IMG/VR virus record: IMGVR_UViG_3300042471_001823
Direction: 5' to 3' (one strand)
Length of the DNA stretch: 56,834 bases
Origin: an uncultured virus (IMG/VR IMGVR_UViG_3300042471_001823)
Lineage: Duplodnaviria > Heunggongvirae > Uroviricota > Caudoviricetes
The notes under the pieces were generated by a model. It made no database searches, had not been told where the DNA came from, and worked only from the letters and a program-made list of their open reading frames with translations. This document shows positions 1-56,834 of the stretch, piece after piece (the stretch's first letter is position 1; every line of letters begins with the position of its first letter). The position numbers and the translations under genes were made by a program.

Positions 1-869
1 GAGCCGTCACCGAAATTAAACACAATGGGATTGCTTTTATCAACCACAGACAAGCGCTCAATGGACTCATAAAGCTTTTTAGGGTTGATCAAGAATGCTG
101 AGGTGCTGTCTTTTTTGTGGCGAATCAATGACTCAAGATTAGGGTAAGTGCCATCAAGCAAAGGGGCAATCAAAGTGATGTTGTTTGCCAGAATCTTGAC
201 GTATCTATCACCAATGTGCAACTCCATCTTGTCTGTAGCATACTTAATTGCCACCTTGACGCATTTACTGGGGATTACGCACTCATCAAACCCTTTGGTT
301 TCTACCACCGTTGGCTGTATTCCTTTCTTGATAGCAAAGTGTCCGGTAGTCGCACCCAGATCGAAAATGTCATCATTCTTGTGATACTTCAACCTGATGC
401 CACACAAAATGCGTTTGGTTTCATCGTCGGACACAGCTTGTAAAGCCTGTTTAAATGACTTCCCAAAATCACCAACAATGACATGATCGACCTCAAAGCT
501 ATCAATAGACGGAAATTCACTAGTAGGCATCACATTAATTTTGTATTCGCCTGATGGGTGGGTTAAAACCACCATACTCTCATCATCATTCAAAGTCAGG
601 GTGATGTCCCCATTGATTGATGACACAATATCTGCCAACAGTTTTGATGGAATCGTGGTTTCACCAGACCTGACGACATCAACATTTCCATTAATTTCGG
701 CAATCACTGTTAGCCTGAGATCGGTTCCACAGATCGTGACATTGCCAGTTTCAGCGTTTGCTACGACTTTTACATGGGTAAGGATTGGGTGGCTAGACTT
801 AGCTCCAATAGCTTCAACTGCGGGTTTTAAACCCTCGATAAAAACTTTACTGGATACGGTAAAACGCAT
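1..869 (-). CDS. dnaN: DNA polymerase III beta subunit (sliding clamp), 3' end beyond window
   Basis: Not in ORF track. Manual translation from ATG at 869: MRFTVSSKVFIEGLKPAVEAIGAKSSHPILTHVKV...ICGTDLRL...GETTIPSKLLADIVSS...SEFPSI...AVSDDETKRILCGI...LLDGTYPNLESLI, the typical DnaN motif series; GAGG RBS upstream. Confidence 0.9.
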   Translation of the reverse strand, partial: MRFTVSSKVFIEGLKPAVEAIGAKSSHPILTHVKVVANAETGNVTICGTDLRLTVIAEINGNVDVVRSGETTIPSKLLADIVSSINGDITLTLNDDESMVVLTHPSGEYKINVMPTSEFPSIDSFEVDHVIVGDFGKSFKQALQAVSDDETKRILCGIRLKYHKNDDIFDLGATTGHFAIKKGIQPTVVETKGFDECVIPSKCVKVAIKYATDKMELHIGDRYVKILANNITLIAPLLDGTYPNLESLIRHKKDSTSAFLINPKKLYESIERLSVVDKSNPIVFNFGDG

Positions 870-883
870 TTATTAACCTCTTA

Positions 884-941
884 GTGGTAATGACTTTAGG
901 CAGTAATAATGACTTTAGGTGATGGCAACGACTTCAGGTAA
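884..941. repeat. Short degenerate tandem repeat (3 x ~19 bp, core AA(T/C)GACTT(T/C)AGG)
   Basis: taatgactttaggc / taatgactttaggt / caacgacttcaggt upstream of dnaN. Confidence 0.6.
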
Positions 942-1043
942 CAAGGTTGCCATCAACCATCACTTGACACAATTATTGTACAACATTTATTGATCTTGCA
1001 ACATTTTTGTGTAATAATAATTCTATCGATTTATTTATTGTAT

Positions 1044-1322
1044 ATGGAATATCGCCAAATTTCTGATCCGTCCGTCAAGGTGTCTATCGTTTCGACAGCA
1101 TCTGTCTATGGGGTGCAAATGCACACGCTGTCCAATGGCGACAAGTGGAGTGAAGCCGCTTTTAATAAAGAGTTTGTGTGTGTTGATGCCGATCTAGCGA
1201 TTGCTGTCAAAAAGAAAAAAGAAGAAATTCTTGAGTTCCATCAAGCCAATAAACCGGCAAATAATGCGACTGTTAAGCCAGTCAGCTTGATAAAACCGAT
1301 ATTGAAGGGGCGGACGCGATAA
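1044..1322 (+). CDS. Hypothetical protein
   Basis: ORF; ATG at 1044 (MEYRQ) preferred to the TTG at 990. Confidence 0.6.
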   Translation: MEYRQISDPSVKVSIVSTASVYGVQMHTLSNGDKWSEAAFNKEFVCVDADLAIAVKKKKEEILEFHQANKPANNATVKPVSLIKPILKGRTR

Positions 1323-1330
1323 GGCAAGGC

Positions 1331-1906
1331 TTATTGCTTATTATTCAAATCCCCACGTCTTTCCACAATATTTTGAGCGCGATAGAGGTCACTAATCCTA
1401 GCGCTAAGGTCTTCAAGCTGTGAAACTTGTGCATCGTTGTATTTTTCAACAATCTGCTTAAGGCTTAGCAACTGAGTCTCAATACTTTGCACATGATTAT
1501 CGGTTGCCCCTGACTGTTGGAGACTGCGTTCCATAATGCTTAACGTTGAATTAATTAACTGCTGTAACAGTTCATGTTGCAATGCGTGGTTATCCTTGTT
1601 GGCACTAATCGCAGTCTTTAACAGTTCAGAAGTGATCGCCATTGATGCCTCAGACCGTTTTACTTCCTGCTCTATGGCTAATTGCATTCTTTTCTCTTGA
1701 CTAGCAATCCATGCTGTAGTCCCTTGCTTAAAGAAAAACCCGATAGCAGTTGCCGCTGCCATTGCACCCCATAACAAGTAATTAGTAAGATTGTCAGTGG
1801 GTGGCGGCGGCGGGTAATATTTTTCTGGTTGATGTGGAATTGCAGTCTGCGAAATTAATATGCGATCATCACTAATTGTGGCAATCAAAGGATCGAAGTT
1901 AGTCAT
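1331..1906 (-). CDS. Single-pass membrane coiled-coil protein (holin/lysis-accessory-like, tentative)
   Basis: Hydrophobic YLLWGAMAAATAIGFFF followed by long Q/L/E-rich helices. Confidence 0.5.
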   Translation of the reverse strand: MTNFDPLIATISDDRILISQTAIPHQPEKYYPPPPPTDNLTNYLLWGAMAAATAIGFFFKQGTTAWIASQEKRMQLAIEQEVKRSEASMAITSELLKTAISANKDNHALQHELLQQLINSTLSIMERSLQQSGATDNHVQSIETQLLSLKQIVEKYNDAQVSQLEDLSARISDLYRAQNIVERRGDLNNKQ

Positions 1907-1941
1907 AAAAAATACCTTTTTAAAATGTTGAAGTTAACACC

Positions 1942-3612
1942 ATGAAACTACAATTATTTGATTATCAATTTACCGCCTGCGATGCCATTATAAGCCACAT
2001 TCAAGGTGGGAACAATACCGTTTTGGTGGTAGCTCCTACAGGTTCAGGTAAGAGCAAAATCGCCACAGCGCTAGTAGATTATGGGCTAAACAAAAAATAC
2101 AAAATCTTATTTGCGGTCACAATTAATACTTTAATTGAACAAACTTTAGAACATTTTAATGATCTAAATGTTTTAGGTGTAATTGGTGATCGTAGTGTTT
2201 ATCCTGATCCCACAATTGGCAGTAATGGCGGGGTGATTATTGGCAGTCTGCAATCAATTGCAGTCCGTCCTGAGTGGTTATCAGGATGGGATATGGTTGT
2301 TTTTGATGAGGCTCACACATCCGCTTTTTATGGCGTAGCACAGCAATTAGAGGCATCAATCAAAATAGGGCTAACCGCTACACCAAAGAGGGGTGATAAG
2401 CGAATTATGGCAGAAGTGTTTAGCCGTGCTGTAATCGTAGCCACTCACCAAGAATTAACTGAACGTGGTTACTTAACAGAATTGGAATACTACGGATTAG
2501 TACCTGAGAACTTGCCAGATTTAAGCAATGTAAAGGTTACTCAGTCAGGGGAGTATGATTTAGAGCAACTTGAAACGGTTTGCAATACTGAGTTTGCGAT
2601 TCACAGGGCACTAGACGCTAGGAATCAGTTCGCAGGTGATGTGCCAACACTGGCATTTTGTACCACAGTTAAACACGTTGAGCATACGGTACGAATTGCT
2701 CAGGAAAGGGGTATTAAAGCCGCTGGGATTGTTGGTAATACCAAAAACCGTAAAGCATTGTTTGAACGATTAAGATCAGGTGATTTGACCATGCTTGTTA
2801 GCTGTAAAGCTTTATCTACTGGTACAGATCTCCCATTTGTTAAGTGCGGGTTGCTGATGTTTCCACATCTAACCGAAGCCCCTCACATTCAAGAAATTGG
2901 CAGAATTGCTAGAAAGTTTAAGGGTAAAACACATGGCATTATCATTGATGCTGTAGGCAATTGTAATGATTTAGGCTTAGCCCATGAAAAAATCTGGACA
3001 CCAGAACAAGCGCTGGGATTGCATCAAACCAAGAAAGTCACGCCTAGGCAATGTCCCTTTTGCTATGCCTACAACAGCAACACTGCCAAGACTTGTAAAA
3101 ATTGTGGCGCTGAGTTAACTGCCCATGACGCTAGAGAGCGCACCACCTCAAAGAAGAAAGAGGCTAGTGATGTTAAAGGCAAGTTCATTAAAATCACTAC
3201 ATCAGCATTAGGACGGCTTAAGAATGGATTAGCCGAAACCTCAGAGTATCGCGATTATTGGAGATCGTTACTACAGGATGCCTATCATGGCGGTGACATC
3301 AGAGGGGCATTCAAGCGCTATGTACGCCATGAGTTCCCTAAGCACCCTAAACCAGAGCAATCATGGGGATTACACGCTGTTTTAGGCGATAATCCTAGTC
3401 CTGATGAAGTAAACCAGTTCAAAGCACATGTTATTAGATCTAGCTTTGCTGTAGCTGAAAATAAGCGTGAATGGTGGCGTAGTCAGACGATTCGTAATGA
3501 GTTGGGTGCGGGTACAAGCAATAAAACTTTAAGCGCTTCACAAACAGGCAATAAAACTGAACCCGTTAGACCAGTGGGTGGGCGGTTTAGTATTAGGAAA
3601 CCGATTTATTAA
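1942..3612 (+). CDS. Superfamily 2 DExH helicase with Zn ribbon (ResIII/YejH-like)
   Basis: APTGSGKS, DEAH, GLTATP, QEIGRIAR, CPFC..CKNC. Confidence 0.92.
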   Translation: MKLQLFDYQFTACDAIISHIQGGNNTVLVVAPTGSGKSKIATALVDYGLNKKYKILFAVTINTLIEQTLEHFNDLNVLGVIGDRSVYPDPTIGSNGGVIIGSLQSIAVRPEWLSGWDMVVFDEAHTSAFYGVAQQLEASIKIGLTATPKRGDKRIMAEVFSRAVIVATHQELTERGYLTELEYYGLVPENLPDLSNVKVTQSGEYDLEQLETVCNTEFAIHRALDARNQFAGDVPTLAFCTTVKHVEHTVRIAQERGIKAAGIVGNTKNRKALFERLRSGDLTMLVSCKALSTGTDLPFVKCGLLMFPHLTEAPHIQEIGRIARKFKGKTHGIIIDAVGNCNDLGLAHEKIWTPEQALGLHQTKKVTPRQCPFCYAYNSNTAKTCKNCGAELTAHDARERTTSKKKEASDVKGKFIKITTSALGRLKNGLAETSEYRDYWRSLLQDAYHGGDIRGAFKRYVRHEFPKHPKPEQSWGLHAVLGDNPSPDEVNQFKAHVIRSSFAVAENKREWWRSQTIRNELGAGTSNKTLSASQTGNKTEPVRPVGGRFSIRKPIY

Positions 3613-3615
3613 CAA

Positions 3616-4746
3616 TTATTTGATTGAATCTTTTAACGCTGTCATTTTATTTTTAACAGTTTCTACGTCAAAATTACTTGCAAGAAGATCTTTTTGATTT
3701 TTAGGAAGTAATGAATTTAATTCGGCATCTGTGGAGACTTTATTGGCAAATTGTTCTAATTGTTTTTTAGTAAATGACTGCCATTTAGTATTACCAAGTA
3801 GCGCCCCTGATGGAACATGAACTACCTCATAATGCTTGCCTTTTATTTTTGATTCCAAATCTTTAGGCATTGGGGCTTGTTCGGCTGCGGTGTAATGGTC
3901 TTGCATAAAATCAATTGACGTTTCGGGATTGGCAATAATGTAATCTCCAATTCGTTTTCCCACGACTTTTCTCCATTGACCATTCAATGGTGTCACAGCG
4001 ACATCTAGCCCTGATTCTGGCTTAAGCCACACGCCTGTTTGTTCTCTTTTTGCGTCAACAGCTTTTTGCTCATCGGTTAACTTAGGAGTGTAATAAATCT
4101 TGTCTAAAGCTTCATCAAAAATGTCACGGGCATTGTCATCACTTAATTCCTTTAAACCTGACTTCGTGACAAGATCTGCTAGTTCCATTGCACCTTTTTT
4201 ATCCCATGCAGTATGGTGTCCAGATTCAAAGAAAATGACTCGATCCCTACTAGGAATATGATGCAATTCATAGCCGCCGCCAAATTTTTGTTTTTTTACA
4301 ATGAAATCTCCTACGTGATAACCTTCAATGTCACGAATTGATCCATTGAAATTTGAGAACTCTTTGATTTTTACATAATCAGGTTGGTTTTTACTGCCTT
4401 GTTTTAACACTTCAATGTCAAGTTTTGGCACATCAGGTTCTTTGTCTGCTTTTGAGATCTCATCTTTTTTAGTTTTGATCTGTTCTTTAACCCTAGCTTT
4501 AACTTCTTTTACTGACTCAAGTTTAACGATTCCATCCTCGTTAAATTCTAAGTTAGGCAAGTCTTTTTGATCTGATTCAGGTACTGATTCTTTGCCTGTT
4601 AAAACATTTTTAATTGGGGCGTAATGGGTAATCTGTCCATTAGATTTTATCCCTGCATTATTAGTAAGTTTTTTAATCCCTATTTTAGTAATTGTCATCT
4701 GAGGGATCGATAAATCAGTGTCATTCACTTTAAGGATTTTTAACAT
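3616..4746 (-). CDS. Lys-rich protein, IPQMTI N-terminal family (putative internal virion protein)
   Basis: 376 aa ORF; N-terminus MLKILKVNDTDLSIPQMTI; repeated YE(L/V)xH(I/V)PS motif. Confidence 0.6.
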   Translation of the reverse strand: MLKILKVNDTDLSIPQMTITKIGIKKLTNNAGIKSNGQITHYAPIKNVLTGKESVPESDQKDLPNLEFNEDGIVKLESVKEVKARVKEQIKTKKDEISKADKEPDVPKLDIEVLKQGSKNQPDYVKIKEFSNFNGSIRDIEGYHVGDFIVKKQKFGGGYELHHIPSRDRVIFFESGHHTAWDKKGAMELADLVTKSGLKELSDDNARDIFDEALDKIYYTPKLTDEQKAVDAKREQTGVWLKPESGLDVAVTPLNGQWRKVVGKRIGDYIIANPETSIDFMQDHYTAAEQAPMPKDLESKIKGKHYEVVHVPSGALLGNTKWQSFTKKQLEQFANKVSTDAELNSLLPKNQKDLLASNFDVETVKNKMTALKDSIK

Positions 4747-4800
4747 ACAAATTACCTTTGTTGCGCCATAGTCTATGGTAGCATTTTTTATTAATTATTA

Positions 4801-5337
4801 TCAAGTTAAATGCCTCAGCACAACATTCCTTAAAAAATAAGAAAACCGATGATTAATATCAGTCACGGATTCTGGCAAAATGATTGTATCAGAGGTCAAC
4901 TCACCGCAATCACAAACACGAATTATTTTAGAGTTAAACTCATCGCAACCGCTTAGAGCCTTGTTTGGTTCAGCTACGATTTTGATTGCTGGTTGCACAA
5001 TCATGATTGTCCCAAAAAACTGATTCGTATACTCAATGCACCGCTGGTAATATTCACTATTTGGCAATGCATTGGCATAAACAATCATGTCTAATGGGGT
5101 GCGGTCACTAATGAATTGTTTGTGATCAGCATTTTGCCACAGGCTCACTGCATCCGCTAGGATTTCCCACTGAATAAATTCACGCTCTTGAGGGGTTAGG
5201 ACACCATTAGGGTCTAGTTTATGCCTAGTGAATACATGACTGGTTCTAGTACCCACAAATGGCAACTTTAGCGCGTCACTGATTAATCGCGCTAAAGTTG
5301 TTTTGCCACTGCGATGACTGCCTGAGAGTCCGTACAT
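4801..5337 (-). CDS. P-loop kinase (AAA_28/NadR/dNMP-kinase-like)
   Basis: GSHRSGKTT Walker A near N-terminus; FISDRTPLD motif. Confidence 0.8.
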   Translation of the reverse strand: MYGLSGSHRSGKTTLARLISDALKLPFVGTRTSHVFTRHKLDPNGVLTPQEREFIQWEILADAVSLWQNADHKQFISDRTPLDMIVYANALPNSEYYQRCIEYTNQFFGTIMIVQPAIKIVAEPNKALSGCDEFNSKIIRVCDCGELTSDTIILPESVTDINHRFSYFLRNVVLRHLT

Positions 5338-5417
5338 TTTTTAGGTTTATTGTGGGTGGTTATTTGGCTAACTCAATAAACTTTTTAGCATCTTCGAGAG
5401 GCTTAACAGTTTCCGGT

Positions 5418-7571
5418 TTATTGCGATGCACTGGTAGTAGATTGCCCTTGACTTGGCTGATTCATTGAATCAATAATTTCCATTGCTTTTGATTCTGTGA
5501 TTCGTTTAGCCGTGCGGGTATCTGTTGCAATTCTATAATACTGATTTTTTGGGGTTTTAATAATCCCCTCTCCTTTTAATGGCAAGTTATCTGCAATTCT
5601 CATTGATCCATATTTAAATTGCTCTTTTTGAGGCAAATTCTGATCCATCTCAGTCATTTTCCCGTTATAAAAAAGCAAATGATTTTTTGATTTAGTATCA
5701 ACAAATTGCTTTGAATGAGACGATTTGTTGACATTGCTTGCATGTGATTGGGTTGACGATTGCCCTTGACTTGGCTGATCCATCTCTGCCATTAACCCAT
5801 AAAACTCTTTACGTTTTTTAGCCGTCTTAGTCATGGGAGACAAAGCCTTAGCAGTTTTCTTGCCACCGCTTAAAACATTTTTAGCAGACTTCAATCCTTT
5901 ACCAATTTTAGCGGATTGCTCCTTGGTGATCGGCTTGTTAGGCTTTGACCTCCTAGGCATTGGAGTAGCCATTGACTTACTCATCAAATTATAGCTTTCC
6001 ATCTGCTTTTGAATAGCAGATCTGCTAGTGTCTGATGGCGTGGTCAATTTAGCGCTTTTCTTACTAGTTCCAGTCAACAAATCATAGGTTGCTTGGTCAA
6101 TTTCACCAAATTTTAGCGCTTTTTCCCACTGTTTCTCATTACCACCCGTGATAGTGGATTGAGACTTAGGAAATGCTAGAGATGTTGATTCTTTAGCACT
6201 GTTGATATTTTTCCTGACTGCATCAAAAGTTTCTTGATTGTTTTCTACGTTGATAATACCAGCGCCATACGGTCTTAAATCAATCCTAGTTGTGAGTTTT
6301 TTGTTTGCCGCAGCCAACACTTTTTTGCCCTTTTCGTTAAGCACTGGATGGGTAAAGTTTTTGATGTCGTAATACCCTTGATCGTAATACTTCTTGCCAT
6401 CAGTTTCATCTGCCTTGAATCGAGGCGGCTTGCCATCAGCGGCTAGCAATTCATTGATTCTAGACTTTGCTTCTCGCCGTGCAGAATCTGTTTTATATGT
6501 AAACAAATTGTATTCCACTTTCCTCAATTCATTGATTCCACCCCTGTTTAACATCCTTTCCTTAGCTCTATACTTCTCAGGAATCTTGTATGGGTCGTCA
6601 GTTAATGATTTCCTGAGTTCTTTCAACCTGTCATATTGCCCCTGATCTTGATTTTTCAGCCCTTTCTCAGCTTCACCCAAAACCTGATTAACATGATCCT
6701 TCATCTCTTTGGAGAACACAGTCCCTTTGGACTCATCGACTTTAGCCGTTTTAGCCTTACCAGCCTTTACTGGTTCCGGCGGTGGCAATGACTCAGGCTG
6801 TCCAAACAAGTCGGTCTGAATGCGTTCTTTTGTGGGTGTGGGTTGCCCTGTGGCTGCCGCCATTTGCTTGTTAACTTGCTTGGCATACCTTTCAGCGGCT
6901 TCTTTGGTTTTGAATGTTAATCGGTTGTTAGGACTGCCACCAGTCCTTAAAAATTCATAAGGTTTATCACCTTCAACGATAACGCCATGTCGCCAAGTAT
7001 TGTCAACACTGGCTACAACTTTTGCGCCCCTAGGAATTTCATGCTTATGATTTTGTTTGGTGGTGATGGTTACTGTATCAGCCATTGACTTAACTGCCTT
7101 TTCAGCGGCTTTGGGTGACGGGGTTTCAGTGGCAACCTGAGACACTTTCTCAGCGGCTTTAGGTGATGGCGGTTTATTCCTTTCCGCATACTCTCTCTTC
7201 ATTTTCTCAGACAAAGCCTTATTAGCAGCTTTTTTAGCCACATCTTTGATAGATTTAGTCGCTTTAGCCAAAGTTTTAGCACGTTCGACTTGAGGAGTCA
7301 TTTTTTCAGCATCAACAAAAAGTTGTCCGTTTTTAGTCTCAGTAGGAACAACAGTGTTTAATTCACCTGCTTTTCTTTCCAAGTGAACATAAGGTTTGAT
7401 TGTCTCAGAAATAGGAACTTCACCTTTCAAGATATTGACAATATGCTTGCTTTTAGTCATCTTATTCTTTGCTGTAATTCCCCTAGAATTAACTAGCTCT
7501 GCTATTACATGATGTGCAATAGTCATTTGGGGAATAGTTTGATCGCTTGTAATGCTGAAAATTTGTAGCAT
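5418..7571 (-). CDS. Large Lys-rich protein, IPQMTI N-terminal family
   Basis: 717 aa; MLQIFSITSDQTIPQMTI; internal repeats PSPKAAEK x2 and M(D/N)QPSQGQS x2; QTDLF motif. Confidence 0.6.
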   Translation of the reverse strand: MLQIFSITSDQTIPQMTIAHHVIAELVNSRGITAKNKMTKSKHIVNILKGEVPISETIKPYVHLERKAGELNTVVPTETKNGQLFVDAEKMTPQVERAKTLAKATKSIKDVAKKAANKALSEKMKREYAERNKPPSPKAAEKVSQVATETPSPKAAEKAVKSMADTVTITTKQNHKHEIPRGAKVVASVDNTWRHGVIVEGDKPYEFLRTGGSPNNRLTFKTKEAAERYAKQVNKQMAAATGQPTPTKERIQTDLFGQPESLPPPEPVKAGKAKTAKVDESKGTVFSKEMKDHVNQVLGEAEKGLKNQDQGQYDRLKELRKSLTDDPYKIPEKYRAKERMLNRGGINELRKVEYNLFTYKTDSARREAKSRINELLAADGKPPRFKADETDGKKYYDQGYYDIKNFTHPVLNEKGKKVLAAANKKLTTRIDLRPYGAGIINVENNQETFDAVRKNINSAKESTSLAFPKSQSTITGGNEKQWEKALKFGEIDQATYDLLTGTSKKSAKLTTPSDTSRSAIQKQMESYNLMSKSMATPMPRRSKPNKPITKEQSAKIGKGLKSAKNVLSGGKKTAKALSPMTKTAKKRKEFYGLMAEMDQPSQGQSSTQSHASNVNKSSHSKQFVDTKSKNHLLFYNGKMTEMDQNLPQKEQFKYGSMRIADNLPLKGEGIIKTPKNQYYRIATDTRTAKRITESKAMEIIDSMNQPSQGQSTTSASQ

Positions 7572-7665
7572 GGTGTTTGGTTATCGAAGTTAATGAAACA
7601 TGAGTTAATTGGCTTACCGTGAATTAATCATGTTATAGTTTTCATTATTACACGGGGATCTAAAA

Positions 7666-9774
7666 ATGTTACAAATCCTAGCAAAAGAAAGTTTAGAAAT
7701 TGCCATCCCTCAGATGACAATCACACCAACTGAGAAAACAAAAACTGGTGGTCAAATCGTAGGAGAGGCAACACCTAAAAGGCGTGGGAGACCTAAGAAA
7801 GTAAAAACCGAAAACGAGTTTGTCGGACCTATCAACACGCCAAACCGTAAAGGTGTTTATGCATCGGTAGCCTTAGATGGTGATGCTAAAAACAACAACA
7901 AAGCTCCTTTAGCACCAAAACCGCCTAAAGCTGAGAAGCCGCCTAAAGCAGTTAAAGAAAAAGCACCTAAAGCGACAAGCCCTGAACCATCAACCCTTGA
8001 CACAACAGCACCTAGCAAGAAATACAGCACTGCTAGTAAAGGGGCAAAGAAAGATCCCACCAAAGCCACACCATTTAAAGCACCTGATTCTGCACCGTCT
8101 TACAAAGCGGCGGTAGAATCTGCTGTGCAACAAGTTGCCGATATTGGCAGTTTTAGAGGTCCTATCCAACCGCCTAATCGTAAAGGTGTCTATGCATCAG
8201 TGGCTTTAGATGGTGACGCTAAAAACAATAACAAGGCTCCTTTAGCGCCGAAAGCACCCAAGGCTGAAAAACCGCCAAAAGCTGTTAAGGAAAAGGCTCC
8301 TAAGACCAAAGCAGCTAAGGCAACAAAAGCAGCAAGTGAAGCAAAAGCCGTTGAAATTAAAAACCCGCCATCGAGTATTCCCCTTGTAACCCCTAAAGCT
8401 AAAGCATCATTTGGAGATCAAGCTGAAAGTGGTGGTATCAAGGGACTGTTGCCACCGGATCGGAAATTTGACGCTACTCAATACGGTAAGCATGGTCCCG
8501 TTATCCCTAGAAGTGCAAGGCAAGCGGCTAAAGCTGAAAAAGCTAAGGCAACTAGCCAAGCAAAAGTATCGCCACCACCAATTGAGGGCAAGAATCCATC
8601 CTCAAGTATTCCAACTGTAACCCCTAAAGCTAAGGCATCGTTTGCTGATCAAGTCGAAAACAGCGGGGTTAAAGGCTTGTTGCCACCAGCTAGATCGACG
8701 GCTATTCCCCTTGTGACTCCTAAGCTAAAACCATCGTTTAGTGATCAAGGTACTGGCAATGGTATCAAAGGCTTATTACCACCGTCTAGCGACATGCCGA
8801 AACCCAGACGCAAAGCGATGTTAAGCCAAGCGAAAGGTGGTGGCGAATCACCCGCAGCACTAAGACGTATTCCCACCACAGGCAAGGAAATGGGTCTGTC
8901 ATTCCAAGTGATGCACCCTCGATGGGCTAAAGGCACTCCAGAAAAGGGTGGGAAGTTCATGCCCAAAAACAGCTTGCAAACCGTAGCGGCGCAATTAAAA
9001 GCATTGCATCAAGCCCATGCATCAGGCAAAATGGGAACAGAAGAGTTCCAAAGGCTAGGCAAAGAAATTGCGGGTAACGCCGCTGGTCTACTGGCTAAGG
9101 TCAACACGCCTCAAGCCCAAGCCGTTGCCGAACGTGCTAAGCAAATTGCGGGTCAAGGTGCTGGTCAACTAGCTAAGGGTGCATCAAGCTTGGCTAAGGC
9201 AGCGGGTAGCGGTATTGCCCATGTTGCTGATATTGCCACTAGACCCGCTGCTATCCAAGCCTATAAGAACATTGGCACTGCTATGGGTGATGCCGCCATT
9301 GAGGGCACACGACGGGCATTGGCTACTGAAAAGGGTCAAAAGCTTGTCAAAGGCATTCGCAGTGACATCAAAGCGGGTCGTAAAAAGCTAAAAGTAGCTA
9401 AATCCAAAATAGCTAATGCAGCGGTGACTGTCGCTAGAGGTACTGAAGCCGTGACAAACTCTAAAATGGGTAAGGGTGTAAAACGTGGCGTAGCAGCGGC
9501 TAGAAAGGCTTACGATGCAGTCACATCACCTGAAGCTAAGCAAGCCTATGAAACCGTTGGCAAAGGTGCTGTAGGTTTAGGACAAGCCGTCATTGAACTT
9601 GGCAGAAAGACTCACCAAGCCATGAACAGCGAACGCGGACAACAGATTGACCGCGCTATTAAGAGTGGTCTTTCCAGTGCCGCTAAAGGTGGTGCTAGTG
9701 CCGCTAGAAGCCTAGGCAGTGCCGCTGTCAAAGGATTGGGAAGTTTGATGACCTTGGGTAAGAAACGGAAGTAG
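7666..9774 (+). CDS. Very basic Ala/Lys/Pro-rich repeat protein, IPQMTI family, with AT-hook
   Basis: 702 aa; MLQILAKESLEIAIPQMTI; PKRRGRPKK; internal repeats; HPRWAKGTPEKGGKF motif. Confidence 0.65.
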   Translation: MLQILAKESLEIAIPQMTITPTEKTKTGGQIVGEATPKRRGRPKKVKTENEFVGPINTPNRKGVYASVALDGDAKNNNKAPLAPKPPKAEKPPKAVKEKAPKATSPEPSTLDTTAPSKKYSTASKGAKKDPTKATPFKAPDSAPSYKAAVESAVQQVADIGSFRGPIQPPNRKGVYASVALDGDAKNNNKAPLAPKAPKAEKPPKAVKEKAPKTKAAKATKAASEAKAVEIKNPPSSIPLVTPKAKASFGDQAESGGIKGLLPPDRKFDATQYGKHGPVIPRSARQAAKAEKAKATSQAKVSPPPIEGKNPSSSIPTVTPKAKASFADQVENSGVKGLLPPARSTAIPLVTPKLKPSFSDQGTGNGIKGLLPPSSDMPKPRRKAMLSQAKGGGESPAALRRIPTTGKEMGLSFQVMHPRWAKGTPEKGGKFMPKNSLQTVAAQLKALHQAHASGKMGTEEFQRLGKEIAGNAAGLLAKVNTPQAQAVAERAKQIAGQGAGQLAKGASSLAKAAGSGIAHVADIATRPAAIQAYKNIGTAMGDAAIEGTRRALATEKGQKLVKGIRSDIKAGRKKLKVAKSKIANAAVTVARGTEAVTNSKMGKGVKRGVAAARKAYDAVTSPEAKQAYETVGKGAVGLGQAVIELGRKTHQAMNSERGQQIDRAIKSGLSSAAKGGASAARSLGSAAVKGLGSLMTLGKKRK

Positions 9775-9802
9775 AAAAAATGAATAATTAATTTTTGACG
9801 AT

Positions 9803-10045
9803 CTAATCACCAACTACGATTAGATCGTCTTTTTTGGCTAAATCTATAAAGCCAGATAAATCGGTTTTGACCTTATGATAAATAATTCCATTAATTATTC
9901 GTGCTGATTCAATACGCCCCTGAATATTGCCATATTTAACCTTAGTTCCTACAGGGATACCATTCTTTGTAATGTAAACCAAGTCCAATTCCTTTAACTC
10001 CTTTTCAAAGTGATTTCGGATCATCATATAAGATTCGTAATTCAT
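9803..10045 (-). CDS. Small hypothetical protein
   Basis: ORF with helix then beta-rich part (GTKVKY); loosely similar to 50631 and 51097. Confidence 0.6.
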   Translation of the reverse strand: MNYESYMMIRNHFEKELKELDLVYITKNGIPVGTKVKYGNIQGRIESARIINGIIYHKVKTDLSGFIDLAKKDDLIVVGD

Positions 10046-10166
10046 GGTTTTGTCCCTGTGTAATGTACAGCACCAATTTATCGTATTGACATGCTAAAAT
10101 AGTTATCTGCCAACAAAAAAACAAGCAACACAAAGTTAATCCCATCAAAGGAAACAAAAAGCAAAT

Positions 10167-10415
10167 ATGGAAGATTTATATAGCATTAATTGGGAATCTC
10201 TCAGGGTTAATCCTGAATCAATTAACATTCACAATCCCACAAAATTTAGTTGGGGTAGCTATCCCCCAACCCCAATCAGTTGGGTCAACGATCGATGGAC
10301 AGCCAAATCTCCTGTGACAAATGAACCAGTAAGCGGTAAGACCGTTGCCGAAATCGTTGAAGCGCTAAATAAGGCTTATCATCGGTATTTTGATAGGTTG
10401 TTTAGTGCGAGTTGA
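10167..10415 (+). CDS. Hypothetical protein
   Basis: ORF with AAGGA-containing leader. Confidence 0.6.
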   Translation: MEDLYSINWESLRVNPESINIHNPTKFSWGSYPPTPISWVNDRWTAKSPVTNEPVSGKTVAEIVEALNKAYHRYFDRLFSAS

Positions 10416-10528
10416 GGTTTTTGACACAAAGTCATAAAGTTTGGGGTTAGTTGCCGCTAAATGTGGTTTAGTGAATTGTCTAGCACAGATTAAAAGGTAT
10501 AATTGGTATTATTTCTAACTATTTTCCC

Positions 10529-10819
10529 ATGACTTACCATCACATTTTGTTGCAAGAAAACTTTGAGATAACCTTGTTTAACCCTGTGTTCAATTATCGC
10601 AGGGTTAACGTGTTTTTGAGTCGTGATGAGGCTAACGATTTTATTCGCAATGAGTTAACCTTTGACGGGGAAACACAGATTGTTGAAACAAATGAGGTAA
10701 CACAAGGATTGACTAATTCAGTGCATCAAAGGTTTTTTAGGGACTTATTAAAGCAATCGGTTAAGCTACCCTTGACTCAAATCAATAAATTGGCTAGAGA
10801 TGTGTTGATTCCGTGCTGA
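10529..10819 (+). CDS. Hypothetical protein
   Basis: ORF preceded by GGTATAAT. Confidence 0.55.
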   Translation: MTYHHILLQENFEITLFNPVFNYRRVNVFLSRDEANDFIRNELTFDGETQIVETNEVTQGLTNSVHQRFFRDLLKQSVKLPLTQINKLARDVLIPC

Positions 10820-10923
10820 CTAAAGCCAATCAAGCAAACAAAGATGTATTGGCTGTAGTCAACGAACCGATCAAAAAAAGACATTACCCAATCCAATAAC
10901 TCAACCAAAAAGACATCACCACC

Positions 10924-11454
10924 ATGCTAAGAACCGACGGACAATGGTACAGCGTACCTGACTTACTGCTTAACTTTGGATTAATCAGACGAGCATCGGA
11001 TACAAAAATATTGTTAGAGGCTTTATCCAAGGCAAGACCCGATCTCATGTCAAAGATTGAGGTTAAGACAATGTTTCGCTCTGAGGTTCCAGCCGCTACG
11101 ATTAAAGTGTGTACTGACATTTTGTTAGCGGCTGGTGTTCCCCATGATGAAATAATGGAAGTCCTAAAGGATGATCCCTACTATTTTGCTCTTGATGCCC
11201 TAAGCAAGGGGTTCTATGACTGTGAGCCTTGCCAAGACTTCTACTGCAATACCAAAACAATTGACCTGTACCTAGCCAAGCCAAGAATCGCAATTATCCT
11301 GATTGACGATCCTGAGATTGAAGGGGCTATTAAATCAGCACTGGGATGCTCTGTAATTCATGGGACGCGACACTCAATCGGTGAAATCATTGCTACCGTT
11401 AGACAGATGATTGTGACCAGCAATCTAAGAATTATTGGCAGTAGCGAGAAGTAA
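10924..11454 (+). CDS. Protein with degenerate Vsr/DUF559-like C-terminal domain; paralog of 56059..56628
   Basis: IDLYLAKPRIAI and IKSALGCSV match IDLYLAKANIAI and IKSALGCSF of the Bro-N protein. Confidence 0.6.
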   Translation: MLRTDGQWYSVPDLLLNFGLIRRASDTKILLEALSKARPDLMSKIEVKTMFRSEVPAATIKVCTDILLAAGVPHDEIMEVLKDDPYYFALDALSKGFYDCEPCQDFYCNTKTIDLYLAKPRIAIILIDDPEIEGAIKSALGCSVIHGTRHSIGEIIATVRQMIVTSNLRIIGSSEK

Positions 11455-11566
11455 TAATCACCCGCCTGACCGCCATTAAAAACAATTTTAATTTATGTAT
11501 TGACAAATATTCTAAATTATGCAATTATATAGAAAGTAAATCACATGCAAGCAAAGGAGCAAAGTT

Positions 11567-11734
11567 ATGTTCGCTATTTTCCCTGATGCGTTTGACGCGG
11601 CGTTTGATGAAGATCAGAAGTACCAAGAAATGATGGCAGAGATTTATCCTGATGACTCCGATGATATTGATGAAGATTGGGAGCCTGAACTTCCCCCCGA
11701 ATACGCCGAATCTCCCTTAGACGGCGCTTTCTAA
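11567..11734 (+). CDS. 55-aa extremely acidic peptide (possible DNA mimic)
   Basis: Not in ORF track. MFAIFPDAFDAAFDEDQKYQEMMAEIYPDDSDDIDEDWEPELPPEYAESPLDGAF; AAGGAG RBS, upstream TTGACA, downstream palindrome. Confidence 0.75.
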   Translation: MFAIFPDAFDAAFDEDQKYQEMMAEIYPDDSDDIDEDWEPELPPEYAESPLDGAF

Positions 11735-11746
11735 ATTAAATACACC

Positions 11747-11774
11747 AAACACCCTAGGTTAACCTAGGGTGTTT
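11747..11774. terminator. Bidirectional intrinsic terminator (perfect 28-bp palindrome)
   Basis: aaacaccctaggtt|aacctagggtgttt between convergent genes. Confidence 0.75.
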
Positions 11775-11795
11775 TATTTTGGTTGTTTGCGGTTG

Positions 11796-12071
11796 TTATT
11801 TCGATTGTCCGTAACCGCTTAAACCGCTACTATAAGCCTGATTGTAGACCGAGGGAATAGTTAGCCCTAATTGAGATGACTGAGACAGGTTTACGCCCCT
11901 TACAATGCCATCCGCAGCAGTGTAAAGGTTTTGCCCTGTGATGCCATCGTAACCAATGCTTGTGCCGCTACTGATTGAGCTATAATTGATGCGTTGATTG
12001 GTGGCATTGTGAAAATCCCTAATTGCCCTTAACTGATTTTGTAAAGAGCGCTGTTCAACTGAATATGACAT
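11796..12071 (-). CDS. Small Ser/Gly/Gln-rich hypothetical protein, possibly structural
   Basis: ORF with GAGG RBS. Confidence 0.55.
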   Translation of the reverse strand: MSYSVEQRSLQNQLRAIRDFHNATNQRINYSSISSGTSIGYDGITGQNLYTAADGIVRGVNLSQSSQLGLTIPSVYNQAYSSGLSGYGQSK

Positions 12072-12106
12072 TTTGGGATTACCTCAGGATTGCAAAAAAA
12101 TAATAG

Positions 12107-12400
12107 CTAGCGTTGAATGTGACACCTTATTTTCGCTTCTTTAACGGGATCATGGTAGTCTTTGCCTTTGTACCAATCTAGCCACTGCTGAGAGCCTTTA
12201 TTCTGGTTACAACGTTGACATGAGGGGACTAAGTTACTGGTAATTGTTTCCCCACCTAAAAACTTAGGCAATACATGATCTAAACTTGTAGCAGTGCTAC
12301 CACAGTATGCACACTGATTATCAAACGCATCAAAAATTGACTGTCTAAAAGCTCTTTTTAAATCTTGCTTTGACTTGATAACGGTTTGATCTAAGTACAT
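12107..12400 (-). CDS. HNH endonuclease
   Basis: CAYCG...LDHVLPK..GG....NLVPSCQRCNQNKG. Confidence 0.92.
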   Translation of the reverse strand: MYLDQTVIKSKQDLKRAFRQSIFDAFDNQCAYCGSTATSLDHVLPKFLGGETITSNLVPSCQRCNQNKGSQQWLDWYKGKDYHDPVKEAKIRCHIQR

Positions 12401-12449
12401 AAATAAATCCCGTTTGCTTTAGCATTTTAGCATAAAAAACACAAACCTT

Positions 12450-15002
12450 ATGGCAACATGGCACGATCTCAGGGTTCCAAACTACAGAATATTAGTGGGT
12501 GGTACAGACATCACTAATGCTATAGCAGGCTTTAACTTTGCTCATCCGATAGAAGAGCCATATAGCCCATTAATCTGGTCTGGAACCATTGAAATCAAGC
12601 CTGCTAGGGGTGCTTCTGCTTTAGGGTTTGAGTACTTCAATGATGAGATTAACCCTCAGCGGTGGGCTGCCGGACGATCACCTATTGATGTGTATTTTAA
12701 TAACCAATTATGGCAGCGGTTTAGGGTAAAGCCCGTTGGCTATCGCTTTGATCAAGATACAGGAGCCGCTGTAATTGAGATTACAGACTTACTTGGTTTG
12801 CTTGATTCCTATGTCCCAGCCCAAGACGTACCAGAGTTTAAGATTGGTGCAAACATCAGTACTGGCTGGGTTGCCAAAAAGCTGGTTGAACGTGCCATTG
12901 CCATCATGAAAGAAGGTAATGCCAACTTTGACTTAGAAGTACCATTACCGCCATTTAATGACATCATCAGGACACCCCGCACTTTTAGAGGATCATGGAT
13001 TAGGCAAGCCCAAAAGTTTGCGGGTGAGCGCGGTTATTGGTTATGGTGCGATAAGGAGCAATTAAAATGGGCAAAGTACCCCATTAATGGTGATGGACAA
13101 ATCATATTCAGTAGACCCCGTAGCAGCTTCAAAAAAGCTAACAGAAATGAGGGGATTGAGGCGTATCTATCAGACATGACCATTACTGCAACTAATGAAG
13201 ACTTAGATGAATGCAAAGATCAGTATCCAAAATTTTCATACACTTACGCTGCGGATAATTTTGTTACAGGTTCGTTTCCTGATGTCGATCCTAGCAATGC
13301 TTATTATCTCTTAGTCAAAAAAACGGTTATTGATCGGGATGATATTCCCACTAGACCCTATCGCACACGGTGGGAAGATTACAAAAAAGAATCTCAGCAA
13401 TTAAAGCTGTTCATGAATGGGAAAATCCCACCCATTAAAAATCCCGTACCAGCATCGGTTTTAATTGCCAATGGGAAGCAAACAGCAGCCCAAAAAACTG
13501 CGTTTTTGCAGTCACGGTTTAATGGAAAGGTTTGGATTGATACCTTATATGAAAGGGTGATTGAAATCTGGGAAGATGGCTTATTAACTGACATTAACCC
13601 GCCAAAACTACTAAAACGAATTGTAGAACGCTATCAGCCATTACTTGACGCACAAGCGCTGTCATGGCTTGAACCTAATCAATGGTGGCAAGAATTTAAC
13701 ATGTACTCAAGTAATAATATTGTCTATTTGGCAGAACGTGTTACCACTGATTACACTTACAGACGGATTCAACGCCCTGATTTAATCATTCCCCAAGGTC
13801 GGATTTTATACGAAATTGATACGGTTACTGAGTACCAAGAAAAGCGTAATAATTTCTTAAAGAAAAACCTCTCAAGCTATTATTTTACGGTAGCTTTGAC
13901 TCCTGCTAAAAAGGTTATCACAACTTACACTAAGGAGTGTTTAACCCGTTGGGCAGTAGAAGTGGCAACATTTGAAAACCTGTTTACTACTAACTATGGT
14001 GAAGGGTATTTGGTGCAGACGGGAATAGACCGCTTTACCACTAATTCAATTCCTGATATTACTTACAAGCCATCACCTTACTCAATCTGGCAAAAGCCAC
14101 TGATTGGCAAGTCTCAGGTTTATTTCAATGCGTTGACCCCATTTCTGCAAAGTCATGGGTATGAAACGGCTCAAACCTTAACCACTAATGAGTTATGTCA
14201 GCAATACGCCACATTCTTATTAAAACTGAGATTTCAGCGGTATTACAGCTATTTGTTTGCCAGTGGGTTTGATTACATCATTGCATCAGGTCAGGGCTGG
14301 GAATCAAGGGGTGCTGATGCCCAAAACTATGAACCATTTCAGATGTTTCAAGCGTTTAAGGGTGTGTTTATTCGCAGTAGATTTACCCTGAGTAGCAATA
14401 ACAGGGAATGTATTGCTGAGTATATTGGCAACAAAGTAGCTAACACTTTTATTCCAGAGCCTTACTTGCCACCGCCACCAATCCTAGTGGGTGCGTTAAA
14501 CCTCAGTCCTATTGCTAGTCAATCTATCACCCTTGGAACTGCCTATAACTTGACATTAAACGTGGGTGGTGGCATCGCGCCATATACTATTGAGGCTGAT
14601 GGATTGCCAGATGGTCTAGAGATTAGAGATAACTTGATCTATGGTGTTCCCACAACTTTAGGCGATTTTACTGTGACCATTACAGTTACTGATAGCGCTC
14701 TGTCTACGGTGACAAGAATTTTTGATATTACCGTTACAGCAGTGGAAACAGCGGATATTGTGTCTGAGGTGATTAATGTTAAAGCATCGCTTGGCATTGA
14801 TTCTAGTATCACGGTGCTAAGCGGATTGGAATACAATCCCACCGTTAAGGCAATACTGCCAATTAGCGCGGGTGTTACCATACTAGATGAAGTCAATGTC
14901 ACTGCAACCCTTGGTATTAACGCTACCATTGAAATTGTGCCAAGCCTTACCGCTATTTTGAATATCTATGCCTCAGTGTCGATTGATGGCGGTGGGACTT
15001 AA
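12450..15002 (+). CDS. Putative tail/baseplate hub protein with C-terminal He_PIG-like Ig domain
   Basis: 850 aa; GGIAPYT....GLPDGL......IYGVPTTLGDFTVTITVTDS Ig motif; N-terminal RILVGGTDIT typical of tail proteins. Confidence 0.6.
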   Translation: MATWHDLRVPNYRILVGGTDITNAIAGFNFAHPIEEPYSPLIWSGTIEIKPARGASALGFEYFNDEINPQRWAAGRSPIDVYFNNQLWQRFRVKPVGYRFDQDTGAAVIEITDLLGLLDSYVPAQDVPEFKIGANISTGWVAKKLVERAIAIMKEGNANFDLEVPLPPFNDIIRTPRTFRGSWIRQAQKFAGERGYWLWCDKEQLKWAKYPINGDGQIIFSRPRSSFKKANRNEGIEAYLSDMTITATNEDLDECKDQYPKFSYTYAADNFVTGSFPDVDPSNAYYLLVKKTVIDRDDIPTRPYRTRWEDYKKESQQLKLFMNGKIPPIKNPVPASVLIANGKQTAAQKTAFLQSRFNGKVWIDTLYERVIEIWEDGLLTDINPPKLLKRIVERYQPLLDAQALSWLEPNQWWQEFNMYSSNNIVYLAERVTTDYTYRRIQRPDLIIPQGRILYEIDTVTEYQEKRNNFLKKNLSSYYFTVALTPAKKVITTYTKECLTRWAVEVATFENLFTTNYGEGYLVQTGIDRFTTNSIPDITYKPSPYSIWQKPLIGKSQVYFNALTPFLQSHGYETAQTLTTNELCQQYATFLLKLRFQRYYSYLFASGFDYIIASGQGWESRGADAQNYEPFQMFQAFKGVFIRSRFTLSSNNRECIAEYIGNKVANTFIPEPYLPPPPILVGALNLSPIASQSITLGTAYNLTLNVGGGIAPYTIEADGLPDGLEIRDNLIYGVPTTLGDFTVTITVTDSALSTVTRIFDITVTAVETADIVSEVINVKASLGIDSSITVLSGLEYNPTVKAILPISAGVTILDEVNVTATLGINATIEIVPSLTAILNIYASVSIDGGGT

Positions 15003-15121
15003 AAAGTTTAGCAATTAATCACAATGACAGGCAACTAGAATTAAATAGTCAATCACAATCGCAATTAAAGTAATAACCATTTACCATTCAGCAATCAATC
15101 ACAATCTAAGGAGTAAAATTC

Positions 15122-15802
15122 ATGGGATGGACATTAGCCGAAGCGACAAGCCTTTTAACTGATGTGTATACGGGACAAACGCTACATGTAGCGGCGCTAG
15201 ATACCGATGTTGTAATATCTGGGAATTTCACAGTAAACACTAGTACTAGTGTCATTACTTCAGCGGTTACAATCAATTTCGTTGAAGGGACTCGGATTAC
15301 TTTTTTGGCTGAAGGTGGTGGCACATTGCCTAGTGGGTTAAACGACATTAACACCTTTTTTGCTACCAATATCTCAGGCAATACGTTTCAGGTTAAAGCC
15401 GCTATTTCAGATTCTAGCCCTGTAAGTATCACTGACACAGGCAGTGGTACTTACAGGTTTAGCGACGCACCGCCACTGCCTTACGATAATGTTGCTACAG
15501 CCGCTTGGATTCGCTATGAAATTGCACAAGCTAATTATCCTAGCAATGCCAGATTGTCATGGGTTGTACCATCTCCTATTACTATCGGTTCCCCTGCTAG
15601 TGAGGCTCAAGTAATAGGGACTGCAACATTACAAGGAAACATGGAGTTTACAGCACTGGCTTTTATTCATGGCGGTAGTTCATCCCCTGGTAACACAACG
15701 GGAACCATAGTTGCTAGACAGTTTACAGGGCGGATTGTTGCCACTAATGCAAGCCCTAAAACAAGTAACCTTAAAATTGCTATTCCTATTAGTCAGACTT
15801 AG
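15122..15802 (+). CDS. Putative virion structural protein (Thr/Ser-rich beta protein)
   Basis: GGTLPSGL...FFATNISGNTFQV...VSITDTGSGT pattern as in phage tail/fibre proteins. Confidence 0.55.
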   Translation: MGWTLAEATSLLTDVYTGQTLHVAALDTDVVISGNFTVNTSTSVITSAVTINFVEGTRITFLAEGGGTLPSGLNDINTFFATNISGNTFQVKAAISDSSPVSITDTGSGTYRFSDAPPLPYDNVATAAWIRYEIAQANYPSNARLSWVVPSPITIGSPASEAQVIGTATLQGNMEFTALAFIHGGSSSPGNTTGTIVARQFTGRIVATNASPKTSNLKIAIPISQT

Positions 15803-15817
15803 TTATAGTTAATAAAA

Positions 15818-15847
15818 AACACCTCTCTTAAATTTAAGAGAGGTGTT
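15818..15847. terminator. Bidirectional terminator (perfect 30-bp palindrome)
   Basis: aacacctctcttaaa|tttaagagaggtgtt between convergent genes. Confidence 0.7.
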
Positions 15848-15858
15848 ATAGTGTTAGG

Positions 15859-16197
15859 TTAAACACATGCACCACAAGAAAGATGCCTCCAATCTAACGG
15901 CTGAATTTTTTCGTATAACCGCCGGAGAAGAGTTTCAGTAATTTCTATTTCGGCATCTTTTAATGCGTCAATCAAATGCTTAGGAGGAGTTTTGACCCAT
16001 TCATCAATTTTTAACCCGTCTTCATGCTTTTTCCATTTTTCACTCCAACTGTCATCAAACTCCCACGTTTCATAAAATCCTCGCGTATTCATTTCTTTTC
16101 CCTTAATGGCGATTTCTTTGTCACCAATGACAATATCCCAAACTCCAGAACAAAAGGCGGATGATCCATTGTCATAAGTAACATGAATGTTTTCCAC
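15859..16197 (-). CDS. Hypothetical phage protein with own sigma70-type promoter
   Basis: ORF (FCSG.W ... DWRHLSCGACV); TTGACA on minus strand at 16252-16257. Confidence 0.65.
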   Translation of the reverse strand: MENIHVTYDNGSSAFCSGVWDIVIGDKEIAIKGKEMNTRGFYETWEFDDSWSEKWKKHEDGLKIDEWVKTPPKHLIDALKDAEIEITETLLRRLYEKIQPLDWRHLSCGACV

Positions 16198-16271
16198 GTT
16201 TTTTATTATCCTAAGTGCTACCTCTATAATTTATCAATCACTCGCTTTTTTTGTCAATACATCAATCAAAC

Positions 16272-16520
16272 CTAAATCGGCAAATCAAAACTATAGCCCA
16301 TCAGCATCGACTTATCGCCGTTACTTCTAACTGCCATGTCAAAGGCAATTTCGTTAGTAGTGGCGATTTGTGGCGATTGGTAGGCATTGCCCTCATGGTA
16401 CACATAGCGGTGAGTTGCAATGGCTTCAATACCCATGTCTTTTAGGGCTAAAGCCACAGGTGATGAGCAAGGCAGTGGCTTAGCCCTATTGATGTGATCA
16501 TTGGTTACGGTGATTTGCAT
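16272..16520 (-). CDS. Hypothetical phage protein
   Basis: MQITVTNDHI...CSSPVALAL type small protein. Confidence 0.6.
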   Translation of the reverse strand: MQITVTNDHINRAKPLPCSSPVALALKDMGIEAIATHRYVYHEGNAYQSPQIATTNEIAFDMAVRSNGDKSMLMGYSFDLPI

Positions 16521-16567
16521 AATTAACCCATAGCAAATAAACTAATATTATTATACAATAATTTGCT

Positions 16568-16756
16568 ATGATTATTTTTTCTAATTATCGCTTGAGGCTT
16601 GATAACGGCTGCCATGTTTTTGTTCTGATGCATCCTTATATTGGACTTGCTGTATTTCGGGATAAGCGCCATCAAAGAGAAATACCTGATTGGTGGGAAG
16701 ATCTTTTGATTCGTAAGGCAGTAGAGTGGTTTGAAGAGCGCGGGTGTAAGGGGTGA
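16568..16756 (+). CDS. Small hypothetical protein
   Basis: 62 aa ORF divergent from 16520. Confidence 0.45.
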   Translation: MIIFSNYRLRLDNGCHVFVLMHPYIGLAVFRDKRHQREIPDWWEDLLIRKAVEWFEERGCKG

Positions 16757-16845
16757 TAAAACTGGCATAAGTCATTGATAGCAAGACAAAAGCATTATTA
16801 GTACGACATTATGTTTTACTAACACAAAAAACAACTGAGGTTAAC

Positions 16846-17355
16846 ATGAAAGCTAGACGTAAATTACCCGCTGGGTATGATGCCTATATCCGTAGCCATG
16901 AATGGATTAAGCGTAGCAGGGCTGTTAGAGCGCTAACTTTAAATAGTGATGCCCTAATCCCATTTCTGCCTGCCCATGATGCTCACCACATGACTTATAA
17001 CAATTTTAGGAGTGAACTGCCAATCAGGGATTTAATTCCCCTAAACCATGATTTACATATCCTGTGGTTGCATAAAAAGGTGATCGGAAGTCACCAGAAT
17101 AGCCATGAATGGTTAATCAATCTTGGCTTGAGAACTGTGATGATCTTTTGGTTGGTTGTCTTATTTTTGCCAGCAACCGCTATTGTCAAAGTCTGGCAAG
17201 CAATCTATAAGCCGTTTACCCGAAAGTGCTATAAACCTTTTGGGGTGGCATGTGCGATCGCTTTTACTATGGCACTGCCTTTTACTACCTCTCTCTGGTT
17301 TATGCCTTTGTCCCTTGCTTATGCCACTGCCATGTATCGGATGCCTTGGAAGTAG
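16846..17355 (+). CDS. Degenerate HNH-like domain fused to transmembrane helices
   Basis: YDAYIRSHEW...HHMTY...E...DLIPLNHDLH resembles HNH with Cys ligands lost; hydrophobic C-terminal segments. Confidence 0.55.
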   Translation: MKARRKLPAGYDAYIRSHEWIKRSRAVRALTLNSDALIPFLPAHDAHHMTYNNFRSELPIRDLIPLNHDLHILWLHKKVIGSHQNSHEWLINLGLRTVMIFWLVVLFLPATAIVKVWQAIYKPFTRKCYKPFGVACAIAFTMALPFTTSLWFMPLSLAYATAMYRMPWK

Positions 17356-17373
17356 TCAAACAATCACGCTTTT

Positions 17374-17416
17374 ACAAAAAAACGATCTTGGATTGGCATC
17401 AAGATCGTTTTTTTGT
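17374..17416 (+). terminator. Intrinsic terminator
   Basis: acaaaaaaacgatcttg-loop-caagatcgtttttttgt. Confidence 0.75.
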
Positions 17417-17427
17417 GGACAAAAGGC

Positions 17428-18298
17428 AAAGTTTACACTCTTATTATTTTCGCTTTCTTCCTTAAAAATGGGTACTTTTTCGTTAAAACCTAATTATCTT
17501 AACAATGGATTATTGGTTTATTTTAAGTGAATTTTTCTAGAAAAAGTTAGAAAACTTTCGGCTAAATCCCACATTCTTCCTTGAAATCCCCTTATACAGA
17601 TCTTAGTATTGATTTTTTTAATTTGGGTTTTCGATCTGAGGAGTGAACGCGACAACGCAAAAAAAATCTAGGCTTATGCACTTTGTTGAGGCTATGAACT
17701 TTGTCGAACAATTTGGATTAGTCCTAAGTTAAGAGCCTATGACTTTGGCTCACCCTAAAACCTAGACTTATGACTTTAAACTGCCTCGCAAGCGATCACC
17801 CTAAGTTTTAATTACTTGCCTTTAAAATCGCTTCTAACACCTTTGTTTTACCCCTAACCATCTCTTAGTACTTAAAAGTAATTTAAATGTCTTTAAGCGC
17901 TATTTTAAGGTAATAGAGCGTATATCCGTGTTTTTGATGCAAGTAGGTTTGTGGGTTAGTTTGATTGGCGCGGTGGCGATTCCGTGTATAAGCCAGTGGC
18001 AAAAACTGATTTACTGCCAAGCCTCAGACCCTAGGTTAAGCCCAAAATCCAAAGCCAAGTTTTACTAATGTCCAACCCTTAGCTTGAAAATCACAACTCA
18101 TCCCTCAGACTAAAAACCAAGTTAAAAAACTTGAATAAGATCTGTATAAGGGGATTTCAAGGAAGAATGCGGGATTTAACTAAAAATTTTCTAACTTTTT
18201 CTAGAAAAATGTGCTAAAATTTGATCAATTACCCATTGTTAAGATAATTAGGTTTTAACAAAAAAGCGCCCGTTTTTAAGGAAGAAAGTGAAAATAAT
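17428..18298. repeat. Dispersed inverted-arm non-coding element, copy A (minimal form; interior inverted relative to B and C)
   Basis: ~200 bp arms 17428-~17641 and ~18103-18298 are imperfect reverse complements; interior ~17781-17952 is the reverse complement of ~28714-28885 and ~45435-45605. Confidence 0.92.
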
Positions 18299-18364
18299 AT
18301 AAAATGTTGACGTAAAGAGGTTAGAGAGTACAATGTTTTGTGTATGTACAGTTAAGAAGGAAAT

Positions 18365-18631
18365 ATGGCTAAATCAAAAGTAAAACCAAAGGGTCAAGTA
18401 GAAGTAAAAAAGCGCGGTCGTCCTAAATTAGACGTGCCTCGAACGATGGCATGGAATTTTCGCTGTCCAATTTTTCTAAAGCGAATCATTGACAACGATT
18501 TGCCAAAAAGCGCTAGAACGCAATGGCTGATTATGGCGATTCACGAAAAGATTGAACGTGACGGAGGGGTTGTACCCACAGATGTGGTTGAGTTGGGTGT
18601 TGAGGTTGAACAGCAGAGTTTAGCTTCTTAA
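18365..18631 (+). CDS. Small DNA-binding protein (AT-hook plus ribbon-helix-helix-like)
   Basis: KKRGRPK, then beta strand (MAWNFRCP) and two helices; AAGGA RBS; promoter-like TTGACG..TACAAT at the end of element A. Confidence 0.6.
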   Translation: MAKSKVKPKGQVEVKKRGRPKLDVPRTMAWNFRCPIFLKRIIDNDLPKSARTQWLIMAIHEKIERDGGVVPTDVVELGVEVEQQSLAS

Positions 18632-18725
18632 CTAGCAACTAAGTCTGACTAGCAGCGGTCACGGCTTAACTAGCAACTAAGCTTGACTGACAAAGTTCAA
18701 CTTAACTAGCAACTAAGTTTGACTA
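18627..18725. repeat. Tandem array, 3 x 24-bp CTTAACTAGCAACTAAGyyTGACT with 12-14 bp linkers
   Basis: Read directly; lies between convergent stop codons. Confidence 0.8.
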
Positions 18726-18749
18726 ACAATGTTCACGACAAGGCTTAAC

Positions 18750-19241
18750 CTAACTAGCGAACTCAAGAAACGAAACCCCTTTAAGTTGATATGAATTAGC
18801 TCCTACATGGGTTAGGTACTGTCCCTGTTCAATCTTGATCATCACATTGAAGCTGTAGTAAGCCATTGTTAAGCCATTTAGTGTGACAGTCGAACTAGGT
18901 ACGATGGTTCTTGAGTGCCAACCCGCCTGATTCGTGAGGATTAATTCATTTTCATCTTGAAGGGTAAAGATTGTTGAGTCATTGCCAGTGTACAGACCCA
19001 TGTACCTTTCAAATAATGCCATGTCCGATTGGGTTAAAATCGCGTTGATTTGCCACTTGTAACATGGATAATAATTACGGTTTCCAGACTTGGCAATCCC
19101 ACCCAATGCATTGCGATCGCCAGCATTAGGGAAATCGGTTAGTTCCCTAATGCATAACTTTTCGTTCCCTAGGGTGTATTGAAAGACTAAAGGGGTAATA
19201 CCTTGGTAGCCTAGGATAATGCGACGTAATGGACAAGTCAT
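18750..19241 (-). CDS. Hypothetical protein, possibly tail (distal-tail-like)
   Basis: 163 aa beta-rich ORF; size and pattern only. Confidence 0.45.
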   Translation of the reverse strand: MTCPLRRIILGYQGITPLVFQYTLGNEKLCIRELTDFPNAGDRNALGGIAKSGNRNYYPCYKWQINAILTQSDMALFERYMGLYTGNDSTIFTLQDENELILTNQAGWHSRTIVPSSTVTLNGLTMAYYSFNVMIKIEQGQYLTHVGANSYQLKGVSFLEFAS

Positions 19242-19289
19242 GAGTGAATACCAAGTAAAAAATTATAGGACTCAAGGTGAAGGGTGTGG

Positions 19290-19542
19290 GGTTTAAGGTA
19301 AGAGCCATAAAGCCACAAACACAAAACCCAATGCATAAAGTTTAAAGCAAGAATCATAAGCCAATGCCATAAAATCTAAGGTAAGAGCCATAAAACTCAA
19401 ATTAAAACCCAATGCATAAAGTTTAAAGCAAGAGCCATAAAACTCAAATTAAAATTAAGGTCATAGGGTCTAAGGCAAGAGCCATAAAGCCCAAATTAAA
19501 ATTAAGGTCATAGGGTTTAAAGCAAGAGCCATAAAACTCAAG
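19290..19542. repeat. Degenerate ~47-bp tandem repeat (core AAGAGCCATAAA)
   Basis: gcaagagccataaaactcaaattaaaattaaggtcatagggtctaag-type units, five exact cores. Confidence 0.85.
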
Positions 19543-19815
19543 AAACAGAGGGTAAGCTACAATGCACCTGTTAACCTCATTATTAAGCTGGGTTCGCTAC
19601 ATCAATCCCAGCTTTTATTATTATTTTTTTTAAATGGCTATTATTATTTTTGAGTGACGGGTTATTATTATTTTTTGAGTGACTATACTGTTTTTTTGAG
19701 TGATTGTATTATTTTAGGGCAACAGTTATCAGTTTTAGATACTAATCATAGTTTGCAATAACAGCAATTGATGCCACTATCATAATAAATGACTGCAAGT
19801 TAACGGGTGGGAACA

Positions 19816-20211
19816 ATGGATCACTTAACCGATGAAGACATTTTATTGCTGAAAGAAATTTACAGGATACCAATAGTTGACAGCGTGATTGTTGGTGGGT
19901 TTGGTGGCGTACCGTTTCCATTGTCTCCACAGTTTGCAATGGGATCTTACACCCCTATATCAGTTCAATTTGAACACTCAATGCAACGAATCAGGGAATT
20001 AGTAGACGCGGGTAATACTGCCATTGTCCCTAATATTCGTGGCTACCTTGAGTCTTTCAAGCAGTTTAGAGCCGATCCCAGCAACATTACCTCAGACGGG
20101 TATGAATACCGTACCTCACAGCAATTTAGAGCAATTTTGCGCGGTCTGTATACTTATACAGGTATTCACCTAGAAATGAATGGCAGTAGCAATATTATGC
20201 CAATAGGATAA
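19816..20211 (+). CDS. Hypothetical protein (possible head-completion protein)
   Basis: First ORF of a co-directional cluster; ATG at 19816 preferred. Confidence 0.5.
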   Translation: MDHLTDEDILLLKEIYRIPIVDSVIVGGFGGVPFPLSPQFAMGSYTPISVQFEHSMQRIRELVDAGNTAIVPNIRGYLESFKQFRADPSNITSDGYEYRTSQQFRAILRGLYTYTGIHLEMNGSSNIMPIG

Positions 20212-20214
20212 GTT

Positions 20215-20829
20215 ATGGCGGGAAAAGGCAATGGGTTGTACAAAACCAAGTTAACAGGCGATTTAGCATCACTTTACAAACGAGCGTCACAGCAAGGTTT
20301 AGGAGACTTAAACCAAGAGCTTGTTTATTTAGTCCATGCTAGACTTGCCATGACTTTAGGTGACCGATTGCCTGCTTCGTTGTCTAGTACTGACAAAAAA
20401 CTATTGGAAGCCGCTAAAATCCTAGCTGACAGTGGACATGACGGCTTTACTGATGGCTACATCGAACGCTTAAAACAAATGTTGCTAGGGTTAACTGATG
20501 AGAAACTAACCAATCTTGCAGTACAACTTAGTAAAGTACAACAATCAATTAGTAGTGAAGCCGAAAAGCGGTTAAGAATTTGCCAAGGTGTATTTGAAAA
20601 AATCTTAGTATTGCATCACAAAGAAAGTACTGAAATTATTTTATTAGCATTACAAGAAATGCTCACAGAAGCAGGGCTAGATATTGCTACTCACGACAAA
20701 ATAATAGCCAAAGCATTGCAAGAAACAGAAGCATTAGCACAAGAAAGTTTGGCACAACAAGATTCAATACAGCAATCAGAACAGTTAAACAATGTGGTAC
20801 AATTAGATTTATTAGATTTGATTAATTGA
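20215..20829 (+). CDS. Alpha-helical hypothetical protein with C-terminal QLDLL motif
   Basis: ORF track; ends NNVVQLDLLDLIN. Confidence 0.6.
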   Translation: MAGKGNGLYKTKLTGDLASLYKRASQQGLGDLNQELVYLVHARLAMTLGDRLPASLSSTDKKLLEAAKILADSGHDGFTDGYIERLKQMLLGLTDEKLTNLAVQLSKVQQSISSEAEKRLRICQGVFEKILVLHHKESTEIILLALQEMLTEAGLDIATHDKIIAKALQETEALAQESLAQQDSIQQSEQLNNVVQLDLLDLIN

Positions 20830-20860
20830 TAGTTAATAGCTTTTCGGGGGAATAAAAGCT

Positions 20861-21865
20861 ATGTCGGACTCAGTACAATCACGAATATTGGATCGCCTTA
20901 CCGATGTGATAACAGCCATTGGTACTGGTGGCGGCGGTGGCGGTGACGCGAGTAGCGCTAAACAGGATGAGCAGACGGGGTATTTAACCAGTATCAGCAG
21001 TGACTCCGCCAGTATTGTGACTACCCTAGGGGATACCACTGGGAACCCTGATCCTCATACTACAGCATGGTATCTTAAGCATGTTCACGCTGGGATAAGC
21101 GATCAGGTTATTAGCCTTGCTGCCATTGATGGCAATGTTTCTAACATCAAAGATAATGTTGCCTCAGTGTTACCCTTTATCGGGCTTGACACGGCAGCTA
21201 TTAGAGCGCAAATACCGGCATCGTTAGGGGCGAAAACAGCGGCTAATTCCTTGTCGGTAGCTATTGCAAGCGATGCTATTGCTTATGGCTCAGGCAATGT
21301 CACAGCAGCAACTCAAAGGGTTACATTAGCCTCAGACGGAGCAGCGGTTACGTCACTACAATCAATTCAAAATAATGTTGACAGAACTACCGCTGCATAC
21401 CGTTCCCAGGCAAGTTTGACCAGAGGGGCAAATACGACAACATACGCCGTTAATGATGTAATGTTTGGAGTGTTTGAGCTAACAAACATGGCAGCAAATG
21501 GTGGTTTTTTGCTGATTTCTGATATTCGTTTTATGATGAATATCGCTTATACGCCCAGTGGTCTCGGGAATTTAAGGCTCTTCCTTTATTCTGTGACACC
21601 GCCTAGTGCAATAGCAGATAATGGTGCTTTTAGCCTACCCAGCGGTGACCGAGCCTCTTTGTTGATTCCTGAAGGAATTTCCCTTGGAACGCCTCGATTA
21701 GCAAACGGTGGAGGGACATTAGTGTTAAGCCCTAGCATTAGACCCACTCCTTTAGTTAAATTAACTGGTACATCTTTGTTTGGCTATATCGTGACAGAAG
21801 GTGCGTGGGTTCCACAGGCAAATTCCGAAACTGCTACATTAACAGTTTTGGGGGTAGTGCCATGA
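20861..21865 (+). CDS. Putative virion structural/fibre protein
   Basis: ASSAKQDEQT, ASLGAKTAANSLSVAIASD, ATQRVTLASD, LTRGANTTTYAVND motifs of phage fibre-like proteins. Confidence 0.6.
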   Translation: MSDSVQSRILDRLTDVITAIGTGGGGGGDASSAKQDEQTGYLTSISSDSASIVTTLGDTTGNPDPHTTAWYLKHVHAGISDQVISLAAIDGNVSNIKDNVASVLPFIGLDTAAIRAQIPASLGAKTAANSLSVAIASDAIAYGSGNVTAATQRVTLASDGAAVTSLQSIQNNVDRTTAAYRSQASLTRGANTTTYAVNDVMFGVFELTNMAANGGFLLISDIRFMMNIAYTPSGLGNLRLFLYSVTPPSAIADNGAFSLPSGDRASLLIPEGISLGTPRLANGGGTLVLSPSIRPTPLVKLTGTSLFGYIVTEGAWVPQANSETATLTVLGVVP

Positions 21866-22575
21866 GGTCAGTAGTAAAACAATTGCTAAGCGAATCATTT
21901 AGCCCCTCATGGAATCCGGCGCAAACTCAAACAACTGTGTGGATTGATGCTAGAGATAGCAACACTTTAACTTTATCTGGTTCTAATATCAGTAGAATCA
22001 AAGATAAATCTGGCAATGGCTGGGATTTAGTACCATTTATAGGTTCCCCAACATACAGCAATAACGCTATAAATCTAGATGGCAATTCAGCATTAGCTAC
22101 AGAAAACCCGTTCCCTATTGGGGGGAATATAGCCGTCACAGTATTTGTTGTTTATATCAAAAACGTTGCCGATAAGGGTACAGTTTTTGGGTGGGGGAAT
22201 TCTAGCATTGCAGCTGAAGCATTTGGTTTTTACGATGACAATAGTTTTATTGGATTGGCGTATGCTGGGGGGACAGCAACTTTTCTTAGCGCGGTTCCCG
22301 TTGGACAATCTTTAATAATGTCTATAGTTAAATCCCCAACCCGATTAGCTGTAAAAAGAAACCAAGCAAATTTAATTGGTAGTCAACCAAACGCAAGCTT
22401 ACTTACAAATAGTACTTTTAAATTAATGCTAGGGCAGTGGACTCAATCTAACGCAGGGGCAAGATTAAATGGCACTATTTCCGAATTTATTATTTTAAAT
22501 AGGGTTCTTAGTAGCGCCGAATTTTTAGACTTTGAAAACTACCTTTCGTTAAAGTACGGAACAGCAACATCATGA
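21862..22575 (+). CDS. LamG/concanavalin-like virion protein
   Basis: WIDARD...DKSGNG...LNGTISEFIILNRVLS...ENYLSLKYG; ATG overlaps upstream TGA. Confidence 0.75.
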   Translation: MRSVVKQLLSESFSPSWNPAQTQTTVWIDARDSNTLTLSGSNISRIKDKSGNGWDLVPFIGSPTYSNNAINLDGNSALATENPFPIGGNIAVTVFVVYIKNVADKGTVFGWGNSSIAAEAFGFYDDNSFIGLAYAGGTATFLSAVPVGQSLIMSIVKSPTRLAVKRNQANLIGSQPNASLLTNSTFKLMLGQWTQSNAGARLNGTISEFIILNRVLSSAEFLDFENYLSLKYGTATS

Positions 22576-23009
22576 ACAAACAGGAATTTATCGACTTCAT
22601 CCGCAATGCTCATCCTGACTGGGACAATCAGCAGATTCTCGAATATGCTAATACTCCTTACTGGCATCCTAACCCAACCCCTCAAGGGACAGTTTTAAAG
22701 GAAATTGACGTAACGACTATTTCTGGCAATATCCCTGCTGTGGATAGAGTCGTTTTACAAAATGAACTCTATGGAACCTATAAATCATTATTGACTAATA
22801 TCAATCGTGGGGCTGTGCCCGATGTAATCCACGACATCGAGAATATAGTCGCATCAGGAAAGGTCTCTGAAGCAGCTATCGATGCGATTAATACCGCACT
22901 AGCTGATATTGTTGAAGGTAGACCCGATCCTAATTGGGAACCTGAAGTTTATGAAACCCGTTGCCAAGATTATGGGTTAGAGCCGTTGGTGTTGTCGGAT
23001 TTGGATTGA
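22572..23009 (+). CDS. Acidic hypothetical protein (possible fibre chaperone)
   Basis: ATGA-coupled to LamG gene; ends PDPNW... Confidence 0.55.
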   Translation: MNKQEFIDFIRNAHPDWDNQQILEYANTPYWHPNPTPQGTVLKEIDVTTISGNIPAVDRVVLQNELYGTYKSLLTNINRGAVPDVIHDIENIVASGKVSEAAIDAINTALADIVEGRPDPNWEPEVYETRCQDYGLEPLVLSDLD

Positions 23010-23174
23010 TTAGGGATTACAGCATGTTTATATCTCACATGCTGTAAGGCATTGCAACCGGCTTAATGCACTTTGTAAGCTGTCCGTAACCATCCCATTT
23101 AGGCTTGTTGTTATAACGGCATTTACCAGAGCGTAGCAATTGCTTTGATTGGTTGTTTGTATATTGTAGCTAAA

Positions 23175-23213
23175 ACCCCGCTAACCGTAACAAGTTAGCG
23201 GGGCTGTTTTTTT
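23175..23213. terminator. Bidirectional terminator
   Basis: ccccgctaac-loop-gttagcgggg followed by T-tract. Confidence 0.7.
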
Positions 23214-23216
23214 GCG

Positions 23217-23618
23217 TTAAGAGCAACGGTTGCGCTCATCATCATGCGTTTTGAAGGCTTGTTCTACTATAGCAATACGCCTATAGATTTCTGCAACAGG
23301 ATCATCATAATTGTTCATACAATCAGCCAGCCATCTATTACCAAAATCAACCATCACTTTAGTTTCACCACGCCAAAACACAACTACAGAATCAAATTGA
23401 CTGAAAATACCAGCGTGAGTTTCATAAGAAGTTCGCGTAGCTCTTTCTGAACCTAGATAATCAAATGACCATTGCTCATCATCAAAAAATGGACAGGCTT
23501 GCAAATATCCAGTTTCATCATGCCGCACATACCTAATATCCACCTTTAAAGTAGGGATAGGGTTGTCTTCTACAGGGAATGGGTTGAAAATTTTTGCTAA
23601 AAACTTGAACAAACTCAT
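23217..23618 (-). CDS. Hypothetical protein
   Basis: ORF with AAGG RBS. Confidence 0.6.
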   Translation of the reverse strand: MSLFKFLAKIFNPFPVEDNPIPTLKVDIRYVRHDETGYLQACPFFDDEQWSFDYLGSERATRTSYETHAGIFSQFDSVVVFWRGETKVMVDFGNRWLADCMNNYDDPVAEIYRRIAIVEQAFKTHDDERNRCS

Positions 23619-23715
23619 GGCGTTACCTTTTGTGCGATCGGAAGTAAATTAAACGTCTTTAAGCGCTGGTTTTAGGGCGATATACGGTCAGCGGGGTTGA
23701 TTCATGAAATTGCCT

Positions 23716-24102
23716 TTATGGATTTAATTCTTTTGCCTTAACCGCAGAATCTAGGATTATTTCCACTTCAAGCGTTGTGATTTGCGTGGTCACAATACCT
23801 GAAATGTTTAGGTCTTGGCGCGTTGTAATTACCCTAGAGACTACCTTTGCTTGAAAAGTACACACCAAACGAGAATCGACTTCTGTTGTGTGTCCGACAA
23901 TGTTTCGGTATTTAAACCCGCTATAGACTTTAAAAGTGATAACATCGCCCAAAGAGGCATTTTGAATCACACTTTCATCCTTTTCGATCCAAAGGCGATC
24001 GCGAGACCAATCCTCATTCACGGAAAAATCTGCGTAGACCTTCAATGGTCCTACGGTTACCCAAGAGACGTTTGATAGCTTTACAGCGCAACGTTCTATC
24101 AT
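23716..24102 (-). CDS. Hypothetical protein
   Basis: ORF with AAGGAG RBS. Confidence 0.65.
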   Translation of the reverse strand: MIERCAVKLSNVSWVTVGPLKVYADFSVNEDWSRDRLWIEKDESVIQNASLGDVITFKVYSGFKYRNIVGHTTEVDSRLVCTFQAKVVSRVITTRQDLNISGIVTTQITTLEVEIILDSAVKAKELNP

Positions 24103-24114
24103 CGTTTTACTCCT

Positions 24115-24351
24115 TTACCAATAAAGCGGTCTAAAACTTGCCACAAAACACAACCATCTTAATGTCTGGTAAAAGCGCTGATATAAAGGAATCCAATACC
24201 ACCAACTGGCAATAGGGTTGCAAACATCAATCCCAAATCCAATTTCTATCCCAGAAATTAAAGCTCCATTGTATTTTCCGACGGGGAAAATTGATGGAAG
24301 CTTATTGGCAATGTAACGCAAATCAATCGAGAAAGAGACGCTAAATTTCAT
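24115..24351 (-). CDS. Hypothetical protein
   Basis: Start overlaps upstream stop (ATGA). Confidence 0.55.
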   Translation of the reverse strand: MKFSVSFSIDLRYIANKLPSIFPVGKYNGALISGIEIGFGIDVCNPIASWWYWIPLYQRFYQTLRWLCFVASFRPLYW

Positions 24352-24848
24352 AAAACTGCTTGCAAATTCAATCCTTTTTTAAGATCTTCAACCGAATCAG
24401 CCATTGCATTCACTGCTGACAAGACTTTTTTTACATCAAGGGTAACCGAATCGGTCTTATCCTTGGAAGTGACAAGCAATGGTGAAGATAGCTCATGCTC
24501 GTCATAATCAACATGTAAGCAAACACAAAAGTGAAACCCTTTTGATAAAGGAACGGGAGTTTTAAAGCAAACTTCAAAATCAACACCGTTACCAACCTCA
24601 ACCATGTCAGACAAGTCTATGACTAATTCGTGAATCCGCAAAGAATAGCGCTTGAGGGTGGCGATATGTTTCCGCTTTAGAAGGTTGGTTTCAGCTTCTT
24701 TTTCTGCAAACAAAAGATATTGGAGGCTTTCCCACAGATAAATAGAGGTGTCGATCGCAATGGTAGAAAGTTCACGATCCACTTCAAACTCTGTCACTTC
24801 ATCCTTAAGCTTAAATTGGGGATGGTTTAGGTTATCTATTGGGTACAT
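24348..24848 (-). CDS. Hypothetical protein
   Basis: ORF; ATG at 24848 with GAGAGGG RBS. Confidence 0.6.
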   Translation of the reverse strand: MYPIDNLNHPQFKLKDEVTEFEVDRELSTIAIDTSIYLWESLQYLLFAEKEAETNLLKRKHIATLKRYSLRIHELVIDLSDMVEVGNGVDFEVCFKTPVPLSKGFHFCVCLHVDYDEHELSSPLLVTSKDKTDSVTLDVKKVLSAVNAMADSVEDLKKGLNLQAVL

Positions 24849-25419
24849 GTTGCCCTCTCCCATCCTTCAACTTGAATTTATACACCCACACCCAAGGGTT
24901 TGATTGCGCAATTTCTTTGCCGTGCAGGTGTTCAATTTCAGTAAAATAAGAACAAACAGGGTCAATTGTATTAAATTTTTGCTCTACATAATCAAAGTAA
25001 AGTCCGTTTTGTTCTTTAACCCCTTCCGCAATCGCAGATTCTTCACTGATGTCATTCAGCCGCTCTAGCCGAACATCGGTAATTTCAATCCAATAACGAG
25101 CAAAGGACTTCAACATGAAACGGGCGATCTGCTTGGAGTAAATGCCAGTTTTGCGGGATTCAATTTTAAGCTTGTCCGCTTCAGTAATCTGGTAATGAAT
25201 CTTGTTGGCTTTATGCCATTGATACTCTACCCATACGCTTAACTCATTAATGCGATGGTCAATAATCTGTGTCGGCTCTGCCAAATAACAGCAATCACCA
25301 ACATTATATCTAGGCTTGTCACTGCCATTAGATAGCCTACGTGTTTCAGTTTTCAACCCGTCAAGAATTGAGCAAAAATTGTCTTCAGTAAATCCGATTG
25401 GTGGGGTTTTAGTCGTCAT
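24832..25419 (-). CDS. ASCH/PUA-domain protein
   Basis: ILDGLKTETRR; IEITDVRLERLNDISEESAIAEG; NPWVWVYKF. Confidence 0.85.
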   Translation of the reverse strand: MTTKTPPIGFTEDNFCSILDGLKTETRRLSNGSDKPRYNVGDCCYLAEPTQIIDHRINELSVWVEYQWHKANKIHYQITEADKLKIESRKTGIYSKQIARFMLKSFARYWIEITDVRLERLNDISEESAIAEGVKEQNGLYFDYVEQKFNTIDPVCSYFTEIEHLHGKEIAQSNPWVWVYKFKLKDGRGQHVPNR

Positions 25420-25545
25420 AGCATTTCTCTAACCTTGTATTTGTGCTTGTTTCGATCATCAATATTGAATTTAATAAAATCGTTGGCAGCTTTTCTTGTA
25501 GGGAAGGGATCGTGATCTAGCCTACTAAAGCCGTTGATCCAAATT

Positions 25546-25926
25546 TCATATTGCCTTGGCGTTTTGATCATCATAATTACCGTTCCAGTGACTGTCAGAC
25601 TCTCCTACGTTTAAAGTTTGATAATAATCAAATTCTTTGCAAATTCCAGCCATGCCTTGTAATCCTTCCATCTTGGCAATTGCCAGCATGATTTCTGTTG
25701 CCTTTTCCCTGCCGACTTGGTCGTAAAGCACCCGCCCAAGCAGCCTATGAACGCCACAAAAATCATGGGCATTACAGCCCTCTGCATCCATATCGCAATA
25801 TTCCACAAGATTTTCAAGCGTTGCATGTGTTTCGTCAGGGTCAATAATTTGACCGTCAAGATATTTTGTGTCATCCCAGTAGGGATAATCATCACCATGA
25901 TGAAGAATTAGAGCTAATTGTGTCAT
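25546..25926 (-). CDS. Hypothetical protein
   Basis: ORF in minus-strand operon. Confidence 0.6.
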   Translation of the reverse strand: MTQLALILHHGDDYPYWDDTKYLDGQIIDPDETHATLENLVEYCDMDAEGCNAHDFCGVHRLLGRVLYDQVGREKATEIMLAIAKMEGLQGMAGICKEFDYYQTLNVGESDSHWNGNYDDQNAKAI

Positions 25927-26108
25927 CAGTTTAATCCATCATTTTTCTGAATCTTTCCATTTTGAGCGGCGAACCCTTTCACTTCTTTCAAAGCCTCCTC
26001 TTTTGTAAAGCCTGATTCAACCATCGCTTGTACGCATAGGCATTGTTCAGGGGAAAATTGCTTTAACTCTTTCCAAAATTCCACATCGGTCATTTGTTGG
26101 CTATCCAT
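25926..26108 (-). CDS. Small hypothetical protein
   Basis: ATG at 26108 with GGAG RBS. Confidence 0.55.
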   Translation of the reverse strand: MDSQQMTDVEFWKELKQFSPEQCLCVQAMVESGFTKEEALKEVKGFAAQNGKIQKNDGLN

Positions 26109-26112
26109 TTCG

Positions 26113-26373
26113 TTACTCCACAATGTTTTCAAATAAAGGCGCGTCAATTTCAACCACATCAACCTGTTTAGCCCCAAACACAAACTCTATCGTGTCATTG
26201 ACTGCTTGACACCATACTTTGTAAGGATGATTCTGCCTCAGTCCAAATGGATAGACCTTGTTTAATTCCCTTCTAAGCTGGGAACGATTCATTGACCCGT
26301 CCTGACAAGCTTGCCTATGTTGAGCAAGCACGGGACTAATCGCTTCATAGGCTTTTTCTTTCCACATTGGCAT
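26113..26373 (-). CDS. Conserved phage-type hypothetical protein
   Basis: YPFGLRQNHPYKVW motif. Confidence 0.65.
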   Translation of the reverse strand: MPMWKEKAYEAISPVLAQHRQACQDGSMNRSQLRRELNKVYPFGLRQNHPYKVWCQAVNDTIEFVFGAKQVDVVEIDAPLFENIVE

Positions 26374-26397
26374 TACCCCTTGATTTAATAGGTTTAT

Positions 26398-26865
26398 TTA
26401 CACCACACCGCCATGACTAGCCAGCAACACCTCAATCATCTCAACAGGAACATAGCCATAAATACGGTTTTTTTCGCTGTCTAGGTATTTACTAAACTTT
26501 AAAGGCAGAAGCTGGGAAGCCATGATTTCCATGCTGCGATAAGCGTAAACATTGAAATGCTTCCCTCTAGGTTCAGAATAAGCATCATCATCGCCTTGTA
26601 CAGATAGCCAAAAACCATCAGCGCAGACCAAGCGCTTATTGTTAGGTTCACCAAATTGGATTTTTTCAAGGTTAGGCAATTTCATTTTGGTTCCTTGTAC
26701 ACGTTTACATTCTTTAGCCCTGACATGATGACCCAATGGCTCTAAAAGCCAAAGTTCGTCACCACTACCATAACAACTAGCGGCACAATACAACGAGGCT
26801 TCATCTGTAATTTCAGTGCATTCGTAAATAACTCCTTCATATAAAACAGGAAATGGAACAAACAT
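26398..26865 (-). CDS. Hypothetical phage protein
   Basis: LVCADGFWLSVQ...YSEPR...YGYVPVE...HGG C-terminal domain; GAGG RBS. Confidence 0.65.
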   Translation of the reverse strand: MFVPFPVLYEGVIYECTEITDEASLYCAASCYGSGDELWLLEPLGHHVRAKECKRVQGTKMKLPNLEKIQFGEPNNKRLVCADGFWLSVQGDDDAYSEPRGKHFNVYAYRSMEIMASQLLPLKFSKYLDSEKNRIYGYVPVEMIEVLLASHGGVV

Positions 26866-26906
26866 AATTCACACCTCAATCTATTCCAACATTTTCAACA
26901 AACCTG

Positions 26907-27263
26907 TTATTCCATAGCGGTCAATAAATCGGCAATACCTAATAGCTCTGGGGCATCAACAAATCGCATATAAGTTACTTGATCCCGCATCCCAAAAGGC
27001 AAGGAAACTTCAATCCCACACCTGTGACACTCTATGACAAGAGCGCTTAGAGAGGGGCAAAAAATACCGGTGGTCAACTGAAAGTCTAATGGCAATAAAA
27101 TTGCTGATTCCGACCGCCATCCTGCCATCTTGTGGCAATTCTCCCAGTTATACAAACCGCCAAAAACTACGCCCATAATGAAAGCCACTTTTTTCGCTAA
27201 CGGCGATAGTGGATAATCAACATGGCTTTGTAACCATTCAGCGCCTGCGTATTTAGTTGTCAT
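26907..27263 (-). CDS. Hypothetical protein
   Basis: First gene downstream of minus-strand promoter at 27299-27327. Confidence 0.6.
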   Translation of the reverse strand: MTTKYAGAEWLQSHVDYPLSPLAKKVAFIMGVVFGGLYNWENCHKMAGWRSESAILLPLDFQLTTGIFCPSLSALVIECHRCGIEVSLPFGMRDQVTYMRFVDAPELLGIADLLTAME

Positions 27264-27298
27264 AACACATTAACCTTTAATAAAAAACAACCATCATT

Positions 27299-27327
27299 AA
27301 TGTATAATACAATTAATCATCTGTCAA
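27299..27327 (-). promoter_or_regulatory. Sigma70-type promoter
   Basis: TTGACA-17 bp-TACATT on minus strand. Confidence 0.7.
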
Positions 27328-27365
27328 CACACAAAATACTAGCAACTGCTTAACCCACAATAATA

Positions 27366-27716
27366 ATGATTTACAAAAGCGCAAAAGAAGCACAACAAGA
27401 CAAGCTAAATGAATGGGTGATGTGGCTACCTGATCAGAAAAATGGGGTAGCCACTGGAATCGCATCTATTCAAAAGCGCCGTCATGATGGAGTTATCCCA
27501 CGTACTGATGCGTGGAAATTTAAAATCTCGTTTGACAAGCAGCAGATCGATACCTTGACAAAATTGATAAAAGCCTTGAATTTTGGCTCAAGAGACGTTG
27601 TGATTGACTTGGCAGAGATTTTTGGAGATCGGACATCGCCACTGAATTTAACCAATCCAAAGGTGATGGCATCTCTAAACAGCGTTTTGCAAGATGAAGC
27701 GCTTGCCATTAATTAG
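27366..27716 (+). CDS. Hypothetical protein; paralog of 50083..50442
   Basis: MIYKSAKEAQQDKLNEWVMW vs MIYESFDEAKKDKVHEWVSW; shared SP.(N/D)LTN.K. Confidence 0.7.
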   Translation: MIYKSAKEAQQDKLNEWVMWLPDQKNGVATGIASIQKRRHDGVIPRTDAWKFKISFDKQQIDTLTKLIKALNFGSRDVVIDLAEIFGDRTSPLNLTNPKVMASLNSVLQDEALAIN

Positions 27717-27847
27717 CCCCACTTCATTCCTTAGAAATTGTTTCCATCAAACATCTGACTCGCAAAAGCACCTAATGTCTTAGGTGCTTTTTAAATGAGC
27801 CAATTTAACTGTGTGACGTTTGGTTTTAGTTTTATGTCGGTTAATCT

Positions 27848-27938
27848 CAATGCTTTGGGTTCATGCTAGCTAGGTTTAATGCTTTGATTCTACGCTAATC
27901 AGGTTCAACGCTCTAATTCCATGCTAGTCAGGTTCAAC
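27848..27938. repeat. 3 x 29-bp degenerate tandem repeat abutting element B
   Basis: caatgctttgggttcatgctagctaggtt / taatgctttgattctacgctaatcaggtt / caacgctctaattccatgctagtcaggtt. Confidence 0.75.
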
Positions 27939-27941
27939 CTC

Positions 27942-29216
27942 AAAGTTTACACTCTTATTATTTTCGTTTTCTTCCTTGAAAATAGGCACTTTTTCGTTAA
28001 AACCTAATTATCTTAACAATAGATATTTGACTGTTTTTTAAGTGAATTTTTCTAGAAAAAGTTAGAGAACTTTTAGCTAAATCCCACATTCTTCCTTGAA
28101 ATCCCCTTATACAGATCTTATTCAAGTTTTAAGCTTGGTTTTTAATCTGAGGGGTGGGATGCCTGTTTTTTTGAAAACTCAGGTGAAAGAAGTTGACATC
28201 AAGTCGAAAAACTACAATTGGCAACCTTAGCCCTAGGCGATCCAAAAAAACCGAGGTTGGCATTTTTTTTGACTGATATGCAATTAGTTGCACAAACCCT
28301 AGTGATAACTCAGTTCATGACATGTAGTTAATCGCCTCGATTTCTTGGATAAATTTCATTTTCTTCCTTGAGTTGGTGGTTTGAGTTGCTAAAAAGCAGG
28401 GTGAAAAATACATGGCAAGAATCAAAGATTTTTAGCTAGTTTTCTTGGAACTTTTAGCTAAATTCCACATTCTTCCTCAGATCTCCCTTATACAGATCTT
28501 ATTCAAATTTTTAACTTGGTTTTTTAATCTGAGGGATGAGCCGCGATTTTCAAGCTAAGGGTTAAGTGATGGTAAAACTTGGTTTTGGATTTTGGGCTTA
28601 ACTCAAGGTTTAAGGTTTGGTAGTAAATTTGCCATTGCCTTGCAAATCCCAGCCTTAAGCAAAGATTTTCTCATCGGTTTACAAACATCGCTCTTAATCT
28701 GTCAACTTTCCACAAACCCACTTGCATCAAAAACACGGATATGCGCTCTATTGCCCTAAAACCAGCGCTTAAAGACGTTTAATTTGACTCCAAGTACTAA
28801 GAGATGGTTAAGGGTAAAACAAGGGTGTTAGAAGCGATTTTAAAGGCAAGTGATCGAAACCTAGGGTGATCACTTGTAAAGCAGGCTAAAATCATAAGCC
28901 TAGGTTTTAAGGTGAGTTAAAATCACGGACTCTTAGACTGGAACCAAGCCAAGTTATCCAACAAAGTGCATGAGCCTAGTTTTTTTTGCGCCGTCACCTC
29001 ACATCCTCAGTCCCAAAAACCAAGTTTAAAAACTTGAATAAGATCTGTATAAGGGAGATCTGAGGAAGAATGTGGGATTTAGCTAAAAGTTTTCTAACTT
29101 TTTCTAGAAAAATTCATTTAAAATAAACCGATAAGCCATTGTTAAGAAAGTTAGGTTTTAACGAAAAAGTACCCATTTTTGAAGAAGAAAGTGAAAATAA
29201 TAAGAGTATAAACTTT
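27942..29216. repeat. Dispersed inverted-arm non-coding element, copy B
   Basis: Starts AAAGTTTACACTCTTATTATTTTC, ends GAAAATAATAAGAGTATAAACTTT; CCCTTATACAGATCTTA cores at 28104+, 28485+, 29040-. Confidence 0.92.
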
Positions 29217-29235
29217 GGCTAGCAAGCTTTTTGTG

Positions 29236-29265
29236 TTGACAAATAATAGCGAATGCACCTACAAT
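29236..29265 (+). promoter_or_regulatory. Sigma70-type promoter just outside element B
   Basis: TTGACA-18 bp-TACAAT. Confidence 0.7.
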
Positions 29266-29294
29266 AAAAAGCGTCTTTTCATGAGGTTGCAAGT

Positions 29295-29603
29295 ATGTTA
29301 AGCGCTGAATCGTTAAAAGCAATTGCTGATCTTTCTGAATCTGTAGCAAATGCAGTAGCCCAATCCGTTTGTATTGAGATTTGGCATGGCTTTAATTACG
29401 GCTCAATAAAAATTGCGTCATCAGACAAGGGTGTTTTTGGACGGCTAAAAGAGGATCTTGGATGGAGCTACAGCGCTACTGAGCATGTTATTCATCACAG
29501 GTTCCAAAATGCTGAGACAGCGATGGCTGTCGCAAAAATCATTGAGGCTGATTTAAAAGGCAAAGGAATTGATGTTTGTACTAAACTAGGTAACACCAGA
29601 TGA
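29295..29603 (+). CDS. Hypothetical protein
   Basis: GAGG RBS; first gene of operon. Confidence 0.65.
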   Translation: MLSAESLKAIADLSESVANAVAQSVCIEIWHGFNYGSIKIASSDKGVFGRLKEDLGWSYSATEHVIHHRFQNAETAMAVAKIIEADLKGKGIDVCTKLGNTR

Positions 29604-30157
29604 ATTTCGCCGCCCAATGCATTCAGGGTTTAGTCCCCTATGAAGCGATTGATGATTTTATCGATCAATGGCATGAGTCCGATTCGCCATTGCCATTGAT
29701 CGAGTTTTTGGGGTTAACCGAGGCAGAATACAAAGCTTATGTTTTTGGGTATAAGTTTTGTTGGTGTCAGGCATTACCAACAAAAGAATCTATGCAACTT
29801 TATAGAATCGAAAGAGCCTCAGATTGCGTTATAGCGATTTTCTCTATGACGTATATCAACCCCATTTCTTGCTTGCCCACTATAGAAAAAGATTTGGGTG
29901 TGTTGGATTTTGACGGAAAAATTATTTTTGATTTATTACTTTCTAATGGCAATAACTCAAATCGTTTTGCTGAAGCAAATGTAAATAAGGGAAAGATTGA
30001 CCGAAAATCAATGAAGGTGATTGAATATTCCGAATTAGAAGCGGCTTTTATTGAAAAGATTAGAGGGTTTTACAAATCTCATCAATCAATGTTAGAGAAC
30101 AGTAATATTTTATTAGATGAAGAAAAGCTTGATCTGATGTATAACCAATTACCGTAA
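29600..30157 (+). CDS. RnlB/LsoB-family antitoxin-like domain (from internal ATG 29792) with small acidic N-terminal domain
   Basis: NPISCLPTIEKDL...GKIIFDLLLSNGNNSNRF matches my recollection of the RnlB signature (NPLS..EIE..L...GEILFDLL..NG...NRF). Confidence 0.7.
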   Translation: MNFAAQCIQGLVPYEAIDDFIDQWHESDSPLPLIEFLGLTEAEYKAYVFGYKFCWCQALPTKESMQLYRIERASDCVIAIFSMTYINPISCLPTIEKDLGVLDFDGKIIFDLLLSNGNNSNRFAEANVNKGKIDRKSMKVIEYSELEAAFIEKIRGFYKSHQSMLENSNILLDEEKLDLMYNQLP

Positions 30158-30177
30158 AACAAAATCTATTTAATTTT

Positions 30178-31308
30178 ATGCTTTTCACTTCATTATTTTC
30201 TGGCTGTGGCGGGTTTGATTTAGGAGCAAGAGCGGCGGGTTTAGAACACTGCCAAGCCATTGAGTACGATCCGCAAATTGCTGAATTATTTAAGGCAAAT
30301 ATTGGTGATTGCTTTGTTGAAGATATTTTAACCGTAGACCCGTTAAAGTTTCACAAACCCGATTGGCTTCACGCATCTCCGGTCTGTAAAGCATTTAGCA
30401 TGGCTAACAGCAAAAAAGGTGAAGCACAATTTGATTTAGATTGCGCTAAAAAAGTTGCTGAATTTATCGATGTGCTACAGCCTGAGTATTTTAGCCTAGA
30501 GAATGTACAAGCGTATGCCAAGTCTGATAGTTTTCATATTATTGTGCAAACGCTTTACAGGTTAAATTATTGGGTTGATTATCAGGTTTTAAATGCTGCT
30601 GATTTTGGAGTCCCTCAGTCACGACGGCGCTTAATTTTATTGGCTAGACGTACCACTTTATTAGCTAGTAATCACGGGTTTATCCCACCATTACCACCCA
30701 AAGAAAAGCATATTGGTTGGTATGAGGCGATTAAAGACTTGGTGCATGATTTGCCTGATAGCAAGTTGGCTGATTGGCAGATTAAAGCATTGCCTAGAGA
30801 GATTAGGGATCATTTGTTGGTTGATGGTCAAAACGCATCACCACCTATTACGATAAGGCATAAGAATGAACCGTCATTTACTTGTACAGCTAATTGCGTA
30901 GAAAAAGGAGTGCCTAAAGCCATCCTAATCGAAAACACAGGGGCACGAAGCGATCGCCCATTACAAACAAGACAAGGTGATGAGCCATGTTGGACAATCA
31001 GGGCAATGGGTCAAGACGGACATTACCATAGGGCTAATGCTTTGTTGGTACATCCGACAGAACAAAGAAGCGTTAAACCTTATAAATATGCTGATGAAAC
31101 ATGCCCTAATCATGGCGGTGAAAACATTAAAGCCCTGCTAGAAAATGCCAAAATCAAAGCCTTAGACATCGCATGTTTAGCGCGGTTGCAGTCATTCCCA
31201 GATGATTACAAATGGTCTGGCAAAAAGTCAGTAGATGGCAAAGCGATTGGTAACTCAGTACCGCCATTGATGGCTCAAAAGATTGTAGGAGCGGTGGTAA
31301 AGCCTTAA
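30178..31308 (+). CDS. DNA (cytosine-5)-methyltransferase, orphan
   Basis: Motifs FSGCGG, SPVC, ENV, QSRRR, RLQSFP, IGNSVPP. Confidence 0.93.
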   Translation: MLFTSLFSGCGGFDLGARAAGLEHCQAIEYDPQIAELFKANIGDCFVEDILTVDPLKFHKPDWLHASPVCKAFSMANSKKGEAQFDLDCAKKVAEFIDVLQPEYFSLENVQAYAKSDSFHIIVQTLYRLNYWVDYQVLNAADFGVPQSRRRLILLARRTTLLASNHGFIPPLPPKEKHIGWYEAIKDLVHDLPDSKLADWQIKALPREIRDHLLVDGQNASPPITIRHKNEPSFTCTANCVEKGVPKAILIENTGARSDRPLQTRQGDEPCWTIRAMGQDGHYHRANALLVHPTEQRSVKPYKYADETCPNHGGENIKALLENAKIKALDIACLARLQSFPDDYKWSGKKSVDGKAIGNSVPPLMAQKIVGAVVKP

Positions 31309-31439
31309 AATCATCAATACTTTAAACCAATCGGGTGATAACAAACACTTATCACCCGATTGGTTTTGTATAACAAATACTGTGTTGACATTAATTATGC
31401 GATCACGTATATTTTGATTATTGAGTTCAAGATAAATCA

Positions 31440-31700
31440 ATGAAAGCGACCGTTTTAACTTCTACCATGCAGTACACCAAGCAAGTAATAAACAAGATTG
31501 CATATTACCAACTCCATGTTATGGAGTTTGCAGGGATGTTTCCAAACCCATTTGGAGAGGGTTTAGCGCCAAAGATGGGAAGATCAATTGACATCGGAGA
31601 GCCAACGACTGATCGCAAAAAGCTTAGCGATTATATCAAGAAGTGTCGAAAGTTGGGAGCAATAATAGAATTGGAAGGAGATCACATGAAATATTTCTAA
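31440..31700 (+). CDS. Hypothetical protein in promoter-ORF-terminator cassette
   Basis: TTGACA-17-TATATT at 31385; hairpins on both sides. Confidence 0.65.
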   Translation: MKATVLTSTMQYTKQVINKIAYYQLHVMEFAGMFPNPFGEGLAPKMGRSIDIGEPTTDRKKLSDYIKKCRKLGAIIELEGDHMKYF

Positions 31701-31715
31701 AACAATTTACACACC

Positions 31716-31757
31716 ACAAAAAAAGACCAGTGAATCAAATCACTGGTCTTTTTTTGT
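31716..31757. terminator. Bidirectional terminator
   Basis: aaaaaaagaccagtga-loop-tcactggtcttttttt. Confidence 0.8.
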
Positions 31758-32995
31758 TACATCTTTTTCACTTTCTCTAGTACACTCAGCGTATAGTCCC
31801 TGATTGACGGATAAGGGTTACCATTGTAGTGCTGTGGCGTAGGGTCATCAAACCAGTCCCTTTGTCCACTGTACCACTGAGAGGCAACCCGCCTGATTGC
31901 TTCATCAGGTGTTTTGGATTCCTTCAAAGCGGCTTCATAGTATTGAGTCAGCTTGCAGTCAATCACCGCTAATTGCAGTTTAGGACTTGCTTTAAAATCA
32001 GCCTCAGAGATAGTCTTACCTAAACACTCCTTAGTCCAAGGTGTGATATTCTCCGGCATGACTTGACCATAGCCTACCGCAAAACTATCAGTATTGACCG
32101 CTTTATGATTTCCTTGAGACTCTTGACTGATGATCGCCTTTCTGAGTTTGACCACTGGGGAATCATCACTGGTTGGCAATGCACCATTAAGCACAGCTTG
32201 GATTAACTTAGGGTGGGGCGCAACGGGTTGATTATCTTTCCTTAGCTCGAAATGCAGATGCTCACCAGTGCCCCTACCACTACTACCAGTCTCAGCAAAA
32301 CTTTCACCAATTTTCATCTTACCGTTACGACAATCATTAAGGTGAAATAATGCGATAGTGTAAGGCTTGAAATCGATGTAAGCGGCTAACCCTTCATGAT
32401 CGCCTTTGCGACACTCAACGGTTAATCCATTAGCAAAACCATAAAGTTTAGTGCCCGTAGGAGTACCAAGGTCAATGCCATTGTGGTGTTTTACCTCTTT
32501 GGTCACAGGATGAATCCGATTGCCAAAATCTGAGGTCACAGGGTAACCAGCGATCGCCTTTGGAGTAACTGTTGGTAATTCTTGATATTCCGTTACCACA
32601 GCAGCTAAATCGCGCCTTACAACTTGCCTATTGCTCATGAATAGGCTCATGCCCTCCATGTTTTCCTTAGTCGGATCGTAAGCGGGTGCTGGTACTGTTG
32701 GCAATCCTAAAATACGCCATGCAATCCTGAAAGTATTAGTAATCAACGGGACATTTGCTGATACTAAAAAAAATATAGTGACAGCAATCAGCTTTTTGTC
32801 TAAGGTGTTTAATGGGTTAGATAGTGGAGTTTTTCTCTTTACTTCCCTGTCCCTGAGAGCTAGATCCCTGTCTTTCAGGGCTACTTCCTTGTCTTTGAGG
32901 GTTAGATCCCTTTCCAGTAGAGCTAGTTCTACTTCCGCTTTCCGTACCTGCATCGCCGCTAATGCGCTGTTGTTCTGAGATAAGTCTGATGTCAT
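31757..32995 (-). CDS. Membrane-anchored peptidoglycan hydrolase: M23 peptidase plus lysozyme/transglycosylase-like domain
   Basis: Coiled coil, TM (LIAVTIFFLVSA), VTSDFGNRIHP..HNGID, TGEHLHFE, then AIISQESQGN...GYGQVMP. Confidence 0.85.
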   Translation of the reverse strand: MTSDLSQNNSALAAMQVRKAEVELALLERDLTLKDKEVALKDRDLALRDREVKRKTPLSNPLNTLDKKLIAVTIFFLVSANVPLITNTFRIAWRILGLPTVPAPAYDPTKENMEGMSLFMSNRQVVRRDLAAVVTEYQELPTVTPKAIAGYPVTSDFGNRIHPVTKEVKHHNGIDLGTPTGTKLYGFANGLTVECRKGDHEGLAAYIDFKPYTIALFHLNDCRNGKMKIGESFAETGSSGRGTGEHLHFELRKDNQPVAPHPKLIQAVLNGALPTSDDSPVVKLRKAIISQESQGNHKAVNTDSFAVGYGQVMPENITPWTKECLGKTISEADFKASPKLQLAVIDCKLTQYYEAALKESKTPDEAIRRVASQWYSGQRDWFDDPTPQHYNGNPYPSIRDYTLSVLEKVKKM

Positions 32996-33356
32996 TGTTG
33001 ATGTTAACCTCTAATTCCACACCGTCTTTAGCCGTTTTAAATACCAATGTGCCGTCAACTTTTCTGCAAAATGGCTGCCCTAAAAGAATCGCCCTCTCAT
33101 CTTTGTCAGCTTGCTGAATTTTGCTAATATCGGTTAGCTTAACCGCTGTGGTTTGTACCCCTACCTCAGCACACCCTTTGGTGTTGCCTGACATTAGCTG
33201 TACCATGCTGGGAGCTTTGAAAAATAATGTCGCAAATGGATCGGTATTGATTTCGGGTACAAAATAATTACCGTCTACTGATACCATCTTAGAAGCAAAT
33301 CCCATAAATGACAATACAGTAATTCCAATTAAAGCTGTTGTTTTTTTGCTTTTCAT
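32817..33356 (-). CDS. Secreted/membrane hypothetical protein
   Basis: MKSKKTTALIGITVLSFMGFA signal/TM; 3' end overlaps next gene. Confidence 0.6.
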   Translation of the reverse strand: MKSKKTTALIGITVLSFMGFASKMVSVDGNYFVPEINTDPFATLFFKAPSMVQLMSGNTKGCAEVGVQTTAVKLTDISKIQQADKDERAILLGQPFCRKVDGTLVFKTAKDGVELEVNINNDIRLISEQQRISGDAGTESGSRTSSTGKGSNPQRQGSSPERQGSSSQGQGSKEKNSTI

Positions 33357-33455
33357 TTTGTGTTGACCTTGTTTGTTTTATAGTAATAGTTCCAATGGTA
33401 ATAACTTGCTCTACAGCAATGGCTTTGAGGGCAATAACTCTCAGCACCATAAAAA

Positions 33456-33674
33456 TTATTTACTTGTCTTACTGCACACATGCTCTATAGCAATCAACTG
33501 ATCCTCATAGGCTTTATATTGAATCCGTACAAGCCTAGGTAATCGCCATAGGTTTAGTTGGCAGTTTTCAACCGCTTTGAGGTAACTAGGAGTTCTGCGG
33601 ACAGCGGTTTGACTTTCTTTTGAAAATAGCACTAGGGTTAACCCTAGTGCTATTAATGCACATCTTAATTTCAT
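33456..33674 (-). CDS. Small signal-peptide protein
   Basis: MKLRCALIALGLTLVLFS. Confidence 0.55.
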   Translation of the reverse strand: MKLRCALIALGLTLVLFSKESQTAVRRTPSYLKAVENCQLNLWRLPRLVRIQYKAYEDQLIAIEHVCSKTSK

Positions 33675-33695
33675 TTAGCTGATCAATTGTTTTGT

Positions 33696-34140
33696 TTAGC
33701 GGCTTTCAACGGTGGCTGCTTTTTTGCGAATTTGAGCAGCGTAGGCTTCATGCATTTTTGCGGATTCAGTGGTTTCAGCTAATGTGTCACGGCTTGTATT
33801 AGCCATAGCAGACACAGCGGGTTTCACAAAAAAACCAACATTAGCCCCAAGGTTAGCAGGATTCCAGTTAGTCCCAGTAACTTGGGGTCTACCATCTGCA
33901 ATTAAGTAGACCAAAAAAGTTAGCACCGCAGTACCACCAAACAAGAAAATAAATAGCTTGCCTACCGTCCCAAAGGTGTCATGCTTAACCCAGTTCAAAA
34001 TCAAACCAATTAATTCTCTTAGTTCTGCTTTTTGGGGATTTAGTACCACCAAAGCATTGCCCGTTTCGGGGTCAATCACTCGGTCAATATTGCCATCACC
34101 GCGATCATTGACTCCTATAGTGCGTCTTACATCTGCCATT
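33696..34140 (-). CDS. Membrane protein
   Basis: ATG (MADVRR) with GAGG RBS; TM LFIFLFGGTAVLTFLVYLIA. Confidence 0.65.
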
Positions 34141-34355
34141 GTTAACCTCACTCTTTTTTGTTTGAACCTTGCTGATAATAATTTTATCAACAATTTTATT
34201 TGATAGCAACCTTACTGGCAATAATTTTGTTTAGCAATAATTTTACCAATAACAATTTTATCAACATTCTTACCAGTAACGACGGTCTTTTGTACCGCCA
34301 CGCCTTACAAGGGTAAGGACGGCTCCTTTTGTTTATAGTCTGTGGAGTCAAGACT

Positions 34356-35687
34356 TTAGGCTAAATCTTTAATCAAATCAGCCATGATTGAAAGCATAGA
34401 ATCTTCTGGAAGTTCTGCTCTTTGGATAGGCAAAATACCTTTAGGCGGTACACCTATTTTTTCAAATTTGTTTGACCATCCATGAGTAGGATGCACTGCG
34501 ATTGATGCAGGTAAAGTACCACCAACAAAACAAGGGTATGCAATATGATCATTCCTGATTTTTAAATTATCTAGTTCAGGTTTTGCATAGCCACATAATT
34601 TAATCATGCCAAAACTGTTTCTTTCAGCGGCTGACATTTCAAATTCGCTACAGTTGACGTTGTGGGTAATAACAATAACAGTCATTCCGAACTTACGCCC
34701 CTCGATCAGTAGACTGCGAATTAGCATTTGAACTGGAGTAGGATCAATTTTGTTCTTTTTCAGGTTTAAAAGGAGTGAGGTAAACTCATCAATTAAAACA
34801 ATAATGTTTTCACCCACTGGCAATCCTTTTTTAAATAGCTTTTTACGGCTATCTAATTCTTTATCTAAAGCGTCTACCAATTGCATGATCATGTCAAAGT
34901 CAGACACAACTTCACTCATGTCAATCCCGCCAAATTTCCATGATTGACTGCCATGATGATCTAAAACAAAAATTACAGACGGTTCTTTTTTGGTAAGCCA
35001 ACCTAATAACCAAGTTGCCACACAGCTTTTCCCAGCGCCACTGTTTCCAGTGATCATAAACCCTTGGGTTTGACCATACACCTCATCCCAGTCAAACACA
35101 GGGGCTTTAGGCATTGTTAACTTAAGCCTTTTTGTGGCAACCGCCAAATCCCAGCTAGTGTCACTAGCTTTAGGAACCTGAGTATTAAGTCTTAATGGCA
35201 CTGGCTTTGGTTCGTTAACTGCGTCATCACTTAAACTATCAGTCACGTCATCAACCAATCTATCGGTTAAGTTGTCAGTCACATCATCGCTTAAGCCATC
35301 ATCATCGGACGATTTCGACAGATCCAACTCATCAGACCCATGCTCATCGTCAACGATATTATTTACTGCCGTCTTAGGCATAGCGATCGGCTGTGGCTGA
35401 TGACGCTGTGGCTTATTTGATTTGCCATCTTTTTCACCCCAATTCACGCCATTCAAGGCGGCGAATACACACCCCGCACCTACCAACCCATTAACCAATG
35501 CTAATGGTACGTTGGCTTGTGATGGCGTATAAAACGCAATTTTTTCACCAGTTGCGCCGGCATTATAGGCAGCTAAAACAATGTCTCTAGATGCCCCTGG
35601 AGTAACGGGAATAGCAGACACTATAGCGTTAGCCGCTAGTGCGATGCCTGCTACCCCTAGCAGTCCTTTTTCAAATAAGTTGTCCAT
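34356..35687 (-). CDS. Membrane-anchored FtsK/HerA-superfamily P-loop ATPase (coupling protein/TraB-like)
   Basis: Two N-terminal hydrophobic segments, acidic linker, GNSGAGKS, IVLIDEF, EGRKFGMTVIVITH. Confidence 0.8.
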   Translation of the reverse strand: MDNLFEKGLLGVAGIALAANAIVSAIPVTPGASRDIVLAAYNAGATGEKIAFYTPSQANVPLALVNGLVGAGCVFAALNGVNWGEKDGKSNKPQRHQPQPIAMPKTAVNNIVDDEHGSDELDLSKSSDDDGLSDDVTDNLTDRLVDDVTDSLSDDAVNEPKPVPLRLNTQVPKASDTSWDLAVATKRLKLTMPKAPVFDWDEVYGQTQGFMITGNSGAGKSCVATWLLGWLTKKEPSVIFVLDHHGSQSWKFGGIDMSEVVSDFDMIMQLVDALDKELDSRKKLFKKGLPVGENIIVLIDEFTSLLLNLKKNKIDPTPVQMLIRSLLIEGRKFGMTVIVITHNVNCSEFEMSAAERNSFGMIKLCGYAKPELDNLKIRNDHIAYPCFVGGTLPASIAVHPTHGWSNKFEKIGVPPKGILPIQRAELPEDSMLSIMADLIKDLA

Positions 35688-35696
35688 CAGCTTGTT

Positions 35697-36296
35697 TTAC
35701 TTCCCTTTCTTGGTTTCAGCCTTAGCCAGTTGCTCGGCAGCAACTTCTGTAGCTGAATTGTGGCGGTTTGCAGTGACTTGACGGTATTCAGAAAGTACTA
35801 ATCCTAATACTGCGGGTTTTGGTGAAATCGGAGTGATATTCCCCTGATAAGCCATGTGAATACCTTGCACTTGCATGGTTAGGGATGCAATTTCTCTAGG
35901 GTTTTTGGCACGTAAAGCGGCTTCAGCCCTTGGAATAATCGCCTTAAGCATATCGTCATAAACACAGGTGCGATTTTGCCGAAAACACTTAGATTCTTTG
36001 TTTTCAGTGATTTCTTTTTGGGCAAAGACTGCTACCTGAAATGCATAATTACTGACTGCAACATTGTTGGCATCTTGCAAAGCCGTAAGCATTGCGTTGT
36101 CAATTTCACTGGTTGGAATCTTTTGCCCATTAAGCACAGCGGTTCCATAAGCTGAGAGCGTGGGATTTTCAGGCGGGTTGATTGTGTGCTCTTTTGGGGC
36201 ATTGCTCATTAACGCCCCAATGCCAACAGCGGATACAGTAACCAACCCTACCAACCCAGCACCTAACAGCCCTAGCTTGTTAAGGTTGGTTGGCAT
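35697..36296 (-). CDS. Single-pass membrane protein
   Basis: ATG at 36296 (MPTNLNKLGLLGAGLVGLVTVSAVGIGAL) just after upstream stop; GGAG RBS. Confidence 0.65.
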   Translation of the reverse strand: MPTNLNKLGLLGAGLVGLVTVSAVGIGALMSNAPKEHTINPPENPTLSAYGTAVLNGQKIPTSEIDNAMLTALQDANNVAVSNYAFQVAVFAQKEITENKESKCFRQNRTCVYDDMLKAIIPRAEAALRAKNPREIASLTMQVQGIHMAYQGNITPISPKPAVLGLVLSEYRQVTANRHNSATEVAAEQLAKAETKKGK

Positions 36297-36298
36297 AA

Positions 36299-36661
36299 TT
36301 ACTCTTGCTCTTGGCTTGCTGACAGGGACAATAGCGCCGCTAGATCGGGGATCTCGACCTCGAACCCCGCGCTTTGGCGAAAATTTGCAAGGGATTCCCC
36401 CACGTTTGACCATACTTGGTTAGCGCCAGCGGCAATTTCTAGGGTGGTGTTCATACTAACAAGCTGGTTGAACATCGCAGCGTTTTGCTTGGCAATAACC
36501 GATGCTTGGCTTTGCATTTGTTCGATTGCTTGCAGTTGTGCCGCTTGTGCCTGTGATGCGACGGTGGCAAGCTGGCTGCCTGCGTCTACGGTTTGTTGCT
36601 TAGGCTTGTTGGACTTGGGATTGGTATTGTCCAAATCTTCTAACTTAATTTTGTCAGCCAT
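36299..36661 (-). CDS. Gln/Ala-rich helical protein
   Basis: ORF with GAGG RBS. Confidence 0.65.
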   Translation of the reverse strand: MADKIKLEDLDNTNPKSNKPKQQTVDAGSQLATVASQAQAAQLQAIEQMQSQASVIAKQNAAMFNQLVSMNTTLEIAAGANQVWSNVGESLANFRQSAGFEVEIPDLAALLSLSASQEQE

Positions 36662-36724
36662 GATGTTGCCTCATTAATGATTTTTTTGTGTTTGACGATA
36701 GCTAATAGCAGTTGTGTTTGACGA

Positions 36725-37057
36725 TTAAGAAGCAATTGCTTCAACAATTTCGCAGGGGATTCCTTTCTTTTCCAGTACTAATTCCACAAATACAGGGGGA
36801 TAAAACGGCAATCTACCAACCTTAACTGGTTCGTACCGTTTTTTCTGCTCGGTGGTGAAATTACCAGATCTAATCGCCTCTCTTGTTTCGGCAACTAAGT
36901 CTCTTACATAAGAGTCGCTAAAGCCTCGAATCTTTTTAAAAGCGTCTCTTGGATTTGTGTGAAACTTTTGCAGTGCCTCTCCAAAATAATAACCTCGAAT
37001 TGCTTCAGCAATCATTGGGACGGTCATAGACTCCCTGATCTTTACTTTTTTGTCCAT
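36725..37057 (-). CDS. Basic hypothetical protein, possible operon regulator
   Basis: First gene after promoter and hairpin; GAGG RBS. Confidence 0.6.
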   Translation of the reverse strand: MDKKVKIRESMTVPMIAEAIRGYYFGEALQKFHTNPRDAFKKIRGFSDSYVRDLVAETREAIRSGNFTTEQKKRYEPVKVGRLPFYPPVFVELVLEKKGIPCEIVEAIAS

Positions 37058-37080
37058 ACAGCCTCATTCTGTTAACCTTC

Positions 37081-37169
37081 AAGCGCTTCTGTGGCGCTTC
37101 ACTTTTTTTTGAAGCGCCACAGAAGCGCTTCACTGTTACAACAATATAGCTAAACTATTTATCTGTCAA
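37081..37169 (-). promoter_or_regulatory. Sigma70 promoter followed by perfect 21-bp inverted repeat
   Basis: TTGACA-17-TATTGT (37169-37141); aagcgcttctgtggcgcttca-N8-tgaagcgccacagaagcgctt (37081-37130). Confidence 0.75.
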
Positions 37170-37270
37170 GCTTTTTCTTATAGGTCAATACAAAAGATAT
37201 AATCAATTGATATATCGTTTATTTTTCTTGTATTGAACGTTCTTTTAATGATTAATTCTCACGGGTCACC

Positions 37271-37843
37271 ATGCACACTAATTCCCCATTAATAATTCAC
37301 TATTACGCATCTGACTTCAAAACGGTTAATGGCATAGTGGCAATAGGTCAGGTTTCGGCATACCATCACGGGTTATTCATGATGTTGCTATCCAAGGTCA
37401 CGAATACCTTTGAGTCGATCAACAAAGTGTATATAGCTGAGATTGCTAAAATGTTGCCAGACTTGCTGACTGGTAAAAAAGGGATTGACCTGACTAGGAT
37501 TAATGATGCTGACTTGTACCGTCTATTTGTGGGAAGTGAGAGCCTATTGATGGAATTGCACAAACCACAGCACATAGACCAGATTGAAAGAGATAGTGAA
37601 ACCGCGCCGTTTCCTGTGACTAGTGAACCGATGGCAGACATGTTGGCTAATCTAACCGCTGCTACCGAAAGTGTGAGTGATGCCCAATGGTTAATCAAAA
37701 ACTGTTCAGTAAATTTTCTGAATGCGTTTAGTTGTATATTTTCTGAGATTCACCGTGACCCACAGGAAAGGATGGACGAGTATCGCCTTAATGCCTATAA
37801 GACGCAATTCCCTGAAAATTCTATGATTGCGCTGGGGATGTAG
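37271..37843 (+). CDS. Hypothetical protein
   Basis: 190 aa ORF followed by terminator. Confidence 0.6.
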   Translation: MHTNSPLIIHYYASDFKTVNGIVAIGQVSAYHHGLFMMLLSKVTNTFESINKVYIAEIAKMLPDLLTGKKGIDLTRINDADLYRLFVGSESLLMELHKPQHIDQIERDSETAPFPVTSEPMADMLANLTAATESVSDAQWLIKNCSVNFLNAFSCIFSEIHRDPQERMDEYRLNAYKTQFPENSMIALGM

Positions 37844-37859
37844 GGTTGGGTAATTGCCA

Positions 37860-37904
37860 ACACAAAAAAGCACCTGAGTTTTAGTTCTCAGGTGCTTTTT
37901 TGTG
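37860..37904. terminator. Bidirectional terminator
   Basis: aaaaaagcacctgag-loop-ctcaggtgctttttt. Confidence 0.8.
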
Positions 37905-37914
37905 TTGGGTCTCT

Positions 37915-38181
37915 TTAGTTGATCTGTTCGTAACGACTAATATGTTGTTCGTAATGGGTCAAAGCTTTGACAAAGCCTGTAATATCAACAAGCTTGGCAG
38001 CTATAATATTTGGTGCTGGCTTTTCTCCTAATACTGCTAAGGTTAACGATTCATCTTGTATTACCAATGTTGACGCATTTTCTTTTCCTGTGTTGTCCAT
38101 CCGAACAAATTGATGTTGTGGTTCTATTTGTCCATCATCGTGCTGTAGCACCAAAAGTCTTAAATAAAATTTCTGTGCCAT
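37915..38181 (-). CDS. Hypothetical protein
   Basis: ORF with GAGG RBS. Confidence 0.6.
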   Translation of the reverse strand: MAQKFYLRLLVLQHDDGQIEPQHQFVRMDNTGKENASTLVIQDESLTLAVLGEKPAPNIIAAKLVDITGFVKALTHYEQHISRYEQIN

Positions 38182-38231
38182 AACTGCATTAACCTCATTA
38201 ACAATACCGTCAATACAATAATAACAGGTAT

Positions 38232-38444
38232 CTAAGCGGTTAGCAATCCCACATTATACTTTTGCCTTAACCTATCAGCATGAGCAATCAACTGGTCTTC
38301 TGTGGGAATAGGTGACACAATGCTTACATTGCCATACCAGTCCTCATCGCGATAATGCCAATAATACTTTCTGTAGTAGCGTTGCACCATGATGTGATTA
38401 GGTGCTTTTAGCCAACTCTTATAAAACGGGTAGATCTTAGGCAT
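38232..38444 (-). CDS. Hypothetical protein
   Basis: ATG (MPKIYPF) preferred start. Confidence 0.5.
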   Translation of the reverse strand: MPKIYPFYKSWLKAPNHIMVQRYYRKYYWHYRDEDWYGNVSIVSPIPTEDQLIAHADRLRQKYNVGLLTA

Positions 38445-38618
38445 GGTTAACTCTCTTTTGGTTGAAAATTTTATAACTGTCGGCTTCAAGGGTATTGACC
38501 TTGTGACTATCGACTTTAAGGTTATTAGCTTTAAAATTATTAACTTTTGGGGTAGTCAACAATTCTAAAATAATAATAGCCAAAAGTTCAACTTTTGGCT
38601 ATAGACAACAATTAAACT

Positions 38619-39209
38619 TTAGACTCTAGCAATCGTTACGCTTTCTGGTTGATTCTGATATTTGCCATTACGATCGGCATAAGTTACATCGCATGGCTCA
38701 CCTTCAAAAAACAGCAGTTGCACTACGCCCTCATTGGCATAAATGCGACAATCAGCACCGGATGAGTTGGAAAATTCGAGGGTGAGATTTCCAACCCACA
38801 TCGGCTCAGCAGGCGACAAATTAGCAATAATCCCAGTTCTGGCATAAGTGCTTTTACCAATACAAATCACAGTGATATTGCTTGGCACTTCCAACCGCTC
38901 TACAGCCACCCCTAAGCCGTAACTATGAGCCGGTAAAACAAAGTATTGTTCATTCGTATCATTGTCAATACATAATCTAGCACGCTCTAGATTCTCAGGG
39001 TTAAACCGCTTAGGATCAATCACCGTTCCAGGGATGTGGCGAAAGATGCGAAAGTCTTTCGGTGACAATCGAATATCATAGCCATAGGACGATAAGCCAT
39101 AGCTGATGCGCTTGCCAGCAAAGGACTCCCGAATCAAAGTTGGCACAAATGGCGAAATCATATTGTGATTTTCTGCCATATCTCGAATCCAGTTATCTGG
39201 CTTAAGCAT
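38619..39209 (-). CDS. dcd: dCTP deaminase
   Basis: ISYGLSSYGYDIRL, GKSTYARTG, LTLEFSN, IYANEG, YADRNGKYQNQ. Confidence 0.95.
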   Translation of the reverse strand: MLKPDNWIRDMAENHNMISPFVPTLIRESFAGKRISYGLSSYGYDIRLSPKDFRIFRHIPGTVIDPKRFNPENLERARLCIDNDTNEQYFVLPAHSYGLGVAVERLEVPSNITVICIGKSTYARTGIIANLSPAEPMWVGNLTLEFSNSSGADCRIYANEGVVQLLFFEGEPCDVTYADRNGKYQNQPESVTIARV

Positions 39210-39275
39210 TGGGTTAACCTCTAAAAAATAAAACTGATGATAGTGGGAATAAACCCCGTAAAGAAACAGTTAAAA

Positions 39276-39713
39276 CTAAAACTCATACTGATGAAACAAC
39301 GTATTCCGATTATACGTGTAAGTACAATCCTTGACAACAATGCTTTTATCGCTAGATGAAATATCCCCCTTGATCACAATCGTGGTTTCATTGGACTCAA
39401 TGACTTCACCCTCAACGTCAAAAACCGCAAACATTTCGTGCTTGGCTACAGTTTTATTGCCAAGATTAACTTGACCTTCTTTGTTTGGGGCTTCAGTACC
39501 ATCGAGGGACACTGTAACTTTCCACAAGGCGAATGGAATAAGGATACCTGTGTCAGTCTTAAAGCCTTTGCCTTGAGTCATGGACTTGATCAGCAGTCCC
39601 GAAATATGGCAAGTCAGGGCAACTTGTTGCGGTGCGGTAGGTGTGGCAATAACAGCGGTAGTAGCGCTGTCACTATTGAGGGGTTTTCTGTTTCCTGATG
39701 GAAGTCTAGCCAT
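39276..39713 (-). CDS. Hypothetical protein
   Basis: ORF coupled to upstream gene. Confidence 0.6.
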   Translation of the reverse strand: MARLPSGNRKPLNSDSATTAVIATPTAPQQVALTCHISGLLIKSMTQGKGFKTDTGILIPFALWKVTVSLDGTEAPNKEGQVNLGNKTVAKHEMFAVFDVEGEVIESNETTIVIKGDISSSDKSIVVKDCTYTYNRNTLFHQYEF

Positions 39714-40017
39714 TTTTTAACACCTCACTCATTTCTAATAGTTGTAACTGCAAAAACAATTTCCGAAAAATTTGGAACTTTTCGCATTCAAACCATGAAA
39801 ACACGAAATTTTGTACAGCACCACTAGGGGTAACCACAACAACCCCTAGGCTATTCCCTAGGTCTTGCATCTCTACAAGCCATCCTTGTCTATATGGCAT
39901 GACAGCCATAGGATAACCGTCATCGGATAATCTGATGGCTTCTGCATCACAAGCAAAGTTGTGGTATAGGAGTTTTGTGTAGAAGTCATGAATTAAACTT
40001 TTTCTGGTCATTAGCAT
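39706..40017 (-). CDS. Hypothetical protein
   Basis: ORF downstream of minus-strand TTGACA (40063-40068). Confidence 0.6.
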   Translation of the reverse strand: MLMTRKSLIHDFYTKLLYHNFACDAEAIRLSDDGYPMAVMPYRQGWLVEMQDLGNSLGVVVVTPSGAVQNFVFSWFECEKFQIFRKLFLQLQLLEMSEVLKNG

Positions 40018-40147
40018 TTACTATAAATGAATACTTAATAAATACCAAAAATAACTGTTATTTGTCAATACCGAAAATAGTTTGATTTAGGTATTGACAA
40101 ATAATCGATTGATTGGGAAAATAAAAGTATTGATTGAGGTGCATGTA

Positions 40148-40582
40148 TTGAACGTATCTAACGAAAAGTCGGCTCCCGTGCTTGAAATCCATAAAGTTGC
40201 TGCTAAGTGGTGGGCGGATTGGCTAAGAGGTAAAAAGAAGCCGTTCAATTCGGCTGGATTAGAAGGATCACACGCTTTGATCGCTGAAGCTTTGATGGGT
40301 CAAAATGCAGATCAATTTGAATCAACACAAATTAATTTGTTTGAAGAAGTTTTGGCTCAAAAAATTGCTGAAATGGATTTACAAGATAAACCCTATCCTG
40401 TTATTGTTTCGGTGGATTATCATCCTGATGACACGCTTACTTTTGCTGCTAAAAAAGCAGGGTTAAATGTGTGGCTTGGAGAGTTCCCATTTAAAACTAG
40501 TTTGTGGATTGAAGGTGGCACGATCAAAGCGCGTGTTGGTTATAGTAGCGAAAGCAAACAAATTTATCCAGAATTAAATTGA
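40148..40582 (+). CDS. Conserved phage-type hypothetical protein
   Basis: AAKWWADWL...VDYHPD..L..AA...FPFKT; the track start (40094) is the -35 box, so TTG at 40148 after GAGG is preferred. Confidence 0.65.
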   Translation: MNVSNEKSAPVLEIHKVAAKWWADWLRGKKKPFNSAGLEGSHALIAEALMGQNADQFESTQINLFEEVLAQKIAEMDLQDKPYPVIVSVDYHPDDTLTFAAKKAGLNVWLGEFPFKTSLWIEGGTIKARVGYSSESKQIYPELN

Positions 40583-40656
40583 TTTTATTTCTACCCAACA
40601 AAAAAGACCTTGATCAGAAAAATCAAGGTCTTTTTTGTTGCTGAAATTAATTGAAG

Positions 40657-41034
40657 TTATGCACTCACCCCCGCATTGACATACAAGGTATTCAGATTAG
40701 TATTAACCGTGTACCCTTTATCTAATGGCGTAGCAGTAGACGGATAAACAAACGGTGCAGCATTGGCAGTAGACAACGAAGTAGGATCATAAGTTGTAGC
40801 GCCATTGGCACTGAACTCAGCAGATGTGACCTTACAGCGGTAGTTGATTGCTGCCACCTCTGGAGTTAAGGCAACCGCTTGGATAAGCCGTAATTGACCG
40901 TTGACGGTTGCGTAAATGTGAACCAAGAATCTACCATTGCTGCTGTCCTCAAACAGTTTAGCCGTCAAATCCGACATGGTTCGAGTAGTAGTGGTTGATG
41001 CTTTTGGCTGTTGAAATACTGTAGAAATTGCCAT
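40657..41034 (-). CDS. Small Thr/Ala-rich putative structural protein
   Basis: Composition; follows 262-aa structural-like gene. Confidence 0.5.
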   Translation of the reverse strand: MAISTVFQQPKASTTTTRTMSDLTAKLFEDSSNGRFLVHIYATVNGQLRLIQAVALTPEVAAINYRCKVTSAEFSANGATTYDPTSLSTANAAPFVYPSTATPLDKGYTVNTNLNTLYVNAGVSA

Positions 41035-41072
41035 TGATTTATGTTATTTCCTAGGGTTGGTATTTGACAAAA

Positions 41073-41861
41073 TTAGCACTTAACAATCTGACCAGTCCAA
41101 ACCATGTCATAAGGTAAGCATTGGCTGCCATCGTAGGCTACTGCATAGGTGGTGTTGACCTGATCACTGCCAAATGTAACTTGAGAACCATCTAACACAA
41201 ACTGACCAGCATTGGCTTGTAGGCGCATGACATAGTTACTAGAGTCAATAAAAGTCAACACGATACCAACTTGACCCACATCGGTACTAGACAGCTTGCG
41301 TACACCATCTAAAGTTTGGGGCACACGCCATGACTTCTGGTAACCCGTTAAGTTATCAGAAAATTTCATCGCGCCGTTAGCACCTTGGGCAAAGGAATCA
41401 TCAGTAGCTGGGTTAAACGTCGCATAAGGTTGGCGGGTCAATGCGATTGTGTGACCATCGGGACCAAACGCTGAGGCAATCGCATTGGGATTGTCAGCAG
41501 CTAATCCATAACCATCAACCCCAGCCTCAGCACCAGTCACACTGTCAACTAAAACGCGGTTGCGTCCATAAAAAGTAGCCACGCCATCAACATCAGCAAA
41601 AATGCGTCCCAACAGAATTTCAATAATTTCTTGGCTTAACCCTGGAAATGACATCTTGATCTTTGGCATTTCTTCGGTGACTTGCCGGAATGTCTCAACC
41701 ATTACACCCGTTTGAGACGATGCAGTTCTTACTAATTCTTTCAATCCGGTGTCAAGTTCGATTGATTTTGGCGTTTCCACTACCCGCAAAATACTGTTAT
41801 GGTACAACAATAAATTGGTAGGCAGTGGTTTAAGCAAACGACTAGCAATTGTCTTTCCCAT
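41073..41861 (-). CDS. Putative major tail tube-like protein
   Basis: 262 aa Gly/Ala/Thr/Asp-rich beta protein; size and pattern only. Confidence 0.45.
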   Translation of the reverse strand: MGKTIASRLLKPLPTNLLLYHNSILRVVETPKSIELDTGLKELVRTASSQTGVMVETFRQVTEEMPKIKMSFPGLSQEIIEILLGRIFADVDGVATFYGRNRVLVDSVTGAEAGVDGYGLAADNPNAIASAFGPDGHTIALTRQPYATFNPATDDSFAQGANGAMKFSDNLTGYQKSWRVPQTLDGVRKLSSTDVGQVGIVLTFIDSSNYVMRLQANAGQFVLDGSQVTFGSDQVNTTYAVAYDGSQCLPYDMVWTGQIVKC

Positions 41862-41909
41862 TCCCCTATTCCCCTAAATCCGATATTATCAATCTAGCAT
41901 ACTACCACG

Positions 41910-42461
41910 TTATTTGTTTGGCTTTTGCTTGATTGGCTGAGGCGGGTTTAATGCGTTTATAGACATATTCAAAGCCCAATGAATAATCTCGGTATGATTA
42001 AAAGCTAAACAAGCGCTTTTCCATGAAAGATCGGAACCCGACACTTGCATCCATACCGCTTCGGTCGTTTCGGTTGTATCAGGTTTTAAATTTGGTAGTG
42101 CATCAACGGTGCAATGAACAACAAATCTTAGTGATACCGTTTCATTCTCCGCAGGATTGGGATCGCTGATTACTGCGTCAGGCTGTGGGTTTACCCCAAA
42201 ACAATAATCAGACAATTTGATCCCTAACTCTTCAAACACTTCACGCTCAACCGCTTCTGATGCTGACTCACCCCAATCAAGAAAACCGCAAGGGATACCA
42301 AAAAAGTTAGGGTAAAGATTCATGGTTGACGATCGCCTGCCTAATGGTACATAAGTCAATCCGTTGCAGTGAAACAATGGAATAGCCACTACTGCGATAC
42401 TGCGAGAAATCCAATATTGGTTTCCATCATTGGCTTCAATCACAAAATTTGGTTTATGCAT
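41910..42461 (-). CDS. Nudix hydrolase
   Basis: Nudix box GFLDWGESASEAVEREVFEELGI; LAFNH. Confidence 0.92.
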   Translation of the reverse strand: MHKPNFVIEANDGNQYWISRSIAVVAIPLFHCNGLTYVPLGRRSSTMNLYPNFFGIPCGFLDWGESASEAVEREVFEELGIKLSDYCFGVNPQPDAVISDPNPAENETVSLRFVVHCTVDALPNLKPDTTETTEAVWMQVSGSDLSWKSACLAFNHTEIIHWALNMSINALNPPQPIKQKPNK

Positions 42462-42609
42462 ATAGTTATTATTTTTCTTGATTTACGATAATGAATCAAT
42501 AATTCTGCGTTATAATTAGTTTAACAGGGTAATTCCTCCTGTGAAATTAATTATACAGACCCGCCTGCGCTATTAGGCGGGTCTGTTGTTTGATGCGTAT
42601 TAAGTGTAA

Positions 42610-42960
42610 TTAGGTTGTCGCGTCACAGTTTTTAGGCATTCTCTCAACACGCCACCCATTAGGATCTAAAACAGCGTATTGTTCCTGTGTAATCAACTGG
42701 TATCCGTTTTCAATTGGTTGCAAGCATCCTAATTTCATCAGTCCGTTTGCAAATGTTATCAAATCATTTTCGTGGGCAATGGGCACGGTTAATTCTGGGT
42801 GTTCATAGATTGCCCCAAACTCTAAAGCAATAAACGAATTGTCAAACCGTGAATAAAACAGCGTCTTGCCATCCTCAATGTCAATGGAATAGCCTTCATC
42901 GGTTTGCTTTACAATTTCATGGGCAATGCAGTGATCAAGAAAAGTTTTGGTTAGGGACAT
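42610..42960 (-). CDS. Hypothetical protein
   Basis: ORF with downstream hairpin near 42555-42586. Confidence 0.6.
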   Translation of the reverse strand: MSLTKTFLDHCIAHEIVKQTDEGYSIDIEDGKTLFYSRFDNSFIALEFGAIYEHPELTVPIAHENDLITFANGLMKLGCLQPIENGYQLITQEQYAVLDPNGWRVERMPKNCDATT

Positions 42961-43140
42961 GGTGAAGTTAGGGGGATAAACTTTACTTATAATACATTAA
43001 TTAATTGATACGGGATAGTGATTGATTGGTAGTGATTTATGTATTGACAAATAATAATAATCAATCTATTGTTGTCTTATGGTTAACAAAAAAACAAAAA
43101 AGGTTGATCAAAATTATCAAGTTAGCGGAGCTAAAAAAAT

Positions 43141-43422
43141 ATGTCTGTTGAACGCACTTCTATAGAAGATTCCCTTCATGTTGATATAGAATTAAAAGAA
43201 TCAGGAGATGACTGGCTGTGTGGTGCGCAGATTGCAACACATCTTTTGACAGGAGCTACTTTTGTAGAAATTACGCTTGCCCGTCACCTTCAATTTGACA
43301 AGCAAACACAAAGTTTTAATGAGGAATTTATTTCTAAGCTTGAATTCTTGTCTGCCGATGGAAAAATCTTCTTTGTTGAAACGAAAAATGACACTCTTGT
43401 GGTAGGCGATATACCAATATAA
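43141..43422 (+). CDS. Small acidic hypothetical protein (cassette)
   Basis: TTGACA-17-TATTGT at 43044, GGAG RBS, terminator near 43434-43478. Confidence 0.7.
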   Translation: MSVERTSIEDSLHVDIELKESGDDWLCGAQIATHLLTGATFVEITLARHLQFDKQTQSFNEEFISKLEFLSADGKIFFVETKNDTLVVGDIPI

Positions 43423-43554
43423 TTTTTTTAGCAACACAAAAAAACGGTAGTACGAATTTACTACCGTTTTTTTGTGTTGATCGGCAATGATTTATATATT
43501 GACAAATAATAATAATTGGCTTATTGTATTGTTAAATTAACAGGATCAAAAGAA

Positions 43555-43773
43555 ATGGCTGTTGAACCTAATGATTACAAGCGTTTGGCGATTGCAACAT
43601 ACGCTAAATGCGTAAAAAATTTGTTGGAAATATCCACATTCATTGGAATTGATTTCAATAATGAATGTGGACACATTGTACGGCTTAAATTTAAAAAGCC
43701 CGACGGTGAAGAGTTTGTTATTGAAGCGCAAAATCATGATGGTTTTGACTTCCCTTTTCTTGTAATGAAATAA
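43555..43773 (+). CDS. Small hypothetical protein (cassette)
   Basis: TTGACA-17-TATTGT at 43499; ATG at 43555; terminator near 43784-43834. Confidence 0.65.
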   Translation: MAVEPNDYKRLAIATYAKCVKNLLEISTFIGIDFNNECGHIVRLKFKKPDGEEFVIEAQNHDGFDFPFLVMK

Positions 43774-43864
43774 CGGATTTTTGACACAACAAAAAAACGG
43801 TGGTAAATTTGTGCCACCGTTTTTTTTGTTGTGTGCATACACCCCTAGAAAAAGAGCAACCTAC

Positions 43865-44395
43865 TCAAATAGCCATTGCTCTCAACTTATTCACAACCAT
43901 CGCCGCTGGCACGCGCTGAGAAGCAAATGTTACAGGCTTGGACACCCCTAACTGTTCACGGTAGAACCACGCCTTTTTGTTGTGGTATGAGTAACGATCT
44001 GTTAAAAAATTACCAACATCAGGGTAGTCAGCGTTATTCATTGGCTTTACCAACCCATTGGCTTGATTTGCTAACAACTGATGCCCCTGAATCGCCACTG
44101 CCATCGCATCTTCATAGTGTGAGACATCAGGACTAAACAAAAGCGTGGATTTGTCCAAGTTAGCAATCGGTGCATCAGGGGTAATGCCCATTGTATGGAT
44201 AGCCAACTCGCTGTATCCATCAATCGAACCAGACACACTTTGGTAGTCTTCTCCCAAAAACGGATGGATTGCAATAAAATTCCCTCTCAGCAAAAAATGC
44301 AAAAGACGCAATTGCTCGCCAAATACAAAGGTGTTAATCAGCAGTTGATTGTACTCACGAATCAAATCAAAGTCGTCCATCTTTTCGCCTCTCAC
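43865..44395 (-). CDS. dps: Dps/ferritin-like protein
   Basis: LHFLLRGNFIAIHPFLGEDY....IDGYSE matches Dps H..H..D..E ferroxidase pattern; C-terminal HNKKAWF. Confidence 0.75.
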   Translation of the reverse strand: MRGEKMDDFDLIREYNQLLINTFVFGEQLRLLHFLLRGNFIAIHPFLGEDYQSVSGSIDGYSELAIHTMGITPDAPIANLDKSTLLFSPDVSHYEDAMAVAIQGHQLLANQANGLVKPMNNADYPDVGNFLTDRYSYHNKKAWFYREQLGVSKPVTFASQRVPAAMVVNKLRAMAI

Positions 44396-44438
44396 TATAT
44401 TTTCATCCGTCAGTATATCAGACCCGCTTTTGTTGGTT

Positions 44439-45938
44439 AAAGTTTACACTCTTATTATTTTCACTTTCTTCTCTAAAAATGGGTGCTTTTTCGTTAAAAA
44501 CTAATCATCTTAACAATGGGTTGTCAGTTTATTTTAAGCGCATTTTTCTAGAAAAAATTAGAGAACTTTCAGCTAAATCCCACATTCTTCTTCAGATCTC
44601 CCTTATACAGATCTTATTCAAGTTTGAAAACTTGGTTTTAGTCTGAGATGTGGGTTGCCTGTTTTTTGAAACCTAGGTCAAGGGAGTTGGCATCAAGTCG
44701 AAAAACTACGGTTAAAATTTTGGCTTATATGCAATTAGTTGCAGCTATGGCTTAATTTTCGGTATGCAACTAATTGCACAAACCCTAGTAATAACTCAGT
44801 TCATGACATGCGGTTAATTGCCTCAATTTCTTAGATAAATTTCACTTCCTTCCTTGAGTTGGTGGTTTGAGTCACTAAAAAGCAGAGTGAAAAATATATG
44901 ACAAGAATCAAGGATTTTTAGCTAGTTTTCTTGGAACTTTTAGCTAAATCCCACATTCTTCCTCGGATCTCCCTTATACAGATCTTATTCAAGTTTTTAA
45001 CTTGGTTTTCAATCTGAGGCATGAGCCTTGGTTTTTTGATTTTGACTTGGGATTAAAATTTGAGGAGCTGGCAAAATCCAAAAGCGGTAATCTTGGCTTA
45101 TATGCAATTAGTTGTATACCCTAAACATGCAATCCAAGTTTAAAATATGCAACTAATTGCATACCCTAGGTTTAAATTACATGCTTTAAGTTTAGATAAA
45201 TTTCGTTTTCTTCCTCATATTCCCCTTATACAGATCTTAGTATTGATTTTTTAACTTGGTTTTTTAATCTGAGGGATGAGCCGTGATTTTCAAGCTAAGG
45301 GTTGGACATTAGTAAAACTTGATTTTAGATTTTGGGCTTAACCTAGGGTTTGGCTTTAACCACTGGCTTGCAAACCCCATCCTTAAGCATGGCTCACAAA
45401 CATCGCTTTAAGTAGAAACTTCCTACCAACTTACAAACCCACTTGCATCAAAAACACGGATATACGCTCTATTACCCTAAAACCGGCGCTTAAAGACGTT
45501 TAATTTACTTCTAAGTACTAAGAGATGGTTAAGAGTAAAATAGGGGCATTAGAAACGATTTTAAAGGCAAGTGATTAAAGTCTGGGGCGATCACTTGTAA
45601 GGTAGTCCAAAGTCATAAGCCTAGGTTTTAAAGCAAGTCAAAATTAAAGCAAGTCAAAATTAGAGGCATCGGTTTTAAGCCTGAGCTAAGTTAATCAACA
45701 AGGTGCATAAGCCTAGTTTTTGTTCCATTGCGTCCGCACCTCAGTCCAAAAAAAAACCAAGTTTAAAAACTTGAATAAGATCTGTATAAGGGGGATTTGA
45801 AGAAGAATGTGGGATTTGGCTGAAAGTTTTCTAACTTTTTCCAGAAAAATTCACTTAAAATCAACTGATAATCCATTGTTAAGATAATTAGTTTTTAACG
45901 AAAAAGCACCCATTTTTGAGGAAGAAAGTGAAAATAAT
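44439..45938. repeat. Dispersed inverted-arm non-coding element, copy C (longest)
   Basis: Collinear with B; cores at 44600+, 44971+, 45223+, 45776-; four TGCAA-N4-TTG(C/T)A palindromes. Confidence 0.92.
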
Positions 45939-46159
45939 ATAAAACCCACTAGACTTACTCTAGTGGGTTTTAAGGTAAATTTAGCGGGTCATGGGTCAAC
46001 GACTAAAACCCAACACCTAATAATTAGGTTCCCAGATCTTGATTACCACGCTATTGGGGTTAGCGCCCATCGCCTTAAGCTTGGCAACAATGTGTTTGAT
46101 TTCATGGGGATAGTAATAGGACTTTTGGACAAAGGATTGAGATTGAGGTGATTCTGACA

Positions 46160-46345
46160 TGGTTAGTAAATTGGTAAGTAATTAATAAGCTAGTAAGTGG
46201 CTAGTAAATTGGTAAGCGATTAATAGGTCGGCAAGTGATTAATAGGTCGGTAAGTGGTCAGTAAGTGGGTAAATGGCTGGCAAGTTGGCAAGTGATTAGT
46301 GATTGATAGGTTGGCAAGCGGCTAGTAAACTAGCAAGTGATTGTT
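46160..46345. repeat. Degenerate short tandem repeat (GG(C/T)AAGTG/ATTAATAGG units)
   Basis: Low-complexity, strand-biased array read directly. Confidence 0.65.
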
Positions 46346-46560
46346 AGGTTAATGGTCAAGTCGCCAACCATGTGCAACAGGGATAATCATAACCCCAAAA
46401 ACATTATACCAAATTAATTGATAAAAGGTATTGACAAAAAACGGGATATGATGCGATTATATAAATGCCTAGGTAATAGGTTCTTTACTTCACTCGTACC
46501 ACTTAACTTGTATTTTAATCTGCCTGTTCCTAGGCTGTACCACTTACTACGTATAACTTT

Positions 46561-47808
46561 ATGTCTTTTTCTTTAGAATCATTCCCCTTTGTTTCTTCTC
46601 TCTCCATTGAATCCACCCGTGTAAAGCGGTCTTTGGGGTGGTTGCTAAGTCAGGCTTATGCAGCCTATGGGGAAAACTGGCAAGCTGCATGTCCTGAGTT
46701 GACAGCCTATGAGGAGTTGCTTTATGCAATCGGCTATGACGCTCAGTTAGACGAGAGCGGTGAAAACCTTGCAGAGCCAGACGCTCCCGAAAACAAGCAT
46801 GTTACCATTGTTGGCGAGAATGTTGAGGGCGTAATCATCCCAAAAGCCATTTACGGTCCTACCATTGGACTGATTGATGGACAGGTTTGCATTGCATTTG
46901 GCGGGTATACAGCACCGATTCGAGTTTTGACTGGCAGCGAAAAGGATGCCAACCCCGATCTTGACCTGTACTCATTCCAGTGCGGGATTGCATTGGGTTT
47001 GTTTAAAATCACGACAAAAGAGCGTGACGATAAAACCAAGGTCAACTATCTTGAAGCTGAGTTTACGATTCCTGCGTCTGATTTTGCGCCTCAGTTGACT
47101 TGCACCGTTGGTTGCAATGTCCGTAAAGAAGACGGTAAATATATCGCGTTGACCGCCACCGATGCCAACAAGGTATTGAAAAAGCCAACTGAAATTTTAG
47201 CGCCCATTGGCGGTGGCGATTTTGCAATCATCGGTGAGTACAGCGCTAAAGACGCTATTCGTACTCAGTACGTCAAGGATGGTGTGATCCAGCTTAATAG
47301 TGAGCGGCAGCCCATCATGATTCCTTTCAAGATGAAGGATATTTTGAAGGGGCGTGACTCTACTACTATTTTTGTCAAAGGGTTGGCAGTCAGTCAGGCT
47401 GAAAATGAAGACGGTGACAAGTTTTGGAATGTAAATGCTCACCTTCTTAGCAACGAGCTTGTAGCACTCAATAGCGCAGCCAAGAATGATGTGATTGCAG
47501 TCGCTAAAGCTGGGGCTGGTGAAGGCAAGGAAATGGACTGGGATGGTATTAAAACTGCATTGGAAAATCGGTTTAAATTTCCGTTCAAGGTGGTGGTACG
47601 AAAGGCGAAAAATGGCACATCGTCAAGTATCGTCAATGAATCAGCACAGATGGCAACCAATGTGTTTGCGTCGCGCCGTGCTAATCCCACATTAAAACCC
47701 GCTACTCAAGCCCAATTGCCTAGCGCTGTCACGACTGTGGACATTCCTGCTACCACCGCCACTGTAGACCAGACCTTAGCAGCGGCTAACGTTGAGGTGA
47801 TTTGGTAG
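46561..47808 (+). CDS. Hypothetical protein, possibly replication/recombination (ssDNA-binding) associated
   Basis: 415 aa; TTGACA at 46431; upstream of Dda-like helicase; flexible C-terminal tail ending EVIW. Function is a guess. Confidence 0.5.
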   Translation: MSFSLESFPFVSSLSIESTRVKRSLGWLLSQAYAAYGENWQAACPELTAYEELLYAIGYDAQLDESGENLAEPDAPENKHVTIVGENVEGVIIPKAIYGPTIGLIDGQVCIAFGGYTAPIRVLTGSEKDANPDLDLYSFQCGIALGLFKITTKERDDKTKVNYLEAEFTIPASDFAPQLTCTVGCNVRKEDGKYIALTATDANKVLKKPTEILAPIGGGDFAIIGEYSAKDAIRTQYVKDGVIQLNSERQPIMIPFKMKDILKGRDSTTIFVKGLAVSQAENEDGDKFWNVNAHLLSNELVALNSAAKNDVIAVAKAGAGEGKEMDWDGIKTALENRFKFPFKVVVRKAKNGTSSSIVNESAQMATNVFASRRANPTLKPATQAQLPSAVTTVDIPATTATVDQTLAAANVEVIW

Positions 47809-47945
47809 ATAACAGCATCATGAACTAACAAAAGCCGATCATCATTTAACTAGCCAATCATTTGGGCGGTCAATCACTTGACTAATTAATGACTTGACTA
47901 ATCAAGTGATGATCGGCTTTTAACGACACAAAGGAACAAAAAGCA

Positions 47946-49349
47946 ATGAGTGAACTAAACGAAGGGCAGCAAGTAGCCTTTAATGGGTTAATGGCATCAC
48001 CACAGGGCACATGGTCAATGATTGATTCCCCTGCTGGTTATGGCAAGACTTTTACCGTGTCTAAAGTGTTAAAACAATTTCAGTGGCAAAATTGCAAGAT
48101 TTTGGGTTGTGCCCCAACACATCAGGCAGTGCAGATCATGAAAAAGTTTGCACAAGAAAATGGATTACACAAGGCTGAAATCACTACAATTGACAGTGCA
48201 TTAGCCCTTAGACCGTCAAGAAACAGCAGAGGGAGTAAAGAGTCATCAGACGTAGGCAGTGGCAAAATTGGCAAGTTTGACATCATTTGGATCGATGAAG
48301 CGTCAATGATTGATAACTTCAAGTGGTTGAAAATCAAAGAAAAAGTCAATCGTAACAGCAGTTTGATTTTTACTTGTGATAGGGCACAGTTCGCACCAGT
48401 ATCAGCAAAAAATCCGATGCTGTTTAGCCCTGTGATTACTGCCATTGATGATGAGAATCAGTACACATTGACTCAACCCATGAGAACACAAGGCTATGTA
48501 TTTTCTCAGGTCAACGAGATCCGAAATAAAGTACTAGAAAGTATTGAAGCTTATCAGGAAATTGTCAGGACGGGTAGCAATGAGACATTGCCAATGCCTA
48601 CCAAGATTCCAGTGATTGAGTCTGCATCAGACTTTTGCTTTGTCAGGAATGATGAGACGGTACTCAAAGCGTTGTTAGTCAAAGCTCTAGCTAGTGGCAA
48701 GACTGCTAACATCATTGCCTACCGTAATGATACCGTTGCCAAGTATAACCATGAAATTCGCTACATGGTTAAAGGGGCTGATGCTCCTGAGTTTATGGCA
48801 GATGATGAGTTGATCACCAAGACTGCCATATCCTACGGTGACGATATGATTCCCACCCGCTCTAAGCTTCGAGTCATCAGTGCTGACAAAATCACCAAAG
48901 AAACCTATTTTGGCAAAGAACTAGTAACCTTGACACGGTGGGAATTGTCTGTAGAAGTTGATGGCAAAATCTATGATTTATGCCCTGTGGCTAAAGAAGA
49001 TTTTGATATGGCGGTTTATTATATTGATTCTCTCCACAAAACATTGCTAACAGGCAATGCGTTTATCAGTGCCCATGATTTCGGTGAGCTATGCAATTCG
49101 TTGTGTATTGATGATACTGATAACCACGAGAGAGGGAATAAATCTTACAAGCCAATCCTGAGTTATGGCTACGCAATCACGGCTCACCAATCCCAAGGCT
49201 CTACTTATGATTGTTCAATTGTTCACATGAAAGATTTGAAAACAATTTTGTACAAAGGAACCGACAAAAATTTGCGTGTAGTCGATTATTGGAGATCGGT
49301 CTATGTGGCAGCGAGTCGAACTTCTAAGGTGTTGTACTTGCATGTTTAA
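47946..49349 (+). CDS. SF1B helicase, Dda/RecD2-like
   Basis: LNEGQ, PAGYGKT, APTHQA, IDEASM, DRAQF, YAITAHQSQGSTY, YVAASR. Confidence 0.93.
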   Translation: MSELNEGQQVAFNGLMASPQGTWSMIDSPAGYGKTFTVSKVLKQFQWQNCKILGCAPTHQAVQIMKKFAQENGLHKAEITTIDSALALRPSRNSRGSKESSDVGSGKIGKFDIIWIDEASMIDNFKWLKIKEKVNRNSSLIFTCDRAQFAPVSAKNPMLFSPVITAIDDENQYTLTQPMRTQGYVFSQVNEIRNKVLESIEAYQEIVRTGSNETLPMPTKIPVIESASDFCFVRNDETVLKALLVKALASGKTANIIAYRNDTVAKYNHEIRYMVKGADAPEFMADDELITKTAISYGDDMIPTRSKLRVISADKITKETYFGKELVTLTRWELSVEVDGKIYDLCPVAKEDFDMAVYYIDSLHKTLLTGNAFISAHDFGELCNSLCIDDTDNHERGNKSYKPILSYGYAITAHQSQGSTYDCSIVHMKDLKTILYKGTDKNLRVVDYWRSVYVAASRTSKVLYLHV

Positions 49350-49353
49350 CTCT

Positions 49354-49409
49354 TAACCAACAAAAAAGCTTATCCGATAGTCACAGGATAAGCTTTTTTG
49401 TTGGTTAAC
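49354..49409. terminator. Bidirectional terminator
   Basis: aaccaacaaaaaagcttatcc-loop-ggataagcttttttgttggtt. Confidence 0.8.
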
Positions 49410-49417
49410 CAATTATT

Positions 49418-49942
49418 TCAACTAACCGCCATAAACCGTTTTAAAGTCGATGCAGACCAGATTCTCATGTCGTAATCATCGGACTTAGAAGTTTGAATCA
49501 GTGCTGTAATCGCATCGTCTCCACCAATTAGCCCTAAGCTTTTGATGGCATAACGACGGACTAAATAGCATTTATCATCAAGCGCTTTGATTAAGCTAGG
49601 GACTGCCAACCGATCATTAATCAAGCCTACGGTTTCTGCCACAGCAGCCTTTACATCATTGTCAGGGTCACTGGCTAACATCTTGGTTAATTGTAGCGTC
49701 AAGTCATTGGTTGATTCCAATCCTTTAGTTGATGACGACTCTGGCTTTTTAGTTGCTGATGCCGCTATTAGCCCTAACACCTTCACAGACACATAGCGGA
49801 TTACGTCTTTTTCATGGGACAATCCATTGATAAAAACCTGTGGGTCTGCATCGGTTAGGTCAATGCCTGTAAGATTGGCAAGTTGTTCAGCTTCTAGGAA
49901 ATCAGCATTGTCAATTTGAAAAAGTAATTCGTTAACACTCAT
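49418..49942 (-). CDS. PBS-lyase-type HEAT-repeat protein
   Basis: DVKAAVAETVGLI..RLAVPSLIKALDD..YLVRRYAIKSLGLIG...AITALI repeats. Confidence 0.85.
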   Translation of the reverse strand: MSVNELLFQIDNADFLEAEQLANLTGIDLTDADPQVFINGLSHEKDVIRYVSVKVLGLIAASATKKPESSSTKGLESTNDLTLQLTKMLASDPDNDVKAAVAETVGLINDRLAVPSLIKALDDKCYLVRRYAIKSLGLIGGDDAITALIQTSKSDDYDMRIWSASTLKRFMAVS

Positions 49943-50024
49943 AATTATTGGTTGGATAAGCCATTGTTTATTATAACATAATCGTTGATTATACCTTTAA
50001 CCGTAACCCATAATAATAAATGTG

Positions 50025-50053
50025 TTGACAGTATTTAGGTAATGGACTAGGAT
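50025..50053 (+). promoter_or_regulatory. Sigma70-type promoter (duplicated cassette promoter)
   Basis: TTGACA-17-TAGGAT; AAATGTGTTGACAGTATTTAGG repeated at 51037. Confidence 0.75.
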
Positions 50054-50082
50054 TAAAAGTGTCGTGTTGAGGTTTAACTATT

Positions 50083-50442
50083 GTGATTTACGAATCTTTC
50101 GATGAAGCAAAGAAAGACAAAGTTCATGAATGGGTGTCGTGGCGTTCACCGCGATTGAGCGACAGTCATGAAACATTCACCGTTTCGGTACAAAGACGGC
50201 AAGGCAAAAGAATTTGTGGTATTGGTGCGTACAAATTCAAGTGTCGTGAACAATATGGCGAACGGTGGATTATCAGGCAGTTGGTTGAAAGATTGAACAG
50301 TGACTCACCAGATTCCGCAATTGCTGCATTGCGAGATCTTTTTCAATCATCAGTGTATCCCCATGAACTTCGCAAATCTCCCTATGATTTGACTAACGCT
50401 AAGGCATTGGAACGGCTGAAAGATTTATTAAAACAGGATTGA
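50083..50442 (+). CDS. Hypothetical protein; paralog of 27366..27716
   Basis: Shared N-terminal motif; GAGG RBS. Confidence 0.7.
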   Translation: MIYESFDEAKKDKVHEWVSWRSPRLSDSHETFTVSVQRRQGKRICGIGAYKFKCREQYGERWIIRQLVERLNSDSPDSAIAALRDLFQSSVYPHELRKSPYDLTNAKALERLKDLLKQD

Positions 50443-50445
50443 TCA

Positions 50446-50628
50446 ATGAAAAGATATAGCGTTGAAGTTTGTGTGACCGGATGGACAAGGGTAACTGTTT
50501 GCGCTGAAAACGCACATGAGGCTATTCAAAAAGCCTGTGAGAATTGCTCAACAGCTAATTTTGTTGATGTTAAACCTAACTATGCTAATAGTTTTGTTTC
50601 AACCGAAGAAAAGATTGAACAGGATTAA
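50446..50628 (+). CDS. Small hypothetical protein
   Basis: MKRYSVEV.......V.AENAHEAIQKA pattern. Confidence 0.65.
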   Translation: MKRYSVEVCVTGWTRVTVCAENAHEAIQKACENCSTANFVDVKPNYANSFVSTEEKIEQD

Positions 50629-50630
50629 TC

Positions 50631-50936
50631 ATGGATTACCAAAAATACAAAGAAACCAAAGATCGTCTTTTGAATGAACTAGAACAATTGAAGGCAGATT
50701 ATGCTGGGTTGGCTGTAGGATCTAAAGTGATTCCCGATCAAGGTGCATTTAAAGGGCACGTTTGTTACGTGACAGAAATTATTGTTCACGAGTTTGATGA
50801 TGCCTTAACAGGGCAACTTACGATTAGCTTTCGTAAAGCGAAAAAGGATGAAACTCCGGCTACAAGAGGTGCTGAACAGTCATTTTTATTGAATCCGCTT
50901 TCTATTAAAGATTATTTTACTATTTTACTCGCGTAG
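50631..50936 (+). CDS. Hypothetical protein
   Basis: MDYQKYKETKD; terminator near 50950-50992. Confidence 0.65.
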   Translation: MDYQKYKETKDRLLNELEQLKADYAGLAVGSKVIPDQGAFKGHVCYVTEIIVHEFDDALTGQLTISFRKAKKDETPATRGAEQSFLLNPLSIKDYFTILLA

Positions 50937-51096
50937 AATAAGTCACACGCAACAAACCCGCTATGATCTTTATAGTCATAGCGGGTTTGTTGTTTTTTGT
51001 TTTTAAAATGTGTCTAGCGCTTTTACCCATAACAGTAAATGTGTTGACAGTATTTAGGCGATAGGATACGATTAAAGGTGTTATGGGGTTTTACTT

Positions 51097-51501
51097 ATGA
51101 ATTATCAAGAATACAAGAAAAACAAAGACGCTTTTGCGCCCGATCTTTTGGAGCTAGCAGAAGAGCTACATCAATTGAAATTGATATATGATGCCCAAAT
51201 AATGGGCTTAGAAAGTTCAATAATTAGATTGAAATCCATGTATCTGGACGAATGCGCATTTCCTCTCGGCGCTACAGTTGAAGCTGTAGTTGAACCGATC
51301 AATTCATCGGATATGTTCCAACCTTCTAAATGCACTGTTGCTGCCAGAAACCTTGAGGTTGATGGGAGTGTGTTTTATACTCTTCGAGATTGGGACGGAG
51401 AGGTGTTTTATGCCAAGCAAGAGCAGGGAAGTACAACACTAAGGTACGTTTCGCATAAGGAATTTATTTCTCGTGCAGATGGAATGCGCCAAAAAGAATA
51501 A
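51097..51501 (+). CDS. Hypothetical protein
   Basis: MNYQEYKKNKD; promoter TTGACA-17-TACGAT at 51044; terminator near 51507-51541. Confidence 0.65.
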   Translation: MNYQEYKKNKDAFAPDLLELAEELHQLKLIYDAQIMGLESSIIRLKSMYLDECAFPLGATVEAVVEPINSSDMFQPSKCTVAARNLEVDGSVFYTLRDWDGEVFYAKQEQGSTTLRYVSHKEFISRADGMRQKE

Positions 51502-51636
51502 AACCTGAGAACCGCCCTGAAATCAATTTCAGGGCGGTTCTTTTGGCTATACCTTTAATCGCAAACCATAAATAAACGTATTGACAATAATCAGGCAAGA
51601 AAGTAGAATTAAAAAATAGCATTTGAGGTTAATTCC

Positions 51637-52026
51637 GTGAATCCTGACGACTTAGCTTTTTATCAAGATTTGTGTCCAGCGCTAAAAAGCGATGATTGGC
51701 GGTGGAACGATCGCCAGTCGTTTTTAGCTCCTAAAGCATTTTGCTTCTTAGGGGAAATTCAATTTGATGGAGTTAAAGGTAGACGCTCACTAGACATGAA
51801 GATGCGGTATCACAACAATGGAACACGCTCTTGGTACTCTGTCAGTATTAGCAAACGGTACAGCGATGTTTACACCACAGATTTAACTGCTGATGCCTAT
51901 TCTATTGGTTTTGACGATTTAAAGCTGGCAGCTATTGCAAGATGCACGAAACTGTTAGAAGACAATCTTGAATCAATTTTAGCTAAGGAACGGGAACTGA
52001 TTGCTAGCGTGAAAGCATTCCACTAG
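51637..52026 (+). CDS. Hypothetical protein
   Basis: Promoter TTGACA-17-TAGAAT at 51581; GAGG RBS; terminator near 52045-52081. Confidence 0.65.
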   Translation: MNPDDLAFYQDLCPALKSDDWRWNDRQSFLAPKAFCFLGEIQFDGVKGRRSLDMKMRYHNNGTRSWYSVSISKRYSDVYTTDLTADAYSIGFDDLKLAAIARCTKLLEDNLESILAKERELIASVKAFH

Positions 52027-52105
52027 AAAAAATAAACCACAAAAAACACCCGCGCTAAAACTAACTTTAGCGCGGGTGTTTGCATCACAACACATTATTG
52101 TAATT

Positions 52106-54583
52106 TTAAATCGGCTTACTCCCCGTCGTAATCTTAATTGGACTAGCAGGATTAACCCCAACGACTTGCCAAGCGATCGCCCGTAGGCAGTCACTAAACT
52201 CAAACTTCCCGCCTAGTTTTCCAGTGAACTCCCAAATAGTGCTACGCTCTAACTCAGCGGTAAGCTTAGGGGTATTATCCATCACCCATAGTCTAGTGTC
52301 TCGAAAAGCGCGGTTAACGCACGATACGGACTCAACCATAGGTAATTCACTGGAATAACATTGCGATGCTCTGACGTTGTTTTTACGGCAATACACCCAA
52401 AAATCAAGCCATCCTAGAACATGTTCATGGGTGGGAATACCATAGATTAACAACTTACTGCCTTTAGCCTGTGACTTAACCCATTGGCATAGAGCGCCAT
52501 GATTTTCGGCTTTGTGTTCCCCTAACACGATTAATGCCTTATCTTGATAGGTTGCAGTAATGGCGGTCAGGCTTAACCAGTTAATACTAACCATTAGCTG
52601 ACTGCTAGACGTAACCTTAAAGTAGCTTAACTCATCAGCACGGACAATATGCAAGTCATAATTAAAGTAGTTGTAAGCAGCATCGGGACTAGCGCGTTTA
52701 GGATTGCGTAGTTTATTCATCAACACATAAAAGCTAGTTTCAGCAAACACAAACGCCATAAACAAGTCATCAATACTGTCTGAAGCCCGTTGCCATACAC
52801 CCTTGGTATCACGCCACACGCCTGTAAAATGCTTTACTGGACTCATGGCAGTACGGTCTGTTAGCCACTTCTCCCAATCTTCATTCAGCTTAACCTTATT
52901 CAGGATAAAGGCATTCAGGATGTTGTTAGCAAAGTAATTGGTGTCTAGTTTCCAACACTCACCGCGTCTACCACCATCATAAATAATCTTGTTTTCCACA
53001 TTATTGTTAATCGGTTTATAGATCTGATCACCCAAGTCTAGGCAAGTTGATTCAGACATTTCGATAGCTGTTTCCCTCGATGGCTCATTGTCCATGATGC
53101 CATAGACGCAACCAAACGACTCAAGCAATGCCTTAACATCACTACGCTGAATAGCGGCGCAATACCTGACATGGCGTACCGTCTGCTCTATTGCCTGATT
53201 GGTGAGCAACCGCTGGTGATCGTCTGGTAAGTAGTAATCAACAATCGTAATCCAATCTTCACCACGCCCTTGGTCAATACCCGCCAAAGTGTAATCAGGC
53301 TTACGATGTGGCAGATTCTGGGCGATCGCCTCTTTAATCATATCTGTGGTGATTGCCGCTTTGCTTGCCTCACTGGTGTGCCCCAAAGCCTGTTGAATCC
53401 AGTCCGTCGGATTAAATATCTCAATGCCACTACGGATCAACTCAGCGGCTAGATTAAATTCAGTTTCACGAAGCAATGGGGATAAGTGGATCGTGCATCG
53501 CCACCGCTTTTGTTGCAAGCCCTCAGTCAGGCTACCCAAAAACTCAGCTAATGATTTTTGGGTTTTGAGGCATCTCATGTGGGATTCCCACGCCCTAGTC
53601 TTTTGGGGTAATTCTGCTTCACACTTTTGGCAACCAATGTATGCAGTATCAATCCGATTGCTTTGGTCATGACAAAACCAGTTTAAGGGACGGTTAGAAG
53701 CTGAGAAATAGCTCACAATATCGCGTCCTAAAGCGTCTCTAATAGTTGCTGGTCTAAGTAGACATCCTTTCGGGTCTAATGCCTGTAGATGCCCACATTT
53801 AGGGCATGTGACGTGTGGAAAGAAGTGATAATCACTGTCTTTGATAACTGACTCAATCCCACCGCCACTACCCTGAGTACCTAGTTCCCTGATCGGTCTT
53901 GATGCAATCTTTGAAGCGTCTAACCGTCTAGGCAGTGGGTCTGCTGCACCTAATGGGTACTGTGACCGCTCTTCTAGCCATAGCACATCACCTTGGAATG
54001 AAGCCGCTGCCGATCCTACCGCTGCACCTGTACTACCGCTATCGCCTGTACTGGCATAACTAAACATCATGTATGCCCCTTCTACAGGGTATTGGGTCAC
54101 ATTACCTTTACCTGGTCTAACTACTTCAATTCCGTCGTAATACATCAGTGTTTCCCATGTTGATGCGACAGGGTGAAACTGGTTGCGACTGTTTCTAAGT
54201 AAGCTGTTTAACTTGTCATAAAACCAGACGGTATTAACCCTACCGGAATAAAGACTATCAACGGCGCACAGCGTATTCACAAATGTTTTAGCAATCTGTG
54301 CGGCTCCAGTGGTTAATACATGGGCAACCCGAAAGTCGCCAACTAGTAAGCAGGTTTCTTCAAACCAAGGTCTCCACCTGATTTCTTCACCGCTCTCAGT
54401 TCTGCCATACTTTTTAGCGCGTTCTAAGAAGCCTTGACCGCCTCTTTTCCAGACATCAGCTAAAAATTCTGCCCTAAGTTCGGCTGGGGTTTTACGCCTA
54501 ACCGCCTGATCTTCTATCGCGTCTTGGTTTAAGTATTCGTAACTTCTTTGCGCGTAATTGTACAGGTCTAGCCATTTGGACAT
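52106..54583 (-). CDS. terL: Terminase large subunit, lambda GpA-like, with C-terminal extension
   Basis: Walker A GAAQIAKT, Walker B VLWLEE, PHVTCPKCGHLQAL and CQKC Zn motifs, nuclease LAGIDQG and DDLFMA. Confidence 0.8.
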   Translation of the reverse strand: MSKWLDLYNYAQRSYEYLNQDAIEDQAVRRKTPAELRAEFLADVWKRGGQGFLERAKKYGRTESGEEIRWRPWFEETCLLVGDFRVAHVLTTGAAQIAKTFVNTLCAVDSLYSGRVNTVWFYDKLNSLLRNSRNQFHPVASTWETLMYYDGIEVVRPGKGNVTQYPVEGAYMMFSYASTGDSGSTGAAVGSAAASFQGDVLWLEERSQYPLGAADPLPRRLDASKIASRPIRELGTQGSGGGIESVIKDSDYHFFPHVTCPKCGHLQALDPKGCLLRPATIRDALGRDIVSYFSASNRPLNWFCHDQSNRIDTAYIGCQKCEAELPQKTRAWESHMRCLKTQKSLAEFLGSLTEGLQQKRWRCTIHLSPLLRETEFNLAAELIRSGIEIFNPTDWIQQALGHTSEASKAAITTDMIKEAIAQNLPHRKPDYTLAGIDQGRGEDWITIVDYYLPDDHQRLLTNQAIEQTVRHVRYCAAIQRSDVKALLESFGCVYGIMDNEPSRETAIEMSESTCLDLGDQIYKPINNNVENKIIYDGGRRGECWKLDTNYFANNILNAFILNKVKLNEDWEKWLTDRTAMSPVKHFTGVWRDTKGVWQRASDSIDDLFMAFVFAETSFYVLMNKLRNPKRASPDAAYNYFNYDLHIVRADELSYFKVTSSSQLMVSINWLSLTAITATYQDKALIVLGEHKAENHGALCQWVKSQAKGSKLLIYGIPTHEHVLGWLDFWVYCRKNNVRASQCYSSELPMVESVSCVNRAFRDTRLWVMDNTPKLTAELERSTIWEFTGKLGGKFEFSDCLRAIAWQVVGVNPASPIKITTGSKPI

Positions 54584-54661
54584 AAGGAACTACTAATAAA
54601 CGATTATTTAATAGTAGTTATAGGGTTTTAGGTTGCCAAAACGTTAATACAACGTTAATAC

Positions 54662-54702
54662 AACAAAGAAGCGCTTACAATGCCAGTAAGCGCTTCTTTG
54701 TT
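54662..54702 (-). terminator. Intrinsic terminator
   Basis: aacaaagaagcgcttac-loop-gtaagcgcttctttgtt. Confidence 0.7.
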
Positions 54703-54721
54703 TTGTGTATTTAATTGATTG

Positions 54722-55132
54722 TTAAATCACCCCCGCTTGTTTACCGTATCTCAGCGCATCCTTTACCGTTTCCATAACGCGATCCGAGTTGGAGACGATG
54801 CGATTACCCTTCATCAACGCATTGCCCTCAGCAATTGCGTTGATGATTGACAATCCCTCTAGTTCAACCATTTGCTCTACCGCCAGTTTGACGGAATTAT
54901 AAAAAGCCTTGGTTACGAAATTTTGAGTTGCTGTCGAAGGGATTTGATTAGATCCAGTAATTCTATTCGCCTTTTCGCTTTCGGCGCAACCAATTAACCA
55001 TTTATGAGCCTCAGAGAGCGTGATCGCTTTTTGCAAGTCTGACTTCTTGGTTAGCATCGTAAGAACTTGAAAACCCTCGCCCTCGGTCTGGATTACGAAC
55101 TCGCCTCTTACCTTTTTAATCGTTGCAGTCAT
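54722..55132 (-). CDS. Hypothetical protein (cassette)
   Basis: TTGACA-17-TATTCT at 55197-55169; GGAG RBS. Confidence 0.7.
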   Translation of the reverse strand: MTATIKKVRGEFVIQTEGEGFQVLTMLTKKSDLQKAITLSEAHKWLIGCAESEKANRITGSNQIPSTATQNFVTKAFYNSVKLAVEQMVELEGLSIINAIAEGNALMKGNRIVSNSDRVMETVKDALRYGKQAGVI

Positions 55133-55327
55133 TGTCTTTCGTCTCCGCTTTGTTAACCTTCAAGATTTAGAATAACAAACATGCGTACCCATGTCAAGCG
55201 GTTTCTAAAATTTAATTAATGGTCAGTACCGTCAACAGTTTTGCCTCTAAGTTTTTGGCGATCTTCTAAAGAATTGCCTATCATCAAACTTTGCTAAAAT
55301 CTTAGTGATTAATCATTTACTTTAACC

Positions 55328-55888
55328 ATGAAAGCGATCGCCGTAGGCAACATCCCAAACCATCAATACATTTGGATTGATTCTCAGTTTACGCACAAAG
55401 ATCCGATTGGCTTTATCCCTGCTGTGTGGTTTGCGATGAATAGCGTTGTGGGCAGAACATGGGGCATTCATGTGATGCTTGAATCAGGGGCATTTTTTCG
55501 CAATCTACCGCCACAGGCAATCTCCTTTACCCATAATCCCCAAGAATCAAATTGGACAGCCCAAGATGCTCAAAAATGGGACTGCTATAGCCAAAACTGG
55601 ACAAGCATTCAATACGAATATCTAGCAGGGCTAAGGTGTAAAGCTGTTATCGATGATAATCGCACCCTTATGGGTTGTTATTTGTTCTCAGTATGCCCCT
55701 TAGACGACGGCTTTACTGCTTACCCAGAGCAGGCGAAAGAATTTATGTTCATTGCCTTGGATAATGGACGGCTAACCATTCAGCCAACAAACCGTGTTGT
55801 ATTTCAGGACAAAAGTTTTACTGTTAATCCTGATATGGGCATTCCAAAGGGGCTGAAGGTTAGTAAGGAGATTTATTCTGTGGAGTGA
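55328..55888 (+). CDS. Conserved phage protein of unknown function
   Basis: NIP, ESGAFFRNLP, WDCYS, LDNG....QPTNR motif series. Confidence 0.7.
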   Translation: MKAIAVGNIPNHQYIWIDSQFTHKDPIGFIPAVWFAMNSVVGRTWGIHVMLESGAFFRNLPPQAISFTHNPQESNWTAQDAQKWDCYSQNWTSIQYEYLAGLRCKAVIDDNRTLMGCYLFSVCPLDDGFTAYPEQAKEFMFIALDNGRLTIQPTNRVVFQDKSFTVNPDMGIPKGLKVSKEIYSVE

Positions 55889-56058
55889 TTGGGGGATGTT
55901 TTTTAGCACTGCTCAAGGCTGAAACCTACTCAGTGTCTACATTTCAGCACAATTTAAGATCTGCATTTTAGCGTGATTTAAAGTATAATATTAAAATACC
56001 TCGCGATGGTTGCTACATCCGAGGCGCGATTAACCTTACTTTTAAACCAGAGGTCAAT

Positions 56059-56628
56059 ATGTCAAATATATCAGTATTTAACTTTGATTCGCAAGAAATC
56101 CGTTTTGTTGATGGAAAACCTGTAGCCAATGATGTTGCTAAGGTTCTGGGGTATGCAGACCCGTCTAAAACCGTTTCGACCAAGGTTGATGCAGAAAACA
56201 AAGGTGTTACTCGGCTGGCAACCCCTGGGGGAATGCAATCTGTGACGGTTCTAGAAGAGGCTGGCATTTATCAACTTGTTTCTCGGAGTAGGATGCCTAA
56301 TGCAAAACTAATTGCACAGCAATTAAATTTGTATGTGTTAAATTGCGCTCACGAACAAGAGACAGTAAGAATCCTTGAGGTAGCTTTTGCTGACTTGCAA
56401 CCAATCAAACAATTTTCTGTGCATGGGTATCGCATTGATCTTTATCTTGCTAAAGCAAATATCGCTATTGAATGTGATGAAAATAATCACTCTCAATACA
56501 AAAACGATAAAAAAAGGGAATCGACAATAAAATCGGCATTGGGATGCTCTTTTGTTCGATACAATCCCAGTAACGTCGGATTCAATATTGGAGAAGTTAT
56601 CTTGAAGGTAAGACAGCTAACCAACTAA
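56059..56628 (+). CDS. Bro-N antirepressor-like protein fused to Vsr/DUF559-like nuclease domain
   Basis: VANDVAKVLGY, TPGGMQ...LEEAGIYQLV..SR.P.AK; YRIDLY...IAIECDENNH. Confidence 0.85.
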   Translation: MSNISVFNFDSQEIRFVDGKPVANDVAKVLGYADPSKTVSTKVDAENKGVTRLATPGGMQSVTVLEEAGIYQLVSRSRMPNAKLIAQQLNLYVLNCAHEQETVRILEVAFADLQPIKQFSVHGYRIDLYLAKANIAIECDENNHSQYKNDKKRESTIKSALGCSFVRYNPSNVGFNIGEVILKVRQLTN

Positions 56629-56737
56629 AACCTATGTAGCGTCTATGTTTCAGCGTGTTTTAATGGTAAAATATTTATAACGATCGCAAGTTTTGAAGAG
56701 TGCGATCGCGTAACACACATCTAAGGATACTAGATAT

Positions 56738-56834
56738 ATGCCCATGAACAATATTATCAGACATTCGTACAACGGTGCGATCATCTCTCAAGAATCAGAC
56801 GGCTATGTTTGCTTGACTGACATGGCTAAGGCAT
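56738..56834 (+). CDS. KilA-N domain protein (truncated by window)
   Basis: MPMNNIIRHSYNGAIISQESDGYVCLTDMAKA. Confidence 0.75.
   Translation, partial: MPMNNIIRHSYNGAIISQESDGYVCLTDMAKA

Follow-up and report, generated by a model that had tools for sequence, protein, structure and literature searches.

Anatomy of the three elements

The window, by which we mean the whole stretch of DNA analyzed (56,834 nucleotides of an uncultured lake-water phage), carries three ORF-free elements of 0.9-1.5 kb, each with inverted arms of ~200-215 nt. All copies are intergenic, no paralogy links the genes beside one element to those beside another, and the neighboring proteins mostly gave no family match. The elements account for 6.4% of the window and for 35% of the non-coding DNA in it. 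No ORF of at least 60 aa lies inside any element, no reading frame is open in all three copies, and only the ORFs at 17156-17530, 17250-17465, and 29158-29349 overlap the element edges. The first-pass annotation had described the elements as gene-free spaces with ~200 bp imperfect inverted arms, and both descriptions agree with our results.

The three elements follow a common modular plan, namely an arm, one to three core units, an interior of ~480 nt (interior M), and an arm; no strand is assigned to an element as a whole. Element A (17428..18299; 872 nt) comprises an arm, one core, an inverted interior M, a core, and an arm, and its reverse complement aligns to element B minus roughly 28120-28500. 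Element B (27942..29217; 1276 nt) comprises an arm, core 1, an insert of ~380 nt (modules D12 and D4), core 2, interior M, and an arm. Element C (44439..45939; 1501 nt) has the plan of B plus an extra segment of ~250 nt with a third core. Interior M, common to all three elements, is on the minus strand in A (17625..18115), inverted relative to the plus-strand copies in B (28520..29010) and C (45260..45750). The interior conservation is mosaic, with high-identity blocks beside non-aligning stretches; in the B copy, well-conserved blocks are set between non-aligning stretches and the mean column identity is 82%. The shared internal module noticed earlier thus exists, albeit its size had been understated as ~170 bp. 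Module D4 is absent from A. Its copy in B (28277..28523, plus strand) contains the palindrome TGCAATTAGTTGCA, the TTCTTCCT motif, and core 2, and is 92% identical to the copy in C (44763..45009, plus strand).

The arms could be aligned over about 205-220 nt with a mutual identity of 82-92%. Within an element, the left and right arms are complementary over 176 nt in A (86%), over 187 nt in C (91%), and over two stretches of 108 and 110 nt in B (87% and 78%, respectively). The left arms of A (17428..17645), B (27942..28160), and C (44439..44652), all on the plus strand, bear the full terminus AAAGTTTACACTCTTATTATTTTC, as does the right arm of B (29000..29217, minus strand) with one mismatch within the outer 14 nt. 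Two of the six ends, the minus-strand right arms of A (18095..18299; ending in GAAAATAATA) and C (45738..45939), have a short terminus without the outer 14 nt. The short terminus is on the genomic right side in both A and C, though their interiors face opposite ways, which points to recombination between arms. The terminus begins at the same base in five differing flanks (the left sides of A, B, and C, the right side of B, and L019, a relative found outside the window), and conservation is among the highest in the outer 24 nt. The relationships among the arms are star-like, and neither a left nor a right clade was recovered. Each arm carries a 14-bp perfect palindrome, TTTTTCTAGAAAAA. The junction of the left arm of C at 44439 is straddled by a -35-like hexamer of the adjoining minus-strand gene, and the right arm of C adjoins a terminator hairpin (45940-45972).

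An invariant 17-mer in a composite site

The 17-mer CCCTTATACAGATCTTA occurs in nine exact copies, all within A, B, and C. The left arms contain one copy each on the plus strand (17589..17605 in A, 28104..28120 in B, and 44600..44616 in C), and so do the right arms on the minus strand (18136..18152, 29039..29055, and 45776..45792, respectively). The remaining copies are on the plus strand in the internal core of B (28485..28501) and in the first and second internal cores of C (44971..44987 and 45223..45239). Eight of the nine positions listed in the first-pass annotation were right, while the copy placed at 29040 begins at 29039. No further copy with up to 2 mismatches was found elsewhere in the window, 100 shuffles yielded not one match, and even 10-nt pieces of the 17-mer are confined to the elements. 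The 17-mer is neither palindromic nor similar to the terminus.

The element alignments recovered the core unit of ~85 nt that had been described before. An invariant run of 17 columns over the 85-column core arose in 21 of 100,000 column shuffles for the nine copies, and in 17 of 100,000 when two copies from L019 were added (11 copies). The signal was weaker over the seven arms alone (561 of 20,000 shuffles). Two or three differing alleles are present on either side of the invariant run. The 17-mer is under selective conservation exceeding that of its surroundings (about 2 in 10,000 shuffles). All six arms and all nine 17-mer sites are whole, yet the highest identity between any pair of copies is 92%.

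In every copy, the offset from the start of TTCTTCYT, a motif with only two matches outside the elements, to that of the 17-mer is exactly 15 nt. The resulting composite site (TTCTTCYT, 7 nt, and the invariant 17-mer) is placed at the inner end of each arm, and one or two further composite sites, all in the same orientation, are inside B and C. The spacing between units is 250-550 nt. Besides this, TTTTTCYRGAAAAA matches six times inside the elements (one per arm) and never outside, five of the six matches of TGCAAYTARTTGCA are inside B and C, and a sub-terminal motif recurs in direct orientation inside each arm.

Independent assemblies and database searches

Contigs of a public run point to a putative fourth copy of the element immediately outside the window. 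L019 is the sole relative found outside the window, and one of its two 17-mers contains a 2-nt insertion; thus, the lineage does not keep the site entirely unchanged. Four arm-flank junctions and three interior pieces recurred without a single difference in an independent assembly of run X1, and contigs of run X3, from another study, cross the arm-to-flank junctions on the right-hand sides of B and C. Of the 15 joints listed from four runs of four studies, none skips a whole element, and no run-contig joint shows one locus in both orientations; the joints flagged as being on opposite strands are copy-A contigs lying on B and C, or too short to interpret. Since the short-read contigs end within the arms, no single contig connects an interior to its flanks.

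In 185,579 species genomes, the exact 17-mer turned up as only 6 single matches, at chance level; IMG/VR had no match, and blastn of element B against GenBank phages or plasmids returned nothing. These database searches found no distant relatives in which the conservation of the 17-mer could be followed. No transposase or recombinase was detected among the ORFs scanned (60 against Pfam and 60 against PHROGs), nor in a rescan of 17 ORFs against Pfam at E up to 1, and whichever of the seven ends are paired, in one element or across elements, no duplication of at least 5 nt is present. The first-pass annotation had reported neither a transposase nor a target-site duplication and had set aside a MITE (miniature inverted-repeat transposable element). 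The two absences hold, as does that of exact-motif copies in hosts, but the base-identical termini in five flanks speak against dismissing a MITE.

Clues to replication origin and host

The elements had been proposed as reiterated protein-binding platforms such as replication origins. The platforms fit the evidence, while the specific supports for an origin fail. One-mismatch look-alikes of the DnaA box are fewer in the window than expected by chance (59 vs 77 +/- 9), and with no enrichment the DnaA-box reading was rejected. The GC skew merely tracks gene direction. The elements are not more AT-rich than other intergenic DNA (34.7% vs 34.3% GC). Separately from the elements, an iteron-like tandem array of 19-nt units is located just right of C (46160-46300), and looks more like a conventional origin candidate than the elements do. 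A cyanophage label for this phage is plausible, the hints being the enrichment of GCGATCGC and one protein with HEAT/PBS-lyase repeats.

Comparison with known systems

Baculovirus homologous regions (hrs) are tandem arrays of three to eight units of ~64 bp, each with a 24-bp imperfect palindrome (PMC4535591). The phage elements resemble hrs in being several dispersed non-coding repeat regions of a viral genome with a reiterated short conserved site, and in the proposed role of a protein-bound origin or enhancer. On the other hand, their units are 250-550 nt apart, the 17-mer is non-palindromic, and inverted arms of ~215 nt surround a unique interior of ~480 nt, and an IE1-like binding protein is not known for them. 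With both tandem ~60-70-bp units and a palindromic core absent, the likeness noted earlier does not extend to membership, and we rejected the assignment to hrs.

Prokaryotic MITEs are 50-800 bp long, with inverted repeats of at least 10-15 bp and a 2-10-bp duplication (PMC11602168). Like the MITEs of that account, the elements are non-coding, intergenic, bounded by terminal inverted repeats, and present in several sharp-ended copies without an internal transposase. Unlike them, they have inverted repeats of ~215 nt and sizes of 872-1501 nt, and we found no 2-10-bp duplication, partner element, host copy, or insertion polymorphism.

The promoter-plus-terminator (stem-loop) motifs of T4-type phages (PeSLs) are short (PMC2839356; PMC4122927). 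They share with the elements the repeated intergenic position at gene-module borders and a possible use as recombination substrates, but the elements exceed them 10-30-fold in size, and their promoter-like sites are not above chance. Apart from the elements, the window has PeSL-like promoter and terminator repeats of its own (D10, D11, and D13).

Long ends are also found in Tn7, Mu, and IR/DR elements of the Tc1/Sleeping Beauty type. Their ends of ~200 bp contain several sub-terminal binding sites, the inner and outer sites are alike, and insertion leaves 2-5-bp duplications. The phage arms are similarly long, with a motif that is direct within an end and inverted between ends and with unequal site numbers on the two sides. 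They differ in that the 17-mer is distinct from the terminus, and neither a duplication nor a transposase was seen.

Origin and function of the elements

We tentatively favor the idea that the elements are discrete fold-back repeats, probably inserted long ago and now kept as DNA-level protein-docking modules. The best explanation of the data is a family of repeats restricted to this phage lineage, in which each copy is a modular fold-back unit that would act as DNA and not as a gene. Given that their ends are sharp and do not vary from flank to flank, the units were most likely inserted between genes in the distant past, each as a discrete piece. A strong rival, which we consider possible but rather unlikely, is a non-autonomous transposon, derived by internal deletion from a larger element whose ends of ~215 bp are complex. 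The composite sites and termini would then be binding sites of a transposase encoded elsewhere in the phage or the host. The arms as terminal inverted repeats, the base-identical and well-conserved termini, the sub-terminal direct repeats, the positions between unrelated genes, and copies differing by internal deletion and duplication, one with a reversed interior, are all in line with it; furthermore, cyanobacteria are MITE-rich and MITEs also occur in viruses (PMC11602168). Nevertheless, the search for duplications, a transposase or recombinase, copies elsewhere, or an element-skipping joint was negative as described above, the outer 14 nt are missing from two of the six ends, and B and C exceed the size range quoted for prokaryotic MITEs (PMC11602168). 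No pair of copies is near-identical, and dead copies are not expected to keep nine of nine sites. Old functionless repeats, kept alike by recombination or gene conversion with the invariant 17-mer as a by-product, are unlikely. The mosaic interiors, the star-like arm relationships, and the short termini on the same genomic side agree with such a history, but gene conversion should homogenize tracts rather than spare one 17-nt run amid differing alleles, and phage genomes are compact, yet the elements fill 6.4% of the window.

It is quite unlikely that the elements are non-coding RNA genes, in which the arms or interior M are transcribed into functional RNAs and the core is a promoter or terminator. 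The consensus fold of M reaches -81.4 kcal/mol on the B/C plus strand vs -61.5 kcal/mol on the other strand, both below the folds of column-shuffled alignments, six pairs in M are changed on both sides, and the outward strand of the arms has one compensatory pair. Nonetheless, M scored only z = -1.4 on either strand against dinucleotide shuffles (-1.6 to +0.8 for the arms), its covariation is not significant (6 pairs vs 3.7 +/- 1.4 expected; 49 of 500 shuffles reach 6), and where left and right arms mismatch, G-U pairs are not biased toward one strand (11/7, 8/9, and 9/7). No Rfam match reached the gathering score, and at E up to 1 element C gave four chance-level matches, whereas B gave none. 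Read as its reverse complement, the 17-mer ends in TATAAGGG, which may resemble the initiation region of promoters for single-subunit phage RNA polymerases, but no RNA polymerase family match was found among the ORFs scanned, and sigma-70-like sites inside the elements are not above chance. Invertible DNA switches, in which recombination between arms flips the interior and alters the expression of neighboring genes, are very improbable. The arm length would suffice for homologous recombination, and the inverted interior of A with its short terminus on the same genomic side as in C is compatible with a flip; on the other hand, the scanned ORFs gave no recombinase match, no interior promoter-like site is above chance, and no locus was seen in both orientations. 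The breaks of short-read contigs inside the arms raise the suspicion of repeats collapsed or mis-joined by the assembler, which we regard as extremely improbable: the arms differ by 9-18% and can thus be told apart, the junctions and interior pieces recur without a difference in run X1, and two junctions recur in run X3.

Several observations count against the docking modules that we favor. The neighboring proteins mostly lack a family match; the invariant run is only modestly unusual over the seven arms; a transposon with a partner outside the window explains the sharp termini and inverted arms equally well; and there are the iteron-like array beside C and the 17-mer insertion in L019. If the docking modules are real, the phage would have retained the units as platforms for at least one sequence-specific DNA-binding protein. 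The inverted arms would bring two composite sites, separated by 0.5-1.1 kb, into a head-to-head arrangement, and we infer that a bound protein could thereby pair the sites and loop the interior. The process served would most likely be phage DNA transactions, namely the initiation or enhancement of replication or recombination. If our reading is true, the elements would work like baculovirus hrs without being hrs.

Anatomy of the Elements

The three ORF-free elements reported by the first-pass annotation were recovered at 17428-18299 (A), 27942-29217 (B), and 44439-45939 (C), with lengths of 872, 1276, and 1501 nt, respectively. Together they occupy 3,649 nt, 6.4% of the whole window and 35% of the non-coding DNA in it, and their GC content was 34.7% vs. 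34.3% in the other intergenic DNA. Their gene-free nature held as well: no ORF of at least 60 aa lies inside A, B, or C, and no frame is open in all three copies.

A, B, and C are built on one common plan. In A and C, the terminal inverted arms pair over 176-187 nt with 86-91% complementarity, and the complementarity of the B arms falls into two stretches of 87% and 78%. Seven arms, namely six in the window and one in L019 (a related metagenome contig outside the window), share 82-92% pairwise identity over approximately 200 aligned columns. From the outermost position inward, an arm comprises the terminus, AAAGTTTACACTCT followed by TATTATTTTC; the motif TTCTTCCT; a GTTAA...TTAAC dyad; the perfect 14-bp palindrome TTTTTCTAGAAAAA; and a core of approximately 85 nt, in which the second TTCTTCYT begins exactly 15 nt before the start of the invariant 17-mer. 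Downstream of the 17-mer, the core contains a short AT-rich hairpin and TCTGAGG. Outside the elements, TTCTTCYT occurs twice and TTTTTCYRGAAAAA never, and five of the six matches to TGCAAYTARTTGCA are in B and C.

B bears a second core 381 nt inward of its left arm, C possesses a B-type second core plus a third one, and the reverse complement of A equals B minus the stretch between cores 1 and 2. The interior common to all three elements (M; approximately 480 nt) consists of high-identity blocks alternating with non-aligning stretches, and its orientation in A is opposite to that in B and C. The right ends of A and C are devoid of the outer 14 nt, both stopping at the same base. These short ends are both on the genomic right, though the two interiors face opposite ways, and the simplest account would be that an interior was flipped by arm-arm recombination. 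In D4, a module of B and C that is absent from A, there is a 17-codon micro-ORF, MQL(V/I)AQTLVITQFMTC(S/G), at 28277-28330 and 44763-44816, as well as at approximately 677-730 in L019. Three of the five differences between the B and C versions are synonymous, but this pattern may be due to chance because the micro-ORF overlaps the palindrome TGCAAYTARTTGCA.

Conservation of the 17-mer

The nine exact copies of the 17-mer, CCCTTATACAGATCTTA, were all found in the window, which contains no other match at two or fewer mismatches; 100 shuffles yielded no match. The 17-mer is asymmetric, the sole palindrome inside it being the 6-bp AGATCT, and the core units are 252-553 nt apart. The core has 46 invariant columns among its 85, at most 17 of them in an unbroken run. 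A 17-column run was reached by column shuffling in 21 of 100,000 trials with the nine window copies and in 17 of 100,000 with eleven copies including two from L019, while the seven arms alone gave a weaker result (561 of 20,000 shuffles reached the invariant run). Two or three different alleles exist on each side of the run. As the alleles differ on both sides of the 17-mer, simple homogenisation between the copies is not the explanation. The 17-mer is moderately special. Its anticipated conservation in relatives held for one unit of L019, but the other unit bears a 2-nt insertion inside the run.

Relatives and Copies in Other Samples

Related-phage DNA, which the first-pass annotation had proposed to seek, was not retrieved: blastn with element B gave no match in GenBank phages or plasmids. 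The exact 17-mer matched six loci in 185,579 species genomes, each being a single unrelated chance match, and 13 loci in the metagenome collection, of which L019 is the sole true relative. Three element motifs searched against IMG/VR hit 0, 2 (by chance), and 0 loci. L019 is a contig of 1,070 nt with a B-like element, which is 88% identical over 659 nt and begins at the same base as the window elements. To the left of the element, L019 has a different gene, the product of which is an HU-like protein. This protein has one close relative only, a 94-aa metagenomic protein, and its relatives in IMG/VR (L022-L024) are 37-40% identical.

Contigs from four runs of four studies were aligned to 27000-46900. 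In the public run X1, which may be the source sample of the window, an independent assembly reproduced four arm-flank junctions and three interior pieces with no difference. The contigs of another public run, X3, reproduced the junctions right of B and right of C. Among the 15 joints listed from the four runs, in which the contigs are short, none skipped a whole element. An X1 contig of 17,026 nt starts at 45888 in the right arm of C and extends approximately 6 kb past the window end. The same contig contains 74 nt matching 44442-44515, the outer part of the left arm of C. As no further arm was found in the window, a fourth copy of the element should reside within approximately 6 kb past the right end of the window (approximately 56.8-62.9 kb on the same molecule). 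Another X1 contig has a variable stretch resembling that of L019. Thus, L019 probably corresponds to one more copy within this phage lineage, rather than being evidence of spread to an unrelated genome.

Gene Content and Putative Host

The window appears to derive from the genome of an uncultured tailed phage. Matches in Pfam and PHROGs comprise a sliding clamp, two helicases, a dCTP deaminase, a NUDIX hydrolase, a C5 DNA methylase, an RnlB-type antitoxin, an M23 peptidase, and a large terminase, and the majority of the ORFs have no family match in these two databases. No relative was detected among GenBank phages by megablast of 46561-56834 or tblastn of the terminase, nor in IMG/VR with the helicase query, and no tRNA or tmRNA was found. 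GCGATCGC, which we take to be the HIP1 palindrome typical of cyanobacteria, occurs at nine sites in the window (17254, 19113, 23995, 30950, 32550, 52173, 53322, 55334, and 56702) vs. 0.35 expected, none of them inside the elements. One window protein contains HEAT/PBS-lyase repeats. This protein and the enrichment of GCGATCGC hint at cyanobacteria as plausible hosts. The region 25000-33000 is present in at least 24 public runs of 21 studies labelled lake-water or freshwater metagenomes.

Two further loci were recorded. Just to the right of B (29600-31308), a protein with an RnlB/Dmd-type antitoxin domain and a C5 cytosine methylase are encoded, and this pair is likely an anti-defence module. 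The gene at 7666-9774, encoding a 702-aa protein with no function assigned, contains three in-frame repeats of approximately 98 nt at 8359-8783.

Origin, Promoter, and RNA Signals

The DnaA-box likeness put forward in support of an origin did not survive counting. The window contains 59 matches at one or no mismatch vs. 77 ± 9 expected, and this below-chance count rules out a DnaA-box cluster; the only perfect box, at 43887, is outside the elements. The GC skew, suggested earlier as a check, tracks gene strand. Neither composition nor skew marks the elements beyond gene direction, AT content being no higher than in other intergenic DNA. No iteron-type tandem array (17-22 bp direct repeats) is present inside A, B, or C.

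Outside the elements, an iteron-like array of 19 nt in 7.4 copies was found at 46160-46300. It is flanked by a 48-aa minus-strand ORF (46015-46161), of which the terminator hairpin (45940-45972) abuts C, and by a gene for a 415-aa protein with no function assigned, followed by a RecD/Dda-like helicase gene (45940-49349 as a whole). The array and the helicase right of C look like a classical origin in their layout. The protein atlas model for the 415-aa product is poor and was uninformative. Other intergenic tandem arrays were found at 18627-18736 (36-38 nt), 19361-19541 (47 nt), 19616-19715 (45 nt), and 27872-27938 (29 nt). The last of these adjoins B immediately at its left end, and two others are within approximately 1.3 kb of A.

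Sigma-70-like promoter sites inside the elements were not above shuffles and were dismissed. Strong promoters of the form TTGACA-N16-18-TACAAT are found just outside the right ends of A (18307-18334) and B (29236-29265). Cassettes of near-consensus sigma-70 promoters and hairpin terminators are repeated at 50006-50062/51025-51081, 43022-43079/43477-43534, and 43425-43473/43778-43826, and resemble the PeSLs of T4-type phages. Adjoining the left end of C, a minus-strand gene (43865-44395) has a ferritin/Dps-like product (PHROG 'DNA binding protein', E = 5e-10; weak Pfam Ferritin, E = 0.011), and the -35-like hexamer of this gene straddles the junction with the element. The reverse complement of the 17-mer presumably resembles a phage RNA polymerase promoter. 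No piece of the 17-mer of 10 nt or longer occurs outside the elements and no RNA polymerase family match was found among the ORFs scanned, so the idea of a general phage promoter was dropped.

We regard it as quite unlikely that the elements are RNA genes. The striking consensus fold of M (-81.4 vs. -37.6 ± 3.6 in column-shuffled alignments) was set aside, as single M sequences compared with dinucleotide shuffles gave z-scores of just -1.37 and -1.44. The z-scores of the arms range from -1.62 to +0.77, the covariation in M is not significant, and the arm mismatches have no G-U strand bias. Rfam 15 gave no match in the window at the gathering score; at E<=1, B had none and C had four at chance level (His_leader twice and two microRNA models). 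These fold, covariation, G-U, and Rfam results rule out a catalogued or obviously structured RNA.

Nature of the Elements

In five unrelated flanks the terminus agrees to the base, and the flanking genes are not paralogues, indicating that the elements are discrete units that were inserted; segmental duplication would not be expected to look like this. Although old (92% identity at most), the copies are complete, with all nine composite sites (TTCTTCYT, 7 nt, and the 17-mer) intact including the internal ones, and the loci are stable in the populations of other lakes. Such completeness and stability would not be expected of dead transposon copies. We consider functionless old repeats improbable. 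The combination of sharp, insertion-like ends and intact old copies leads us to favour, tentatively, fold-back repeats of mobile origin that may now be kept as modules at which a sequence-specific protein docks on the DNA, the sites being paired head to head. The modules would serve in the initiation or enhancement of replication or recombination, which we infer to be the likeliest use.

The main rival, a non-autonomous transposon with its partner outside the window, is possible but doubtful. It accords with the terminal inverted repeats and with the lack of a transposase inside the element, as in MITEs. However, no transposase match was found among the window ORFs scanned, and a target-site duplication is absent, both as the first-pass annotation had stated. 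When the seven ends were paired in every combination, no match exceeded 4 nt (AAAA or AACC, with boundary shifts of 0-3 nt allowed), and the ends within one element matched over 2 nt in B and 0 in C. Furthermore, no empty site was seen among the joints listed, no near-identical copies exist (maximum 92%), the window revealed no autonomous partner sharing these ends, and scans for exact motifs in collections of genomes, viruses, and metagenomes recovered no partner or host copy. Prokaryotic MITEs are 50-800 bp in size according to PMC11602168, in contrast to 872, 1276, and 1501 nt here. The elements are not typical MITEs in view of their size, the absence of a duplication and of near-identical copies, and the lack of a transposase match among the ORFs scanned and of an empty site among the joints listed. 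The inverted repeats would suit an invertible switch, which we regard as very unlikely; neither a recombinase among the window ORFs scanned nor a single locus in both orientations in the contig data of four runs was found. An assembly artefact is scarcely credible, the junctions having been reproduced in independent contigs.

The hr-like system of the first-pass annotation stands in one respect, namely several dispersed repeat regions in one genome, as in baculoviruses (here three in the window plus the fourth arm on the X1 contig), but tandem units and a central palindrome are wanting. PMC4535591 describes hrs as tandem arrays of approximately 64-bp units with a 24-bp imperfect palindrome. 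In contrast, tandem units of approximately 60-70 bp are absent here, Tandem Repeats Finder detecting no array of the core, and the 17-mer lacks a central imperfect palindrome of approximately 24-30 bp; TTTTTCTAGAAAAA and TGCAAYTARTTGCA sit elsewhere in the element. The non-tandem units and non-palindromic 17-mer exclude a baculovirus-type hr by structure. A phage counterpart of the hr system, in which dispersed fold-back modules with paired binding sites for a phage protein act as multiple initiation sites or enhancers of replication or recombination, seems to us rather unlikely.

Implications

The open-access literature searched contained neither kilobase fold-back repeats of this plan nor an hr-like architecture in phages. 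MITEs in viruses (PMC11602168) and PeSL cassettes in T4-type phages (PMC2839356 and PMC4122927) are known. The elements have an unusual anatomy and are, to date, restricted to a single uncultured lineage. As phage genomes are compact, the retention of several kilobase-sized non-coding units is itself unusual, and the strictly conserved site and the intactness across lakes add to this. If transposon derivatives, the elements would represent a phage-resident class that is unusually large and lacks duplications, and a possible marker linking the phage to its host. If a phage counterpart of hrs were true, its sites would be spread across a large, probably cyanophage, genome. If replication or recombination proteins dock on them, the elements would add a new kind of cis-acting genome-handling element to those of phages and would help to reveal how DNA synthesis begins in large freshwater phages. 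Either way, the composite site with the 17-mer is a concrete probe for pull-down.

Follow-up and report, generated by a model that had tools for sequence, protein, structure and literature searches.

Two described systems pair an ATPase of the type considered here with partner proteins, namely TraB with the Spd proteins of Streptomyces, and TcpA with TcpG of the plasmid pCW3. According to published descriptions, the spd genes come three to seven to an operon and are so diverse that they cannot be matched from plasmid to plasmid, and the plasmid-phage pZL12 is reported to be transferred by a tra gene (PMC3583192). Anabaena filaments are described as having periplasm, sacculus and outer membrane in common (PMC12288457). 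In PaV-LD, a cultured phage of the filamentous cyanobacterium Planktothrix, ORF123, a product with a transmembrane (TM) segment and an M23 domain, has been published as an endopeptidase and ORF124 as a holin; in that account, each inhibits the growth of E. coli and Synechocystis when expressed, the two act together, and the TM segments are required (Meng et al. 2022, PMC9096620). We found no paper in the literature that treats as a single unit the gene cluster described below, which lies in a 56,834-nucleotide stretch of a freshwater phage (the window) and pairs a membrane-anchored motor resembling a DNA pump with a membrane-tethered wall cutter. The reading we favour, to which we give a probability of about one in three, is that the cluster may be a TraB/Tcp-like apparatus moving DNA across membrane and wall.

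The gene cluster is real and, as an earlier note on this DNA had described, consists of eight co-directional ORFs (g1 to g8) running along the minus strand from 37057 to 31757; seven of the eight appear sound, and the 72-aa g6 is doubtful. Codon-usage scores favoured the called frames, with values of 0.13–0.22 for the cluster genes other than g6. On one side is a promoter-like site upstream of g1 (TTGACA, 17 nt, TATTGT; minus strand, 37141..37169; 10 of 12 matches), and on the other a bidirectional terminator (31716..31757), with a perfect 18-bp stem between an A-run and a T-run, which is common to the cluster and the convergent gene at 31440-31700. The earlier note had one promoter precede the whole cluster; the site is indeed a good match, but a single promoter is not established, as promoter-like sites in the region are no more frequent than chance predicts (13, with 12.8 ± 3.7 expected) and the 162-nt g4–g5 spacer (34194..34355, minus strand) has promoter-like hexamers, with direct repeats of 17–24 nt, and could act as an internal promoter. 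That spacer also has a weak ORF of 51 aa (34196-34351; codon score −0.04), which is probably not coding. Between the promoter-like site and g1 lies a long inverted repeat (37066..37145; 36-nt arms, 83% complementary) whose 21-bp core (37081-37130) is perfect; it might serve as an operator or form a hairpin in the 5' leader, and it is here that the contigs from runs X4 and X6 part from the window (loose ends 37077 and 37108). In the g1–g2 spacer a 14-nt direct repeat (TTGTGTTTGACGAT) occurs in two identical copies at a distance of 26 nt (36686..36725); a repeat search of the cluster region showed no clt-like array.

The gene g4 (34356-35687, minus strand) encodes a 443-aa P-loop ATPase of the FtsK/TcpA type with TM segments at residues 7–30 and 58–81 (assigned, as for the other cluster proteins, by a hydropathy script), a disordered acidic linker (86–174) and a RecA-type domain (178–443). 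Its Walker A (G214/G217/K220), Walker B (D300-E301) and EGRKFG (including R331-K332) motifs are invariant among 50 family members. None of its Pfam matches reaches the cut-off (FtsK_SpoIIIE, 16.7 bits for a cut-off of 24; TrwB_AAD_bind, E 0.032), and the top NCBIfam match, T7_EssCb_Firm, is weak (E 7.9e-4, far below cut-off). The description of g4 as a membrane-anchored FtsK/HerA-type ATPase was nevertheless borne out by the predicted fold, which groups it with the translocating families TcpA, FtsK and EssC: in the AlphaFold model (pLDDT >90 across residues 180–440), the top Foldseek matches were the FtsK motor, TcpA of pCW3 and EccC/EssC, and VIA-align gave Z values of 15.7 for TcpA of pCW3 (rmsd 3.3, 209 residues aligned), 15.4 for FtsK, 14.2 for EssC, 13.1 for HerA and about 10–11 for RecA/Rad51. 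With STIV2 B204 at Z 10.4, g4 does not group with the viral packaging ATPases. The earlier note considered it unlikely to be the packaging motor; the large terminase is encoded apart from the cluster, as had been stated, at 52106-54583 (phrog_675, 3.3e-12).

The protein-secreting EssC/EccC (Z 13.6–14.2) lie within about 1.5 Z of the DNA pumps, and the fold of g4 cannot separate the two. Type VII-style export, in which a single-domain ATPase and bitopic partners would export g2 or the hydrolase, draws on this closeness, on the weak T7_EssCb_Firm match and on the small acidic helical g2 and bitopic membrane proteins that accompany the ATPase. We consider it unlikely: EssC and EccC have several ATPase domains plus FHA or DUF domains, whereas g4 has one ATPase domain; g2 matches neither WXG100 nor any other Pfam family at E <= 0.1; g7 and g8 have a signal peptide or anchor and therefore need no special exporter; and relatives of g4 on plasmids and prophages have tails of a DNA-binding type.

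The first three genes are, as anticipated, those of a basic protein, a Q/A-rich protein and a TM protein. The product of g1 (36725-37057, minus strand; 110 aa, pI 9.4, codon score 0.22) has no family match and is variable, its stretch being left uncovered by the diverged variant of run X6 (loose end 36682). That of g2 (36299-36661, minus strand; 120 aa) is acidic (pI 4.5) and predicted to be soluble; at its position, proteins comparable to it in size and composition (cl32), with no detectable sequence similarity, are encoded in five related phage loci. The start of g3 (35697..36296, minus strand), which stops 9 nt before g4, was corrected to 36296, giving 199 aa, because the 99%-identical database protein P0154 has that length. 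The g3 protein consists of an N-terminal signal-anchor helix, its one TM segment, and an outer domain of ~165 aa with a conserved Cys pair; its relatives P0155/P0156 are 68–70% identical, and hhalign matched it to the viral positional counterpart family cl21 with a probability of 68% (E 4.8e-5). In another lake population, g2 shows 13 synonymous and 4 non-synonymous changes and g3 shows 8 and 1, respectively, counts that rest on 40 of the 173 listed differences.

Three further TM or signal proteins had been proposed, and two of them, g5 and g7, stood up. The gene g5 (33696..34193, minus strand; 165 aa if read from a TTG start, 147 aa if the ATG at 34139 is used) encodes a bitopic protein with one TM segment at 73–101; related phage loci have a protein matching it in size and topology at the equal position, and its similarity to the viral cl22 is not significant, with only a short DR(D)GDGxID stretch in common. 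The 179-aa product of g7 (32817..33356, minus strand) is predicted to be secreted; its signal peptide is followed by a domain of ~100 aa, in which a Cys pair is conserved, and then by a low-complexity tail. Homologues are present in all six viral loci L048-L053 (BLAST E 6e-9 to 4e-8; hhalign probability 96.8%, E 2.8e-10). The 3' end of g7 overlaps g8, and the overlap contains four tandem 21-nt repeats (32839..32923), read as heptad repeats in both frames, with one unit fewer in the X4 contig (21 letters missing at 32890) and in P0157, a database protein of 405 aa with 98% identity. The third proposed protein, g6 (33456..33674, minus strand), is a doubtful ORF because codons 7–17 are a perfect 30-bp palindrome (33625-33654), of which the signal-like N-terminus is the translation, the codon score is 0.02 and none of six related viral loci has a counterpart.

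The last gene, g8 (31757-32995, minus strand), encodes a predicted membrane-tethered bifunctional wall hydrolase of 412 aa, with an N-terminal heptad-repeat segment, a TM segment (67–89), an M23 domain (~150–262) and an SLT-like domain (~281–412). Of the M23 and lysozyme-like domains claimed for it, the former is secure, matching Pfam Peptidase_M23 (E 6.7e-11, 42.7 bits against a cut-off of 28.7) with intact HxxxD and HxH motifs, whereas the latter falls below the Pfam SLT cut-off (19.5 bits against 21.3) and is supported instead by conservation across the family of the Glu-Ser (invariant E292-S293), GYGQVMP and WYSG motifs. The nearest PHROGs are ‘endolysin’ and ‘metallo-endopeptidase’; further matches are to PHROG tape-measure families, tape-measure proteins of Thermus and Bacillus phages, and the PDB entries ‘Gp16’ and ‘Internal protein’. 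Tape-measure and internal virion proteins often contain M23 and lysozyme-like domains, and the membrane proteins and hydrolase might accordingly be packaged in the virion and used to cross the envelope at DNA entry. In keeping with this, the single match of the SLT-like domain in the plasmid collection is in a small phage-like Streptomyces record, beside a LysM protein; the lack of any match on cyanobacterial plasmids there tells against the DNA-transfer reading. Nevertheless, a Walker ATPase with anchors, the signal peptide of g7 and the translational coupling point to assembly in the membrane of the infected cell, and the block of structural genes does not include the cluster either in the window or in PaV-LD, so that a place in the virion seems highly improbable.

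The order g3–ATPase–g5–g7–hydrolase is found again in PaV-LD (ORF129L–ORF122L), in five contigs of uncultivated tailed phages and, in a looser form, in three more, and this recurrence is new. Both order and topology are repeated, with 4-nt gene overlaps, in L048 and L050-L053. PaV-LD ORF127 matches both of the ATPase-family HMMs that we built (5e-9 and 8.2e-16), ORF123 shares 34% identity with g8 (E 1.8e-14), and, of the 54 viral loci with a g8 relative, 7 have an ATPase-family HMM match (E 1.9e-16 to 4e-4) on the same strand, 1–4 kb upstream. Diverged phages keep the ATPase, the membrane proteins and the anchored wall hydrolase linked, and the cluster is best seen as one example of an uncharacterised envelope module that is conserved among cyanophage-like tailed phages.

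PaV-LD also supplies the main rival to DNA transfer, namely lysis or egress, with g8 (ORF122/ORF123 in PaV-LD) as a membrane-tethered endolysin, g5 or a similar protein as holin or regulator, and the ATPase and its partners controlling or energising wall breakdown at the end of infection. The TM-dependent growth inhibition by ORF123 and ORF124 (PMC9096620), the likeness of ORF123 to g8 and the PHROG matches of g8 all favour it, as does the scarcity of other wall hydrolases: ORF122 and ORF123 are the only such products among the 142 annotated features of PaV-LD, and no second one was found among the window ORFs scanned, although the window is part of a genome (the longest known contig has 118,834 bases) and another endolysin may therefore lie outside it. 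However, toxicity of an over-expressed anchored wall hydrolase is not the same as a role in lysis during infection; a canonical endolysin (phrog_181, 4.6e-63) lies beside the terminase in L048, which has the full module, and separate endolysin-family genes occur in L057, where the hydrolase has no recognisable ATPase; the ATPase–hydrolase linkage, with overlapping genes, is kept in diverged phages; and no lipobox-type spanin candidate is visible in the g5–g7 translations. To our knowledge, no lysis system needs an FtsK-type ATPase. The earlier note had named a holin–endolysin–spanin set expressed only late as a finding that would tell against DNA transfer, and here the evidence divides, the published endopeptidase and holin assignments of the PaV-LD M23 gene and the gene preceding it (PMC9096620) pointing towards such a set and the separate endolysin of L048 away from it. 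We regard lysis as a genuine, if doubtful, possibility.

The neighbours of the cluster in the window are accessory or anti-defence-type genes (an RnlB-like antitoxin, C5 methylase, dCTP deaminase and NUDIX hydrolase). As the earlier note had it, relaxase and VirB4 are missing: Pfam named no relaxase, VirB4 or T4CP at E <= 0.01 in the 59 ORFs scanned (8 + 28 + 23), and no VirB4-, VirB6- or relaxase-like gene was seen in the window, which tells against DNA transfer. The accessory and anti-defence-type surroundings, the weak PADLOC matches of g4 to mad8 (E 3.7e-7) and HerA, and the confinement of the ATPase family to mobile elements among the relatives surveyed would be consistent with an exclusion or conflict module, which blocks or expels competing phage or plasmid DNA or remodels the wall against superinfection. 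On the other hand, the other seven cluster proteins match no PADLOC family, and of five ATPase relatives tested two match mad8 weakly and three match nothing; a wall-cutting enzyme would be unexpected in such a cassette, and a multigene core conserved across phages unusual, making this reading improbable.

The ATPase family has 174 representatives at E <= 1e-3 among 1.84 billion proteins, and, as a further new finding, a sister branch sits on small relaxase-free plasmids and prophages, mostly of filamentous cyanobacteria. The plasmid records retrieved by tblastn with the ATPase number 14, all typed non-mobilizable, and 13 come from cyanobacteria (Planktothrix 10, Annamia 2, Pseudanabaena 1); L040 and L041 are in prophage-like contexts and L004 is in an integrase-bearing element. 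The plasmid neighbours are CyRepA/DUF3854/PriCT-type Rep proteins, ParA or serine recombinase, and at E <= 1e-4 none of the 186 neighbour proteins scanned with Pfam was assigned to a relaxase or VirB4 family. The neighbourhood survey that had been proposed thus bears out the relaxase-free plasmids of filamentous cyanobacteria and not a common set of accessory genes, as those of the plasmids are unrelated to the phage module and the ATPase alone is common to both. With a crude motif script, a TM-like segment was detected in 79 of the 101 relatives whose N-terminus is long and, among 84 relatives with the HPTH motif, a tail of at least 90 aa in 58 and two CxxC pairs in 15. Many plasmid and prophage relatives have a C-terminal extension, zinc-ribbon-like in some; in the model of P0006 (mean pLDDT 86.9) the C-terminus is helix-helix-helix-strand-strand (pLDDT about 97), a predicted winged-helix-like topology. 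No C-terminal DNA-binding domain is present in g4 or in the phage-type ATPases generally. A SpoIIIE/FtsK-like septal pump, which would clear or push episome or phage-genome copies through septa as these close and thereby pass the element on to both daughter cells (or resting cells), could account for the FtsK-like anchor and motor, the P0006 tail, the many small plasmids among the carriers and the ParB-like genes of PaV-LD, L040 and L041. It appears quite improbable, however, because an open septum requires neither a wall hydrolase nor periplasmic partners, the conserved companions in the phages, and ParA is already present on several carrier plasmids.

The core of the module is a predicted hexamer-type FtsK/TcpA-like ATPase with its two N-terminal helices in the cytoplasmic membrane, surrounded by the bitopic g3 and g5 and the secreted g7, with a Cys pair conserved in g3 and in g7; g8 is anchored in that membrane too, and its M23 and SLT-like domains face outwards. 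In the DNA-transfer reading that we favour, g8 would open the wall locally, and the module proteins would form a complex spanning cytoplasmic membrane and peptidoglycan, in which the ATPase may drive a macromolecule, most likely double-stranded phage DNA, via a channel of partner proteins. The module has no outer-membrane component and would therefore fit transfer between neighbouring cells that have a periplasm and an outer membrane in common, as the cells of cyanobacterial filaments do. We infer transfer or spreading, and go no further, because the accessory genes are unshared, the phage-type ATPases are tail-less and the PaV-LD proteins have been published as endopeptidase and holin. Of the resemblance to TraB/Spd and Tcp, the ATPase fold and the module linkage hold, and the DNA-binding tail and plasmid-type partners do not, although motor and C-terminal extension in the plasmid relatives echo the motor-plus-DNA-reader layout of FtsK and TraB. 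The apparatus is thus proposed to work like Streptomyces TraB with its Spd proteins, or like TcpA with TcpG of pCW3.

We consider it possible, at a probability of roughly one in three, that the cluster g1–g8 is a translocation apparatus across the cytoplasmic membrane and wall, in the style of the TraB/Spd or Tcp systems. Its ATPase, g4, is only faintly visible to family profiles. Pfam gave sub-threshold P-loop matches alone (AAA_22, FtsK_SpoIIIE, Zot, DUF87 and TrwB), with FtsK_SpoIIIE (PF01580) at 16.7 bits against a gathering score of 24 and DUF87 (PF01935) at 15.8 against 23.2, and at E ≤ 0.01 these two families were matched by 11 and 13, respectively, of 50 relatives. The AlphaFold model, made with 50 relatives, has two N-terminal helices, a disordered acidic linker and a RecA-type domain with pLDDT above 90 over residues 180–440; hydrophobic segments lie at residues 7–30 and 58–81. 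Foldseek placed the FtsK motor, TcpA of pCW3 and EccC/EssC in the first ranks, and VIA-align gave Z-scores of 15.7 for TcpA, 15.4 for FtsK, 14.2 for EssC, 13.1 for HerA, about 10–11 for RecA/Rad51 and 10.4 for the STIV2 packaging ATPase. Residues G214, G217, K220, D300, E301, R331 and K332 (Walker A, Walker B and an EGRKFG motif) are invariant in 50 sequences, as is R281, and g4 has all the hallmarks of the FtsK/HerA superfamily, namely Walker A and B, an Arg/Lys motif after strand 4 and a RecA-type core. The fold (Z 13–15.7) and the invariant motifs therefore bear out the earlier note, which had called g4 a membrane-anchored ATPase of FtsK/HerA type, and place it in the FtsK/TcpA/EssC group of membrane-anchored translocases.

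Whether the cargo of such a motor would be DNA or protein cannot be told from the predicted fold alone. Protein export in the style of type VII systems, in keeping with the EssC score, is one of the lesser readings; the g4 model holds a single ATPase domain, and neither the tandem domains that mark the EssC/EccC systems nor, among the Pfam matches of g2, a WXG100 family was found. Septal segregation, for which an FtsK-like motor might serve, is another. g4 ends 41 residues past its HPTH motif and so lacks the gamma winged-helix domain of FtsK/SpoIIIE proper, and hhalign found no winged-helix tail in the phage-type relatives. The statement that neither a relaxase nor VirB4 is encoded in the window stands, as no Pfam family for a VirB4-type ATPase, a relaxase or a VirB6-type protein was matched at E ≤ 0.01 by the 59 window ORFs scanned.

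The eight ORFs lie co-directionally on the minus strand, from 37057 down to 31757, as previously described, whereas the single promoter proposed for them could not be established. The promoter-like site upstream (TTGACA, 17 nt, TATTGT; 37169–37141, minus strand) is a good match, but such sites occur in the region at chance level (13 found, against 12.8 ± 3.7 expected from shuffles), and the 162-nt gap between g4 and g5 also contains promoter-like hexamers, together with direct repeats, so that two transcription units are possible. A long inverted repeat (37066–37145) lies downstream of the promoter-like site, and a perfect 18-bp putative bidirectional terminator (31716–31757) ends the cluster. 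Perfect intergenic hairpins are numerous in the window, against 0–2 in shuffles. A family of long, perfect hairpins with the flanks (C)AACAAAAAA ... TTTTTTGTTG, for example at 49353–49408, 37857–37908, 43432–43479, 40596–40640, 17374–17416 and 31716–31757, looks like a set of bidirectional terminators between gene blocks. Further repeats and palindromes are present in 31300–37400, with nothing to tie them to the ATPase, and none of the repeats of this interval forms a clt-like 8-bp array.

The start of g3 is at 36296, which gives 199 aa, the same length as in a 99%-identical database protein. g6 is doubtful as a gene. A perfect 30-bp palindrome at 33625–33654 (15-nt arms, zero spacer, GTTAAC centre, no T-run after it) encodes its hydrophobic N-terminus, its codon score is 0.02 against 0.13–0.22 for the other cluster genes, and the related phage loci have no gene at its position. 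Two similar zero-spacer palindromes are intergenic (15818–15847 and 11747–11774), and palindromes of this kind could be protein-binding sites or RNA-processing hairpins. The 137–179-nt overlap of g7 and g8 spans four 21-nt tandem repeats and is not an artefact of the window, because overlaps of 86–149 nt occur in six related loci; one 21-nt unit is absent from the contig of another lake run and from a 98%-identical protein of 405 aa. The population data show purifying selection, with synonymous to non-synonymous differences of 8:1 in g3, 13:4 in g2 and 5:9 in the disordered linker of g4, as counted from 40 listed of 173 differences, some bins being without read cover in some runs.

The wall hydrolase, g8, had been described as an M23 enzyme joined to a lysozyme-like one, and the first half of this description is secure: the M23 family (PF01551) was matched at 42.7 bits against a cut-off of 28.7, ShyA and other M23 enzymes in the PDB were matched in the range of 1e-12 to 1e-13, with 7e-13 reached, and the family alignment contains the zinc motifs HNGID (HxxxD) and HLH (HxH). 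The second half is less firm. The C-terminal 140 residues matched SLT (PF01464) below threshold, at 19.5 bits against 21.3, and the profile of this part found EmtA alone in the PDB, at E 0.18. Across 21 relatives the pair E292–S293 never varies and the GYGQVMP and WYSG stretches vary little or not at all; PF01464 is a precomputed match for one of the relatives, and a second one bears the name ‘Transglycosylase SLT domain’. At the N-terminus of several relatives, a coiled-coil-like stretch precedes a hydrophobic segment. Among plasmids, the SLT-like domain was found in one record, a phage-like one from Streptomyces (CP108637.1); nearly all genes of this 16.9-kb record run in one direction and they include a LysM protein, a GH25 enzyme and an SSB, so that the ‘plasmid’ looks like a small phage genome.

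The acidic, Q/A-rich g2 matched zero Pfam families at E ≤ 0.1, the single-TM g3 and the secreted Cys-pair protein g7 gave nothing usable in the ESM Atlas, and the basic g1 gave no signal against the profile of the winged-helix tail discussed below. The single-TM g5 (window 34070–34100, residues ~30–40) and its viral positional counterparts (in locus L053, 8831–9301) have in common, near the N-terminus, a DR(D)GDGxID stretch that resembles a calcium-binding loop, a similarity without statistical significance. g8 could be an endolysin; g5–g7 had no match among PHROG holins and spanins. The lesser reading of the cluster as virion or ejection proteins would draw on the tape-measure-type matches of g8 to the phage collection, which were distant and the only ones returned, and exclusion of competitors, likewise a lesser reading, on a PADLOC search of the cluster, which gave weak mad8 and HerA matches and nothing more.

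Viral contigs queried with the g4 protein alone yielded nothing, and a scan of metagenome contigs with the ATPase gave relatives at ≤ 35% identity only; the module was reached instead with a hydrolase profile, which led to 54 viral contigs, 7 of them with an ATPase-family HMM match 1–4 kb upstream on the same strand. Loci L048 and L050–L053 repeat the order and topology of the window: a soluble protein of ~120 aa, a 1-TM protein of ~220–237 aa, an ATPase of 352–386 aa with two N-terminal TM segments, a 1-TM protein of ~155 aa, a secreted Cys-pair protein and a ~390-aa enzyme with TM, M23 and SLT-like parts, the first four genes abutting or overlapping by 4 nt. The counterparts of g8 are 43% identical to it, those of g7 are homologues (BLAST E 6e-9 to 4e-8; hhalign probability 96.8%), that of g3 was matched by hhalign at E 4.8e-5 and a probability of 68%, and those of g2 and g5 were recognized by position and composition only. 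Defined as a 1-TM protein, a 2-TM ATPase, a 1-TM protein, a Cys-pair protein and a TM + M23 enzyme, with or without a lysozyme-like part, on one strand, the module is found in the window, in these loci and in the cultured Planktothrix phage PaV-LD. It is looser in L059, L066 and L078, which have ATPases of 505–529 aa and, in the last two, separate M23 and SLT-like genes; L057 and L065 have the hydrolase and no recognizable ATPase.

In a PHROG scan, the records of L048, L053, L057, L066 and L078 all look like phage genomes, with portal, terminase or head-protein matches in L048, L053 and L078, and little else within the 20-kb loci is common to the viral records and the window. L048 has a separate canonical endolysin, and L057 also has other endolysins. 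The L053 record (75,523 bases, with direct terminal repeats) is a complete viral genome carrying the module. NblA gave one sub-threshold match among five related viral records (19.3 bits against 25), to a 60-aa ORF of the L053 record at a second locus, L102, a weak hint that this virus may be a cyanophage.

In PaV-LD (NC_016564), ORF129L–ORF122L have the order and topology of the window: ORF129L (143 aa, 2-TM), ORF128L (269 aa, 1-TM), ORF127L (‘FtsK/SpoIIIE protein’, 475 aa, two N-terminal TM segments), three small proteins (ORF126L–ORF124L), ORF123L (annotated ‘peptidase’; TM and M23) and ORF122L (annotated ‘endolysin’; a lysozyme-type gene), where the TM calls are those of a TM script. ORF127 is too distant for tblastn and was found by HMM only, with E-values of 5e-9 and 8.2e-16 for the two ATPase-family HMMs of this analysis; with the L059 ATPase it shares 29% identity over 456 residues (E 2e-41) and with g4 ~22% (E 2.4e-6), and unlike g4 it has a C-terminal extension. 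ORF123 is 34% identical to g8 (E 1.8e-14; 4e-23 with the g8-family HMM), but the M23 and lysozyme-type enzymes are encoded separately in PaV-LD and fused in g8, no match was obtained between ORF122 and the SLT-like portion of the g8 profile, and the remaining cluster proteins have no detectable similarity to those of the window. The phage also carries an integrase, a ParB-like protein, a replication initiator and NblA.

Experiments with PaV-LD genes bear on the reading of the module as a device for lysis or egress, which is the other leading reading and, in our estimate, only slightly less probable than translocation. According to the available part of Meng et al. 2022 (PMC9096620), ORF123 and ORF124, named there as endopeptidase and holin, inhibit growth in Escherichia coli and Synechocystis and act jointly, their TM segments being required; ORF122 and the FtsK-like gene are unmentioned in that part. 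ORF122 and ORF123 are, moreover, the only wall-hydrolase-like products among the 142 annotated features of PaV-LD, which leaves the phage without another annotated endolysin. Against this reading, the genes were over-expressed in foreign hosts, and the results offer no explanation for the conserved ATPase.

The ATPase family is small: of 1.84 billion proteins searched exhaustively with HMMER, no more than 174 representatives reached E ≤ 1e-3. By tblastn, relatives were found on 14 plasmid records, 13 from Planktothrix, Annamia and Pseudanabaena, and typing called all 14 non-mobilizable. Their neighbourhoods encode CyRepA/DUF3854/PriCT-type replication proteins, ParA and serine recombinases, and the ATPase is preceded by small, often overlapping genes, among them one for a multi-TM protein; no Pfam family for a relaxase, VirB4 or VirB6 was matched at E ≤ 1e-4 by 186 neighbour proteins from plasmid and genome loci. 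The earlier note had pointed to cyanobacterial plasmid neighbourhoods, and relatives of the ATPase are indeed found there, but the accessory genes are unrelated to the cluster: the plasmid accessory families have no similarity to g1–g3 or g5–g8, by hhalign included. Loci L040 and L041 are prophage-like, with tail, terminase, ParB-like and sigma-factor genes (L007 is on the same contig as L041), and L004 has an integrase and a primase-helicase. An Annamia plasmid (L002, 801–1013) and a Synechococcus-labelled MAG (L008, 6809–7036) encode, upstream of the ATPase, a small 1-TM protein with a shared ...P(V/P)VIINNN tail, and in both of these distant loci the ATPase comes last, after genes for a soluble helical protein, a 1-TM protein, a coiled-coil protein and a multi-TM protein, in that order.

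The tail past the motor is at least 90 aa long in 58 of the 84 relatives with an HPTH motif, and contains two CxxC pairs in 15 of the 84. In the model of P0006, a plasmid relative for which TcpA was again the best structural match, it forms a C-terminal helix-helix-helix-strand-strand, winged-helix-like unit (pLDDT ~97); the predicted layout is that of membrane anchor, motor and DNA reader, as in FtsK, SpoIIIE and TraB. The profile of this tail gave insignificant matches only against PDB sequences. In a tree rooted on a distant Chloroflexales group the window clade is a separate long branch, so the tree does not show capture from a plasmid. Nine Chloroflexales loci (26–29% identity) were not counted as family, having ORC/CDC6- and AAA_16-type matches and, in two proteins, a TPR fusion.

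The rest of the window is phage-like, and encodes a DnaN-like clamp, helicases, thymidylate kinase, dCTP deaminase, an HNH nuclease, a C5 methylase, an RnlB-type antitoxin, a HEAT/PBS-lyase-repeat protein and a virion structural protein. A separate terminase had also been noted, and it lies at 52106–54583 (large terminase, 825 aa), recognized by a PHROG profile match only (3.3e-12). This terminase-like protein had zero tblastn matches at E ≤ 1e-5 in 50,697 GenBank phage records, and the cluster DNA, the window ATPase, the terminase, two viral ATPases and a Planktothrix plasmid ATPase had no match in the GenBank phage collection; judged by sequence, the lineage is distant from any cultured one. 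The window is only part of a genome, since the protein cluster to which the ATPase belongs occurs on a contig of 118,834 bases. The RnlB antitoxin family protein (185 aa, 29600–30157; PF15933, E 3e-20) adjoins the C5 cytosine methylase (30178–31308), which suggests, because the two are adjacent, an anti-defence pair. The HEAT/PBS-lyase-repeat protein (49418–49942; HEAT_2 8e-18, HEAT_PBS 2e-8) and a protein at 55328–55888 that matches a PHROG family annotated as ferredoxin (phrog_3704, 3e-26) hint at a cyanobacterial host.

Translocation across membrane and wall is favoured by the fold relatives of the ATPase, by the DNA-reader-type tails and relaxase-free carriers of the plasmid and prophage branch, by the conserved coupling of a motor, periplasm-facing partners and a tethered wall cutter, and by the separate canonical endolysin in L048; it also fits the diversity of spd genes and the tra-borne transfer of the Streptomyces plasmid-phage pZL12, as described in the available parts of PMC4447253 and PMC3583192, respectively. 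The module has no outer-membrane part, and on this reading would be enough for passage between filament cells, which share periplasm and outer membrane (PMC12288457, available part). It is quite improbable, in our estimate, that the module hands the phage genome on from an infected cyanobacterial cell to the next cell of its filament with no virion involved, the plasmid sister ATPases being an unrecognized TraB-style conjugation motor of cyanobacteria. In that event, double-stranded phage DNA would be driven by the FtsK-like hexamer through a channel of g3, g5 and g7, and the septal wall shared by the two cells would be opened by the tethered M23/SLT enzyme.

None of the parts is new in kind, the motor being FtsK-like and the enzymes an M23 peptidase and an SLT-like one, and the PaV-LD instance is annotated gene by gene; our literature search found no paper on the cluster as one module, on its recurrence in phages or on the plasmid branch. 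If the module moves DNA, it would provide a virion-independent route of phage spread and a relaxase-free, FtsK-driven transfer outside Actinobacteria, and counts of phage infection and plasmid mobility in bloom-forming cyanobacteria, where the carrier plasmids are now typed ‘non-mobilizable’, would shift. If it is a lysis device, it would be an ATPase-linked, membrane-tethered two-enzyme system, unlike the holin-endolysin-spanin scheme. The question is testable, as PaV-LD, the single cultured carrier identified, and its host Planktothrix agardhii are in culture and two genes of the PaV-LD cluster are already cloned, and the window cluster is widespread in nature, having been detected in 20 metagenome runs of lakes or fresh water (18 studies), one possibly its source, with at least half of the sampled words in only 7.

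Among known systems, TraB/Spd of the Streptomyces plasmids pSVH1 and pIJ101, which serves conjugative dsDNA transfer and intramycelial spreading, likewise combines a membrane FtsK-like motor with a mobile element that has no relaxase. The products of Spd operons are small and varied, bind the wall or belong to the membrane, and have no recognizable equivalents from one element to the next, while stop and start codons of the genes overlap (PMC4447253, available part), and the accessory genes around the ATPase here are comparably small, diverse and overlapping; the winged-helix-like tail of P0006 is a further TraB-like trait. Unlike TraB, g4 has no C-terminal DNA-binding domain, no clt-like array was seen, and g4 is not a TraB/FtsK member by sequence, FtsK_SpoIIIE being under the Pfam cut-off. 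The M23/SLT hydrolase of the window is absent from Spd operons as described in the available part of PMC4447253, and the host here is presumably diderm, unlike Streptomyces. Cluster J mycobacteriophages also encode an FtsK-type motor, of unknown role (Omega gp203), but with the reverse arrangement: these phage proteins have a gamma-like DNA-binding domain and no membrane domain, whereas g4 is anchored and without a gamma domain, and descriptions of them mention no wall hydrolase as a partner. Several Tcp parts of the Clostridium perfringens plasmid pCW3 have no Pfam-named counterpart in the window, namely TcpF (VirB4-like), TcpH (VirB6-like), TcpC (VirB8-like) and the relaxase TcpM. The coupling protein TcpA has two N-terminal TM helices, and the same locus encodes a membrane-anchored two-enzyme wall hydrolase, TcpG, with which CwlT of ICEBs1, PrgK of pCF10 and TraG of pIP501 are grouped. 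At an identity of ~15%, TcpA is the best structural match of the g4 domain (Z 15.7).
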